Below the pieces are notes generated by a model. The model did not search any database and had not been told where the DNA came from. It saw nothing but the letters and a program-made list of their open reading frames with translations. 64,000 bases of DNA from positions 5,079,709 to 5,143,708 of the forward strand of contig CAJINV010000002.1 in NCBI GenBank assembly GCA_905178155.1. Reading direction: 5' to 3'. Origin of the DNA: Amoebophrya sp. A120. Its lineage: Eukaryota; Protista; Dinoflagellata. Of this stretch, positions 1-64,000 are shown piece after piece. The position numbers and the translations under genes were made by a program. How positions within the stretch are numbered: position 1 is the first letter of the stretch; each line of letters begins with the position of its first letter.

Positions 1-3000
1 CTTTATTGCACATAGAAAAACAAGAACAACGATAAGCACATCTTTCGTTGGCAGCAAGCAGCCCATGGAGTTGCAACCGGCTATAAGTGGTCTTTGTGCT
101 GGGTCGATGTTCTGTCTGCCTTTTTTGCAACACCACAAATTGAATTCTTGTCATTGCTGGCTACTATTTTCTATTTGATACGACGGTTCTGGACGGCATG
201 GATTTAAAAGATGGGGAGTTTATTGCGAACACGGTAGAAGCGGCTTTACTAGACGACGACGCGCAAACCTTCGTCGTCGAATTTGACAATCAAGTCATCG
301 GGTAAGTACAAGCGTAAATTTGTTTTTACTTGGTGTCGCAATTATAGGAGTTTGAAACAAGTTGTGCCGGCGGCAATAGAGGTCGCCGTCGGAAGAATCG
401 CTGTCCGTATGTGGAACAAGGGGCTGCTAAAACAAATTTTGTGTGAGGACAAATAGTGAAAAGTATTCATCAACATCAGGACGAAACAAAGAACACAGTG
501 ACTTGTTTTCATCTGAGGTGGAAATGCAAATGAATCACAGATGTTGAATTCAATTTATCCGTCTGCAACTACAGCGTCGTCGGGAGCTCCTTGGTGAAAG
601 ACGACTATTTAGAGACGCTCCGCTGCGTGTACCAAGTAGACCGGGCGGTCAATTCGCCAGAGTACAATTCCTTTGCGTTTGTGGACTTTTTCCTCGTGAA
701 CCCCATCTTTGACATTTTCCGACGGAAGATCCTCCACCTCTGCCAGCTGATCGCCGGCAACACGGTCTTTTTGTACGAGGCGCCTATCCAGTGCAAATAT
801 CTGTGTCTGGGTCTGGAAGAAGTGCAGAAGCAAGAGGACAAAGCTTGCTCTAGTTCATGCAACACGTAATTTTCATCGTGTCAACCACCCTGAGCATCAC
901 AAGTTGCACTGTTCCAGGCCCAGACATCACATTGGCAATGCATAGCGCAGCTCACCACGCAAATCACAGACGACCCGATCGAGGACCATGCGGGCTCCGT
1001 GCACTCCGGCAGCCCACTATGAAAGTGCACAGCGCGCTCTTTTTTCTCATTTGTCATGCAAAATGTCTAAACTTCGTCTTCGACTTCCCATCCGGGCCGT
1101 TTGGCCGTGTTTGCATGACAAGTTCATCTGGCAGCCCAAACTGGACTACAGTCCCGGCTTAGATTTGTCATGCATGAGCTGTTTTTTGGAGGTTGTTTGT
1201 CTTGCAGTTGCTAGACTGCACCGTTCGAAAAATGAGACTGGAGGGGGACTAGTTGTGCACGGTCATATTCCCACACCGAGGGCAAAGGCAGTCCCTTCGA
1301 GGAGGGATCTCTATCCCGGCAGATGTCCAGCGCGGCGCCCTTATGTCAGTGTACAACCACTCCCCGGAGGACTCCTCTCACTTGTATAAAGAACATTCGG
1401 GGAAAAAATAAATGCCGAGTCCAGTCTGAGGTCCAGATAAGTAGGTGGACGGGCTTGCATGTCATGCGGAAGCTGCAGTTTGTATGTCGATAGAAAAATT
1501 GTCCTTCGAACGAAAGGGATTTAGGGGGGATTGATTGTCCATTCTCATATCCCTTTGCCCCGGAGTTGCCGACCGGCATGTCAAAAAAGGAGTTGATTGC
1601 GTTGAAGAAAAAGCAGGAGGTATCCAGGAAAAAAACTGTGTAAGTGTAACTGTGTAGGAAAAGCAGCATCACAAATTACCTTTGCATTACAGGGAAAGTC
1701 TGTCATGCGCAGCTAGTACGTGGAAACACGTATGAAAGTAGCGTATGACGCAGATCCAGCATGACAAGTATAACAGTTTTGCACCTTCCGCATCACAGAT
1801 TTACACTCACATACTTTTTTTCTTGCATAGGAGGCGGAAGCGGCCGAGGCGGCAAAGGCCGCGAAGAAGGAACTGGATTCCCTGGAGCGAAAGGGCTACA
1901 AGCAACTGGTCGACAAAGACGGCAACCTGCTCCCGCTGTCAACCATAGTCAAGGAAATGACGCCCATTCCACCCAGAAATTCTCCCAGCCTAATGGTCAC
2001 GCACCACGGCGGCCAGTCGCCGAGCTCCCCTTCGGCAAAGGCAAAGGTATGACATTTGATTTTTTTCAAACTCTATAAGGGCTTGGGTTGATTTATTGTC
2101 GGTGTGTTTCACTACTGTATTTATCGAACGATCATTGTAGACCAGGACTCTGCTGCTTGTGTCTGTGGTGGTGGTGCTCTCTGTGCATATTGATGCTGCA
2201 GCGACTGTCATGTGGGAGTGGGCGCTGCACCAGCAGCGCGATGCAATCTAAGTTTAGAGATCATTTGTGTTCGTCAACAACGAGAAATTCAAGGGTTTTC
2301 TACTGCGATTAAGATTTCAGTACTGTAAAAATAAATTCAGCCACACTCCTTCGCTTCTCTGCCGGTGGAGCCACAGCAGCAGCAGGTAGACGCGGAGAAG
2401 CGGGAAAAAATGCGAAAACTGGCGGAGAAGAACGGGCTGTCATTATTGGCCAGGCCGCGACTGTCCGCACCGAAACGGGACGTGAACGCGCGAATAGTAG
2501 TGGTCGGCGCGAGCCACACGGGTCTCAGTTTTTTGTTGTCGCTGCTGCTGCCAAATTACCAGCACCTGCAGTTCAACAGTTTAACGCTCGTCGCGCCGGA
2601 ATTGAAGTAAGATTTTTGTTGATGTGGGAGTCAGTTTGATGTGGCATGATGGGTTCGCTAGTTTTGTTCTTTGTCGCCTGAACTGTGTTTGTCTTCTTTT
2701 CCCGTTCAGAGGGAGCTCTTCACCTTCGCAAGTGAGCAGTGGACATCTTCTTGAACGTAAAAAGAAAATTCCAAAAACACAGCCCAATATCGGGAGTGTC
2801 GTTGAGTCCGAGCTTGCGGCCGCTGATATCCCGCAGAAAAAAGCGAGCATGCCACATCGATAGCTGTAAGATGCAAGGAGAAACACATTTTACAAAAATA
2901 TTTCTTTATGGTTTGGCCCATAGCGGGGGCGTGTCGGTGATGTAAGACACATCGTTTTTTTTTTGCGTGTGTGCTGTTGCATTTTTTGCCTTTGCTACTG

Positions 3001-6000
3001 CTAGCTTTTTTCTGCGCCATAGCGGAACGAAATTGATCCGGTGCTGCTCCGTAGACTCAAAGCGGACGTTCGGGTATATCCAACAGAAAAGTTGTACCCG
3101 CTCCCGCACACGAGAAAAAATTGCCTTGCGGATTTTGGTTTTACAAAAAGGCTCTTTGACAGTTCTGCATGGGAATAAACGCATCACAAACTGTATTTCG
3201 CAGGGCAGCGCATCAAGAGAGATTGTCTCCCTTGTCGTGCTCGTCTCCGCATTACAGAGCTTTCAGTGACACGACCGTAAGTAGCAACGCAAGAAGTGTA
3301 TGTTCTTTTCTGTGTGATAGGGTAAAAGTTTTGCGAGACCGCGTGCGGTACCAAATGTAAAAATGTCTGGGTCTGGAAGAATGCGCGATTTCTCATGTAG
3401 CTTTTCCATGACCCATGAAGCCTGGAATGCAGGACCTAGCATGACAGATTCTGTGCGATCTCTCTCATGCCTATCCTGCGTGAGAAACTCCCTCCCGACT
3501 TGGTTAAAACTGGATGACTTTGGGTAATCATGCAACACAGATTTTTGCATGCTTCGGATTTAGCATGACAAGCTGCATTCTTCCAGACCCAGACATTTTT
3601 ACATTTGATATGAGGGAAATTGACCGGGCGCAGAGAGCGCTGGTGCTGGAGGGCGACAAGGCGAGTTTGCTGCCCTACGACTTCCTCGTGCTCACACCTG
3701 GTCTGCAGGTACTTCGGTTTTTCAGTATTTTGTCAACCACGACATTTTCAACAAGGCGTGGACCGTTTTGCCATGCGAAGCTCGGAAACAATCAAGAAAC
3801 ACACAAAATTTGATAAACCCCATCCTCCAGGACTGCACACTGTCCGCAGATCAGATCCAGCTCCGATCCTTATCCGGGGGAAATTTGATGCCAGTGTCTG
3901 AGTTGATAGAAGGGGAAAAAAAATTGAACACACACTCGCGGTCATGCACTTTTACCCGAAATGTCTAATATAAATGGCTGCATGCGGCGCATCGAATTTT
4001 TGTTTTTCTAACAGTAAAACGAGTGAGTCTCGGTGGCTAGGCAAAGTAGGCGTGCAGTCATTGGTCTTTTATGAGCACGTGGGTGGACGACCAGCACCTG
4101 CAAGCAGGGTAGGAAGCATGACAGGTTGATGTAGTTGACCGCATTTTTTATCATTTTTTTCCTTTTTCTATACCGTGTAGACCCTGGTGGCAGCACTATT
4201 TCCTTCCATAGTCCTACGGGTTCAATAAGTCTGCCGTTTGGCAAATCGAAACGGCGGACATCAAGGCCAAGGCGCTCCAGAGGAAAAAGGAGGAGGCGCA
4301 GAAGGAGAAGGAAGCGGAGGAGCAGGCCAAGCTGGCCGAAAATAAGAAGCCCCGATCCGCGGCGGCGAGGCGGTCGAGTAACCAGTCCCAGGCCGAGGAG
4401 ATGCAGCTTGCAAACCAAAAGGCCGCGGAGGAGAAGGCCCGAGAGGAAGAGGCCATGCTAGACTATGCATTGCAAATATCGTCTCTGCTGGGCTTGGAAG
4501 ATTTTTCAGAATGTAATATTCATTCATGTGTTGCTTCCTTTGCCTTTCTGTACGTCCACGTGCATTGAGCCGCAAAACAAGTGCCGCATGTTTTGCCAGT
4601 AACACAGGTTTTCTTGCAACTCCTTTGCATGCGAGTCTGTGATGCTGATAAGTACTAGGCCATGCATTTTTCTAGACTTTGCGGGGCAACATGCTAGACT
4701 GCCTGTATGAAGAGAAACAGACCCTCCAGGAGGCATGCTTGCTTGCAGTGGATACAGAAGCGACCCGACCGATCTTCGACCCGGAGACCGAACCGGCGAC
4801 GCTGAACGGCGTGCTGAGTGTGGGGGATCCACGCTTAGGCGACTTTTTCGCAGAATCCGGCACGTTTGTTATCAAAAGGAAAAATCCCCCCTCCCCATAT
4901 CAAAACGAAATCTCTGATGCTGGATTTGAGTACACAAATCAGCTTTGTTTTGCAGGAAAGCATTGCAGTCAGATCCCCAGGCTAGGTAGGGGCGTATGCG
5001 TCTAGTTGGTCAGCATGGCAAGCGGCTCCCCTTTAGGCCCAACAGCATGACAAAGCGCTTCCGTAATGGGGCGGAAGCTTCTGCCCTTGTTTTCTTATTC
5101 TTGCAAAACAAATGCGATTTGTGACCTCAAATCAGCAACGCAAATTTTCGGAAGCATGCCGTTTCAATATGGGGAGGGGCGATTTTTCCTCTCAATATTT
5201 GTGAAAGCGCTGATCTGGAACCCGCTCACGCAGATTTGCGTGTACGGCAATTCTATCAACTGCAAAAATGTCTGGGTCTGGAAGATTAGAACTTGTCATG
5301 CTAAATCTAAATGATGCAAAAATCTGTGTTGCGTGAGTGCCAAAAGCTGTCCGCTTTTGACCAAGTTGAGAGGGAGTTTCTCATGCAGGAAAGGCATGAT
5401 AGAGACCTCAAAGAATCTGTCATGCTGGGTCTCGCATTCTAGACCTCGTGGGTCACGGAAAACCTGCATCACAAATCTGTTATGACAGACCTCGTGGGTC
5501 ACAAATTCTAGACCTCGTGGGTCACGGAAAACCTGTTATGACAAGTCGGATTTAACCTTTCTCAGGTTAAATCCGCATTACAAATTAAGCACTTAAGGCA
5601 AATAAGCACTTCGTAAGAAAAAAGCACCTCGTTTGTGTAACAGATTTCCCTTCGTAAGACATAAGCACTTCGTAAAACGTATCGCAATTGCCCTCGTAGA
5701 AATACCAAGCAGATACTACAACAGACTAGCAGCGTGCGGGGGGAGACCAATGTGGTCTCCCCCCACCCGCTGTGACTCTTAAAAAACACACCAGGGAACT
5801 TCTTTTTTTCCAGCAGAGGCTGGTCGTGGGTTGTGGGGATGAGAAATAGAAGCAATATGCTAGCACGATTTGAAGTCAGACGTAAGCTCTTTAAGATTTC
5901 CGCTTCGCTTTATTTCAGTTTTACAGCACAGACTAGCAACTAGATACAGACTAACAGGCACTAAGTTCAGAAGAAAACACTACGAAGAGCGAAGATCTGC

Positions 6001-8579
6001 CTGCTAGCGCGGACATACGACACGCACGCGGGGGAGGAGGGGGAAAACGCAAGCGAAGCGAGAACAAGACGCGCAGCACAATGTGCTGGAGCAGAGGACG
6101 AGAGCAGATAGTAAGAATATCAAAACAAGATGAAAAGCGCACGCATACACGCGCACTGCTTAACTGTGTGAAAGGTGTCGGCCCTGTTTGACCTGCTGCG
6201 GCAGGCAGGTGAATTCGTAGAACTGCTTCACATGTTAAGTAACGCACACCGGCCTCCTAGTTTTAGTGATGAGTTTATATGCGTCAACAGAGCGGGGCCC
6301 AATCAAAAAAAAAAAAAAAAAACCTGCATCACAAATCTTGCATTCTTCCAGACCCAGACATTTTTACTTTCGATAAATTCGCTGGAGGTGTACACGGTCA
6401 TCCAAGGCTTGCTGGTCAGAAAAGTTCCGGCTTCCAAAATACTACTGGTGCAACCGACACAGACGGAAGCCAGCTCTAGCAGCTCGTCGAGCAGTTCCTC
6501 CTCTCAACAGCAGCTCCCGCCACCGGAAATTCTCGAGAAAATTGAGCAACAGCTTGAGAAGAAAAAGATCCGGATTTGTAATATCCAGTGTAAATAAATT
6601 AACGTAAGTACCCACAGCCCCATAGTCACGATCTGCAAGACAAATCTGCAATCTGTAGGAGCTGCGGGTGGTAACGGGGCCCCCGCAGGATAGTCGTATG
6701 TAAAGAGCTTGGCCGCATCGGTAAGCCACTTGCAGCTTGTAGTCTTGCATAGAATTATTGTCGTGAGGCAAAGTGACGAAAGGCCAGGAGAGAATGTGTC
6801 TCATGTAACAAGTTGCTGCGCATAAGTTCCTTGGGGTCGTTGTGGACACTACGGTTTTTTAGCACGTGATATGAAAGAATCACACGCTCAAGCGACTAGA
6901 AAAGGACGGACGGGACCGATTGAGTTCGATCGTGTTCATATGCAAAGGAAAAAGTTTACAAGTAGAGTTGCGCACTGTAGAAGACAAACAAGAAGAAGTG
7001 TTGCAGGACAAACAAGACAGACAACCTCTACCATGCCCGGAGTGCTTGCGAGTCTCGTTGCATGCGTGCATTTCATTTTTACGGGCTTCGCATGGCAAAC
7101 GTTCTTTGTCGTGCAGAGCTGCAAGAAGTTTGTGTTGCTAAATTTGCATACAAGTGTGCAACTGTAAATACGCTTTTTGTCTAGGATAGGTCACCAACGA
7201 GGCGAACCACGAGGAGGTCGCGTTTAGTTGCCGAATACTGCTCACCGCGGACAAACTGGACGTGGATCCCGACATTTTCCATGCGCTACACAGCAACGGC
7301 TTGGTGTTTGACGGGGCACTGATAGTAGACCACGCTTTCCAGACCACCGATAGCAGGATATTCGCGGCAGGGCCACTGGCGGAGTTCTCCAGAAGTGCAC
7401 AGAGCAGTTACGTGCACGACCGCCAGCTACTAAGACACGATGGGTACTATCGTCATTTTTAATGAATTTTGTATAATGTGCTTCTTTCGTAAAACAAAGC
7501 GGTTTGAGATCCGATCTATTCACTGGACCCGATTTCGTCTTTATGAAACCGCCCCTCACGCTGACCGTTCCCATGCAACGTGCGCTGTATTTTTTTTTCA
7601 TTTTTGCGGCCTTTTTCGCTTTGAGTTTGAGCAGGCAACGATCATTTGCCAAGCTGCTGGCGTAGCTATTCCACACGTGAAAATAAGAAAACAAAGAACT
7701 ACGCAACAAATCGTATGAAAAATCCTCTGCAGCTACAACGGTATGGAGCTTGGGCAGCACTTGGCTGAGGCCATTTTGAGTAAAGCAGAGATTTACGACG
7801 CGGAGGAGGAAGCGGCAGCGGCCAGCAAGGACTTTACCTACCAAACGCTGCAGATGCCAATATACCGGGCGGGGCTGTTGCCGGGGAATCTGCGCTACTA
7901 CTGCGTCAGGTGTCCGAAGAACGTACTGCAGGCGAGGAAGGAGAAGCAAGTAAAGCACATGCTGACCGACACGTTGTCTCTGGACAGCGAAAGCGGGCAC
8001 TTCTGCAAGATCACGTACTGTCAATTATGAGACGATTAAAAAGCTGTTTCTGCTTCTGGATTCTTGCAGCGTTCCGTTCATAGTAGAAAGACTTTTTGGG
8101 ATTTCTGTTTTTACCTCAATTCTTGTCATACATGTGCCATTCATTCTGGAGGTGGACTGACATAAAAACAAATTATTTCTCTGAATAAAACTCCAAGGTG
8201 CACGGGCAGCACCGTGACGGAATTTCTCTACCTGGGGTACCAGGAGCTCCATCGCCACGCACTGTTCCACCTGGTGGGGCGAAATATTTCCTTTTTGAAC
8301 GGCCTGGAGCAAAGATACGCGAGCGCTGATGGGGCAAACAGTTTCGACCTCGTGGAGTTTCTCACCGACTCATGGACGCACGCGTTTTACCATGACGACT
8401 TCTACGAGGTTTTTGTCACGCAGGCAAAGAAGGAAAATTGGGACGAGAAAAAAATGAAGGACAAGCTGCTCGACTACCTTACCAAGTGCGCGGACTTGCA
8501 GAAGATTTCCTCCTACTACATACCCGGGAAAACGGACGTCGGCATGAGCCTCGGCACCGTCGGGACGCTTGATAACTGA
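1..8579 (+). CDS. CFAP61: Cilia- and flagella-associated protein 61, multi-exon, 5' end lies before the window
   Basis: Exon peptides RIVVVGASHTGLSFL...FNSLTLVAP, EIDRAQRALVL...LPYDFLVLTPGLQ, ICVYGNSLEVYTVIQGLL...KILLVQP, VDPDIFHALHSNGLVFDGALIVDHAFQTTDSRIFAAGPLAEFSR, DLVEFLTDSWTHAFYHDDF match the degenerate FAD/NAD-binding C-terminal half of CFAP61 as I recall it; stop at 8577-8579. Not all exon borders resolved. Confidence 0.85.
785..944. mobile_element. Introner, short family-A-like
   Basis: tatcc...gtctgggtctggaa / ttccaggcccagac...gcata; DR gcgcc/gcgca; removal gives LYEAQLTTQITDD. Confidence 0.8.
1018..1267. mobile_element. Introner, family E (tat..agtgcaca / tgtgcac..cata)
   Basis: TIR tatgaaagtgcaca / tgtgcacggtcata; decayed DR cccac/ttccc; removal of element +5 nt gives GSPHTEGKGSPFEEGSLSRQM. 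Confidence 0.7.
1621..1829. mobile_element. Introner, family D; also readable as GT-AG intron 1620-1833
   Basis: TIR tatccaggaaaaaaa / tttttttcttgcata; perfect DR ggagg; splice gives KKKQEEAEAAEAAK-like acidic/Ala-rich frame. Confidence 0.85.
3349..3610. mobile_element. Introner, family A (262 bp), reverse orientation relative to 52418-52679
   Basis: TIR taccaaatgtaaaaatgtctgggtctggaagaa / ttcttccagacccagacatttttacatttgata; DR tgcgg/tgagg; splice gives RDRVR-EIDRAQ. Confidence 0.92.
4870..5197. mobile_element. Introner, family B (328 bp)
   Basis: TIR tatcaaaaggaaaaatcccccctccccatat / atatggggaggggcgatttttcctctcaata; perfect DR tttgt; splice gives ESGTFVKALIWNP. Confidence 0.92.
5254..6375. 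mobile_element. Introner, family A, enlarged by a nested retroposon
   Basis: Family A TIRs, perfect DR aattc; splice gives VYGNSLEVYT; 1122 bp minus the 860-bp insert = 262 bp, the family A length. Confidence 0.92.
5479..6338 (+). mobile_element. Poly(A)-tailed non-autonomous retroposon, copy 1
   Basis: 20-bp TSD aaaacctgcatcacaaatct (5459-5478, 6319-6338), A18 run at 6305-6322, 3' ~160 nt shared with 42829-42991. Confidence 0.85.
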
Positions 8580-10665
8580 ACCAGCTCTGGCGTAGGTTCA
8601 GGAAGGAATTTTACATCTAACGAATGATAAAGAAATAGCTCCAGTTTGTTTGCAGAGTTTGAACAGAACATATAGCAGAGAATCAATAAGAAGAAGTGTC
8701 ATATTAATGACTCTTCTTCTTGCATTCTGTAGTGATCAACACTGCCACAACGTCGTTGTGGCGCACTCTCTTCTGCGTTTGTGGCAGGGAAGAAACCACG
8801 CTCGCAAACGTTATGTTGGTGGAGACGAAATTACGAGCAGTTTCCTTCTTTTGATCCAGCACAGGGCGCAACAGTGTGCTGCGCAGAGCGAGACAGTAGC
8901 AGAGAAAATTATTTATTTTGACAGCAACAGAAACAATAGCAGAAAAGACAAAGAGAACCTTTTTGAGTATACTTATTTTTCACAGCAGAGTCGTCCGCTC
9001 AACACCCTTTGCGGCATTACCGCGAAGGAGAGGTTGAGAGTCGAAGCTTTTACGATAGATATGATCAGACCACAGGCAAGTCTCATTCTTCTAGCTTTGA
9101 AGAATGCATCTTAAGTTATGCGTTGCAGACTTGTAGATCGCAAAGGTAAAAAATCTGTGGCATTTTGCACTTGCTGCATTGCTCTTGCAGCAGGGTCTCA
9201 ATATGATGCCGGCAAGCAGACTTATTTACGCTACAGTGAATCTTCACGCTTATCTTTTTATCCTATGAGCCTAGAAAATTGCCAATTGAGTACAGTTCTT
9301 CGCGCTCCTTGCAGCCAGAGGTTATTTGTTAATGTTTTATCAGGTGTGCCGAAAATGAGGTATCGATATCGTAGATGACTTAGTAGAAGCAAGCCTCGCC
9401 GGGTAGGATGGTGAGCAGCACGGCTGCTACCGGCTCATCCTACCCCAATCACAAATGCAAATGTAAATTTTGTTTGACATGTAAATATTGTGGTATTGTT
9501 ATATGAATGTGCGTGCACCAAAAGCAAATCCAAAAATGCGTTGTACCATAGTTGCTAGGACTATTTGCACTGGCTGTCGCTGTAGCACCCGGAAGTCGTG
9601 GCTGTACCCAAATCCAAGCGTCAATGAAGCCAACATCTCGCAAGAAGTAGAAGAGCGAGCGATGCTGCAGCAGGACGTGCTAAAAAAAAGGACGAAAGAG
9701 TGCAATAGAACCAGTCGCGTTCGACACCACGACGAGTTTCATGTGTGTTCGAATTCGTTCGCTTTTGTAGCAAGGGTATACAGGACATCAGTTGCAGTTC
9801 GTTCCTAATAAAATGGCGGAGACCTGTTCCCCCCTCGTAAGTATCGCTGAAACGCAAAAGTATAGTTCGAAACACTGCACCGGCATTCAGCAGTCGCACA
9901 AGACTTCTGACCTGTCCAAACGGAAGGCAAATCGTAACAAGTAAGTTGGACCAGGTTCAAAATCAGATTGTTTGTAAACTGGAATTCGTTCATCTTCGTC
10001 TCATCTGCCGGATTCTAAATGCTCACTTCGTGTAGGAGTCGTGCGGGATAAGTTAAGTACCTACTTACTGGATTGCGCAAGCACGACTCTGACGCCGGCA
10101 CTCGTGATGGGACGCAAGGGCCCTCGTTTGGTGAAAGTATAATCTCTCACGTGCGCTTTCCCATCTTCGTAATCGCAACCGTAAAAGTCTCCAGATGTTG
10201 AAGATCTCCGCGCGCGTAGACGTCCAGCGCAATTCGTAATCGTCAATGTGTAATGGATAAGTCACAGGTGACGACTTGGGCTGTAGTTGAAAAGCGTAGG
10301 GATACTCGTGCAATTTCGTTCAGCCTCAAAAATATGCCATTTCGTCGAACGACGTTGAATCAGCGGATTATGGTGAAGTAGGAGGAGGCAATTCCAGAAT
10401 TAAAGTTTGCTGGTTCATCTTTGGACTGAACGATAATTTCTAGACCCGCGTACTACACTCCACTAATTTGAAGTAAAACAGTTCCTCCTCGTTTTTTCGT
10501 GCTGTCTACTCGTATTTTAACAACGAGGTTTGGCTCCACTGATACGGTCAGCTACAGTTTCTCAGCTACAGTTTCTTGTTTGTTTCTCGTGAGTGTGAAG
10601 CAAGAACGTACAAAAAGTGTCGCTCGCTAGACGATTTGTAAAATTGTCGATCAAGTACGCAAAAC

Positions 10666-11101
10666 ATGCCGAAGAAGCTGCCAGCCATCGCCGCCGCGAC
10701 CTGCCTCCTCGGGGGGGGGGGGGCGTGTTGCGGCGCTGCAGAAGACGGCCACGAACACCCGTGTCTGGGAAGGGAATGAACAGCACGGGCAGGTGCGCCG
10801 CGCTCGTGCGCAGAAGGGGAAAGCGGTAGCAGCGCACCAGACCAAAAAGGAAAAAGCTCGCGCGGAGAAGGCGGAAGAAAGCCACCAGTCCAAGAAGAAG
10901 AAGCAACAGTGGGCTGATTCGATCCCCGGGGAGGCGGAGTTCGACCATGCGGTCGATCCGATTTTCGGTTGGCTTCATGTGAACATCATTAGGCCGATGC
11001 GGCAATTTTTGGAACAACATTCACGGGGAACATCGGAACCAACGTCAACGGGAAACGCCCCGAAAATCGAAAAAGAAGTCGTCGAACCATCGTCGAAGTA
11101 G
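10666..11101 (+). CDS. Small hypothetical protein, possibly secreted, frameshifted at a G13 run
   Basis: ATG 10666 MPKKLPAIAAATCLLGGG joins ORF 10793-11101 if the G13 run at 10711-10723 is read as G12. Confidence 0.5.
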
Positions 11102-13391
11102 AAGTCATGAATCAATGGAGAAGATAGCTTTACACCGAACCTGAGAAGTATGTTTGTACCCACCGCACGCCACAATTTAAAATCTTGAGCTCGACCTGCA
11201 ACATGTCTGACTCTTGTTACAACGCACAACTTCTTTTTCTTTTCCTTCATCAAAAATCACAAAATGTTCTACACTTTTTTCGCTGTCCACATTTCATCTT
11301 TCAAAGTTTCGCGTTTCGTTCTACCAACATGATTGCAAAAACAAACTTGTATCCAGGCACTAATAACTATAGCACCTGTTTTATATGCCTCGTTCCAATT
11401 CCAAATTCCATGCTAAAATCACATTTCGTTCTTGGCCGTGCTGATAAGGATAACTGCCGCGGTAGATGAGGTGATGTTTGTCTAGCTCTTCTTCTTCATT
11501 GAAAAGCTGTGTCACATTCACGTCTCGGCTTTTTGATGTTCTCCTACGTGCTTTCATCGCTCACTGCAAGTTTAAGGGGAAAAACTTACAGCTAGCGGTT
11601 CTAATTAGAAAAAGGCTGAGAAGGCTATGCATGGACGATAGTTCGTAGTAGTGGTGGCCAGAGAATGCCATTTGATACACGAGTAACAAGTGCAAGAGTT
11701 TTCTTTTTCAGTTAAACATACGTTTCATTTTATTTATCATGATCATTTTTTTTTACACCTTAAACTTCTGATTTTACGTACCCTGACCTTGAACCACGTC
11801 CCAACTCACCTGTTTTCAACTGTCCTCAATTCATGCTGCGACCATTCTACCGAGAGTCATGTACATCTTCTACCCAAATCGAATATAGAATGATGTATGT
11901 GCCTCGCTGGAGGATTGTGCGCAGTTCTGAAGAGACTACCCGAGATGATCATGCCTGCGAACCCCATCCGTAACCCGGGCGACTCTTTTGATCCGACGTA
12001 GATGTTTTTCTAGAACCAAAGAGCACCATTAAGAGTTGGAACAGCCTCGCACTCTCAATTCGAAAGTTTTAAGTTTCTTGTATCCCATGATTGTAGAAGT
12101 CCTATAATTCCTAGTGCTACTACCTCGGACGCGCTCTTGCACCACCTAAACACTTTGCCAGTCGGTAGGCGTAGAAACTAACAGTGCCTATACGAGGACA
12201 CGAAGCTTGTCTCGCAGGAAAGGCGCGAATATATTTACTTCTTCCTTTTTTCTGTAGTGCGTTACTGCTAAGTAGGCGTTTCTTTCGTGGGATTTTGATG
12301 AGTCTACGAGATACCAATAAGCTTTTTCTTCTTTCGAGAAGCGGAAACTATCTGGAAAGTTTGCTGGTTATTACATAAAGCAATTTCACTACCACTGCAA
12401 GCCGCGGACCGTAGCAGAAAAGGAACTGCTGACAACACCACATCCTGACCAGGAGTCCTCAATCCACAACGACAAATGTGCCACGAAGGATTTCTCGTTT
12501 AGCAGTTCATAGCTTGTTCATCTAAAAGCCGACTAGGCAACAGCATGGGAATCAAAATACTTAAATCTTCATCAAACAAGCTACCCCAACAAGAACTTCA
12601 CATGGAAAAAAAGTATAGCCTACATCTCCTCAACCACCCGGAACAACTCCCGAGTAGATCACTGGCCGGGCAGGCGCCGAAGCAAGGGCGTGCTGTGTTT
12701 TTCTATTTCCGTATGTGAATCAAAAAGCGTGTTCAGGTATGGCTTTCGAGTCGGAGAAGGTTTTAGGCCGGTCTGTCGTTTGAGGTAATCCACCACTGTG
12801 ATTGTAGTTTTCATTCAGCAGTGCCGATAAGCACCATAAAAGTTAGTTAGTTGGTTCTTGTCCTGTTCGTGACAAACGACGAGAGAAGGCGCTTGTGATA
12901 ATGAAATATAGAGTTATTTATTTCTTCTCGACGTCGAGAGAGTTGGCGAGGAAAACGAAAGCTACTTTCTTTAGAAGTCTACCGGTATTTCTATTTACGA
13001 CCCGTGACGCGCGAATTGTGAGCAGTCTTTTCAAAAGAAGCTGCTTCATCATGCCCTAGTACCTTTCCGCAGGAACACCCGGCATCAACAGGAAGTTGGT
13101 TTTACCCCAGAATATTAAAACCCCAATCCTCGTCTTTAACGTTGAGCATAGGAAGATTCATTTAACACAACAGCATCAAGCGGCTTTTCTACACCACTGG
13201 TCCCTCGTTCATCGGTATTTTCTTCCGCGGGCGAGAAGAAGTGCAAACGGAAATGGAGATACAGCTCGCGCTGATTTGAAATTCCCACCAATTTGACACT
13301 TTCTTTCTCGAGTAGCTTTTTTAGGCTATATATAAATATCGAGATTTATTTTCCAAGCTTATTGTCGGACTCCAGAGTACTTAAAGCGAAA

Positions 13392-16300
13392 ATGTCGGTC
13401 GTTTCTCCGACGTTCCTCAGGTCCTCGTCGAGCTCCGCGGTCCGCATGCTGGTCGGGACCCGGTGCAGCATTTCGTCTCGTCGACCCGGCACAAATAAGA
13501 ACTACAGTGCGACGACGAAATTTTTCTTCCCCTCGAAGAACAGCCCGCCCCGAAGCTCCTGCAGCCACAACGACCGACGTTTATTTTCCAGCGCTCTGAA
13601 CCCGATGCCGGCAAGTGGCGAAGGACCACACGACAGCAAGCACGAAACTAGTAGTACTTCCGGGCGGTTGCAAACCGCTTCTGTATCGCTGTCCTCGCCG
13701 CTGCACCTGCCGCTTTCGGCCGTGGACTCAGAAGTACACGCAATCATCGAGATATGCAAGAGAAAACTGTGTAAAAACTGCAACTTCGTGTTGCGTACGC
13801 ATGTAAAATTAGAAAATACAGTTATCACTACTTTATGTCATTCTGCTGGAAGATCCAGATGCAGCCTAGGCTAGCCTCATACGTACCCGTGCTTTGACGG
13901 ACTACCCGCGCATGACCTCATGCCAGACAGATTTGCTATGCTGTGTCCACCACCTCAAAAGTAAAACGAAAAAGAGTTGTTGTACTACCACAGTTTTTTT
14001 CTTGGATGCGAGAAGGAGAAGCAACGGCAGAAATTTTCTATCAACCTGATTGCCAGCGAAAACTACACCAGTCAGGCGGTGTTGGACGCCTTGGGCTCGG
14101 TCATGCAGAACAAGTACTCCGAGGGGTATCCCGCAGCGCGGTACTACGGTGGAAACGAATTTATCGACGAGGCGGAACTGCTGTGCCAGAAACGCGCCCT
14201 GGAAGCGTTTGACCTCGATCCGGCCGAGTGGGGCGTGAATGTGCAGGTTTTTTCCGGGTCGCCCGCGAACTTTGCGGTTTTCTTATTACAATGAAAAATG
14301 CCTCCACCCCCGAACTTGGGAGCATTTGTATTGCAAACCTTTCCAAGTGAAACACTCCCCCTCTTGCATCTATCAGCATCACAGGTTTTCAATCGTTAAT
14401 AGCAAAAATTTGTATTGCAAAAGACCCCAACAAGAGCGGTCATGCAAGCGATGCGATACACGCCTACATTCTACATCAGAAAGATTCATACTCCGTTCAT
14501 GCATGACAAAATCTTTTCATTTGGAAACTTCGCATCACAAATTTTTGCAATTTAGGGGTGGGGGGCACTTTTCACTGTAATACTTCTCCGCACTGGTCGA
14601 GCCACATGGCCGCATCATGGGGTTGGACCTACCGCTATCCTGTGTAAAAACGTCCCCACCTCCTCTCCGGTAGACTTGTCATGCAATAGATACAACTCGA
14701 TGCGTCACGTAAAATCGTTCTTGTGCGCAGCTCCATCGGAAGCATTTTCAATTTATCGGTGTTTTGGAATTTTTCATGCTACAACCAAGGAGGTTGATCA
14801 ATTTGTAATGCAGCTGCACTTTCTAAGTAAACACTGTCAGGCGCAACTACACGCAAAGCTTGCCGGTTTGTGTAGCAAAGTGCCCATCTTGACTCTGCGG
14901 CGGGGACGTTTTTGCTTAGCATAACCGCACGGAGGCCACTTAAGCCACGGGTTCCAGACGCCACAGAAAAAGATCTCGTTTGTGTCCAAGTTTTGGGAAA
15001 CCATGCCGTACCGACTGGACGAAAAGACCGGCCTAATCGACTACGATCAACTGGAGTTGTTCGCAAAAAGGTAAATTTGTTTTAGAAGCGAGTCGAGTGT
15101 TATTACTTCTAGCATTTCAAAATATTCGCATGACGAGAAAAAGAGAAGCAGATGACAATCAAAGGGGACCATGCTAGTACTACCCTTCTTGAGAACTGCA
15201 TCCTTTCTCAACAATTTGTGCACATTATCAAGAAAGGCAAACGTTGCAACCACTATAGGTTTCGTCCGAAGCTCATCATCGCGGGTTGTACGGCATACTC
15301 GCGAATCGTGGATGTGCCGCGCTTTATCGTGCGGAAAACTTCTACGTGTTTCACTGTGACGCTTTCGGAAATGACAAGCTTGGTGTTGCGCTTGCATGAC
15401 AACGAAAATTCATCACGTGGGGTACTGGATTTATTTTAGGGGACGAAAGTAGTACTGCTAATGCTAAATGTAAAGATGCTCCTTCGTGTATTTCCAGCTA
15501 AGCAAGCACTTCCTTCCTGCAATCTTTGCAACAGTCAGAGAAACCGTTTTTCCCCGCGATAATCTTTCGGCAAATTTGCGACGAGACGGATTCCATCCTG
15601 CACTATGACATGGCGCACATTTCCGGCCTGGTCGCGGCCGGGGTCGTGCCGAGCCCGTTCAAGCAGGGCGCGGACGTGGTGACCAGCACGACACACAAAT
15701 CCCTACGTGGGCCCAGGGGCAGCTTGATTTTCTACCGGAAGGGCTTGAAGAAATCCGCCGCGCCGGCGAAGGGAAAGAAGGGCGGGGCGCCGAAGGAGGA
15801 AGTGTACGACTTGGAGAAGAAAATCAACGAGGCCGTGTTCCCGGGCTTGCAAGGCGGACCCCACAACCACTCGATCACGGCGCTGGCTGTGGCGCTAAAG
15901 TTATCGTAAGGAAAAATCCCCCCTCCCCATATCGAGAACGTATCCGTCTGAAAATTTGTGATGCGCATTTGTGACCTCAAATCCTGTCTGTCTTGCAAGA
16001 AGGCATGTCCAGAAAGCGTTCCGCATTTTGCAGGCGGTTTGTGATGCTGTTGGGCTAAGAGCATACGCGTTCGTCATGCTAGGCGCCTACGTCAAAACCT
16101 CTCGACTGAGGCTTGGCATATGCCTGCAGTCCTCTACTGCGCGACGCATCTGATTTGTGTATGGAAATCCAGCATCAGAGTCTTCGTTTCGATATGGGGA
16201 GGGGGGATCTTTCCTTTTGATAAAAGTTGGCGAAAACCCCGGAATTCCGGGACTACCAGCAGCAAATCTTGAAGAATTGCGCAGGTACAAGCGTGGATAA

Positions 16301-17507
16301 TGAAGTTATAGTTCGACCGCTCAACATCACTACTTTTGAAGACGTGGTAAAGGGATGAAAGAAACTGTTGTAGTGCGCGCTTTCTCTCTCCCCTACTGTG
16401 CCACTCGTGCCGAACCCACTCACCTGGCAACCCAGTATGTCTGTACATGATATCTTCATCTCTGCATGTATAAAAATCTCGCGAAGAATGTTGACGGGCA
16501 GGCGCAGTCACGTTGGTTTAACAAGATACGAAAAATAACGCAAAAATCAAAATTACACCACAGCATTCTCGTCCGCGCTCCAGTCACTGGGGTACGACCT
16601 AGTCAGCAACGGGACCGACAATCACATATCAAATGTAAAAATGTCTGGGTCTGAAAGATTGCTACATTTGTCATGCATGTCTGGCATGGCTCAAGAATCT
16701 GTGATGCATGGGCACAAAGCTGTCCTCTTACCTGTCATGCCAAAACGCAGTTTGCCATGCGGAACACGCAACACATAGGAGCCCAAAAATTTGTCATGCT
16801 TGGCTCCGTATTGCAGTGGAACTCCCATTCACTTTTAGCATTACAAATTTCCAGACCCAGGCATTTTTACATTTGATATCACATGATTCTGATCGATGTG
16901 AAGAAGTCCAGGAACGTGTCCGGGGCAAAAGCAGAAAGGATATGCGAGCTCGCGAACATCGTGCTCAACAAAAATACCGTCCCGCACGTATGACCTGCTC
17001 AAACGTTACAATTATCTCAAACGTTACAATAGAGTCTGGAATTTGTATTGCGTGACGAGCATGACAGACCCGCAGAGAGTTCCACTTCCTGCAATACAAA
17101 TTTCGCCAGATGATCCTAGTCCGGTTTGGGACTCAAGAACTTGTCATGCGCAATGCGGTGGGGAGTGTGAACTACATCATGCACTTTTTGCGTCACAGAT
17201 CTCCATGTTCTATTCGTAACGTTTGAGATTGTAAGGCCTGAGCAGGTTATAGCACGACACCAGCGCGATGAATCCCTCGGGGCTGCGGGTCGGCACTCCG
17301 GCGATGACCACCCGAGGCTTGAAGGAGACCGATTTTGAACAGGTGGCGGTTTTTCTCGACCAGGCCCTGAAGCTGGCCCAGAGTGTGCAGAAGGAAATCA
17401 ACTCAAATAAGCTCGTTGATTTTACCAATTTTCTGGAGGAGAAACAACCCGCGGAGCTGCTGCTGCTGAAGAAGGAAGTCACCGAGTTCTGTGCCCGGTT
17501 CCCGTAG
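13392..17507 (+). CDS. SHMT: Serine hydroxymethyltransferase, probably organellar (Ser/Arg-rich leader), 10 exons
   Basis: [58 protein letters not shown] (PLP lysine), [30 protein letters not shown]; 7 introners plus GT-AG introns 15071-15258 and 16285-16563. Confidence 0.97.
13753..14008. mobile_element. Introner, family D
   Basis: TIR tatgcaagagaaaactgtg / cacagtttttttcttggatg; perfect DR cgaga; splice gives AIIEKEKQRQ. Confidence 0.88.
14284..14582. mobile_element. Introner, family F
   Basis: TIR tattacaatgaaaaatgcctccacccc / ggggtggggggcacttttcactgtaata; DR tttct/cttct; splice gives [12 protein letters not shown]. Confidence 0.9.
14636..14923. mobile_element. Introner, family C-like
   Basis: TIR tatcctgtgtaaaaacgtcccc / ggggacgtttttgcttagcata; perfect DR accgc; splice restores [13 protein letters not shown]. 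Confidence 0.92.
15325..15561. mobile_element. Older introner
   Basis: TIR tatcgtgcggaaaa / ttttccccgcgata; DR cgctt/atctt; splice gives VPRFRQICDE. Confidence 0.8.
15902..16222. mobile_element. Introner, family B (321 bp), reverse orientation relative to 4870-5197
   Basis: Family B TIRs; perfect DR aaagt; splice gives [12 protein letters not shown]. Confidence 0.92.
16627..16878. mobile_element. Introner, family A
   Basis: Family A TIRs; perfect DR tcaca; splice restores GTDNHMILID. Confidence 0.93.
16989..17251. mobile_element. Introner, distinct family
   Basis: TIR tatgacctgctca / tgagcaggttata; perfect DR gcacg; splice restores [16 protein letters not shown]. Confidence 0.9.
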
Positions 17508-19005
17508 GTGAAGTAAATCAAGAGTGGCTTGCTTTTAAGTGGAGAAATCGAAGGTGAGCGACATGGTAGCCTGACGCTTTCCTGCTCTCAGGAGAACAAG
17601 GAGAGCCGAAGGGAACGCAGATGCCGGGTCTTCAACTACGAGACAGATGTGAACAAGAAGACCACACGAGTAGTGACAACTTGAAGTTCCATTTGAAATA
17701 CCATAATTTGCTATGTTCTGGCTTTTTTTGGAAACAACAAAGAAACTTCTTTTCGAAGGTTTTTGTGTAATCAAAAATGTACCCCGGCGTGGCGCTAGCT
17801 TTTCATTGCTTTTATTGATGTACCGGGAAAAATGAGGATAAACCAAGCTTGCGTTGAGTTTTACGCCCCTGCTGTGTCGGAGTGAGATGCTACTTTTTCT
17901 GCTGTATGATCATGTAGACCACGTCGCGGCAGTGCTAGTGCTTTTTACAGTTTAATACAACCACCTATCAACTTGGGCGGCCTAGTGTTATTTGTACTTA
18001 GTGCTGCACCCGTCGTCATCTCGTTCTTGCCGCGCACTGCACAGTTGTGACGGCGCCTCGCGCACTGTAACCTCGCGGGGTCCACCCAACTTTCGTTAGG
18101 TTTTTTCGGCATATGAGGAACCAGCTGGTTCCACTGGGGGCCGACCAGTTTGCGACGGAGAAGACTGAGTTGGAACCCAACCCACCTCCGCGAAAGGACA
18201 AAAGAACAACGACGGTTGTAGCTTTTTCGCAAAGGAATCATAAATGACGACAAGAAATAACATCCATGCGATAGTTGTTTTCATCACTACAACTCGTACG
18301 ACTGACTACCTGCCGCACGGTTGTTGACGGAGAAAAACACGATGACCACGAAGATGAACAAGAACACAAAATTCAGATGGGATCCGACAGGTGTAGTACA
18401 GCAACATGCTGCTTGGAAGAATGATTTGCAGACCACAGACTACGCTCCTACTCTGCTCTCAAAAACGGTATGAGGTTCTGCCGTGGAAAAAACAAAAAGT
18501 AGAATGACGATGTGAAAGTAGATCTATCGTCCCGAAGATGATCGTTCCGTTGAGTGCCGCTGGAGCGTGTAAAAGATCCGCTTTTTTTTTGTGATCGACG
18601 TGGTCCGACCGGTCCACTTGTCGCCGATGAACTTACTTCAGGCAAAAGGAGCACAACAAAATCGAGCTTTGGAAGCCTTAGCCTGTGTTTCTGTCAGTTC
18701 TTTTGCTTTTCGAAGGTGTTTGTTTATCGTAAGAATGGCGCACATAGGTTTCCTTCTTTACAAATACACTTTCTCAGTCGCGTCTATACTCGGGCGGTAC
18801 AGCAACATTTTTGGCCCCTGGATAAGAAAGTAAGTAGAGGGACTCTTCATTCTTGTTAATTCACCACGCATTCTTTTTCTTATCGAGTAGGAAGGATTGC
18901 GATCGCAACAACCCTCGTAGCTAGCATGATGGCCGCCCTGTGGTCTTCACTTTTGATATGAGTGTACTAGTAGCAAAAATCTTTACAACGATCGTTAGAT
19001 AAACC

Positions 19006-22000
19006 ATGCAAACCTCCGGCGGATCCTCTTCCTCGTCGTCACGGCCCAGTAGCGGGAAAAGAGAGCGGCCAGCGCCTCCACCACCGGCCAGCAGTATGCT
19101 GCCTCCAAGGAACCCGCCCGCGAAGAAGGAGAAAAAGCGGACAAAAGGCCTTGCACAGGACCAAAACGAAGATATTCACAAGGCCGGAAACGATTCTTCT
19201 GGTGGCGGGGAGCAAGATCAAGAACATCTTCCAGCTGCTAGTGCTGACAGGGGTTTGGTAAGAACCCGAGCGCAGGAGCTGGATGAACAACGCGGTGGGA
19301 CGACGAAGAAAGCGAAAGCTAGTATATTTCCCGGTCGTACCACCTCCACTTCCGAACGGGGCCGGGAAAAACGAGAAAAGAAAAAGCAAAAAGAAGCTGG
19401 AACAAAGAAGATAAACCTGGCCGTAGAACAGGGAGATCATGACCCACCAGGTCGTGCTGGAACGAGTGATATTGAGCAACATCAGGAGGGCAACGACGTG
19501 GAAATGGAGATAGCAGACGCGGTGGACCGCGACGGGAGCGAGGCAAGCGACATGGAGGAGGAAGACCAAGCCGCGGCTTTGACAGTCTGGAACGACATCG
19601 CGAACAACTTCGTGCCGTGCTCCCCTGCCAGCGCGGGAACAACCGCGGGTATTTTTACTGCTGGCCGCGAAGGGGCCGCGCGGGTCGCGAAGACGAAGCA
19701 GGCGGGGAAAAGGAAGAGTTCTAGCTTGTCCACGAGAACCTCTTTGGGCGATAAAACCGACGGGAACAAAATTAAAAACCGGTTCCCCCCGCTCGTGTCC
19801 GAGGAGGACCAGGACCTGTTTGGCGGGCCACCTTTCGATGACCTTCTTTCATCAAGGAGGGAACTTCTACTCCCAGCACACGGCTCGTCTTCTTCTGTTT
19901 TGACGGATGATCTTCTTGATCCGAGTACTAGAACCGCTGCTACGACTACGGATAGCGTTCTTGCTGAAAGAGCACATCAACGCGAGCTAGAGCAAGAGGA
20001 CGCCGCCTTAGTGTCCAACATTTCAGTCCTCGCCTTTCCCGGGTTCGTTCAGAACCACAACAAGGCATTGGAGCTCCTGGGCGGCATCGGCCCCGTCCAC
20101 ACTGCGATCGTGAGTCCGTCGCTGAACGAAAGCGCAAACCTGTATTGCCGACTGGGCGACCATATGAACTGCAAAAATGTCTGGGTCTGGAAAATTGCAA
20201 CTTGTCATGCTGTTTTTGGACTCTAAAAAAATTTGTATTGCATGACCAGCAAGAGGCGTTCAGTTTTTGCTCCGCGCAGAGGGCATTTGTCATGCGGGAT
20301 AGGCATCAAGATTCCCGCAAAAAATCTGTCATGCTAGGTCATGCATTACAGGCATCATAGCCCATGCGAAATATGCATGACAAACCCGGAAATCCTCCAG
20401 ACCCAGACATATTTGCATTTGATAGACCAGAACCGGTACATGCAGCCCATCGGGCCTGCGAAGAAGAAAAGCGTCAACCACATCCTCACGGCTCGCAACA
20501 AGAAGACCGGGACGCTGCGTTTCCTCGGACACTGCCTCTACCAGTTCGACTTCGACACCCTCGCCGATTTTCACTACTGCCCGCCCAAAGGCCTAGACTA
20601 CGGCAAGATTGTTCTGGATCTGGCCCGGAGCAACAACAGCAGCCCTACTTCTTCCAGCATGTTGGCCGGGCACCACCAAGCTGCGCATCATGGGGGTGGG
20701 GGAACGACCAACATCGACGCGATTCTGAACATGGGCATTACTTCTACAGCTCCAACTAGTACCTCCGGCGGGGAACGATTGCTGATGGGCGCTTCTTCAG
20801 GGGGGCAGGGGGAAGCGAAGATGACGACGAAAAAGAGCAGTGCTACAATTTCTACGAAAAGAGCGTCTTCGAAACAAAACTATAAGGAGATCCAGCAGTT
20901 GCTAGACCACACGGATAATGCGCTGTACTACCTGCCGCCGCCCTGTTTCACGAAAACCTCTTATCCCCTGGACTACAACTTCGAAGAAAATCCACACGCT
21001 CAGGAGACGGACGACATCCAGGTAAAACGGTCCTGGATCCCATTGCAGCGGCTCAAGTGCGACACGGTAGAGATCCCGCAGACGGCTCCTGAGGGCGCGG
21101 ACGTGGAGGCGTACTTCCACCGCGTAGAGATGACCAACGCAGTGAAGGAGAAGGAATTGCTGGAGCAGTTGATGCTTCTCTTCGAGGAGCGGCCCATCTG
21201 GATTCGCGCGGCCTTGCTGTCCCGAATCGAAGACAAGTCCCTCCACGTCACGTGGTGGCTGCAGCGGGCGCTGCAGGCGATCTCCTACATCTGGGAAAAC
21301 GGTCCCTACCGCGGCTCCCACTGCAAGCTGGGGTACGATCCCCGGTTGTCCTACAAAGATGCCATTTACCAAGTCATCGACTTTCGCGACGAACTGCTCA
21401 AGGGGCCACAGATCTTTTCCGTCCAAAAGCAGGCAGCCGCGGCGAACGAGGGTGGAGCGACACAGGCGCAGCCGCAAAACAGCAGCGGGATGGCGAACAG
21501 CGGTCAACATCATGCCGGGAACAGCAATCAGGCGAGTGGTTCTTTTCCGTACTACGCCCCAGCGAGCAATCGGCCCTCTTTGCTGGACGTGCATTTCCGC
21601 GTGCCTCCGACCAACCGTTCGCAGTTGTACCAAATTTGCGACCTGGAGGACGAGCCCATCCAAAAAATCGTGGAGAAGCGGATTAGATGGCTGGAAAAAC
21701 ATGTCGTGGTAAAAAGCACGATTGAAGTAGGTTCACTATCTAGACAGAAAACTACTAGCAATATTGTCCACTAGATCTATTTATCATTGGGATTGGGATT
21801 TGTAGAAAGAACAAATAAAATGTTGAGAGCAGCACAAAAAAAGCGCAATCTTTCGACGTGCAGGCCTGGCCATTCTACCTGAGCATGTCGCTCTGGGTTG
21901 TAAGTAAGTTCTTCCGTGGGCTGCTTAAGAAATTATTTTGTCGCGCTATAATTTGACGTAAATGTGGCAATGTTTGCTAGTCTTTTTCTTCCTGATTCTC

Positions 22001-22307
22001 AGCAGCCGGCGGAGAAACTGAAGAAGTCGACACAGAAGTGCGCAAGAACAATGCTGGCGAGGAGATGAAAACTGAGCCAGCAAATAAACTTCGAGAAGAC
22101 CACCATGCTGCTGCTCCAGGTGACGAAGACAAGGGAGTGGCCGGGGAAGGGGAGGTAGTTGCTGCCGCGTTCCAACTGGACCGCGCGGACCACTACGGTT
22201 GGCTCGGGGAGGCGTGTTTGCGCAAGATTCGGGACCGGATGCAAGTGAAGAGCGCCCTGCTCCGGGAAAGTGGAACCACGAAGAAAATGCTGCAGTTGCA
22301 GTTGTAA
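19006..22307 (+). CDS. GTF3C5: RNA polymerase III transcription factor IIIC subunit Tau95/GTF3C5-like
   Basis: FPGFVQNHNKALELLGG, FDTLADFHY, LFEERPIW, GPYR...GYDPR...YQVIDFR, YQICDL and final GW...KIRDRM fit the Tau95 family; long disordered N-terminus; last introns not precisely resolved. Confidence 0.85.
20163..20424. mobile_element. Introner, family A (262 bp)
   Basis: Family A TIRs; perfect DR gacca; splice gives RLGDQNRYMQPI. Confidence 0.93.
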
Positions 22308-22993
22308 GTCGCAGCACCGGAGCGGGGCGGGGTTGTATACTCGAGGCTGTACACCTTGGAGGAAGTACGTAGACTCAAGATGATCATCGAACTCGGAAAG
22401 AGGCACGAATCACACAGGTGTGTTTCTGCAGCCCCACAGTATTAACGAGGTAGCTTCAACTTGCGCAACATACAAGAACTGGTAGCGACAGTGACCACAC
22501 ATTAATTGGCACTTCACATTCAAAAGTAAGATTAACCAAGCACTACATAGTAACTGGCACTTGCGACAGAAGAGCAGGCGTTCACACGGTCAATTGGCTT
22601 CTCTCCGCGCGACGACCGTCCGAGAGTTGTGAAAATGCGGCTGCGTAGAAGAGTTTTTTGTTCTGGAAAAAGATCAATGTTCGGCGGAGGTGGTGCACTG
22701 CAGTCCGTACGACAAGAAGTAGTCCATGGTAAGGAGTTAGTATCTGCTCCGACAAGAAGTTTAGGCTTGTCATAAGAAAAGACCGATAGGCATACATGGG
22801 ACGCCCGACTCCGATAATGAAAATAATGTAAACAGGACGAGTTTACAGCTGCTGATGCGGTATGCGGTGTGCTGTTATAGAAGTCCATTTCTGGTCCAAA
22901 GATTCTTTGATCTTCCCGATTCGAAGCGTGTCATACATAGTTACTCTCTCGACGGCGCAGTGCTTCTTTCGTTGCAATTGCTATGAAAAAACC

Positions 22994-24104
22994 ATGAGCG
23001 CCCCGGTTCCAGGTGTAGCACCCGGCGCCACTTCTGGTCCCGCCGCGGTGTCGCGGATGTCGGACCGGATTTTCCAGCCACGGAATCTGGACGTCTTGCC
23101 CGCGAAACGGGAGGGACTTGCGAACCTGGTGCAATCTACTTCAGGACCACATCAACAGGCTTCATCGTCAACCTCCGACAACGCCGTGTTTCAGTGCTTC
23201 CTGGGTCAGGACCTGCGCATCAACCTGAACAGCGGACTACTGCCGACCGACATCGGAACGCGCGACGAAGTGATCGAGTTTGTTGATACTGGTCGTAAAG
23301 GAAATGCTGGAGCGGTAGTTCTACCTGGTGGAGATGTTTATCCCACAGAAGAAAAGTTCTACCAGGTCACGTTTGTCAAATGGAAAACAAAGCACAATCG
23401 TCACATAGTCTTGCATGGCATAAAGACCATGCTATGCTGGGCCTACTTACCCATGACAGACTTCTTTAGCTTGCATTTTTACTGGTAGCTTTGTTCTGTG
23501 GAATAGATTACCAACCGGTTCTTCTTGCAAAAAAGTGTTGTTGCAAGTACTGGACTCGCTGGTCATCTCCGAACCCGTTGTGAATGCCGCCAATAACCTC
23601 TCCAGCCACAACGACAAGACACAACCGAGAAGACGGCCGCCCCGGAAGCGCACGCGGAAGTTTGTTTGTTCGGACGGCAAGACGACCTGTTTCTGCCTGG
23701 AAAAAACCCACCTGCCGGACGAACTGAGCTTTCCGGGGACCAAGTTTCTGTTGCAGAAGCAAGTGCGCGTGAAGCGGGGCTATTTGGTGCTGAAGCAAGA
23801 GAACGTTTGCGTCGTCGCAGTGCCGGATATTGGAAAGCAGGACCACAGTGACGACAACGATTCCGATGGCGGTCGCGGTTTCGGCGGAGATGACAGCGGA
23901 AACGAGGACGACGAAAACAAAGCGAATCCCTTTCTGAAAAAGCACAACGCGAAACGGAAAAAACAGAATATCACGTTTCAGAACGCGGCTAGTAGTAGCA
24001 GCAGCAGCAATTATGCAGCGGGCGCGGTTGGGTTTACCGGATCGAAGAAAAAGCCAGGAGGAGGTGGGCCGGCAGGCGGAAGGGGTGGAAAGAAGAAGAA
24101 ATGA
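22994..24104 (+). CDS. RMI1/TDRD3-type N-terminal OB-fold protein
   Basis: VFQCFLGQDLR...LLP, then LLQVLDSLVIS...RKFVCSDGKTTCFCLE...PGTKFLL...VRVKRGYLVLKQENVCVV resembles the RMI1_N OB-fold pattern; one short introner-like intron near 23360-23487. Confidence 0.7.
23360..23487. mobile_element. Short decayed introner
   Basis: taccag / ctggta ends, internal gcatggca and ccatgaca motifs; removal +5 nt gives EKFVLWNRLPTG in frame with the next exon. Confidence 0.6.
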
Positions 24105-25229
24105 CACTAGCTGATTGATAATCACTGTCACTCACGTGGAAAAGGATGCAGCTTAGATTCGTCTCTTCACTTGACCTGAAAATAAAAGAGAAGTAAATGA
24201 AATATCGTAGTCTGAACCCCATTCATCTGCCTTTGATATTGATTGCGCTACAGTTTATTGAGGCGGCTCTTCATTACTTAGACGTAGGTAAGTGGACAGC
24301 TTCTTGGCACAGTCTTCAGACACTGCATAACTCCGTCCGGTCGTGGTCCATTGTCGCACTCGTTAGGCAACAAGTTTCACATTGTGCACGCCGAAAAATT
24401 ATGGAAAGATAAATTTGGAAAATCTGGATCTGCTTTAATCACTGAGCTGGCTGTTCCCGCCTGGCGGCCCGTCTTCTGTTCTTCTGTTTTGTGATACGTA
24501 ATTTTACTGAGTGCTTCGAGTCTCCAATTCTATGCAAGCCCGGTGGCGAGAGACAGAGGTGCGTGCTTCGCCCGAGTCACCACAGATTGTGGGCGCGTTG
24601 TGGCAAAGGCAGAGGAGAACTCAAGATTGTTGCTCCTTGCTGGAATGACGATTCTTGGTGTGCGTATGAGTGGCTTAAGGCCGAAGAGTGAAGGACGAAG
24701 TGACGGCTGAGTTGATGTTTTGTCTTTTCAGCATTTCCCGTACCACCACCCTTTGAGCCTGTTTCTGCTTTCCACAGGCTTTCGCAAGGGCGGAACAATG
24801 CTAGACAGCACTGTGTAATTAGAGCACAGGTTTACAACAGCGAGCAGGCGTTTAAGTATCTCGTCAGATTGGTATTGGAAACGAAATGCGGCCAACCCTC
24901 GCCGGGTTCGCGTTGGCTTCTGCAACGCCGGGCGGATATCTCAGGGAAAAAAACTAGCGCGTTATGTTTTCAATGCGCGAATACGTACGCAGTGGGCCGC
25001 TCTTGTTAGAATGCTGACAAGTAGGGTAGTCAAGACCGGTCCATTTGCATGGGTAGAGTTTTTGCATGTCACAACCCTTGACCATGACGCGCTATTTTTT
25101 GTCCGGGATAGCAATATGATGTCTAGAAAAAAAAAATATTATAGAACTTCTAAAAACGCTATAGAGATTCTCACGCATAGACATTCTGACTCTCATAGAT
25201 GTTCTCGCTGCTCTTTGTTGAAAACAATA

Positions 25230-28200
25230 ATTGGCACACGGTGCGCGCTTCGGATTTTTGTTTTGGAGGGGCGCGGGCGTCCTCTCGTATTCTGCCTGCG
25301 CTTGGCGCCGGGAAAATGGCATTGCGCCTACCGCGCGCGCTTCCCTAGGCGCCGTCGCTGACAGTGGTGATGGTATGCGCGTGCCCATTCTGTATTGCTC
25401 TGTGGCCGGGAGAAAAATTTGGAGCGCCGCGCGCACGCAGACACCCTGGCCCGAGCAGGGGGCGGATGCTTCCTTATTTCCTTTTGCTATCAGGGGCCGG
25501 CCGAAAAAAAATTTTCGCGCGCGCCGCGCCCACTCAGGCGCGCGCCATGACCGGGCAGGCGTAGAGGCCCTTCCCTATGCGTGCCCGGTAGCCGCGCGCT
25601 TGCCGAGAATTTTTTTTCGTGCACAGCGCATGCGCAAGCGCTTTGGCCTGAGGGCGTGGAAGGTATTCTTTCGTGTCCGGAAACCCGGGGCGGGCCGGAA
25701 AAATATTCTGCGAGCGCGCGCTGCGTGTGCGCAGACGCCTTGGCGGGGGGGCGCGGAGCGAATGTTTTTTGCGCGTCCAGCAGCGAGGGCGGCGCGCCGG
25801 AAAAAAAAAAGTTGCGCGCGCGCGCATGCGCATGCGCCCCGACCTGAAGGCGCGGAAGCCTTTGGTCGTTCCCAGCTATCGAGGGCCGCCCGATCGAAAA
25901 AAGTCTTTCGCCCGTTGCGCGCCCGCAGACGCCTTTGCCTGTCTGAGGGCGGTTGGGTTTTTTTCGCGTCCTCCAGGCGGGGCCTCGGCGGCAAATATTT
26001 GTCGTGCGCTCGCTGCGCGCGCGCAGGCGCCTCGGCCTCGGGGCGCGGAAGGTTTTCGGTGCGTTCGGCAGTCGGGGGCCGTCCGGGAAAAAGTTTGCGC
26101 GTGTTGCGCGCACGCAGACCGCCCTGGCCTTGGGTGAGCGTGGGAGGTGCCTCTCCATGGCCGGCTAAAAGGCGTTGACCGGAAAAAACCTCGCGTGGGT
26201 GCGCCGCGCGCATCCTCACCATGTACGGCGTCAGGGTGTGGGCTGTTTTATTTTTTTCGCGCCCCGCGATCGGGGGCCGGCCGGTAAAAAATTTTCCGCG
26301 CGCACAGCGCGCGCACGCCTTGGCCCGAGGGTGTAGAAGATCTTTTGCTCGCCCGGTGGTCGGGGGCTTGTCGAGAAAAATTTTTCGCGAGCCGCGCGCG
26401 CACAGTAGTTTTCTTTTGGCCCACAGGCGAGGAAAGTCTTTTCCGCAACCGGGCGCCAGTTGAAAACAAATTTTCGCGCGCGCGCGCCTGCGCGCGCGTC
26501 TTCCTTGGCCTGAGGGCGTGCGTAGACGCTCTTTTTCACGCCCGGCGGGGGTCGGGGGCCTGTCGAGAAAAAATTATCGCGCGTTGCGCGCGCGCGGGCA
26601 CATTAGTTTTCTTTTGGCCCGTAGGCGATGAAATTTTTTCTCGCAACCGGGGGCCAGCTGAAAAAAAATTTTCGCGCGCGCGCGCGGAGCGCGCGCGTCT
26701 TCCTTGGCCTGAGGGCGTGCCTGGGCGCTCTTCTTCACGCCCGGCGGCCGGGGGCCTGTCGAGAAAATATTTTCGCGCGTTGCGCGCGCGCGGGCACATT
26801 AGTTTTCTTTTGGCCCGTAGACGAGGAATTTTTTTTCCGCAACCGGGGGCAAGCTGAAAAAAGACTTTAGCGCGCGCGCGCGCCTTCCTTGGCCCGCGGG
26901 CGTGCGTGGAAGGTTTTCTTCTCACCCGGAGGTCGGGGGCTTGTCGAGAAAAAATTTTCGCGCGCTGCGCGCGCGCGGACGCATTAGTTTTCTTTTGGCC
27001 CGTAGGCGAAGAAATTTTTTTCCGCAACCGGGGGCCAGCTGAAAAAAAACTTTAGCGCGCGCGCGCTGCGCGCGCGCGCCTTCCTTGGCCCGAGGGCGTG
27101 CCTGCGTGGAAGGTTTTCTTCTCACCCGGAGGTCGGGGGCTTGTCGAGAAAAAATTCCCGCGCGCTGCGCGCGCGCGGACGCGTTAGTTTTCTTTTGGCC
27201 CGTAGGCGAGGAAATTTTTTTCCGCAAGAAATTTTGTTTCCGCAACCGGGGACCAGCTGAGAAAAAATTTTCGCGCGCGCGCACAGCGCTCGCGCGCCTT
27301 CCTTGGCCTGAGGGCGTGCTTGGAAGGTTTTCCTCTCACCCGGAGGTCGGGGGCTTGTCGAGAAAATATTTTCGCGCGCTGCGCGCGCGCGGGCGCATTA
27401 GTTTTCTTCCGGCCCGTAGGCGAGGAAATTTTTTTCCGTAAGAAATTTTTTTCCGCAACCGGGGGCCGGCTGAAAAAAAACTTTAGCGCGCTGCGTGCGC
27501 GCGCGCGCCTTTCTTTGCGTGGGTGAGTCAGTGGCTTGAGACTTTTTTTCACGCCCGGCGGCCGGGGGCTTGCTGGAAAAAAAATATCGCGCGCTGTGCG
27601 CGCACACATGTTGGCCAGGGGGCGCGGCGAGGTGTTGCTTGCACCCGGCAACCGGGGCTGCCGGAAGAAATAGAGCAAATTTTCGCCACCGCCCCCTGCC
27701 CGCCCGCAGGCGCCGGCCTTGGTCTGCGGGCGGGCGCGGAGGTTTTTTTCGCGCCGCCCCCTCGGGGTCTTGCCGGGAAAATATTCGCGGCGCGCAGGCG
27801 CCTTGTTCTGGCGCGCTTTTGCTTGCGTCCGGCGTCCGGGCAGTCCCGGAAACGACTTTCGCGCGCCGCGCGCGCGCAGCCGCCTTAGCTTGAGATGGGC
27901 GCAGAAAGTTTTTCTTCAATATGAGGAAAGCTGTTCGCCTGCTAGCAAGGTGATGACGATGGTGATGAATCGCGCGCGGCTACCGGGTGTTGGCCGGAAA
28001 AAAACTTACCGCGCGCTGCGTGCGCATAGTGGCCGTGGCGTTAGAGGGTGGGCGGGGCCGCTTCTTTCGTGTCCACGATTGGGGGTTTGCCGGAAAAAAA
28101 ATTCCGCGCGCTCCGCGCGCGCAAGCCTTTGTGCGGAGCCTTTCTCTCCGCCCGGCATTCGGGGGCGGGCTGGCGAAAATTTTTCGCGCGCGCGCGCGCA

Positions 28201-28640
28201 CATGTTGGCCCGGGGGCGCGGTTGGGGACTTTTTGCGGACCCGCCCCCCTTCCGGGGCCGGCCCGGCTGAAAGAAAGAATAAAGTAAATTGTTCGCGCGC
28301 TGCGCGCACGCAACCTCCTTGGCCTCCGGGCCCGGGGCGTTTTTTTCGCGCCTAGCAGCCTGCGGCCGGCCTGGAAAAACTTTTTGTGCGTAACTTCCTT
28401 GGCCTGCGGGCCCGGCCGGAGTGTTTTTTCCGCGTCCAGCCTTTCCTTGGAGGCCCGCAGGGGAAAAAAAATTTTGCGCGCTGCGCGCACGCAGGCACAT
28501 TGCCCCGGGGGCGCGGGGCGTTTTTTTCGCGTCCGGCCGTTGCTGGCTTGCCGGTCGGAAAAAAAGATCGCGCACTGCGCGCACGCAGGCAGACTGGCCC
28601 GGGGGCGCGCACGCAGGCAGACTGACCCTTATGCCTTACC
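25230..28640. repeat. Degenerate GC-rich satellite of (CG)n tracts alternating with A/T tracts; homogeneous core 26300-27520
   Basis: tagttttctt(t/c)(t/c)ggccc recurs near 26407, 26604, 26800, 26985, 27185 and 27399 (spacing ~185-215 bp). Confidence 0.9.
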
Positions 28641-28726
28641 TGCAAAGAGCAAGGGCCTCGCCGTCCTTTTTTCGCATCTTTTCACTGTAGGTGAGCGCCC
28701 AGCTCCTCGGGGGGCCTAAGCGTCCG

Positions 28727-29120
28727 GCTTCTCGTAGCCGGAGAAGCTGGACTTCCAGCTTCTCGTAGCCGGAGAAGCTGGCCTTCCAGCTTCTCGTAGA
28801 GCCGCCCGGGGAAGCTGGACTGTCAGCTTCTCGTAGAGCCGGGGAAGATGGACTTTCAGCTTCTCGTAGAGCCGGGGAAGCTGGACTTTCAGCTTGTCGT
28901 AGAGCCGGGGAAGCTGGGCTTTCAGCTTCTTGTAGAGCCGGGGAAGCTGGACTTCCAGCGTCTCGTAGAGCCGGGGAAGCTGGGCGCCCAGCTTCTCGTA
29001 GAGCCGGGGCAGCTGGACTTCCAGCTTCTCGTAGAGCCGGGGAAGCTGGACTTCCAGCTTCTCGTAGAGCCGGGGAGGCTGAGCTGCCGGCTTCTCGCAA
29101 CCAGGGAAGCTGGACTGTTA
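28727..29120. repeat. 33-bp minisatellite, about 12 copies
   Basis: Unit cttctcgtagagccggggaagctggacttccag in tandem. Confidence 0.93.
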
Positions 29121-29159
29121 GCTGCTCGGAGCAGGAGTGCTGGCGTTCTGGCTGCCAGA

Positions 29160-29646
29160 ATCTAGAAGCTAGATTTCTAGATTTCTAGAACCTAGAAATC
29201 TAGATTTCCAGACTTCTAGATTTCTAGATTTCTAGAAATCTAGTTTCTAGATTCTTGGCCGCCAAAGTCTAGAAACAAATCTAGAGGCTACGGAACCCAG
29301 AACCGCTATCCCAATAGACGTTCTGGGGTCAGAAGCTCTATTGCAATAGACGTTCTGACTCCAGAACCTCTATTGTGATAGAGGTTCTGGGTCCAGATGA
29401 AGGTACGAGATAGAGCTTCTCAAGCTAGAAAATGTCAAGAAACAGTGAAAAGATTAGAAAAAAAACAAAAAAATCAAAGAGCAACGAAATCAGTAAGAAA
29501 AATAAAGAAAAGAAGAAAAAAGAAAGACTGTAGAAAATCTAGAAAAAGCTTAGAAATCTAGAAAACCTAGAACATCTACGGAGAAGTTAGAAAATGGCCG
29601 AGAACCTCTATCAATAGAGGTTCTTTGAGAAGTTCTTGAATATTTT
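29160..29646. repeat. TTTCTAGA microrepeats and agaacctctat/atagaggttct palindromes
   Basis: Repeated tttctaga/tctagaaa at 29160-29290 and 29530-29580; inverted pairs near 29363-29388 and 29601-29624. Confidence 0.8.
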
Positions 29647-30147
29647 AACTTAAGTGACCCAATATGCACAGACCGACGCTAGTTGTTGTTGGCTACACCC
29701 AGGCGGCATCTTCCTCCTCGAAGCGACAAGTTTTGGAAGAAGAAGGCGACAGCCATGCGGAATACGCGGACGAGAGCCTTATCATGCTGAAAACTGCTCC
29801 TACCACGGAACGGGGAAGTGTCTCGGGCATTACAAAGCTTTCCGATGGGAGCAGATACTTATCAACTTGCAAATGCTAGCAACACAAAATTTCGAAGTTT
29901 CTTGTCGCAACACCAGCTTCCCAATAAAACCAGATTTGTCTTCTGCTATCCGTAAGTTACTTTACATGCTTTTCTTTTTATTGATCTGTAGAAGGTCGCG
30001 GCCGCCCGGACGTCCTGCCGGTAGCTCTCCGATGTCATCTGCATCCTGCTTAGCTCGCTCGAAATGTGAAGGAAAAAGAATGCTAGTACTTGTCATGCAA
30101 GACAGAACTGGCCTTTGGCTGAAGTTGAAATGGTTTTTTCCAAGATC

Positions 30148-31259
30148 TTCATTCGGAAACCAGAACAAACATTTCTCACTTCTGGGGACGGAATGCTTTG
30201 TCTAGCTTGTGGTTTCGTCCAGCTAAAACTCCTGGCCGAATACCTAGCACGGCTCCTCCACCACCGGTTCTTTTGCATGACGGTGGAAGAGATGGGCCAA
30301 TTCAAGTAAGCCCCCCGATAACGGATCCCGTTTCCCCCCTTAGATATGCGTTTGAAGATGTGTCTGCGGCCTAGCTAAGCATACTAGTTGTGTCGGAACC
30401 GCATCCCGGTTCCAGGGGTTAGCATTTGTTCCCTTCGTGGTCGGTTCTGCCCCCCGGCAGTTCTTTCCAACCCCTGTCTGTTTCTCCTTGGTATATTAGT
30501 GGGCCCCCGTGTTGTCGTTCGTAAGGTCTGCAACCCACAATAGCCGCGCACCAGGGCTAGGTGTCCCCGTTGTTTCTCCGAGTGCGAAGGTCCGCGCACG
30601 CTTTAGGGGGGGCAATCGCGTGTCGAACGTGAAACATTTTGCAGAGAACCGGCACAGTGCTCGTTTAATGGAAAAAGGAAAGCGAAATAGGAAGAGACGC
30701 GGCTATGTATGGTCGCAGGTCATGAGCATAACAGCCAAGGGCCTACGCATTTAAGTCATGAGAACAGTGACAGCGACGCGCGTAGGTCATGCGCACGCAC
30801 ACGATGGCCGCAAGTCGTAAGGGTCTGCCCTCCCGTCTCCCTCGGTCTTCTTTCGTGCCAAAATGGTGTTGGTTCCGCCTTGGTGGGGATCAGCCGAGCT
30901 ACTTATCACGAACCCAAAAAAAAAAATTAAAAGTCTGTCTGAATTTTGTCTGTCCAAATCCATTGCTTTTTGCATTGGTTCCATGTGCATTCCTCCTCCT
31001 CGGCCCCTGGATCCCTTACCCTGGTTCACCGGTAGTGCCCCCCCGGGTCTTGGACGTGCCTTCTACTCCTGCGGCGGATGACTTGTCTCCTAAATGCACC
31101 AGGTTTCAGAATCGTACGCTCCCGCTACATTAGGTTCCAGTCTTAAAATTGCCCGGGAACTCACCACCCGGGATCGGACATTCAACTTTCACATTCACAT
31201 TCACACATTCATTCGGAAACCAGAACAAACATTTCTCACTTCTGGGGACGGAATGCTTT
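30148..31259. mobile_element. About 1-kb insertion bounded by perfect 52-bp direct repeats, with a (TTCACA)n tail
   Basis: ttcattcggaaaccagaacaaacatttctcacttctggggacggaatgcttt at 30148-30199 and 31208-31259. Confidence 0.6.
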
Positions 31260-31961
31260 TCAATACGATCAAACCCACCGTGCATCATGTGCCTACAGCA
31301 GCACGGGACGAGGACCACTACGACGAGGTGGACCAGCGGAAGACAGGGATGAAGCAGGGTCGTGTAGCCTGTTCAAAAACGTACCCACCCCAGAATTTTC
31401 AAACGTACCCACACCCCGTAACTTCTCTGTGCTTTAATTTGGGCTTTTCCAGTACATAAACACCCCAGAATGTTCACACGCGTCTTGCTTGTCCAGTAAG
31501 TTCCCTCTCGGGTTGTAGTTGCTGCTGACCGTGACCTTGAGATGAAATATCGATGTCTAGTGGTGTTCCTGTAAGGGCAGAGGAATTCATTGTGCTGACT
31601 TTCAGACATAAGTACAAATCACCGACGTCATTCTAATCAGGGTACTTGAGATAGTGAAGCGCTGATGCGGCTCTGATAGCTAACGACAGTCACACTGCGT
31701 GTCCATTATAAACTCGGCCTTCGGGGTTTGTAAAATTCGATTGGTCGTGTTTGACCACCAGCACAAGTCGCATTTTGAGTCAGGGGGTGGGGACGCTTGT
31801 CCAGAGAATACGGGGCCACGAAAAGGGTTGTCGAGATACCTTTCGACGCGGAGTCCAGAGAGGAGGGGGCGGCCGCGGACGCGACTGGAAGTGGTGCAGA
31901 CGACGCTGCAAGAGCACGAAGGGATGCAGCATTCGTACAAACGCGCCCAGCACCACTGCGT

Positions 31962-32092
31962 CAGCTGTGGGCGAGACTCCGACGCAGAAAGGATCAGACT
32001 ACTGTGGGCGAGACTCCGACGCAGAAAGAATCAGCTGTGGGCGAGACTCCGACGGAGAAAGAATCAGCTGTGGGCGAGACTCCGACGCAGAA
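31962..32092. repeat. 33-bp tandem repeat (4 copies) inside ORF 31797-32411
   Basis: ctgtgggcgagactccgacgcagaaagaatcag units, encoding AVGETPTQKES. Confidence 0.85.
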
Positions 32093-35000
32093 GACGAGTA
32101 GCGAGAGGACAGAGCCTGCGGCGGCCCCCATCGAGCCCACTTCTGGCCGCGCAAAGACGTCGCTGCGGAAGAAGAAGAGCAAGTCGCAGGTTCTCGCAGT
32201 GGGCGCGACGGAGCGATCTCGCAGATGGTTTTCAGGGGACAGGCTGCGCAGACTGGGCAAAACGCTGCAAAGGATGCTTGGTCATGGTGCTCTCGGTGGC
32301 CCAGTCACGTCAACGGGTGGAGACCCTAACGTACACAGCGCCGGCGGGACAGGGGTGCATTCTGTTTCAGAGGACAAGTGTATCCTTCGCCAAAGTATTC
32401 TACTGCCGTAAGTTTGAATCTTGTATGGTGGCAATCCTGCTTTTCTAGGTCGTGTTGCGAAAAGACAAATTTGATCTACTTCCTTTTGAAAACAATTGCC
32501 ATGCAAGCACCTATCTACTAGTGCGATGCTTTTGCAATGCATAGAACTGCGTGTGACGGAATTCATTCAGAAAACGAGGGCACGCACGGGTAAAGGGCAC
32601 CACTGGTCGTGTCATCCCACCAGGAGGGGTACTGGTGTGTCATCCCACCAGCAGAAATCTTGTGACTTACGCTTCTACGGCGCGAATGCAGGAGCCTATG
32701 ACAGCGTCAGGTTGGAAGTCGTCAGAATGGGATAGTGTGCGATGCATAAAATGCGACTCGCCATCAAGTGCGTGTCTTGCTGAGCAGGCAAGCAAGGTCG
32801 ATTATAAGCGTGTTCTGCAAGGGCCGCGAAGGGGCAGCACGACAGGAGGAGGCTTCTTAGTCCAAAATAGTGCGGCGGACTGGAGGATCCGGGTCCAGGT
32901 GCTCTAAAAGCTTGTCTTGCGCTGCCACGAAAAAATGTGAGGCGTATTGATTTTTATGCATGGTTGTCAGTTCACAATTCCATTTTGAGTTTGACGATTG
33001 CTAAGCTGGCGCTACCATAATGCCCGTCGTCCAGTGCACTTGCACACGGTGTTCGGCGACGACACGTGCTGTGTCCACCGCGACGATAAGAATATGACAG
33101 GCATATCCTCAACCTTATCCTTACCCAAGAGGCTTGAAATTTCTGGAGGGATTGGAAGAATTTCAACTCGTAAGTGTTAAACAGAACTAGATATTTTTGC
33201 TTCAGTTGAAATAAGCCGCAGTTTTTTCATGAAGTAATTCAGCAGTAAACCGAAGCTGGAGCTGCTAAAAAGAGCACTTTTTTCATGATGAGACTGCAGC
33301 CATACCGCCTGCTGTTCCGCTGGTCGGTTATGCGTTGAGCGGGGGCGGGCGCTTGTGCGTTGAAGGCCTCGGCTTCTTTTCTCTTTTCCATCGAAACGAG
33401 CCCGGAGATGCACTATGTCTAACTTTGCGCCTACCGCAGTATCAAGTGATCCTCTGTGAATTCACTCGGTGCATTCAGGTGAGACATCTTTGGCGAAGCA
33501 GATGTTTTTGATGCGGATCTATGCTGAGAAGAAAGCAGTTGTTCTTTCTTGGGTAAGGTTGTATTCCTCTCATAGAGCAGATGAAGAAGCCTGTTTGCGA
33601 GTTGAAGCCGGTTTGCGCTGAAAGGAACTTCGTGAAAGCTCTGGAAGTGGCACGTGACAGAATCCTGCTGCCACCGTGGAGGTGCGAAGTGAAGGTAGGA
33701 AAATCCGGGGAGCAAATCTCCGGACAGCCGCAGTGTCGCTTGGTGCAGTACCATGAGGACAAGGTTGACACAAAACCAATATTTGAGGAAGCCCTATCAA
33801 CTGCGAATTTCGATAGCGTGGTCCTGCAGGGTGAAAGAAAATGCTTTCGCTGATAAAGAGTAATTTTGAAGCTGCAGATCACGAAAATAAGTACTTACCA
33901 CAAGTATCTTCGATCTTCTTGCAGGTACTTTTTGTATCAGGGCGAGCATCGACAACTCTTGCATTCTCGTATTTAGCGAATGAAATGAAACATCTTTCCC
34001 CCCTGAGCGACGTTGTCCAAGATTCTGTATCTTTTGTTGCAATCTGAACTGTCTCTGAGTTCGGCTGTGATGCAGAACAAAACGACCCCTGGGCTTTCAT
34101 GCGCGTCGGCATGCGCAGGATGTCCTTCTTGCGCGGCCCCATGAGAGGCGCTCCGTCCTGGTTTTTGGGACGATTCGGGATGCTTTTATCGGTCTTGGGT
34201 ACTATGATCAAGAACGATATACCCAGCATCGGCAATTCGAATTTTTTGCGGCCCAGCGACTAGGGTTGAACTCGCTTGAATTCATGGCCCCCGGCTGAAA
34301 TAGAGCCGAGGACCATGCGTCTGGTATGACTTGCCAGGACGTGCTGCACCCTGAGAGCACAAGCCCCTCTACCCTACCATACAACGATCACGCTTCAAAC
34401 AAGAGAGCGCTTTATTAGATGACGTTGATGTGATGTTCTTTTGAGGAACATGACAACTGACTGAAACGGCCATACCACCCAAGACAATAGAGATCAGACC
34501 GGGCCAGACAAGTCAAACTTTTTCTCTGATCACGCCCCCGCATTTGCTTTGCATAAGCCTCCAGGAGCTGCTGTAAATATCGTCCCGATCATGTTGAAGC
34601 AGGTGCAACTGAAGGTGAAGGCCTGTGCTACCTGCAGGAACGGTGCTGGCTGAACAACTACGAGGGGGCGCGGGCTGAGCAAGGGCGTCAGCAGCCTTCT
34701 ACATCACCGGTTCCAAGTATGGCCTCCGAGTGGGTCTGCGGGAAAGTAGGAAACTCCGGCGATTCCTGCGGTCTTTCGCTGCACAAGCAAGCGCCGAGTG
34801 GGGGTTCTTCGTCTTCCCGCGGGACGGCGGACAGGCGCGGAAGCTCGGTGATGAACGCGGTGCGGAATGCGTTGGGACGGTCCGGCACGCAGAGGGACGG
34901 CACAGACGGCCCTTGTTGCCAGAAAAGCGATGTGGTATGCAATGCAAAACGTATGGCTCTGGATTCTCTGCGGTCTGGATTGTTCATCATGCTGTGCCTG

Positions 35001-35446
35001 TGTATGCAACAGAGGCCTTGAAGATCTATTGGAGGGCAGCATTCAGATTGACAAGAAACAAAAACATCTAAGTACTCAATCATAATTTGTGCATGACCTG
35101 CAGAAAGTGTGAAGTTTGTATTTTGCGTGCTCGTCGCAGATGATGTTTTTTCCTTGCGTATGTTGCAGAGAGCCCAGAATTATTTGCCTTTGAACACAGA
35201 CGGGCACGCCAGGTGGCGAGCAGAAGTGTTTCGTATGGCATGCTAAAGCCACTTGCTGGCTTCTAAAGCAGTTGTGCTTGCTCTGCATTTTCTTGGAAGC
35301 AAGAGAGGTTCTCGGAGATCTCTGTCTACACCTGCGCTCGGTTATTTGTGTTTACAGAGCCTAGAACAAGAAAGCATGTTGATGTAAAGGACCTGAAGGC
35401 AATGTGTGCTCTGGGCAAGTGATACGAAATACGTGATTCTTGTAAA

Positions 35447-36233
35447 GTGGATGACTTCGAAGAGGCACGCGCCGAAGCGGCGCTCTCCCTCTACCTCAGT
35501 AGTGTGCCTGCCTGGGATTGCGTGGTCGTACCAAAGACGCGTACCTGCACCCTCCGCTATTTGAACATGAATTCTGTAGCCGAACACACTATTCCGAAGG
35601 AGCACAGCTGCTGTGAATTCCATCCGGCACCCACGGGAGGGACGCGCGGGTCTTGTTCGCTCCGTCCGGCGTGCAGGAAGAATGACTATCGTTGTGCCAG
35701 ACAGGTCGCGATTTGGCACTTCGACGGGTTGGGTCGCAAGTGGTGGAAATCTGGGATGGCCGAGCTGCTGCGAGAAAATCGAAAGCAAAAAGAAGACAAA
35801 CTGCTCGCAGTGGACCATAAGCACCATATGGAAGCGTCAGCAGGGCCGAAATCGACAAAGTTCAGAAAATTTGTACTGCATAAAATCGATACCAGGTGGG
35901 CCCACAGTTTCTAGTCGGCGCATGACAAATTTTCTTTGCCTCTCAAGCAAGTCTATCATGCTGCTTAGGGCCAAAGGGCTCCCCTCCGTCATGCTAATCA
36001 GCAGCCCAATTCTCGACCCTTGCCAGCACTACAATCTGCCTCCCTTGCGTCCTCTGCAGTAGACGCAGTTTTTGCGTTGCATCTTATGCATGACAAACTT
36101 TTTTGACTTTGGCGATTTCGATCCTGACACTCCCATACGTCCTGACGAGTGCAACAAGTTCCGGCCTACTGCTACGAGTGAGACGGGCAGGCGCGCTATC
36201 GATATCAGGCAGAAAAATCTAGCATGCAAATGA
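35447..36233 (+). CDS. Hypothetical Cys-containing protein, last two exons; 5' end unresolved
   Basis: ORF 35447 joins ...DECNKFRPTATSETGRRAIDIRQKNLACK* after removing the introner 35827-36137 plus 5 nt. Confidence 0.5.
35827..36137. mobile_element. Introner with long (~55 bp) imperfect TIRs
   Basis: tatggaagcgtcag...cgaaatcgacaaagt...tttgtactgcataa versus ttatgcatgacaaa...actttggcgatttcg...ctgacactcccata; decayed DR cacca/cgtcc. Confidence 0.8.
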
Positions 36234-36620
36234 TGCGCATTTCGCGCATTTGTGTAGGTAAAAATGAAAACTAAAGTTCAGAAACATTACAACCATCCAG
36301 CCGCAAGCTGTTCAGCGCCCGCCAGGTCTTAACCGACGCTAGACAGATACTTCGACTTCTGTGTTCGGTTTTTTGAATGCCAATCAAAAGAAGTAATGTC
36401 GTGCTAGGTTTTTTCCATGTGATGGAGGACCGCGTCGAGCCGAAATCTTTGTCGAGCCGGGGTGAAGACAGTCGTGCACCGACCGTTTTGGACGAGCCTG
36501 GTAAGTGGATCCATTTTTTTTCCCGGCCTCCCGCAATGCAGACGAAGCTAAGTAGCCTTCCGCTTGGTTGCATTCGTATAGATGGCGATGGATAAAAGTG
36601 GTTTACTAAGTTTAACTTAA

Positions 36621-37977
36621 TCTATATACTATAGGGGCAAGATATGTATTTGTTCCTCCCAAAGCTTCTGAAGGTTTGACCTTCTGAAGACCTTCTGACG
36701 CTCAAAACTTGATTTTTGAGCTTCAGAAGGTCAAAAAAAATAGTCGTCTACTTTTCATGTTAAAAAACGCGGAATTAGCTCTCGTAAATCAAATTCTGGC
36801 TCATTTTTTACATCCTTCAGAAGGTCCAACCTTCTGAAGGTTTTTTTTCACCTTCTGAAGAATTTTCTCGATTTTTCGACAAAAAAACCTTCAGAAGGCC
36901 AAAAAATGACTTTAGAAAAGCCTCAGAAGGTAGGCATTCTTCTGAAGGTTTGCTTCGTTTCATGAAATTGCAAACCTTCAGAAGGTTGCGAGTTTTTACA
37001 CGCAAAAAATGAACAAAAGTCGAAACACCTACAAAAACCTTCAGAAGACGAAAAATCTTCTGAAGGTTTTTCACAAATTGTCTCGTTTTTAAAAAAATGC
37101 AAAAATCTAAACTCGCACACCTTCAGAAGAATTTGACTTCTCATTCTTCTGAAGGTGGACCTTCTGAAGACTCTCCAGAAGATATTGCACAAATTGGCTT
37201 TTTTGATGTGCGCGAAACTGTTTACTCGACTAAAAAAGGCCTCTTTTGTGACAGCCATTGTTCAAAAAATGAAACAAACCTTCAGAAGCTCTTCAGAAGC
37301 TTCGTCGCTGTTTGCATTTTGAATGCGCAGTTGCTTTTTTTCCAGCGCAGACGACAAAAATGCAAAACACTTAAGCCAGCTTTTTTTTCATGGCTCGGAA
37401 CCTCCCGATAGAATAGCTCGGCGGAAAATTTTCAATGCTCTTATTGGGGGAAGATTTTCGCTTTCGGGCCTTCGGCCGCGTCCGACCGACGCAGCTACTC
37501 GACGAGGAACCGCTACGCCGCATCAGTCTGGCGATGGAAAGGCAACAAGTTGGAAAAAAAAAGCGAAAGAAGTAAGATGCTCTCGATGAGATCTCAGTGA
37601 GATTTCAGCGAGTCTCGCTTTAGAAAAAGTGAGATCTCAGCGAGATCTTACTTCCTAAGAAGTCTCACGGTCCGAATCACTTCTCCGAGACGGCCAAAAA
37701 GTGAGACTTTGAAAAAAGTAAGATCTCGCTGAGATCTCACTTTCTGAGACATCGCACTTTTGGGCCGCCAAGCGAGATTTTGAACAAAGTGAGAGCTCCC
37801 TGAGATTTTCTGAGAAGTCTCACCTTTGGGCCGCCCGAAAGTGAAATTTTTAAAAAAGTTGTGAGATCTCACTCCTTTTCCGGTGTGGCAGTGAACAAGT
37901 TCTTTTTTCTTTCATAACCCACGGGAAGAACAAATACAATGCTTGCCCCGCGACGCAGTCGCGGGGAGTGGTTCTTA
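36621..37977 (+). mobile_element. Non-autonomous Helitron/Helentron-like element
   Basis: 5' TCTATATACTATA after an A; 27-bp subterminal inverted repeat 36634-36660 / 37923-37949; 3' hairpin ccccgcgac-gca-gtcgcgggg 37946-37966; interior arrays of CTTC(T/A)GAAG and GAGATCTC. Confidence 0.65.
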
Positions 37978-37983
37978 TTTACT

Positions 37984-38580
37984 CATGTAAAATGTGACGA
38001 TGTTGCTGCGTTTGTGTTTGTGCAAAGTGGTTATCTACTTGATGAAACAGTTTCAGATAGAAGAAATAGCACGATCTACTAGTTTTTCGTACGTACTATG
38101 TAAGGTGACCACGCTGAGGACATTCCCGCGGGACCTTCCACGCAAAATGCGCTGCGCCATGCCACTCATCAAAAGAAGGTGCTTGACAGCGACAACGAGG
38201 GCCGTGGTGAAGACAGTCGTGCTTTGGACGAGCCTGGTAAGTGGATCCATTTTTTTTCCCGCATCGCAGACGAAGCTAAGCTGTTGCTTTTTGTTTGGCA
38301 TTCGTGTACTAGGTGGCGAAGGATAAAAGTGGTTTGCTATAGTTTAATCATGTAAAATGTGGCGATGTTGCTGCCGCTGCGTTTGTGTTTGTGCAAAGTC
38401 GTTATGTATCTGACGAAACAGTTTCTGATAGAGTCAACATGTAAAAGAAATAGCACGATCTACTACTATTTCGTACGTATGTAAGGTGAAGACGCTGAAG
38501 ACATGTCCGAGGGACCTTCCGTGCGAAATCCACATGCCTCTCATCAAAAGAAGCTGTTGGACAGCGATAACAAGGGGCTA
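37984..38580. repeat. Diverged ~365-bp tandem duplication, with a further partial copy at ~36380-36616
   Basis: catgtaaaatgtg.cgatgttgctgc at 37984 and 38349; ttggacgagcctggtaagtggatccatttttt near 36487 and 38224. Confidence 0.8.
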
Positions 38581-41301
38581 TCCAAAGGAAAAGAATACCA
38601 TCGAACTGTACAAGTAGATATGGTTCCATGTTCCTGGCTCTGCAGGACCAGGAGTTGAGCACTTCCGCAGGCCCTTCGCTATGTATTCTTCGACGTGCTG
38701 CCGCGGAACTTTTGGTGATTAGGACGAGTACTAACTGTATTGCGTCCGCACCACTAATGTTGGAGCCTTTGTATCTTTGTTCAGGTAATAAATGTATGAA
38801 AGCAATAAAAGATGACTATGAGTGATTGCGTCTGTTAACAAGGCCAGCTGTGCTCGGGTTGGGTGGTCCTCTATTTGCCTGGGATACGAGACGCTGCCGC
38901 TTGCTGGAGCCGCTTCGCGCAGTGCTGCTCCGCGCATCGCTCCTGCGCCGACGCCCTCGGCTTCTTCCGGACTCTATCTCAGCGGAGCTTGTCACTCATC
39001 TATATTTGAATTGTCGTCTTATTTCCACTATCACGAACTTGCTGATGCGGAAAAGCAGAAAGGACTACAAACATGCAGGGATGTTGCTAAGTCACTGTTG
39101 AATTGAAAACGCAGTAGTTTATATGCGAGAGTTAAGTACAAGCTCAGTGACAAAAAAAGAAGAAGGCAGCCTTGGTGCTGCTTGTCGTGGGGTGCTATGC
39201 AGTTACTTGAGTTATGTATTACAAGGAAAAGTGCCCCACTCCCGGAAGTTGGAAACTTTTCTGATGCAAAGTGTCCAAATGGAACCCTTGTGTCTTGCAT
39301 GAAAGGACTTGACTCATATTAATCGCCCGGCTATTGTCGGGCTCTTTCGCAACACACATTTTTGCTATTCAGCGTTGAAGATCTGTCATGCTGCTACATG
39401 CAAGATGCGGAGCGTTTCCATGTGGGGGGGGGGGGCTTCGCAATGCAAATGCTTCCAAGTTCTGGGGTAGGGGCACTCTTCGATACTGATGCGAACGGTG
39501 ACACTGTTTCGCTTTGACGAGGAATCCAGGGATCTAGTGTCTGGCGGCTTGCAGGTTGCGGGGAATGTGGCAACTGCCGACCCAGATGGGAAACTTCTGC
39601 AAGGAGCGGTTCATGCGCTTGGTGTTGGTGGTTACATTCTTGGGTGTATGATTTGTCAGTGTTGTAGTAACTAGACCAACAAGAAGAGCAAACACATGAC
39701 AGGGCTTCGTTCTCGCCAAGCGAAGAGGGGGGTACATTACACAGATAAAATTTAGGGAGGGATTTCTTTCATTCCGGACTACAGCCTCCAAAAGCAAGAA
39801 TCATAAAGTGCGATTTAATGGAGATTTGAATTTTTGTCAGAGGGGCACACGCACCAGAAGCAGCGTTTTCCAAAAGTGCACGCACAATTATCTGATTTTC
39901 TTTACAAAAGGTGCAGCAACTGCTGCCTCACATAGAAACCGAAGTAGCGGTAGTGTCACACGAACCGAGACTGACAGAAGGAAGGAGTCGGACAATAAGC
40001 ATTTTTCTTCTGAAGGATCGAACGCTGCTGCGTAAGGAAAACAAAGTAACAATCGAGGCTGCTTGGCCGATGTTGTACGTACCGTGTCACTCAGGTGGGC
40101 CGACAGTTGCAAGCAGCGAACCTCTCCCGCAAGCTCGCGCGCATTTATGTCCCTCCACCATCGCGATGGCAGTACTTCGATCTTTCTTGTCTCGCAATTG
40201 ATGAGAGCGAGCAAGAACAGATCAAGGAGTACTACACAATTACGTCCTGCCAGTGATTCGTTTTCGGTTTCGCCCTGCTGTGCGTGTCTTTACAATTTTT
40301 GAACACATATCTATGAAAATGATGACCGATGGCGGGCCTCTCGTTCAAGTCTCCAAAACGTGCAACCGTGCCCGAGGTGGCTTTCTTTCTGGGACTCTGA
40401 TAACCTCCCACAACGTCGGTCCTGGTGGTGTCGCCGCACTAAAGAACTCTCGGTCTTCTTTTAGGAATTTTACATACAACTGCTGTTGTTCTTTATATAC
40501 CTTGTCGGTGGACGAGGACATTCCTTATCGGTAAAGGTCGTTCTTTCCCCGAAAGAAAAGGAAGATGTCCAAAAAACCTCGTCATTCGGTTTTCATTCGT
40601 CGGAAAGGTAAGAGTATACTCTCATGCTTTCGGTGATTCTGGCGGTTGAAGAGGCTTGATGTTGCTTCATCAATCTCGGTGCTCCTCGTGCAAAATTCGC
40701 TCGGATTCTGTTTCGTCCAACCAAGAAGATTTCCTCACGAAAATGATGTACCAAAACTATATTCATTAGGTTTAGTCGTCCATCTGATCGTACATGACTC
40801 CGCGGCGCATTTGGGAAGACTGTCGTAGACTTCTCGGCGCACCACGGTCGAATAATGCTTCCGTCCCTAGTTCTCGCAAGAGAGTAGTATTTGACTGTAA
40901 TTTCTTTTTTTGTTGCGCCCGTTTGATTTTCCTCCGTTGACCCCTAATATTGAAACAGGAGCACACATGATCAATTTCTGTTTGTTCCCCTCTGCTTGAA
41001 ACGGACTTTCTTGTTCTTTTTACCACAAAAACGCACGTTATTTCCTTCCTCAATCGCTTTACTAAGTGTTTGTAGGGGCGAAGACATAAACAAAAACTAG
41101 CGAAAATTGAAGAAGACTTTGAACACGACACAACGAAGAAAACTCGATCAAAATTATAAACTCAAAAACTACACAAACATAAGAACCCAGAAGGAGTGTT
41201 ATTTTTACGTCACAGCATACAACTCTACCACTTTCTCTTTCATCATCAATCCAACGTTTGCTACACCGTAGAAGCTGTACGAGGAGCTTGTCGTCTAAGG
41301 A

Positions 41302-44300
41302 ATGTCGCAATCTCTGTTGCAGCAAGAGCAAGGCATCAAGACCGCCGAGGGGGGTGGTGTACCTCAGAAGACGGAACACCACCACCACCGCCGCAGTCAC
41401 GACGGAGCGCACGTTCCGAACCACTTCAAACACCACGGCAAGCACAAGCACCACCACCACAAGCACAAGCACCACGGGCAGCAGGACGATTCCGCCTTTC
41501 TGCAGCGCGACAACAAGGCGACACCTGCGGCGGCGCCGGACCAGGCGGGCGGCGCCGCAACCGCGCCCATGAGCGGGTCGGTGCCAGGACCTGCGGACGC
41601 GGGGGCCGCTGGAGGAGCGGCGGCTGCGAACAACCCCGGTGCTGGTGCGGCTTACGGGCAGCAGCCGCCGCCGGAACTACAGCAGCCCGCTGCGAATGCT
41701 GCTGATGCGCCGCTGCCTCCCGCGGGGCCGGGCTCCTTTTACAACCCCCCGCCCGCCATGCAAGACGGCGCGCCGCTGCAGCAGCCCCCTCCGGGCCCGG
41801 GTACGCCGATGCCGGGCGAGCAGTTCCCGGCGAACAATTGGGGGCAGCAGTATAACCAACCCGGGGGGCAACCGCTGCCCTACAACCCGCAGTACAATCC
41901 GCAGTACAATCCGCAGCTGAATTACCAGGACTACGCGCTGCAGCAGCAGCTTCTCCAGCAGCAGCTCCTTCAGCAGCAGTACCAGCAGCAGAACAACTTT
42001 CAGCAGCAGAACAACAACAATAACTACCCGCCGCAGATGCCCCCGCCGGAGTTTGCCGCTGCAGCGGCCCAGCAGAATGCGGGCAACAACTACCCGCCGC
42101 AGCAGCTCCCGCCGAATTACCTGCCGCCGGAGTACGCGAACGCAGCTGCGCAGAATGCTGGCAACACCTACCCGCCACAGCAGCTGCTGCCCTCGATATC
42201 CTGAGTAAAAACGTACCCACACCAGAGTCAGAATGGGGATTTTGCAACACAAACCTAGGAGTTTTGTGAGTCACGCATGACAAGTTGCACTCTGCAGTGT
42301 AGTGCAGGTTAGCAAGTGCAGCCGCGTCACAGATTCATCTGCTCATCCTGTTCACAGCATCACAAATTCCAAAACACGATTGGAAATGGCTCTCATGTTG
42401 ATGCGCATTACAAGTCTTCCTGTCTTTGCAAATCTGCATTACAACTGCTCGGCTGTCCCCCACTTCTTAGATTGTCGTCAAAGATTAGAGTAGTGCTATT
42501 CCATTACCGCCTTCGCGATATTTTTTTAGCGGACCCCGCACATTATCCCTGATGCGTTTCCCGCTTAGTATTGAATGTCTTTGACTCAAACACATAAACG
42601 CGCCTTGCTACGGCACACCTCATCTGCCTAGTCGCCCCTAGGTAGGTGCAGGAATTTTCTGTGTGGGCTTTTTGTGCTGAATTATTCCAACAGGGGCTGC
42701 GTTTTTTTTTTCTGCCTTGCCAGCAGAGTTGTACAGATGGGGGGGAATTGACGGAAATGGAGCGAGACCTTGGTGACGGACCAGACGACAAGAGCGGAAA
42801 TGGTACAAATCAAAAAAAAAAGATGGTGTACACGCGCACTGCTTAACTGTGTGAAAGGTGTCGGCCCTGATTGACCTGCTGCGGCAGGCAGGTGAATTCG
42901 TAGAACTGCGTCACATGTTAAGTAACGCCCACTGGCCTCCTAGAAGAATAGTGATGAATTTATATGCGTTTTTTCAGCGTGGGGCCCAATGAAAAAAAAA
43001 AAAAATCTGCATTACAACTCTGGTGTGGGTACGTTTTTACTCAGGATACTCGAGCACGAATTTTCAGCCGCCGCCTCCGAACTTCGAACAGCAGCCGCCG
43101 CTTGCAGCTCCTGCTCTATCACATGTAAAAATGTCTGGGTCTGGAAGATTGGAACTTGTGATGCTGCGTCTGCATTATCCAAAAATCTGTATTGCATGAA
43201 CAGCAAAAGAGGCCTGGCTTTGGCCACGGCGAGAGGGCATTTCTCATGCGGTATAGGCATCAGAATGCCCTCACAATATCTGTGATGCTAGGGCATGCAT
43301 CGCAGACGTCAGGAGTCACGCAAAATGTGCATGACAAACCTTGCATCCTTCCAGACCCAGACATTTTTACATTTGATATGCTCCGGTCGGGAACAACAAT
43401 GTGGCTGGCGGGCTCCAAGAGCAGCAGCCGCAGCAGCCGGGCTTTGCTCCCGCGGCCGCGGCTCCCGGGACGGAACAACCCGCACAACCGCAGGAGCAGC
43501 AACAGCAGCCCACGGCTGGTTCATCTACTTTTGCGAACAACGACCGGCAGCCGCCCGCGGCGAACAATGTTGAGCAGCCTCCGGCCGGCGCAGCGCCAGT
43601 GGCGACGCCCAATCACGGCGCACCGCTCGTGCCGGAAGACCCGACCACGACACCGCCCCCGCGGGAGCAACATCCGGATGAACACAAGCGCAGCACCGAC
43701 CGTCCCTACAAGTCGGCGGCGCCGCGGCCGGGGAACATTTTCATGACGGGGAACGACAAGGACCAGCTGCACAAACCCGTGGACTTGAAGAAGCACGACC
43801 ACCTGTTTCTGAAGCCCGAGAATTTCGCCAACGCCGACGCGTTTTTCAGCACCGGGGACCCGGACCAGCTGGCCGTGACCGCGTCGCACAGTGACGTATC
43901 AAATGTAAAAATGTCTGGGTCTGGAAACTTGTGATGCTAAAATGTGCATGATGAAAACACTTCCGAATGCAGTCCGGCATGACAACTTCCAAAAACGCTT
44001 TCTCATAGGCAATCCGCATGAGAAACTGCGTTTTTGCATGACAAAAGAGGCTGCGACTTTTGTTGGTTTTGCAATACAGATTTTCTAGGTATGGAAAGCC
44101 AGCATTACAAGTTCCAACCCTCCAGACCCAGACATTTTTACAATCCATATGACGCGTTTCTCTACTACGTCCTGCCCCTGGTGCTCTTCATCAGCTTGGT
44201 CTGCATCGCGAACATGGCCATGGAAATGTTCACCGTGAATGACGCGCTCGCGCTGTACAACCGAAAAAACCAGAAGGACTCGAAGCAAACGCGAAAACCC

Positions 44301-44408
44301 AGCGGCGTTTTCAAAAACTTCTTCAGAAACGGGAACAACGGAAGGGGGAACTCCCGCGACAAGAAGAAGCACGACCGCACTTCGGGCATGGAAGAAACGC
44401 TGGTGTGA
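41302..44408 (+). CDS. His-, Pro- and Gln-rich protein with a C-terminal transmembrane helix, 4 exons
   Basis: Three introners removed give one continuous frame ending HSDAFLYYVLPLVLFISLVCIANMAMEMF...GMEETLV*; true start may be upstream. Confidence 0.8.
42197..43048. mobile_element. Introner, family C, enlarged by a nested retroposon
   Basis: Perfect 32-bp TIR tatcctgagtaaaaacgtacccacaccagagt; perfect DR ctcga; 279 bp without the insert. Confidence 0.93.
42447..43019 (+). mobile_element. Poly(A)-tailed non-autonomous retroposon, copy 2
   Basis: 17-bp TSD aaatctgcattacaact (42430-42446, 43003-43019); A14 run at 42992-43005; 3' module homologous to 6146-6304. Confidence 0.85.
43117..43378. 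mobile_element. Introner, family A (262 bp)
   Basis: Family A TIRs; perfect DR tgctc; frame restored (PAPVGNNN). Confidence 0.93.
43897..44149. mobile_element. Introner, family A
   Basis: Family A TIRs; perfect DR tgacg; frame restored (HSDAFLYY). Confidence 0.93.
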
Positions 44409-46506
44409 TTTCAGCAGGAAAATTATCGCGGGTTTTACTTGCACCAGTCGTGAGACATTAGAAACCCAAGGGGCGGGCACTGCTCATTCTTAAGCAAATT
44501 GATACTAAATGAAAATGATGAAAAAGCGTTGTGATTCTGATTTTAAACTCTTTCTCTCCCGTATAGTATGTAGTCGGCAAAGTGATATTTATTCTTACAG
44601 TGGGCGTCCGTGAACGAGAGCAGCTTTGAGTCTCTTTTCGAGCCGTGAAGCCACTGAAGGCGCTTTTTGTCGAGTGTTGTTAGTTTTGAATTTAGGTCGA
44701 TTGTAAAAAAATTTTTTCATTTCTTTGGACTAATTTATTTTACCAATGCCAGTTGTGTTCAAAACTCTTTTTTTTTGCATAGTACCTCTAAGAACTTCCT
44801 ATGTTGTGCTCAATAATTACCGATTTGCGTTTTTTCTCGCATTATTTCTCCTACCATTATTGACGGCCTGGTTGAGCCCTTTTTCTCTACTTTTCGTTCT
44901 GCCTTACTTAACATTTCGATTATGATTTGTATCCTATTTTACTAGTACCCCAACACTTTTTCTTTTTCCTTTCTGTTCTACATGCACCTCTCAGCTGTCC
45001 CCTTCTTCATCTATCTCGTCTCTATTCCTTTATACCGAAACGGAAACATGACCAATATGACAGTGATGTGAAGATCAAGATCATGTTGTTATAGAACGTC
45101 TATGCCGCGGTTTTTGACGCTGTCGTTACTTCGTAAAATTCGGAGGAGACAGGGCAACATACTTGCCCTTTTCCGGATTTCAACATTTATGGCAGTAAAA
45201 AACCGTGGCTCTTGACGCAGACGACAAATGCTACATCACTGGAATTCAACTCTTTGATAGCGTATGCGACAGAAAAATGCAGGCGCTGGTAGTTTTTTTT
45301 TTGCGAGCAGAAGAAATATCAGCTCGCAAAGCAGCTACAAGACCAACTACAGTGACTGCATTATTCTAGACGAAATACGCCAAAAAGAAAAACTGTGTCG
45401 AAAAAGAATACCTTTCATCTTTTAGGAAAGCCTTTTTTACTGATGGTGAAGGAGCGGAAACCCGCCGAAAGTAGGCTAGGTCATGCGCTTTAATGTCGTA
45501 ATTTTGTCCAGTTGTCGTGTGAGCAAGTACTAGTGGCTTTATTGCTCCAAGAGCCTTCGGCTTTTGTAGCAGCAGAAGAAGAAGTCCTCGCCTGTGCTTG
45601 TTTTCGACTGGTATGGAATTTGCCACCAAAAAAGATGAAACTTCTTTTCGATAATCTTTTTTACTGCATACTTTGAAAAATCGAAATTTTGCTTTACGTT
45701 GCATTTCTTCTTTTTTACTACGTACCACTTCATAATGATTTCTCCAGCTGTACTTACTTCTTTCGAGCTCTCTTCGTCCCAATACTACTCAACATTAATT
45801 CTCTTGCTTGAACTACTACGAACCTTTTATCTGCACAAATTAGCGAAAGAAAAAAACAACAATGTGCTCGATACGTACCTGCTTCTGCTCTCCCTGCCCT
45901 CCTGGGGAAGAAGGTGCAGGTACACTTCGCGCCACGGCGCGCAGGCCGCCGTGGCCTTTTTCCTTGGTCAACAGTTCCATGGCCTCGGTGTTTATGTTCA
46001 TCTTGTTCCAGCGGCCTTTAGTAAATTTTCCAATGGGTAGTTCTTTCGGCATTTCTGTATCATCTGTTAGAGGCAGGAAAAAGTCGTGTAGAGCCAAGGT
46101 CGTTGTGACGTTTATTTGCTTTCGCCTATATAATTTGACGAAGGTCATCAAGATGAAGGACATTTTGGTCCTGGCGCTTTGCTTTTCCGGCATGGTTGTT
46201 TCTTTGTCGTGGTTGTGGAGCGGGTAGTACACAGTTATAACTGCGCGAAGCGATCATCCTTGGCTTTCTTCTAGCACCCGTTCGACATCCGATCTACTTG
46301 TTCAACGCCTACCGATAAATATGTAAAAATTCTTTTTCAACGTACATCCTTCCCGCCTTGGAGACGAAGCACATCATTTGCTTTGGCGACCACAGCCGAA
46401 ACAGGAGTTGTGCAAGAAGAGAATGACTTCACACCTTGATTAGTCTTTCTCCTACTTCCAGTACGAGAACAACCTTATTACACGTTGAAGGAACACCGAC
46501 CGAAGC

Positions 46507-49500
46507 ATGCAGTATCTCCGCTCTGCACTGGGCCAGGTGCTCAGCAGCGGCGGCTCGGTAGGGTCCTCTGGAGGTGGTGGGGATTATGGTGCGGATATTT
46601 CCCACCAGCCCACCAGCAGCTCCTCGTCTTCTTCCGCGAAACCCAAAAACACCACCACGCCGGCAAAGCTGGCGAAGTACATAAAACTCCTGCAACCGCT
46701 GGGGCTTTTCGAAGAGCACAAGGAGCGCTACGCAGACTTGATTCGCAAGGGCTCGGTGGAGGAGGAGATGTTCAATATCACGGGAAACGACATGATGAAC
46801 ATGAATCTGATATGGCAAGGAAAAATCTCCCCTCCCCATATTCAGAACGCAGCCTTCTGAGAATTTGTGATGCAGATTTGTGGCCACAAATCCTGTCTGT
46901 CTTGCAAGAATGCAAAGCCAGAGAGTCCGCCGCGTTATAGAGGCGATTTGTAATGCCGTAGGGCCTCCGGGGCAGATGTCTGCCATGCTAACTTCCTACA
47001 CCAGATGAAGACCCCTGCCCAGGCTTAGCATCTGCGTGCAGTGCTCTACTGCAAGACAGATCCGACTTGTGTACACAAATCCCGCGTCACAGATTTCCGT
47101 TTTGATATGGGGACGGGGGATGTTTCATTTTGATATTTCATCCTCTCACGCATCGTTGACCTCCGAGAGCTGTCCAAGCTGCTCTGGTCGGGGGCACCGG
47201 GAGAGTATCCACACCTGCGGGCAATAACCTGGCGGCTCCTGCTCGGGATAGCCCCCAACGCGAAAGACAGGTAAGCACGTCGAACGAGAATCATTTCTAA
47301 AAGGCTCTGACGAAGAAGAAAGGTAAAAACAGATACAGAAGAAAAGTGATACGATATTGTTTTCAACATATGTCATGACTTACACAAAAATCGCAATTAT
47401 AGGCACCTCTCTACACTTGCGCGGAAGCGTCGCGAATACCACGAGCTGTGTCGGTATGAAGCGGAAAAAATAAATCTCAAGTCGTGCTACTGGGGTAAGT
47501 AAGTACAACTGGATGTTGTGAAACAATGCGAACAATTGAGACGACACTAGTCTTTTTGCAGCAATGTCCGCAGAAAGCCACGCTTTCGAGCGGGGTCCTG
47601 GTGTACGTGCTGTGAAATATGATTTGGCTGAACTACCTCTGCTGCACAACTTTTCTTGTCTCTCTTCCATACCAGACAGCACTGGCGGCCGAATATGTCG
47701 ACTACGGCAGGCGATGAGCAGCAGCTGATCCGACAGATTCGGGTCGACCTACCGCGGACGTCAGCAGGCGCGCTCCAGCCTTTGTTCCAGGAGGAAAAGA
47801 TCCACGCCATGATGGAGCGGATCCTCTTCGTTTGGGCCTTGCGGCACCCGGGCTGCGGCTACGTGCAGGGCATCAACGACCTGCTCACGCCCTTTCTGGT
47901 CGTTTTTCTGGCCGAGAAGGAAGAGGTATCACAGTGCACAACTCGTCGTGGTCCTCTTCACTTAAAGTTGTACATGAGCAGAAAGAAAAGCTGCGCCGGG
48001 AGAAGCGTGGCTTCCGCATGACGAATATTCAGCACACGGATTTTTGTGCGTGGTACTGTTTCAAGAAAATTTATTGCCATGCAGAAGCAAGTGCATAGAA
48101 GAGGCAGACGTGGTATTTTGCATCCCAAATGTTGAGGGGGAGGGGGAGTTGTGCACGCTCATAAGAGGCCGCGCTAAGCAGCAGCGGGAGCAGGGCCGCG
48201 AGTAACAGCGCTGCTCACCTCCAGGGTCCCTCGGAGGGAGACCTCCAGGCGGGACTGTCCAGAAGCAGGAGACAGACGAAGTCGGTCGATTACGAGCAGC
48301 TGCGCATCGATTCCTTTACGGACGAAGAGCTCGCGGATGTAGAGGCCGACAGCTTTTTGTGTCTACTAGGCAAAGGAAGAAATTTGTCGTAAAGTAAAAG
48401 TACCAGAGAGAGGAGTCAGTCAGCGAAAATAGAGCTTAAACGATTGCTCTGCTGTCGTGGCAACAAGCATCCATGAACTAGCAGCTTTTGGAACAACTTT
48501 GATTCATCTCATCTGGTGTCTACTATCACCGAAGATCAGGAATGAAACTACAACCACTCCGTAGTTGGAGAAAACAACAGCGAATGAAGTTCTTTCTGTC
48601 TTTCATACTCCACGAAAATGCTGGACTCCATGCAAGACCACTACACGCCGAACCAGCCGGGAATACAGCGCATGATGGCCGCACTGAAGACGCTTCTGAA
48701 GCGGACCAACATGCAGCTGGCGTCACACTTGGAGGAGTTGCAGGTTGAGATGCTGTATGGATGACAAAAATATCCGGGTCTGGAAGGGCGCTAAACTTTT
48801 GGTGCTGAACTGGCATATTAAGTACCCCTGAAGGTGGCTGTATTGCGTGATCGTGCGGAAAAATCGCGCTGGTGCTTTGTCATGCAAACGCGCACCTTCG
48901 TTCTCATGCACGTTAGCGTTACGGCGCACTACAGGTACAGAGTCGCTCAGAAATTTCTCGTCCGTGACTGCGTACCGTTGTCATGTTGTCATTCATGTAC
49001 TAGCGTGAGCTCTCGTTTCCAGACCCAGATGTATTTGCATTTGAGATGCTCCAGGTGTCGTTCCGCTGGTTCAACTGTCTGCTCGCACGGGAGATACCGA
49101 TCGAGTGCGTAATCAGGCTCTGGGACACGTACTTGTTTTTTGATTTGGTTTGAGGAACATCCAGGAAAAAAGATGTTGGCGTCACTTTTACTTTCGCTGC
49201 CGTGGAAGTGAAACAGTTATTTTAACATGAAACCACAGCTACATCGCGGAACTGCACGACCGGCCGTCAGATTTCGATCAGTTTCTGACGTTCTTCGTCA
49301 TGAGTTTTCTGAATCATTTACGGACACGGAAAAAGCATGAAAATAAGCGTCCCGTCAGTTTCTTATGCACTGCACTTACTCGATAGCCTTGAGTAGAGAA
49401 GGGAAAGCAGTGTTATGTCATGAATTTGGCGAATCGCTTCGCAGACATCAAAAACGCTTTTGATAAAAAAACTCGGGCCAGTGCTTTATCTGCAGTTTTC

Positions 49501-49708
49501 TGTGTCATTATTGTGGGAGAAAGAGCTCATACACGACTGCGCGGAGTTTCAGCAGGTCATCATGTTTTTGCAAAAGCTGCCGACCGATAATTGGCAGGTC
49601 TGGAACCTGGAGCTGCTGCTTACCAACTGTCACATCCTAAGTGCCAAGTTCGCAGGCGCGCATGAGAAGGCGGAACTGATGAAGTCTTTGAGGATCAATC
49701 AAACGTGA
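46507..49708 (+). CDS. TBC-domain Rab GTPase-activating protein, TBC1D22/Gyp1 family
   Basis: LRAITWRLLLG, TLARKRREY, QIRVDLPRT (Arg finger), ERILFVWALRHPGCGYVQGINDL (Gln finger), DVEADSF, FRWFNCLLARE, IRLWDTY, FLQKLPTDNW. Confidence 0.93.
46811..47135. mobile_element. Introner, family B
   Basis: Family B TIRs; decayed DR tctga/tttca; splice gives MNLILSRIVDLREL. Confidence 0.88.
47927..48163. mobile_element. Introner, family E; also readable as GT-AG intron 47926-48167
   Basis: TIR tatcacagtgcacaac / gttgtgcacgctcata; perfect DR agagg. Confidence 0.85.
48756..49046. mobile_element. Introner, diverged family A
   Basis: gggtctggaa / ttccagaccc core; DR tgctg/tgctc; splice gives QVEMLQVSFRWFN. 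Confidence 0.85.
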
Positions 49709-50328
49709 ATTTTACGCGACTTGATTACATGTCGACTCAGAAATAAGCTGGACTCCATCACCTGAAAGTTTCGATGTCCTTAAAGCGGCTGGCGGAGGTT
49801 GTGTTTTTCAATCGCGGTGTTCGTGGTCCTCACAAAGCTATTCTACGTACCTAAAAGTCGTTTGATTTCAACACAGCTTGGACAATTACGGGCATGCACA
49901 GTAGTACTTACTTACTTAAAAGCTGTACGGAATTCAGTATCGAAGTTTCGCATCGTTTCGCTGTCGTCATGCTCGGAGTTGTCGCTCGTTTTCGTGAAGT
50001 AGAGTGATGGTAGAATATCGAGGGATTGTTGACAACGACCCTTCTCGTCGTGCCACCTTCGTACTAGTAACTTACTTGTCGCAGTAGGCGATAATGCATA
50101 TAATCGCTTTCGGTTTCGCTTCGTCGAGTACGAGTGGTTGTGACGTCTTCGTTCGCATAGACCGAAAAGTTGTGCGTTTCCCTTGCAGCTGCTGCTCTCC
50201 GTCTTTGATCATGTTGTATGAGTATGACACACAGAATGAATACCCTACAGTAAACAATGAACTCAGCTTCTCAATACTACTTTCTACAACAGTACACCGT
50301 GCAAAATAAATCTCTGAACTAGTAGAAG

Positions 50329-53209
50329 ATGGAGCTGCCTGCGGACGTCCCGGTCGCTGAATCCGCTGAAGATCTCACCGAGAGGACCTTGCAAAAAGCA
50401 GAGGAGACGGGGAATGAAGCGCTGATAACTGGCGAGCTAGAGACAGCGATTACTGCGTTTCGCCACGCACTGGAGCACTGTGAAAAGCTGCAGAAACTGC
50501 ATCAACGGGTGAAGACCGCCGAGGGGGCTGATGATGTAGAAGTAGTTCCGGCTCCTGCATCTACAACTTCGCAGGATAAGGACCAGGATCGTGGTTGTGC
50601 TGAGAACGAGGATGCGAGTACTGCTCTCACGTCCAAGTCCACCATCCAACAGATGAAAGAGAAGAAAACCACGATTTTAATCGCGTTGGCGAACGCGCAA
50701 CTGCAAAACGGACAGTCGTATTCCGCCTGGAAAACGGCCGGGCAAGCGGTCTTGAATTGCACGCGAAATCTATCAGAGTGCACAATTCCTTTTCCCTGGC
50801 GCTTGCCATGGAGAGTACCGAATCCACTTGCAGGTTTAAGTAGTTTTTTTCGGCACTGATGTTTCTTGCATGATGATTAAAGTTCTTTCGGGACCACGAC
50901 CCAAAACAGAACTGAAATTATCCGCGTGCCGTTCGATTTTGCCTGCGAAAGTTGCAATGGAATATGCTGCTGTTGCAATGTAAAAATGTTGGTTCCTCTG
51001 TTGCTGCGGATGCCAGAGCCAACGCGGCGCAAGCGAGGGGGAAGCCGTGGGGTTGTGCAATCTGATAGAGCCAGTCCACGTCGGAGGTGCAGAAAGCCTA
51101 CCTGTCCGAGGCCCGACTGGTCCGGGCGCGGGCGATTACGTACATGGAACGGCGGGACGAACAGTACTATGACGAGGAGAGCGAGCGGAAAAGACTGATG
51201 GCGGAAGCGGTAGCAGATTTGCAGTCGGTGCTGGCCCACGAACCGTCCAACCAGGCGGCAAAGAACGAACTGGAATTTTTGAACACGAAGTTGCTGCCTC
51301 CGGGCGGGAGGAAGAAGCAGAACGAACAGCCAGGTACTTGTGTCTACTTTTTGCGTTCTTGTCTTGCTGTAGTCAATAACGACTCGCTTTGATGAAGTAG
51401 ATGATGCACCATATGGAGGAAAGCGTCGCGCAGTGTCCTACAGTAGAGCACACGGATTTTGCGATCATATCGACGTTTTGGCAGGGTATAGATTTTGCAG
51501 CCTGCAGCGTTGCGACGCCGGTATTCACCCCGGTATTCATTTTGTGGTAGAGATGACTGTCCAAGTAGATCATCACAAAGCGATTCAGGTACTACAACTC
51601 TTCGTGGACGCGGCGGAACCACGGCAACCCGAAACAGCACGCGCAACTCCGGACGCTTGGCCCGCTCTGCCAGCAGTCACGACAACAGCTTCGCGCAATC
51701 GCAGCTGCGGAAGTACACGCATCCTGAGGACAGCGAGAACGCGATGTATTATGACAACAACTACAGCACTTCCGAGAATCAAAACGTCTCCGATCACTTC
51801 ATGGACGCGATGAGAAAGAAGGTGGATAGCAGCAGGAGAATGAGAGGAACTACTACGGGAATAAACGCGGATGCAGCTGCATCAGCAGCTGCGTCCCAGA
51901 GCAACAAGCCGTCATATAGTAACACTAATAAGCAAAAAATTTCGACAACCGTTACAAGATCTCCTTCCATGTCGGGTCGGTTTAATTTCGGCAGTACAAC
52001 AAGCCAGACGATGACGAAGGCCAATAAGGGGACAGCCGGCAGCAAAAACTCGTCTTCAACATCTTCCAGCGCAATTGCACCTACAGAGCTGCAAGCGTAT
52101 CAAATGCAAATGTGTCTGGGTCTGGAAGAGTGCAAGATTTGTCATGCATATTCCTCATGACCCATGATGCCTGTACTGCATGACCTAGCATGACAGACTT
52201 TTAGAGGGCTTGCTGATGCGACTTCCGCATGAGAAATGCCCTGCCCGTGTAGCACAAACTAGACCTTGCTGGTCATGCAATGCAAATTTGTCTAGAATCC
52301 AAAAACAGCATGACAAGTTGCAGCAACCTCCCAGACCCAGACATATTTGCAATGGATAAAGCGAATACTGGTACAACCTCCTCGCCCGACACGAAAAAAT
52401 CGCAGTACCAGAAGGCTTATCAAATGTAAAAGTGTCTGGGTCTGGAAGAATGCTACTTGTCATGCTAAATCTGAAGCATGCAAAAATCTGTGCTGCATGA
52501 TTACCAAAAGTCGCCCAGTTTTGACCAAGTCGGGATTCAGTTTCTCATTCAGGATAGGAATGAGAGAGATCGCGCAGAATCTGTCATGCTAGGTCCTGCA
52601 TTCCAGACCTCGTGGGTCATGGAAAAGCTGCATGACAAATCTGACAATCTTCCAGACCCAGACATTTTTACAATCCATAAGGCTGTGCAGCTTGCCAAAA
52701 CGTCCATGGAGTCGCAGGCTTCGAACCGCGAGTCCCTGCTCCTTGCGGCGCAACTGAATAGTACTTCATCTAGGGAACAGCCTGGAGCAGGACTGGTGGT
52801 GGAACAAAATGGACATCCATCGCAAGGGATGTCAAGCCTTGGCGGCACTAGTACTCCTGCAGCGCCTGGCATTAAAGGAGGTCAGGGTCTTCATCTGTCC
52901 GGTGCTGTAGTAGGTGGATCGACTAGTACAGCTGCAATCAATGTGACGACAAGCAATCCGAACACGACGCGACCTTCGAAAACACGGCCTGCGTCTTCGG
53001 GGACTTACTTTTCAAAGCGAACAACGTCGCGCAGGCAGGAGAAAGGTGAAGAGCAAAAAAATGGTGGTGATCAGGAGATTCTGCACATCGCCGATTACGT
53101 GCGGCACAAGTCGTCGCTTTTACGGCCGCAAAGTTCGAGCCTGGGGAAGAGCAGGAGTGAGGCGGTGCTGGGGCAATTAGCGCTCGCGAATCGACGACCG
53201 TTCTGCTGA
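50329..53209 (+). CDS. TPR-repeat protein with a long Ser/Thr-rich disordered tail
   Basis: AEETGNEALITGELETAITAFRHAL, LANAQLQNGQSYSAW, ARLVRARA...AVADLQSVLAHEPSNQAAKNEL are TPR-like; exons linked by a GT-AG intron near 51333-51588 and two family A introners. Confidence 0.75.
52098..52358. mobile_element. Introner, family A, reverse orientation relative to 20163-20424
   Basis: Family A TIRs; perfect DR aagcg. Confidence 0.93.
52418..52679. mobile_element. Introner, family A (262 bp)
   Basis: Family A TIRs; perfect DR aggct; splice gives QYQKAVQLAK. Confidence 0.93.
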
Positions 53210-54229
53210 CGTGGGGTAGCTCAGAGCGGAAGAAGGTGGAGGAGGGAAAGAATGTCGGGGAAGTATTTATTTTGCTCGAAAACGAACTACAGGTGAACAA
53301 CGAAAACGAAAAATGAATCAGTGCCGGAGCTACTTGTCGGTGCGCGAGTGGTATGTTGAAAAATCGAAATGCAATAAAAACAAGAAATCAATGTTTTGCG
53401 AACAAGATGAATCGTGATCATTTTGAATGGCTACTGGTACTAGAGTGGTGCAAGCACGGAATGAATGAGAAATAGTTTCACGACGAAATGGTGCAAAAGA
53501 AGCAAGTCCACCATCGATAGCAAGAAATTGCCCGTTAGTTTCGTTCTCCTTTCTACAAGGCGTCTCGCGGCACCATTGAAGACGCATTAAATCCACCCAT
53601 CGGACGAGGACGAGTGCTATGGGTGCAATCGGTGGCGCTCCACAGTTGTTGCTGTGTCTGTGTCTGAAGAGCTTGTGTGATCTAGCCTTTCATAGATAAG
53701 GAACGAATGACAAACAGGAATGTGCCTGTAGTATAGATCCGAAGATCTCATTACGCAATTGAAGATGTACGGAGCTCACTCACGTTCTCGCAATGAAAAA
53801 ACAAAACTGGATCACTATCAGGAATATTTGGAAAAAAAATATTTGATGCGCTCTTCAGGACCTCAGTCACGAAATTTCAATTGTATGGATGTGGTTTTGA
53901 TACCGGCCAGACTCTACGGTTCCCAAGATCCTGCAGAAATTCTTCTACATTTCTCATGGTGCGTATACGAAATGCGCTCAGCTGCCGCAGGCGCAATAAT
54001 TACCTCTCGACTGATCTTGTGAACACTACAACTACTCGACCAGGCGACCATTTTTCTTTACCCTTTGCTTGCCGCTCGCTGTCGTCGATCCGTTCCTTCC
54101 TTTGCGACCCAGCGCGTGACTATATTTTCTTTCTAAGATCATGATAATTGATAGTACTCGTTTGCGACATGAGTCCAAATCGTGAATCCTAGAACATCAA
54201 GTAGAAACTAGAAACTTCAAGCCATAGCC

Positions 54230-56875
54230 ATGTCCACCTTAGCCGCTGGCGAGGGAACCCCCAGCACCTCGGGAGGTAGTTCCGATGTGGGTGGTGCCAC
54301 CAACAGTGCGGGGAAAATTTCCAGTCCTGTGTTGCAGAGCAGCAGTACAACTAAATCTAATACCATAAATGCAAAAGAAGAAGTCCACCTCGTCCTCGAG
54401 AGCTGCAACAGCACCGGCCGCGACGTCCCCACTTCTGGAAAAGAACTTTCTCCTGTAGGATGCGACTCGCTCCCCAGCAGCAGCTCCGCACTCCTCGCCG
54501 ACATGGCAAACCGCAAAATCGCCTTGGTCCTGGGCTTCAACGGCAAGGCCTACCGCGGGCTGCAGATCAGCTACCTGGACAAGATTGAAACCATTGAAAA
54601 CGAACTGCGGAAGGCGTTTTTCGAGCTGAAGAGCATCAAGAACGAAAATGTGGAACTAACCAAATTTGACTGGTCGCGTTCCTCCCGCACCGACGCAGGC
54701 GTGTCCGCGCGGGTGATTTGCCTCGGCTGCAAGATCGGGATTCCGGTGTGGCGGGATCGGAACAATGCTAATCCGGAGACGAACGTGGTCGAGGAGAGGC
54801 TGGACTTTTTCAAAGCGAAACTAAACGAGATTTTCGACCGGGAAAACGCAAATATCCGAGTTTTCAACGTGCTCCGCGTGCCGAAACGCTTCGACGCGCA
54901 GAAGGCGGCCAGCTGGCGGGAATACAGCTACTTGCTGCCGAAAAGGGTCGTGGTGGGTGGTCTTGCAGCCGGCGGGGGTGGTCGGCTCACTGATGGGGCA
55001 ACGCGGGAGGATGCTGTCAAGAACCATACGACACCTACTTCATCCGACAACGACGTTCATACTGCAGAGCAGCTAATGTTGCAGGGAAAAGTAGAGGAAC
55101 AAGCAAATGGCAACGGTATGATGATGGCAGCGGAACAAGACCTTCCGCAGAACGTTACGACTTCTCGTACAAAAACAGAAACGACCAAGCAATCCTTTTC
55201 CACAGTCCCAGAAACGAAGAGGCAGTTTGAAAGCCGGGAAAAAACTTTGCGGCCTTTGAACGTCGACCGGCTGCAGGCGGCTTTGGATTGTTTCCTCGGC
55301 GTGCACTCGTTCCATAACTTCTGCAATTTGAAATCAAGAGATGTCAGTGGAGGAGGTGGCGGAGCGTCGCTACAACCGGCTTGTGGTGATAAAGCGGCTG
55401 TTTCTCGTCCTGCAGCAGAAGACGCTACAGAGCTTGTTGAAGGAACAGAAGAGACTAGTGCACTAGCGGGAGACGCTGCTGGAGGTCCTCCGAGCAAGAA
55501 GCGGAAAATCTTCGAGGGGAATTATAAAAACAAGGGGAATAATAAAGGCAAGAAAGGTGCCGGTAAAGGAGCGGGCAAAAAGAAGGGAAAGAAGGACAAC
55601 AACAGCTTCAAGGAACCTTCTGAGGGGCAAGAAAACAACACGACAAAAAAAGAGACGGAGGAGGAGTTAGAACTTGCGACGTCCACCTCAAATCACAAAG
55701 CTGTAGAACCCGCCGCCGCCCCGCCAACTCCAACATTATTTCAGTCCCCCAACATGGTTGACTGGGCGCGATTGGTGGTGAAAGCGACGAACGCTGCTGA
55801 TTTTGATTTACTGGAGGAAAAGTACCGGAAGCGGTCGAAAGATTTGTTTAAACACACTTTATCCACGATCTACTTCTTCAAAGTGACTGAAGAGTCGAAG
55901 GCGGAAGGGGAGGAATTCCTGGAAATTCGCGTGCGGGGACAGTTTTTCCTTTACAACCAAATTCGCCTCATGATTGGCGCCGCGGTGGCCCACGCGTTCG
56001 GGCTGTATAGCAGCGATAGTACTAGCTGTTTATCATCGTCAACAACATCCGATCCCGGTCTCGAACTGATTCGCAACGCCCTTGTCTCTCCCATTGAGTG
56101 CCAGTTTCCGCTTGCGCCCGGAGAGGGTCTGTGCCTCTACCAGGCGGGGTTTTCGCAGTTTGACGAGCGACAGGGGCGCATGGCGCTGGACAGGAAGCAA
56201 TTTGAGAAGTGCTTCGACTGCAAAGCTTCAGCATCTCCAGAAAATGGACACGCTAGTGTCCAGCCCAACCGAAAGGAAGAGCAGCAAGGTCCGCGGGATT
56301 TTTTACTGTTGCAAAACGACGGTCAGATTGCGGAGATGGACAAGTTCTACCGGGAGAAAATTCTCACCTCGATTGGCACCGAACAGTATCAGGAAATTTA
56401 CGACACTTGGGTGCTCACCAGCGGGTTGCACCGCATCGAGATTTCGGAGGAAGCCAGGCATGTACTTGCAAAGACTTCTGGTCGACAATTCTTTGCAGCC
56501 GGTAGTACTGGTACATCAACAGGATCTACTACTACTTCTTCTACTTCTTCGCGATCAGCAGGAGCAGCAACGGCAGTGACCGGTATTAAAATCACAAAAA
56601 ACGTGACAAATGCGCGTGAAATCGGATTTGAGAACTTCAGCAATTCCTCCAACAAGTACTACCAAAACTGCCTGCCCCCGAGGTTCACGAGTTCCCTGCT
56701 GATCGCCTTCCCGGAGAGGTTTCTGCCGGGGCCGAAACTGACGAACTTTCAGGTCGAATTAGTGCGGAAACTGGTGGACTTGTGGGAAAGCGGGGACACG
56801 ACGCAGGAACCCTGGAAAATGGAAACCGAGGACTTGCTGGTGTTCGTGGAAAGAAAAATGCTGGCTGGGTCGTGA
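54230..56875 (+). CDS. tRNA pseudouridine synthase, TruA/Pus1 family, intronless, 881 aa
   Basis: KIALVLGFNGKAYRGLQ, TIENEL, RSSRTDAGVSA (catalytic Asp), REYSYLLP, FLGVHSFHNF, GQFFLYNQIRLMIG, LAPGEGL. Confidence 0.93.
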   Translation: MSTLAAGEGTPSTSGGSSDVGGATNSAGKISSPVLQSSSTTKSNTINAKEEVHLVLESCNSTGRDVPTSGKELSPVGCDSLPSSSSALLADMANRKIALVLGFNGKAYRGLQISYLDKIETIENELRKAFFELKSIKNENVELTKFDWSRSSRTDAGVSARVICLGCKIGIPVWRDRNNANPETNVVEERLDFFKAKLNEIFDRENANIRVFNVLRVPKRFDAQKAASWREYSYLLPKRVVVGGLAAGGGGRLTDGATREDAVKNHTTPTSSDNDVHTAEQLMLQGKVEEQANGNGMMMAAEQDLPQNVTTSRTKTETTKQSFSTVPETKRQFESREKTLRPLNVDRLQAALDCFLGVHSFHNFCNLKSRDVSGGGGGASLQPACGDKAAVSRPAAEDATELVEGTEETSALAGDAAGGPPSKKRKIFEGNYKNKGNNKGKKGAGKGAGKKKGKKDNNSFKEPSEGQENNTTKKETEEELELATSTSNHKAVEPAAAPPTPTLFQSPNMVDWARLVVKATNAADFDLLEEKYRKRSKDLFKHTLSTIYFFKVTEESKAEGEEFLEIRVRGQFFLYNQIRLMIGAAVAHAFGLYSSDSTSCLSSSTTSDPGLELIRNALVSPIECQFPLAPGEGLCLYQAGFSQFDERQGRMALDRKQFEKCFDCKASASPENGHASVQPNRKEEQQGPRDFLLLQNDGQIAEMDKFYREKILTSIGTEQYQEIYDTWVLTSGLHRIEISEEARHVLAKTSGRQFFAAGSTGTSTGSTTTSSTSSRSAGAATAVTGIKITKNVTNAREIGFENFSNSSNKYYQNCLPPRFTSSLLIAFPERFLPGPKLTNFQVELVRKLVDLWESGDTTQEPWKMETEDLLVFVERKMLAGS

Positions 56876-57900
56876 AGAAGAAAATGAGGAAGAGGATAGC
56901 CTGAGGTTTATGGTTATGGTTTCTGTTGCTGCAATGAAATGATCGAGGAAGTGGTGGTGGGGCTAGATGAGGGTCTTCTGAACAGATGTCGATGTTTTCC
57001 CCAGTTGACGACTCAACCTCTCGATTGCGGTCCGAGGGATAAGCAATTATTTTCACGCGATAAATTTGAAAAAGCACAAACCTGAAAGAAATGTGCCCAC
57101 CGCGGCATTGGAGACCACAGGAACGCGTAAACAGACGAGAAAAGTGTTCATCTGTATATCACAGTAGTTGGGTACATCATCACCATCGACCCCGCAGTTG
57201 GGTACATCATCACCACTCAAGCGAGGCCCATGCCGAGGCATAGATCTATTTGTTGCGACGTCGTTGTTATGAGAACAATGAAACTTGTGGCTAATGACGT
57301 TGTCAGTTTGCCGACGGCAGGATACGCCTCATGAGGCGTCGCACAAAAAGATCCCGAAGATCATCCTGTGGCCCGTTTTCTGAAGATGATCCCGAACTTT
57401 CCCGTGGGAAGATCAGTCGCTGCTCACGCAGGTACTTGATACAACGAACTCCAACGACCTAGCGGTCTTTAGTAGAGTGCTTTTTTTGCAGCCGTTTTGA
57501 TGGTGGTGATCTCACTTTTATTTTGCTTGTTCTAATCCTCCCTTTTGCAAGTACTTTCTATTTTCTTTATTTTTCTTCAGGCGACACTCAAAAACAAACA
57601 AAATACTTAGATAGGAAGGAATACTTCGCGGTTTGATTTTTGACGATCATTTTGAAAATGAAAGTTTGACCCTTTTGGCTCACACAGTTTCGATAGTATT
57701 TGTAGTTCTTGCGCCGTCCCCGCCGCATTTCAGTTTTTAAGCACGTTTAGACATTTATTGATTTAAAGCTTCCTCGAATTCCTAGTCTGAGTCGCTCTTT
57801 TTGACTCGTATCCCAGCAATACGAAAACTTACGCCATGTTTCTCTACAACTAGGATATAATATTTTCTACCACGAAGCGACCAAGGAGAAGTGCGAGAAA

Positions 57901-60900
57901 ATGGGCGGAGACGGCGGTTGGGAGCCGGGCGGCGGGAAGGGCATGAAGGACGGCGGCGAGAAGGGCAAGGGAAAAGGGAAGGGCGGCATGATCACGAGCT
58001 CAAATTACGGCGTGCGGGGCGGCTTCGCCCGACGACGGGCGTTTGACCTGAACGCCGGCGCGACCAAGTTTTTGGAAAATTGGAACCTGGGGATAGCGGG
58101 CAAGGAGGTAAAATCGCAGCTGCCATTGATAACACCACACAACATGGGTATGCTACAGGACCTCCGAATTTTGGAGTCAACGAAGCGATTCTAATAGGGG
58201 ATTTTTTGTCATGGATGTTGATCGAAACGTCCTCTACGACTGACATTTACGTGAAACCCACCTGGCTACTGTGTTGCAATCGATTTTTGCATTTACACAC
58301 TTCTATGAGGACGAGCAGGTAAAGAGAAATCATAAAGTTGATCGTGCACGGCCGAAGAGGATGACAAAATTTGTCTTCATTGACTCGTTTTTTTCCTTTC
58401 ACAACCCGCGCACGAGAAGTGACACTACCGCATCTGTTACCGAGAACAGACCTACTTCGAGGGGGAGCCAGCATTTGCACGCGACAAGTGTATTGATTAC
58501 AACTTTTTGGATTTCGAATGCACTTTGCTTATCCATTTTCTACGGGTTGTCAGGCTACTCTTCTTTTCCGGAAGATATTGATATCATGCGGTGCAGCATA
58601 CACGAGGCTTTTTGAGGTATTCAGATCTACTTCAAGTAAGATCATGTGTCACAAAAAAAAACAGGGTCGTTTGCTACAATAAATCCAAAACGGCGGCGAA
58701 CGCACTGGCCTGGAACCCGACCGGCAGGAGATTATGCGTCGGGAACCACAACGGCGAGGTATCGCTCTGGAACATGGCGCAGGGCTGCAATTTCGAGATT
58801 GTGCAGCAGAGTCACACCGGCAGCATGAGGTTTGTGAAGTACGTGCAGTCGGGCCAGCTAGACGAAATTCTGTTCACAGGTACGACTAGTAGAGTGGTTT
58901 CCTTCATGACCATGAGTTTATGGGATGAAAGAAGGAAAAGAACTAAACACGGAAGTGAAACGAAAGTTGCGCGGACCTCGCTTATAGCTGCTTGTCCATC
59001 TTCTACCGAATAATTTTCATTTTCAAAACAGCGGACCAAGCGGGCGTTTTGAAGCTGTGGGACAAGAATTTCTGCAACACGGTTCGATTGCAGCCTCACG
59101 ACAATATTCCTATGCGAGATATGGGCATTGGCCCTGGGTTATCAAATGGAAGATTGTGGAGCGTGTTGTGCGACGCTTGTAATGATGCTGTTTCGCTTTG
59201 AAAAGTATGGCCGCAGACAAAGTAGTCTTCATGCGCTTGTTGATATTCACAACCACGGAACACTATGCAAAAACGCATGTTGTCGAAGAGAACCACTACA
59301 CCAACATCATGCAGTTGATCAGACGAATGTTCTTGTATCTATTTAATGTCGAACCACCTTCAGTGAAGGCTGGTCTGTCTTGGCAAAAACCCTGCATCTG
59401 CATGAGCAACCGAAAACTTCCTTTCGATACCCACTCGAAAAATTCGTCACCTGTGCCGACGAGCCCACGGTAAAAGTATGGGACTTCCGCACCCTGAAAC
59501 CCGAGAGGACGCTGCTGGGACACGGGTACTGCGCTCGGGTTGTGATTGTTCCTATTTTTGTCTACGTGAAGATTCATACTCAAAGTCAAAAGGATTGTAA
59601 TTTGTGCGGCGAGCGCTTTCCTTTGCACATCAAAGAAGTTTGATGAGTACGGGGAATTCGAGTGTGACCACGACCACGAGTCATGATCTTATTCCTATCA
59701 GGTACGACTGCCGCGCTCTGGACTGGCACCCGTGGAAGGGGTTGATCGCTACGGGCTCGAAAGATAACCAGTTGAAATTGTACGACCCGCGGCAAGAGAC
59801 CGCGATCGTGACCCTGTATCACCACAAAAACTCCATCGCCAAGATGCGGTTCCAACCCAACGGGATGGCGCTGGCGTCCGGGGGGAAGGACCAGCTGATC
59901 CACATCCTGGACATCAGGACGATGAAAATCAAGAACACCCTGAAGGGGCATTTGCGGGAGGTCACGTCCCTCACGTGGCACCCGAAATTGGACAACGTTC
60001 TCGTCTCTGCCGGCTTTGATTCCAACATTTACCACTGGGATTTGTACCACACACAGAACTACAAAGATGAAGCGGGCATCTGCCATCCGCAGCAGGTACG
60101 AAGCTTTTGATTATTAATACGTGCTGATCGTCGTGTGATATCCATAAATGTTGCACGTTCTTGGAACAAATCTTGTGAACTTGTGAATCTAAAAGTACGT
60201 ACAAAAACATTTATGCACAAAATTCAGATCGTCCGCGGCTGCCACGAGGGCGGCACCACCGCGCTCGATTTCCACCCGTTGGGCCACGTTTTAGCCTCCT
60301 CGGGCCGGGACGGCAACGTGAAGCTGTGGTGCCGGGCCAAGCCGGGCGATACCAAAAGGAAAAATCCCCCCTACCCATACTGAAAAGGTATATTTTTGGA
60401 AATTTGTGATGCTGATTTATGGTCACAAATCGCGTCTGTCTTGCAAGAAGGCAACTCCGCAGGCTCCGCCGCACTGTGCAGGCGGTTTGTCATGCTGCTG
60501 GGCCTACAGCGCGGACGTTTGTCGTGCTAAGTGCCAAGGCCAGAGCCTCTCTACTCACAGTTAGTACGGGCCTGCAGTGCCATCCAGCAAGACATCGCTG
60601 ATTTGTGTACACAGATCCAGCATCAGAAGTTTCGTCTCGATATGGAGAGGGGGGATTTTTCCTTTCGATAGGCGACGACAGCAAGCAGCAGGAGTTGGAG
60701 TTTTTCCAGCGGCAGCAGGCCGACCTGCTGGCCGGGTACGGGGGCTTCCTGAACCCCGACGGCTCGTTCGCGAAGGGGAAGGGCAAGAAGGGGAAGAAGG
60801 GCAACCAAATGCTATGCATTGCAAAAGTATCGCACTAGTATGAATTGCAATAGTACAAATTCTCTCAGCATTTTTACAAATTGAATTTTTAATGCGGATT

Positions 60901-62584
60901 CAGCTTAACAACTAGATTTGTAATGCATAACTGCAATTGCTACGAGTGCGATACTTTTGCAGAGCATAAATGTGGTCCACCAGCAACTTGGTGGACGAAT
61001 TCGACCACGGCGCGGCGGGCGAGCGGAAAGATCTGAACAGTTTGGAGTTCACGATCTGCAAGAAAAAACCTGCGTGAGTGTAACTCTGTGATGCAGAAAG
61101 TGCAAAACTGTATACACTTGTCATGCTGGAGCTGCGTTATAGGCTACTCTCATACGTCTTTCCACGTACTAGCTGGGCATGACAGGTTTATTTGTTCCCT
61201 GCATATGCAAAACGAGTTTGTGGTGCTGTTCTTCCTACAAAGCATACACTGACACAGCTTTTTTCCTGGATACACGAATCCGCCCCTGTACCGGCTGAAG
61301 GTAAACAAGAAGCGCGCGGCGGCCACCATGGTGTCCGACAGTGCCGTGTTGACCAAGGAAATCATGTTTGCCGCACCGACGCTGAAGCGGCTCAAACTGA
61401 TCGCCACCGAGAAGGACAACGCAAGAAGAAAACGAAAAGGCTCGGCCGACAGCAAGGGCTCCATATCCAGTGCAAAAATGTCTCAGTCTGGGAATAGAAC
61501 GCAGATGTTTGTTATGCGGCCTTTTCGTGACCCGCGAGGTCTACTTGAATGCAGGGGCTAGGAGAATTTTATTTTCAAGGCTCGGTGTCAATGCGTACAC
61601 TGCATGAGAAATTGCCGGTCGGCGTGGCCACAAAATGGCTACGTCTGTTGCTACTTTATGCAAAACAGGGTGTTCGGCTGTGGAGGTCTGCAGGACGCAT
61701 CACATTCCAGACCCTGACATTTTTGCGATGCATATTCAAAGGAGGACAATAATTTCGAGCAGCACAATCCGTTCATCAAAGAAGAGGAACCAGAAGACGA
61801 CGACGAGGACATGGAACTCTCGAAGGACCAGCGGATAAACCCCGCGACCGGGAAACCCTTTGGGTACGGCCTGAAGCCTCTGCCCAAGGCCTTCAGTCAG
61901 CCCGGCAAGCCAGAGGGGCTGCAGGCCAAGGCGGGCAGCATCAAGCCGGAGGAGGGGGTGGAACCCGGCGAAGAGGGTGGTGGCGCGGGTATACAGATCA
62001 AGCAGGAGCAGCCAGCGGAGGACGAAAATAATAACACTGGCGCGGCACCACCACCGTCCTCATCTTCCACCGGCCCAAACAAGGGAGGGCGAAGCCACGG
62101 CAACACGACCAGGTTTGCCACGTTGGAGGGCGACGAGCAGACCCCCTGGCGGGGGCTGAAGGTGATCAAGGGGTCCAAAGCGGGGGTGCCGCTACTGCAG
62201 TCCATGGGCGTGTTTTCTGACGCGACCATGGTTTCGGTCGAGAAAAGCGGACTTCAGCAGGCGGCAAACGAGCAAGCGTCAGGTGCGCTGAGCCTCTTCA
62301 GCCATCCGGGAGCCGCACAGGCCAAAGCGCAGCCGAGGTCCAAGGCAGCGTCGGTGATGGGAGCGGCCTCGACGAGCAGCAGTTCTTTTATCGAGAGAAT
62401 CAAACGAAGTCAGGACCTGCTCAGCAGTTTGGCCAGCGGAGTAGACCTGGCCGGCGGGCAATTCGACAGCGGCGAACAGCAAACGTCCACCAAGCCCCCC
62501 GGCACACAGATGAACCTCCTGCCGTCGTTCGACGAACTCAAGTCGTGCCTGCGGAAAAAGGGATTGAGGCGAATAAATTCGTGA
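57901..62584 (+). CDS. WDR33: pre-mRNA 3'-end processing WD40 protein WDR33/Pfs2 with a long C-terminal extension
   Basis: WNPTGRRLCVG...GEVSLWN...NFE, KFVTCADE.TVKVWDF...ERTLLGHGYD, DWHPWKGLIATGSKDN, TLYHHKN, WHP, FHPLGHVLASSG.D..VKLWCRAKPGD; four later introners link the frame to the stop at 62584. Confidence 0.9.
60350..60670. mobile_element. Introner, family B (321 bp)
   Basis: Family B TIRs; perfect DR ggcga; splice gives KPGDDSKQQ. Confidence 0.92.
60813..60968. mobile_element. Short introner
   Basis: TIR tatgcattgcaaaagtatcgcact / agtgcgatacttttgcagagcata; DR aatgc/aatgt. Confidence 0.88.
61055..61272. mobile_element. Introner, family D
   Basis: tctgcaagaaaaaa / ttttttcctggata; perfect DR cacga; splice gives EFTNPPLYRL. 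Confidence 0.85.
61464..61734. mobile_element. Introner, diverged family A
   Basis: tatccagtgcaaaaatgtc..agtctgg / ccagaccctgacatttttgcgatgcata; DR ctcca/ttcaa; splice gives KGSKEDNNFEQ. Confidence 0.85.
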
Positions 62585-64000
62585 AGAGGACGAGCCGGGA
62601 GGATAAGGAATAAGGAGGTCAATCTACTCATGAATGAAAAGATGATCTGTGCTGTTCCACTTCAAGACGACGAGAACGAGATACTGACGACGACGCTTTG
62701 ATGAATACAGGTTTTATAGACGGAACGTCAAATTTGAGTATTAAGCACAAGTACAGCGACAAAAATTTTTGTGAAATTACAGAAGGCAGTATATGAATGG
62801 ACAAAGTACAAAAGTTCAGTATTAACTATTGCATTTTCTGAGCCGTATTTTTCATTTTCCAAAATGCAAAAACCGATTTCGATTGTCATGAAAACAATTT
62901 TTTGTCATGGAGAAAACATTTCTTTGTGATGCAAAAACTAAATTCTTGAGAACGCAGAACTGCTTTCTGAAGAGCACGGATTCTATCTGAGCCACCGACT
63001 TCACTGATCCACCGAACCAACATTCTAAACACCGAAAACCAAAATATCACCAACCGAGCAAAACAACTTCAACCGAGCAAAACAAACCTTCATTTCCGGA
63101 AAATGCGAGTTCCTCTACACCGAGCTAAAATTTCGAATAGTTGTGGTTTATTACAAAACCACAACTATTCGATTTCTCCAACACAATTGTTCAAGTTTTC
63201 AACTTAGACATCCGAAACCGACTCGCTTTCACGAACTCACGTCGCGCAATATCGGCACGCGCGACCGTGGGACCATCTTCAAAGCTCTTCATCATTTGTT
63301 CTTGGCGAAACAGCTATCGCTTCGCCATATCGTTTTTGCCTCCAAGTCCGCAGCAGAACTCACGGCGACTTGGGAGACCATATCCATCACATGGTGGGTA
63401 GAGCGAAACATTTTCAGATATGGAAGACAATCATCTTCCATCATTTGACAGTATTGTTTTTTTGCGAAGAAACTACATTCGCGAGCGAATGCAGCTTCTT
63501 CACGAGAGGACGGTGAAGGTGTTGATACAAACGCCACGTCGAAAGACGTGACGATAAAGAAGAGTCCAGGTTGTTATTTTTCTAACAAAAAAATAAAAGA
63601 TCGAAGATTGCATTTTCATAATGTAGAAGTGCTTGTCTTTCGATGAGAAGTAGATACTGATACTCGAAAGACAAAAAAGAAATGTTACGAATATTTGCGA
63701 GTCAGCAGACGTAGATGGCAAGACATCTAAGCTGCCGACTCTAAAGAAGGCCGGTGTAGCACGAAGCATTTTCGCTTCGCTGAAATCTCAGTGATTTTTC
63801 TAATCGAAAAAGAAATTGATAATTTTTTTGAAGTAAAATAAACAAATTAGCCCCATCCGATTACGCAGGAAGGATGCGGGCTTTAATCAGACCGAATTGC
63901 GGCAGCTCGAGTGGAGTTGACGAACTCATACTGATGAATATGAAATTTATATTTCTAAAAGTAGTACTGCATGTTTGTGCATAATAACTTCCGTATCTAC

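Follow-up and report, generated by a model that had tools for sequence, protein, structure and literature searches.

The elements closest to those analyzed here are the introners described in Amoebophrya sp. A120 itself. According to Farhat et al. 2021 (PMC7789003), this genome contains 29,850 repeated non-canonical introns, which have the same inverted repeat as our elements (TAT, 7 nt and an A-run), carry direct repeats of 3-5 nt at their borders and measure about 240 nt. Table S4 of that report gives a T at position +2 in all nine predominant A120 classes. The same study lists 83 of 89 spliceosomal proteins together with U2, U4, U5 and U6 in A120, does not include U1 among the components found, reports no cognate transposase and leaves the borders and the splicing mechanism open.

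Three systems from other organisms share part of this organization. ILE class 12 of Polarella glacialis (bioRxiv 10.1101/2020.10.14.339549) has a 5-nt TSD and, in NNAGG sites, the same register as described below: the final base of the TSD and the opening base of the element together form the donor, and the TSD contains the acceptor. However, class 12 requires the target-site G and AG while the A120 elements require neither. The nonconventional introns of Euglena (PMC12501133) likewise have MITE-like paired ends, which lie at constant distances from the exon borders, and unconstrained terminal bases, but follow the pattern N3-CDG ... CH'G-N5-6 with a purine at the exon start, as opposed to N-TAT ... 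ATA-N4 followed by any base in A120; they bear no resemblance to GT donors and their machinery has been proposed to be non-spliceosomal. Finally, the non-canonical introns of Fritillaria borealis (PMC13326754) are likewise transposon-derived and non-GT/AG, and are there excised by a U2-type spliceosome. They mostly have AG-AC or AG-AT ends in a species that retains U1 and has divergent U2AF paralogs, whereas A120 introners keep +2U and +3A and leave +1 and the acceptor free.

To this we add an analysis of a 64,000-nt stretch of the A120 genome (the window). It supports the conclusion that introners are excised at one fixed register irrespective of GT-AG ends. Where the text of Farhat et al. 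describes splice positions as variable and the border as unknown, mismatched repeats in the window point to one register, at which figures 3, S19 and S23 of that report may hint. A single register would reduce dozens of seemingly distinct splice-site classes to one rule, would correct annotation and would indicate where branch points should be sought. It would also explain how a transposon family could spread through coding exons without a target AG or G, and it would make A120 introners a natural experiment on the intron bases that eukaryotic splicing can dispense with.

Introners and spliced joints in the window

The TAT...ATA elements with 5-nt direct repeats (DR) in the window correspond to the published A120 introners. 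Initial automated scans yielded 35 and 75 candidates containing many chance pairs, which were pruned to 38 elements admitted by RNA, public model, ortholog or a clear terminal inverted repeat (TIR) plus repeat, with 9 of the 38 admitted from sequence or ortholog alone. Position counts over these 38 elements define the inverted repeat as TAT, 7 variable nt and an A-run, in agreement with the published A120 description; in A25 the inverted repeat starts with TTA. The same TIR as in the window occurs at 132 loci in a public collection, and the 5-nt repeats are perfect in 87 of 99 outside copies and identical in 18 of the 38 window elements. An Rfam search of the window gave no match.

Joints were read from spliced, RNA-like public contigs (X1-X4), which derive from a single sample, whose RNA status is an automatic guess and which represent the dominant splice form only. 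The joints listed were 15 of 36 in one set and 15 of 47 in another, and seven in the latter were left out as repeat artefacts of a DNA-like run. Element joints occur in the RNA-like contigs and not in this DNA-like run, which is unspliced across 47092-52125 (X5). Coverage by raw-read run X8 was confined to repeats and yielded no joints, and none of the joints listed falls in 0-2.3 kb, 4.2-13 kb or 53-64 kb. All introns given below with both end coordinates lie on the + strand.

The register of excision

We express the register as k, the count of DR bases retained from the left copy. The preliminary description had proposed N-TAT...ATA-NNNN, which corresponds to k=4 and to an intron that begins 1 nt upstream of the left TIR and finishes 4 nt downstream of the right TIR. 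This register is compatible with all 18 introner joints among those listed from spliced public contigs, while fixed registers of k=0, 1, 2, 3 and 5 are contradicted by 10, 8, 7, 4 and 3 of these joints, respectively. Eleven of the 18 are informative, and the chance of the k=4 pattern is 2e-4 if k is uniform per element, or 1.4e-3 with non-G donors only. What is lost from the spliced contigs is exactly the element plus 5 nt: of the DR bases that remain, 1-4 belong to the left copy and 5 to the right one.

Individual joints bound k from both sides. In spliced contigs k is at least 4 at 46810..47139 (AT..TC), an intron of a TBC-domain gene for whose mismatched DR, beside the TIR at 46811, k=4 had been predicted, and 4-5 at 50770..51071 (CT..GC; contig pieces 50769/51072). 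Values of 3-5 were obtained at 2826..3025 (AT..GG) and 3348..3614 (GT..AG; DR TGCGG/TGAGG), and of at least 1 at 3870..4214 (TT..CC) and at an SHMT intron, 14283..14586 (TT..TC). A second SHMT intron, 15324..15565 (TT..CT), has k of at least 2: as noted earlier, the left DR copy encodes Arg-Phe; the whole right copy would give Ile-Phe, and the spliced contigs retain the left bases. Public models give at least 3 at 6581..6875 (AT..AA) and at least 2 at 1017..1271 (CT..CC), the latter agreeing with the value of 4 predicted for the element at 1018 and not deciding it.

Upper bounds from RNA come from only three joints, two of which have GT donors. The intron at 48755..49050 (GT..CT) has k of at most 4, the decayed introner-like intron at 47454..47675 (GT..AG; DR GTCGG/CCAGA; TIR 13/20, shuffle p=0.012) has k of 3-4, and a non-canonical intron at 48366..48611 (CT..CC) fits N-TA...ATA-NNNN exactly with zero sliding room. 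Additional limits of at most 4 come from protein comparisons. At 784..948 (CT..GC; element 785), mismatched at DR position 5, the public model carries Gln; at the decayed 4463..4758 (CT..GA; element 4464) a Glu is present in both public model and ortholog; and at 60812..60972 (CT..TG; element 60813), for which the sequence ATG TGG had been predicted at the joint, the Trp of the A25 ortholog suggests the same limit. The intron at 59139..59433 (TT..CA) of a WD40 (WDR33-like) gene, with fully decayed repeats, has k of 3-4 by the Gly-Leu of the A25 ortholog; a protein search with the last exon of this gene gave no match and the comparison rests on that ortholog.

Four further elements set no limit on k here. 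Introns 1620..1833 and 47926..48167 have identical repeats (GGAGG and AGAGG); the former is outside the 15 of 36 joints listed and rests on sequence and a public protein model, and the latter was seen in spliced contigs with a slide of 6. Two elements, 61054..61276, with TCT at its left end, and 61463..61738 (AT..CA), mismatched at DR position 4, are known from sequence only.

Read in this register, 34 of the 38 elements lack the GT..AG ends of U2-type introns and are spread over 26 end classes. Neither the +1 base nor the last four intron bases are constrained, and across the 38 elements the first exon base can be any of the four nucleotides. In-frame AGs beside the acceptor are bypassed at 2826, where the AG belongs to a TAG 3 nt upstream of the acceptor, and at 50770, where two nearby AGs are ignored.

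Signals and machinery of excision

We favor the reading, with a probability of roughly 0.6, that MITE-like introners are removed at one register, likely by a relaxed U2-type spliceosome. Insertion creates a 5-nt target duplication. In the favored mechanism the donor would be read through +2U and +3A, bases that are common to the GTA of ordinary introns, and the acceptor would be located by its spacing from a signal within the right repeat and not by AG. GT-AG copies arise mainly through landing on an NNAGG site. The proposal that the TA of the TIR supplies +2 and +3 fits the window: T is present at +2 in 38/38 elements and A at +3 in 37/38 (61054..61276 alone has C), counts that are partly built into element detection. 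TAT/ATA conservation reflects partly ascertainment and partly transposon origin. All 15 ordinary introns begin with GTA, matching introner N-TA. An outside copy (L086) possibly has A at +2.

Position -7 is A in 38/38 elements and in 10/15 ordinary introns (p=0.03 against 0.4). An asymmetry analysis of this position in outside copies yielded one counter-example to an invariant A, a copy (L002) that appears to have G there on its likely coding strand. That this adenosine is the branch point is a candidate assignment we regard as doubtful. More broadly, we offer as tentative the idea that the A120 spliceosome needs neither a +1 G nor a terminal AG, and would use an N-U-A donor and a fixed acceptor ruler from the TIR adenosine at -7. 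Wherever in a gene a member of this family inserted, it would then be a clean intron from the outset, and a single code would underlie tens of thousands of introns described as "variable".

A rather unlikely alternative is that the TIR hairpin sets the same register and that a separate, Euglena-like non-spliceosomal activity cuts and joins at distances of 1 nt and 4 nt counted from the stem. The last four bases do follow no sequence rule and AG is ignored, the introns at 50770 (z -3.66) and 47454 (z -2.1) fold significantly with their ends paired, U1 is absent from the components found in A120 (PMC7789003), and in Euglena a paired-motif-plus-spacer code has been genetically defined (PMC12501133). 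However, terminal pairs are disrupted in several spliced copies (3348, 13752, 48755), and the register sets TA at the same place as in the GTA of ordinary introns. In addition, 48366..48611 is cut exactly in register with a DR identity of 0/5, a TIR match of 8/20 (p=0.35) and a fold that is not significant (z -0.86), which favors short sequence signals over stem geometry.

Repeat decay, GT-AG ends and variability of the cut

The preliminary description further suggested that ageing introners become ordinary GT-AG introns. Its four examples (1620-1833, 47926-48167, 3348-3614 and 47454-47675) do all read GT..AG in the proposed register, but conversion with age is not supported, and selection for such conversion appears unlikely. 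GT-AG ends occur in 2/20 copies with mismatched repeats versus 2/18 with intact repeats, G at +1 in 3/20 decayed versus 5/18 intact copies and terminal AG in 2/20 versus 4/18. Copies without any repeat identity (48366 and 59139) end CT..CC and TT..CA, and young outside copies stand at exon background for G (27/85), AG (8/85) and both (4/85). Two of the four GT-AG copies, 1620..1833 and 47926..48167, have been GT-AG from insertion, with identical NNAGG repeats. At 3348 the DR difference that makes the AG is indeed present, but both alleles encode Arg (a synonymous difference), as they do at 47454 (CGA/AGA by the code table), so that each AG-making change may have run in either direction. On the other side, the 4/38 GT-AG elements exceed the 2.4% frequency of exonic AGG (p=0.013, post hoc), while not being significantly more frequent than among young outside copies (4/110; Fisher p=0.20), and 47454 is decayed and GT-AG at once. 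Moreover, 15% of A120 canonical introns show DR/IR organization according to PMC7789003, an age-biased GA-to-GC conversion has been reported for Symbiodinium, and fully converted copies would be tallied as ordinary introns, masking any trend.

It is improbable that k=4 is merely the commonest outcome, with cuts that differ between elements or isoforms. The Fig. 3 legend of Farhat et al. (PMC7789003) calls the splice sites variable and unknown, and published family tables (in the 19 of 58 A120 rows used) have mixed borders and ends and TSD lengths of 2-5. These published end counts (Table S4; 19 of 58 A120 rows, PNAS Dataset S2) were rejected as a register test, as borders can slide inside the repeat and the published AG/AC acceptor excess is partly a product of this sliding. 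A simulation of sliding gave acceptor shares of 41% AG and 17% AC, compared with 29% and 18% published and 10% and 4% at the true k=4, reproducing the published counts only in part. Within the window, minor forms are dropped from the contigs and the decayed intron at 49318..49513 (TT..TG) is a partial exception that matches the register loosely, its donor fitting N-TA and its acceptor lying 3 nt past the best-aligned TIR end, but none of the 18 listed joints excludes k=4. Direct repeats combined with hairpins, as in these elements, are a known setting for reverse-transcriptase template switches and assembly artefacts, but such an origin of the joints is hardly credible given that 48366 has no repeat identity, that retention would shift or stop the frame in 26 of 27 elements and that the joined frames agree with intact orthologs.

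Splice register of the A120 introners

Since introners of Amoebophrya sp. A120 have been described, with inverted repeats (IRs) that begin with TAT, 7 nt and an A-run and with direct repeats of 3-5 nt (accessible text of PMC7789003), the elements are already known and the question is the register in which they are removed. The Fig. 3 legend of that paper describes the splice sites as variable and unknown. We kept 38 elements in the window, of which 18 are crossed by RNA-contig joints, 2 are represented by contig pieces only, 9 are covered by a public protein model and 9 are defined by an ortholog or sequence alone. Contigs of the public runs X1-X4, which represent one sample with an RNA status assigned by automated guess, omit the elements and report the dominant spliced form only; contigs of the DNA-like run X5 are unspliced across 47092-52125. 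Among the joints listed (15 of 36), the first set provided 11 elements and 4 ordinary introns, and among those listed in the second there were 8 RNA joints (6 elements, 2 ordinary) plus pieces giving a seventh element. The public model is derived from transcripts and annotated by BLAT. Exon 576-782 is 100% identical to a 1,667-aa CFAP61-like protein labelled Amoebophrya sp. A120 by its sources. The genes for SHMT, for a TBC-domain protein and for a WD40 protein were also examined, and all genes were judged from their GT-AG introns to lie on the plus strand.

We express the register as k, which counts those bases of the 5-nt repeat that derive from the left copy, and we name elements by their start coordinates. 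Spliced contigs require a k of exactly 4 at 48366, 3-4 at 47454, 3-5 at 2826 and 3348, at least 4 at 46810, 49318 and 50770, at least 2 at 15324, at least 1 at 3870 and 14283, and at most 4 at 48755; in 7 of the 18 RNA-joint elements the repeats are identical and uninformative on k. The public model gives at most 4 at 784 and 4463 and at least 3 at 6581, and the A25 ortholog gives at most 4 at 60812 (Trp) and 3-4 at 59139 (Gly-Leu). Because the TIR of 48366 falls short of significance (8/20, p=0.35), its k was defined from the TA and ATA motifs. The acceptor of 49318 lies 3 nt past the best-aligned TIR end.

A single register with k=4, as the preliminary description proposed, is compatible with all 18 RNA-contig joints, and k=0, 1, 2, 3 and 5 are contradicted by 10, 8, 7, 4 and 3 joints, respectively, which includes retention of a whole right (k=0) or whole left (k=5) repeat. 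The chance of such a fit is 2e-4 under a uniform k per element and 1.4e-3 without G donors; with 48366 set aside, RNA support for k of at most 4 comes from two copies, both G-donor. It is thus well supported that A120 elements follow one fixed splice register. The specific expectation that bases 1-4 come from the left copy and base 5 from the right agrees with 46810 (RNA), 784 (model) and 60812 (A25), each of which bounds one side. This register is apparently new to the literature: our search found no statement of it, and subscription papers or the figures of PMC7789003 might contain one.

Donor and acceptor bases and the removal step

Insertion duplicates 5 nt, and removal takes out the element plus 5 nt in a fixed register that leaves the intron ends free. 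At k=4 the 38 elements show 27 classes of intron ends, and their +1 base is A in 12, C in 9, T in 9 and G in 8. The proposal that the TA of the TIR occupies +2/+3 of a GTA-like donor fits the counts, with T at +2 in 38/38 elements, A at +3 in 37/38, and a GTA start in all 15 ordinary introns checked. Because UA falls where ordinary donors carry GUA, and because most spliceosome parts have been found in A120 (U1 was not; PMC7789003, accessible text), we infer that a putative relaxed U2-type spliceosome removes the elements. In Fritillaria, non-GT/AG ends are reported to be accepted by the U2 spliceosome (PMC13326754, part seen). With such a spliceosome the acceptor position is likely fixed by distance from the right TIR. 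No sequence rule was found in the last four acceptor bases of the 38 elements, and at 2826 and 50770 an in-frame AG, formed by the last A of the TIR and a G, is skipped 3 nt upstream of the acceptor. An A at -7 is present in 38/38 elements and 10/15 ordinary introns and absent in one copy outside the window. The last 20 nt of ordinary introns carry no polypyrimidine tract and are A-rich from -7 to -15; introners have a T-run at -15 to -19.

The main rival to spliceosomal removal would be a hairpin-guided, non-spliceosomal process like that of Euglena (PMC12501133, accessible portion). Elements 50770 and 47454 do fold well. However, 48366 is cut exactly with zero repeat identity and a fold no better than that of shuffles (z -0.86). 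Repeat identity is therefore not required in every case, nor is a strong stem. That the joints are artefacts is unlikely, as 26 of 27 elements would disrupt the reading frame if retained.

A pyrimidine occupies +4 in 37/38 introner donors versus 11/15 ordinary introns (C or T). snRNP27, whose loss is linked with a +4U preference in yeasts (PMC10581693, part seen), was "not detected" in A120; a connection is a lead only. In the accessible Table S4 of PMC7789003 the predominant A25 classes all begin TT and A25 IRs begin TTA, which may again place T-A at +2/+3, with aligner sliding as the alternative. At 48745-48755/49041-49051 and in one outside copy (L086), the left exon flank copies the right TIR end over 10-11 nt rather than 5, possibly by a longer duplication or conversion, and the right TIR end is changed (AGA and ATT).

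Proposed ageing into GT-AG introns

The four GT-AG readings (1620, 47926, 3348 and 47454) and the SHMT example of repeat decay are present in the sequence as described. The suggestion that ageing introners become GT-AG introns is not supported, since such ends occur in 2/20 elements with mismatched repeats and 2/18 with intact ones. Elements 1620 and 47926 were GT-AG already at insertion. Both repeat copies encode Arg at 3348, and the base that makes the AG at 47454 likewise exchanges one Arg codon for another. For both elements a synonymous exon change is therefore as good an explanation as a gained AG. From another public assembly we took 99 young copies of one family, of which 95 were scored and 85 could be oriented (the orientation check called 17/21 held-out window elements correctly and left 4 uncalled). 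Among these 85, +1 G occurs in 27, AG in 8 and both in 4, all at exon background. The window frequency (4/38) exceeds the AGG background (p=0.013) and does not exceed that of outside copies (p=0.20). This count would miss fully converted copies, and a DR/IR organisation is reported for 15% of the canonical introns of A120 (PMC7789003, accessible text), so conversion may still occur.

Published systems and neighboring sequences

Polarella class 12 has the same register as the A120 elements but uses NNAGG sites only, and in Symbiodinium a GA-to-GC conversion is reported to be tied to age (both bioRxiv 10.1101/2020.10.14.339549, accessible text). The 2025 introner survey assigns A120 families mixed ends, TSD lengths of 2-5 and three mechanism labels (PMC12130899, including 19 of the 58 A120 rows in Dataset S2), and simulated sliding inside the repeat partly yields this pattern. 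Reviews and the 2025 Amoebophrya genome paper, in their accessible portions, restate variable borders or do not address them (PMC11282704, PMC11453091, PMC12005148, PMC9860276).

Long elements occur at 5254-6375 (1,122 nt), which appears to contain nested material, and at 42197-43048 (852 nt; TIRs identical 25/25). A 1.3-kb element at 36647-37936 is bounded by TIRs, has many short internal repeats and ends unlike those of introners. A GC-rich satellite-like array (25400-29250) has periods of 185-214 followed by tandem repeats of 33 nt and 8 nt. An 887-codon frame without introns at 54212-56875, with a tRNA pseudouridine synthase domain, is surrounded by introner-rich genes.

Follow-up and report, generated by a model that had tools for sequence, protein, structure and literature searches.

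A poly(A)-tailed retroposon inserted at a shared motif inside Amoebophrya introners

Two poly(A)-tailed inserts and their introner hosts

In the window analyzed here, a 64-kb stretch of the Amoebophrya sp. A120 genome, all Pfam-supported ORFs lie on the + strand (34 of the 121 ORFs were scanned). Their domains are SHMT, TFIIIC Tau95, RMI1, pseudouridine synthase and WD40, and a CFAP61 dimerisation domain at 8166-8576 scored just below the Pfam cut-off. In a search for elements that have TAT/TAC...ATA/GTA ends and lie between 5-bp direct repeats, our script identified 22 in the window and 12 more in four other loci (L001-L004) described below; called introners make up about 11% of the window. 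A 5-bp direct repeat that both starts and ends with G gives the introner GT...AG ends (window 1621-1829; L001 1172-1377), so one element type can give rise to both canonical and non-canonical introns. Two introners of family A lie in opposite orientation, 59 bp apart, at 52098-52679. Between genes, the intervals 25486-28609 and 28723-29397 hold a GC-rich, degenerate tandem array that has a period of about 185-214 and contains CG runs and A/T tracts, and after it come 33-bp, 8-bp and 32-bp arrays. At 36456-38576, the window has the recurring palindromic units CTTCTGAAG and GAGATCTC with a duplicated block of about 300 bp.

Two of the introners, neither assigned to a strand, are interrupted by an insert. 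The first host (5254-6375) belongs to family A, has TAT...ATA ends and is flanked by the direct repeat AATTC. As originally predicted, removing its insert plus one target-site duplication (TSD) returns it to 262 bp, the length of 6 of the 12 called family A elements. The second host (42197-43048) belongs to family C, is flanked by CTCGA and measures 279 bp without its insert, the other family C copies being 288-304 bp long. When either host is deleted together with one of its 5-bp direct repeats, a + frame is open again; removing the host also restores the frame in L003 and L004 and, on the opposite strand, in L002. The hosts thus show the terminal inverted repeats (TIRs), short direct repeats and frame restoration of introners. 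The two families had been considered unrelated, a view that we do not share since TAT at the start, ATA at the end, 5-bp direct repeats and the internal motif are common to both.

Insert 1, with all its features on the + strand, is bracketed by a 20-bp TSD (5459-5478 and 6319-6338; exact and maximal), whose left copy contains the motif at 5466-5474 and whose right copy contains it at 6326-6334, ending 41 bp from the introner end. The left TSD is followed by a rearranged 5' junction (5479-5545) composed of a 31-bp copy of host positions 5436-5466 and a 16-bp copy of host positions 5441-5456. A 30-bp part of this junction matches its own host without mismatches and differs from other family A copies by at least 3. 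The adjacent 5' part (5546-5695) is absent from the five other copies of the element, and consists of a hairpin (5547-5575), a target-like site (5569-5586) and then short AGCACTTCG repeats. This stretch was possibly carried over from the donor site, and the second target-like site could be transported donor flank, which would fit read-through. The segment 5546-5640, with its 12-bp hairpin, target-like site and AGCACTTCG repeats, is also absent from the rest of the window and likely belongs to another repeat family. Summed contig depth was high over 5504-5637 in runs X1 and X2. A scan with the 5547-5575 hairpin returned one viral locus (L005), which we rejected as a chance match without blastn similarity. 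The remainder of insert 1 comprises a non-coding body (5696-6145), a conserved 3' module (6146-6304) and a tail of 18 A (6305-6322), the last four of which are common to the TSD. A G6/C6 hairpin lies in the body at 5730-5772 and is kept in L003 and L004.

Insert 2, also read on the + strand, has a 17-bp TSD (42430-42446 and 43003-43019), again exact and maximal, with the motif at 42436-42444 and 43009-43017, the latter ending 31 bp from the introner end. The empty site is present in contigs: family C copies without an insert carry the target once, with loose ends at 42446 and 43003. The non-coding body (42447-42828) represents another subfamily and aligns to insert 1 only over about 50 bp beside the module. 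The module itself (42829-42991) is the counterpart of 6146-6304, and a tail of 14 A (42992-43005) ends the insert. Both inserts therefore end, as first proposed, in a shared module of about 160 nt plus poly(A), with 89.7% identity over 174 columns, and their TSDs of 20 and 17 bp are at the expected positions. No other poly(A) tract in the window exceeds 11.

Four further copies and the geometry of the target

The motif GCAT(C/G/T)ACAA (GCATBACAA) occurs as 54 exact copies in the window against 1.98 expected. With a motif this common, the two cases alone prove little and a null model is needed. We scanned metagenome contigs once with an exact 21-mer from the module, ignoring the flanks, a search that misses diverged copies. 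The scan returned four loci, L001-L004, all from one assembly (JACKZZ accessions) and located in genes other than those of the window. All four copies end in poly(A), three bases and the motif, which in each case is the last motif copy inside the introner end. L001 and L003 are hosted by family A, and L002 and L004 by family B, so that six of six copies, in three host families (A, B and C), are on target. In L002, a family A copy adjoining the host is 362 bp long, about 100 bp above the usual length.

The strict motif of the original prediction fits three of the four new copies; L004 carries GCAACGCAA, a form also found in family B at window position 5135. The motif was loosened to GCA(T/A)N(A/G)CAA only after L004 was known, and we give the probabilities for both versions. 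For the null we used 35 emptied introners, in which an A-run end is on target in 1.3-3.0% of cases. On this null, four of four insertions on target under the loosened motif have P <= 8e-7 (about 1e-6), and at least three of four under the strict motif have P <= 5e-5. These are upper bounds, since the occupied hosts were counted in the null. The enrichment thus goes beyond a generic preference for A-rich DNA, and the proposal of a poly(A) retroposon inserting at an introner motif is supported by four independent copies.

The TSDs of L002, L003 and L004 measure 18, 19 and 18 bp; the L001 contig begins 1,087 bp upstream and includes neither a TSD nor the left host end. In all, five of the six copies have a TSD of 17-20 bp (17, 18, 18, 19 and 20), and all six have a tail of 12-18 A. 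Non-LTR retroposons are characterized by variable-length TSDs, a 3' poly(A) and a constant 3' end combined with 5' truncation to various extents. All of these are found here, together with a fixed target inside a DNA transposon in six of six copies. The six copies are independent on-target insertions.

Every site follows the pattern A-run, three bases, GCA(T/A)N(A/G)CAA, with the three-base offset kept in all six. In the five complete copies, the TSD starts in the A-run, 5-7 nt before the motif, and ends 2-4 nt past it. The distance from the motif to the element end varies (31, 41, 41, 44, 54 and 60 bp). An offset fixed to the motif combined with a variable distance to the end suggests sequence reading and not a ruler from the TIR. 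Family A has a terminal motif at both ends, and all three family A insertions are at the end with the A-run. Among the emptied introners, 15 of 16 sites with A-run plus motif are the terminal copy; where the A-run is missing, 24 motif copies are terminal and 43 internal. Sites of the target type are found on either strand of the window.

Since the duplication includes the entire motif, the host end, the motif-to-end spacing and both TIRs are kept after insertion, and an intron with an insert would stay spliceable. The motif is present multiple times in nearly every introner family (for example at 894-1173, 14501-14811 and 35920-36096), with an outward-pointing copy typically found some 40 bp in from each introner end. 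We consider it a candidate binding site of a splicing or mobilising factor.

Upstream of the module, the six copies have three mutually unalignable bodies: that of insert 1 and L002-L004, that of insert 2, and that of L001. Insert 1 shares its body with L002 (96.7%) and, at about 80% over the 5' half, with L003 and L004, and the start points differ among these four. L003 starts with a 16-bp copy that matches only its own host, and L002 with a short duplication of element sequence. Within the tail of the L002 module, at about 4540-4937 on the - strand, lies a stretch of some 400 bp that is unmatched elsewhere in the data and ends in a short GAATCT repeat; it may be a second retroposon or reflect a template switch. 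In the first 114 nt of the module, the six copies differ by only 0-6 bases. Its predicted fold is weak (z of -1.2 and -1.5), with compensated changes in 0 of 49 pairs. The module was absent from the viral contigs and prokaryote genomes scanned. In runs X1 and X2, its summed contig depth exceeded that of the flanks about 50-fold, and a single core contig did so about 16-fold; these values are not a copy number, and the depth hints at tens of copies.

The original prediction had anticipated an ORF for reverse transcriptase (RT) plus endonuclease upstream of the module. This was not found: stop-to-stop frames reach no more than 90-121 aa in the six inserts, no RT or endonuclease Pfam match appeared among the 34 of 121 window ORFs or the 13 locus ORFs scanned, and no conserved small ORF was seen by eye in the inserts. 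Rfam gave no credible match (both insert regions searched to E 10, the whole window at gathering thresholds) and neither did ARAGORN, so a SINE head of the tRNA, 5S, 7SL or snRNA type is absent by these programs. A consensus for the Pol III B box gave no match in the inserts, although the copies may be 5'-truncated, and a spliced-leader motif likewise revealed no relic. Unlike R2-type co-transcribed elements, which lie in the sense of the host transcript, the copies have no 5' self-cleaving ribozyme by Rfam and include one antisense insertion (see below). The window contains no rRNA and the targets are introners, so the 28S rRNA target of R1 and R2 does not apply. The copies could be the ends of 5'-truncated LINEs, or else SINE-like dependants.

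Inserts 1 and 2 are in gene-sense orientation, as had been noted, and codon scores and frame joins place L003 and L004 likewise; L001 is gene-sense by its downstream GT-AG introns. Gene-sense orientation is nevertheless not supported as a general rule, as L002 is antisense to its host gene: joins are open on the opposite strand only, and a neighbouring 292-codon frame scores 49 bits there. Five sense copies to one antisense is not significant (P = 0.11). The antisense L002 and this value together do not support obligate co-transcription with the host gene. In the raw RNA run X21, reads fell only on a family A copy from another locus, and none on insert 1 or its flanking exons. Contigs of X4, X6 and X7, which we guess to be RNA from one sample, contain an identical body of insert 2 as well as variants of it, and leave the flanking exons uncovered. 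This shows that the sequence is present and does not bear on the origin of any transcript.

A model for insertion and its alternatives

The anatomy of the copies, the TSDs of 17-20 bp that bracket the motif, the variable 5' ends and the junction copies of recipient DNA are direct observations. We think that they probably reflect target-primed reverse transcription (TPRT) by a non-LTR element whose endonuclease reads the sequence, where the enzyme, its specificity and the source of the RNA are inferred from the insertions. In our model, the RT protein would bind the conserved 3' module of the RNA, and the bottom strand would be nicked 3-7 nt before GCA(T/A)N(A/G)CAA, within the A/T-run. The freed T-run would then pair with the poly(A) and prime cDNA synthesis, and the top strand would be cut 2-4 nt downstream of the motif. 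Finally, the 5' end would be joined via microhomologies, at times after copying nearby target DNA.

The specificity might instead reside in a protein of the host or a transposase which, bound to the motif, brings a generic T-run nickase to the introner ends, where it nicks the nearest A/T-run. Nearly every called introner has several copies of the motif, an arrangement expected of protein-binding sites; each of the six insertions used a terminal motif copy; and the A-run that takes the first nick is an ordinary one. Moreover, with 15 of 16 A-run-plus-motif sites being terminal, sequence and position are confounded here, which leaves room for such tethering. However, tethering is usually less tight than an exact three-base spacing in six of six copies with second cuts 2-4 nt past the motif, and the DNA between the two nicks would be covered by the bound protein. 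We regard this explanation as unlikely, if worth keeping in mind. We give somewhat less weight still to the capture of polyadenylated RNA, copied without a cognate retro-endonuclease into staggered breaks at the motif that arise from the introner machinery or from repair. Templated junction insertions with microhomology also suit end-joining repair, and no autonomous partner was found, but random mRNAs would not explain why all six copies have the same 3' module and why the window has no long poly(A) tracts other than those of the two inserts. Furthermore, clean long TSDs with poly(A) on one fixed side are the pattern of TPRT, and the cuts of a transposase should fall at the TIR ends and not 31-60 bp inside them.

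Two further explanations fare worse. If the element had only an A-rich preference, exonic insertions would be purged and those in introns would survive, introners being about 11% of the window; yet P is <= 1e-4 even with the null confined to introners, so survival in introns alone is rejected, and we hold this very improbable. It is even harder to believe that a single composite was amplified through introner transposition. The hosts are themselves mobile and three of the six belong to family A, but the copies are spread over three host families, the five TSDs all differ, as do the 5' ends, and the bodies are of three kinds that do not align with each other. Such differences in hosts, TSDs and 5' ends indicate independent events, and we reject amplification of one composite for the six copies.

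Building on the TPRT model, we tentatively propose, as a conjecture that may well prove wrong, that the lineage reads the one cis-motif common to all introner families of this genome, the binding site of a putative factor that splices or mobilises non-canonical introns, that it regenerates the motif so that the intron stays functional, and that it draws its transcripts from the host pre-mRNA. If true, this would be a parasite of parasitic introns whose target marks a functional element of non-canonical splicing.

Relation to known elements and implications

The use of DNA transposons as a safe harbour by retroelements is already known. In Xenopus laevis, Tx1L inserts in the DNA transposon Tx1D (PMC1950540, PMC4494074). 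It resembles our case in its fixed non-LTR site inside a DNA transposon that serves as a harmless target, but it is autonomous, has a tested APE endonuclease and uses one target family, whereas the copies here have no ORF and occupy three host families. In crocodilians, Tx1-Mar and SINEU-3 target Mariner-N4_AMi, which flanks 313 of 347 SINEU-3 copies, and the target of Tx1-9_AMi comprises three Harbingers of about 90% identity (PMC4494074). SINEU-3 with Tx1-Mar is also a case of a non-autonomous retroposon with independent insertions in a TIR transposon that is itself abundant and non-autonomous; the TSD measures about 16 bp, and transcription from the flank was proposed there too. The differences are that its target is one old Mariner family, compared with a degenerate 9-bp motif across divergent intron-forming families in coding genes, and that our element has neither an snRNA head nor an identified partner LINE. 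We suggest that the element works like Tx1 elements, by analogy and without claiming membership of the Tx1 clade. The Drosophila R1 element is site-specific as well (PMC2718515); its TSDs are 14 bp long (up to 17), and it shows microhomologies and upstream target duplications between TSD and element. The junction copies of the recipient's upstream DNA in insert 1 and L003 resemble these rearrangements. R1 differs in targeting the 28S rRNA gene and in encoding RT and endonuclease.

For Amoebophrya, PMC7789003 describes introners with inverted repeats that start with TAT and an A-stretch and with 5-bp direct repeats, a description that our hosts fit, and reports non-LTR elements in these genomes; the passages considered mention neither an internal motif nor a nested retroposon in the introners. 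At least four A120 introner families are labelled non-LTR among the first 10 of 14 such rows of PMC12130899, and one of the families in this part of the survey, fam99 (5 copies, 784 bp, 11-bp TSD), could overlap our element, going by its description. The accessible parts of PMC6719617 and PMC12005148 hold nothing specific to an introner-targeting retroposon. No introner-targeting retroelement is reported in the open-access texts and supplements covered, and a 16-mer of the module appears in no paper from 2021 on in a literature text search. Thus, the safe-harbour idea is not new, but the introner target and the degenerate motif common to divergent families appear undescribed, and the lineage also appears new.

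These results place transposon-targeting retroelements, known from the Tx1 elements of vertebrates, in a likely basal dinoflagellate as well, and the target moves from the sequence of one family to a short motif common to many intron-forming families. In a compact, gene-dense genome, the introner motif may be the best safe harbour, and GCA(T/A)N(A/G)CAA is a candidate cis-element for introner splicing or mobility. A partner LINE, if found, would provide an endonuclease of new, short specificity. Finally, such composites may account for some of the introner families that were labelled non-LTR in the published survey.
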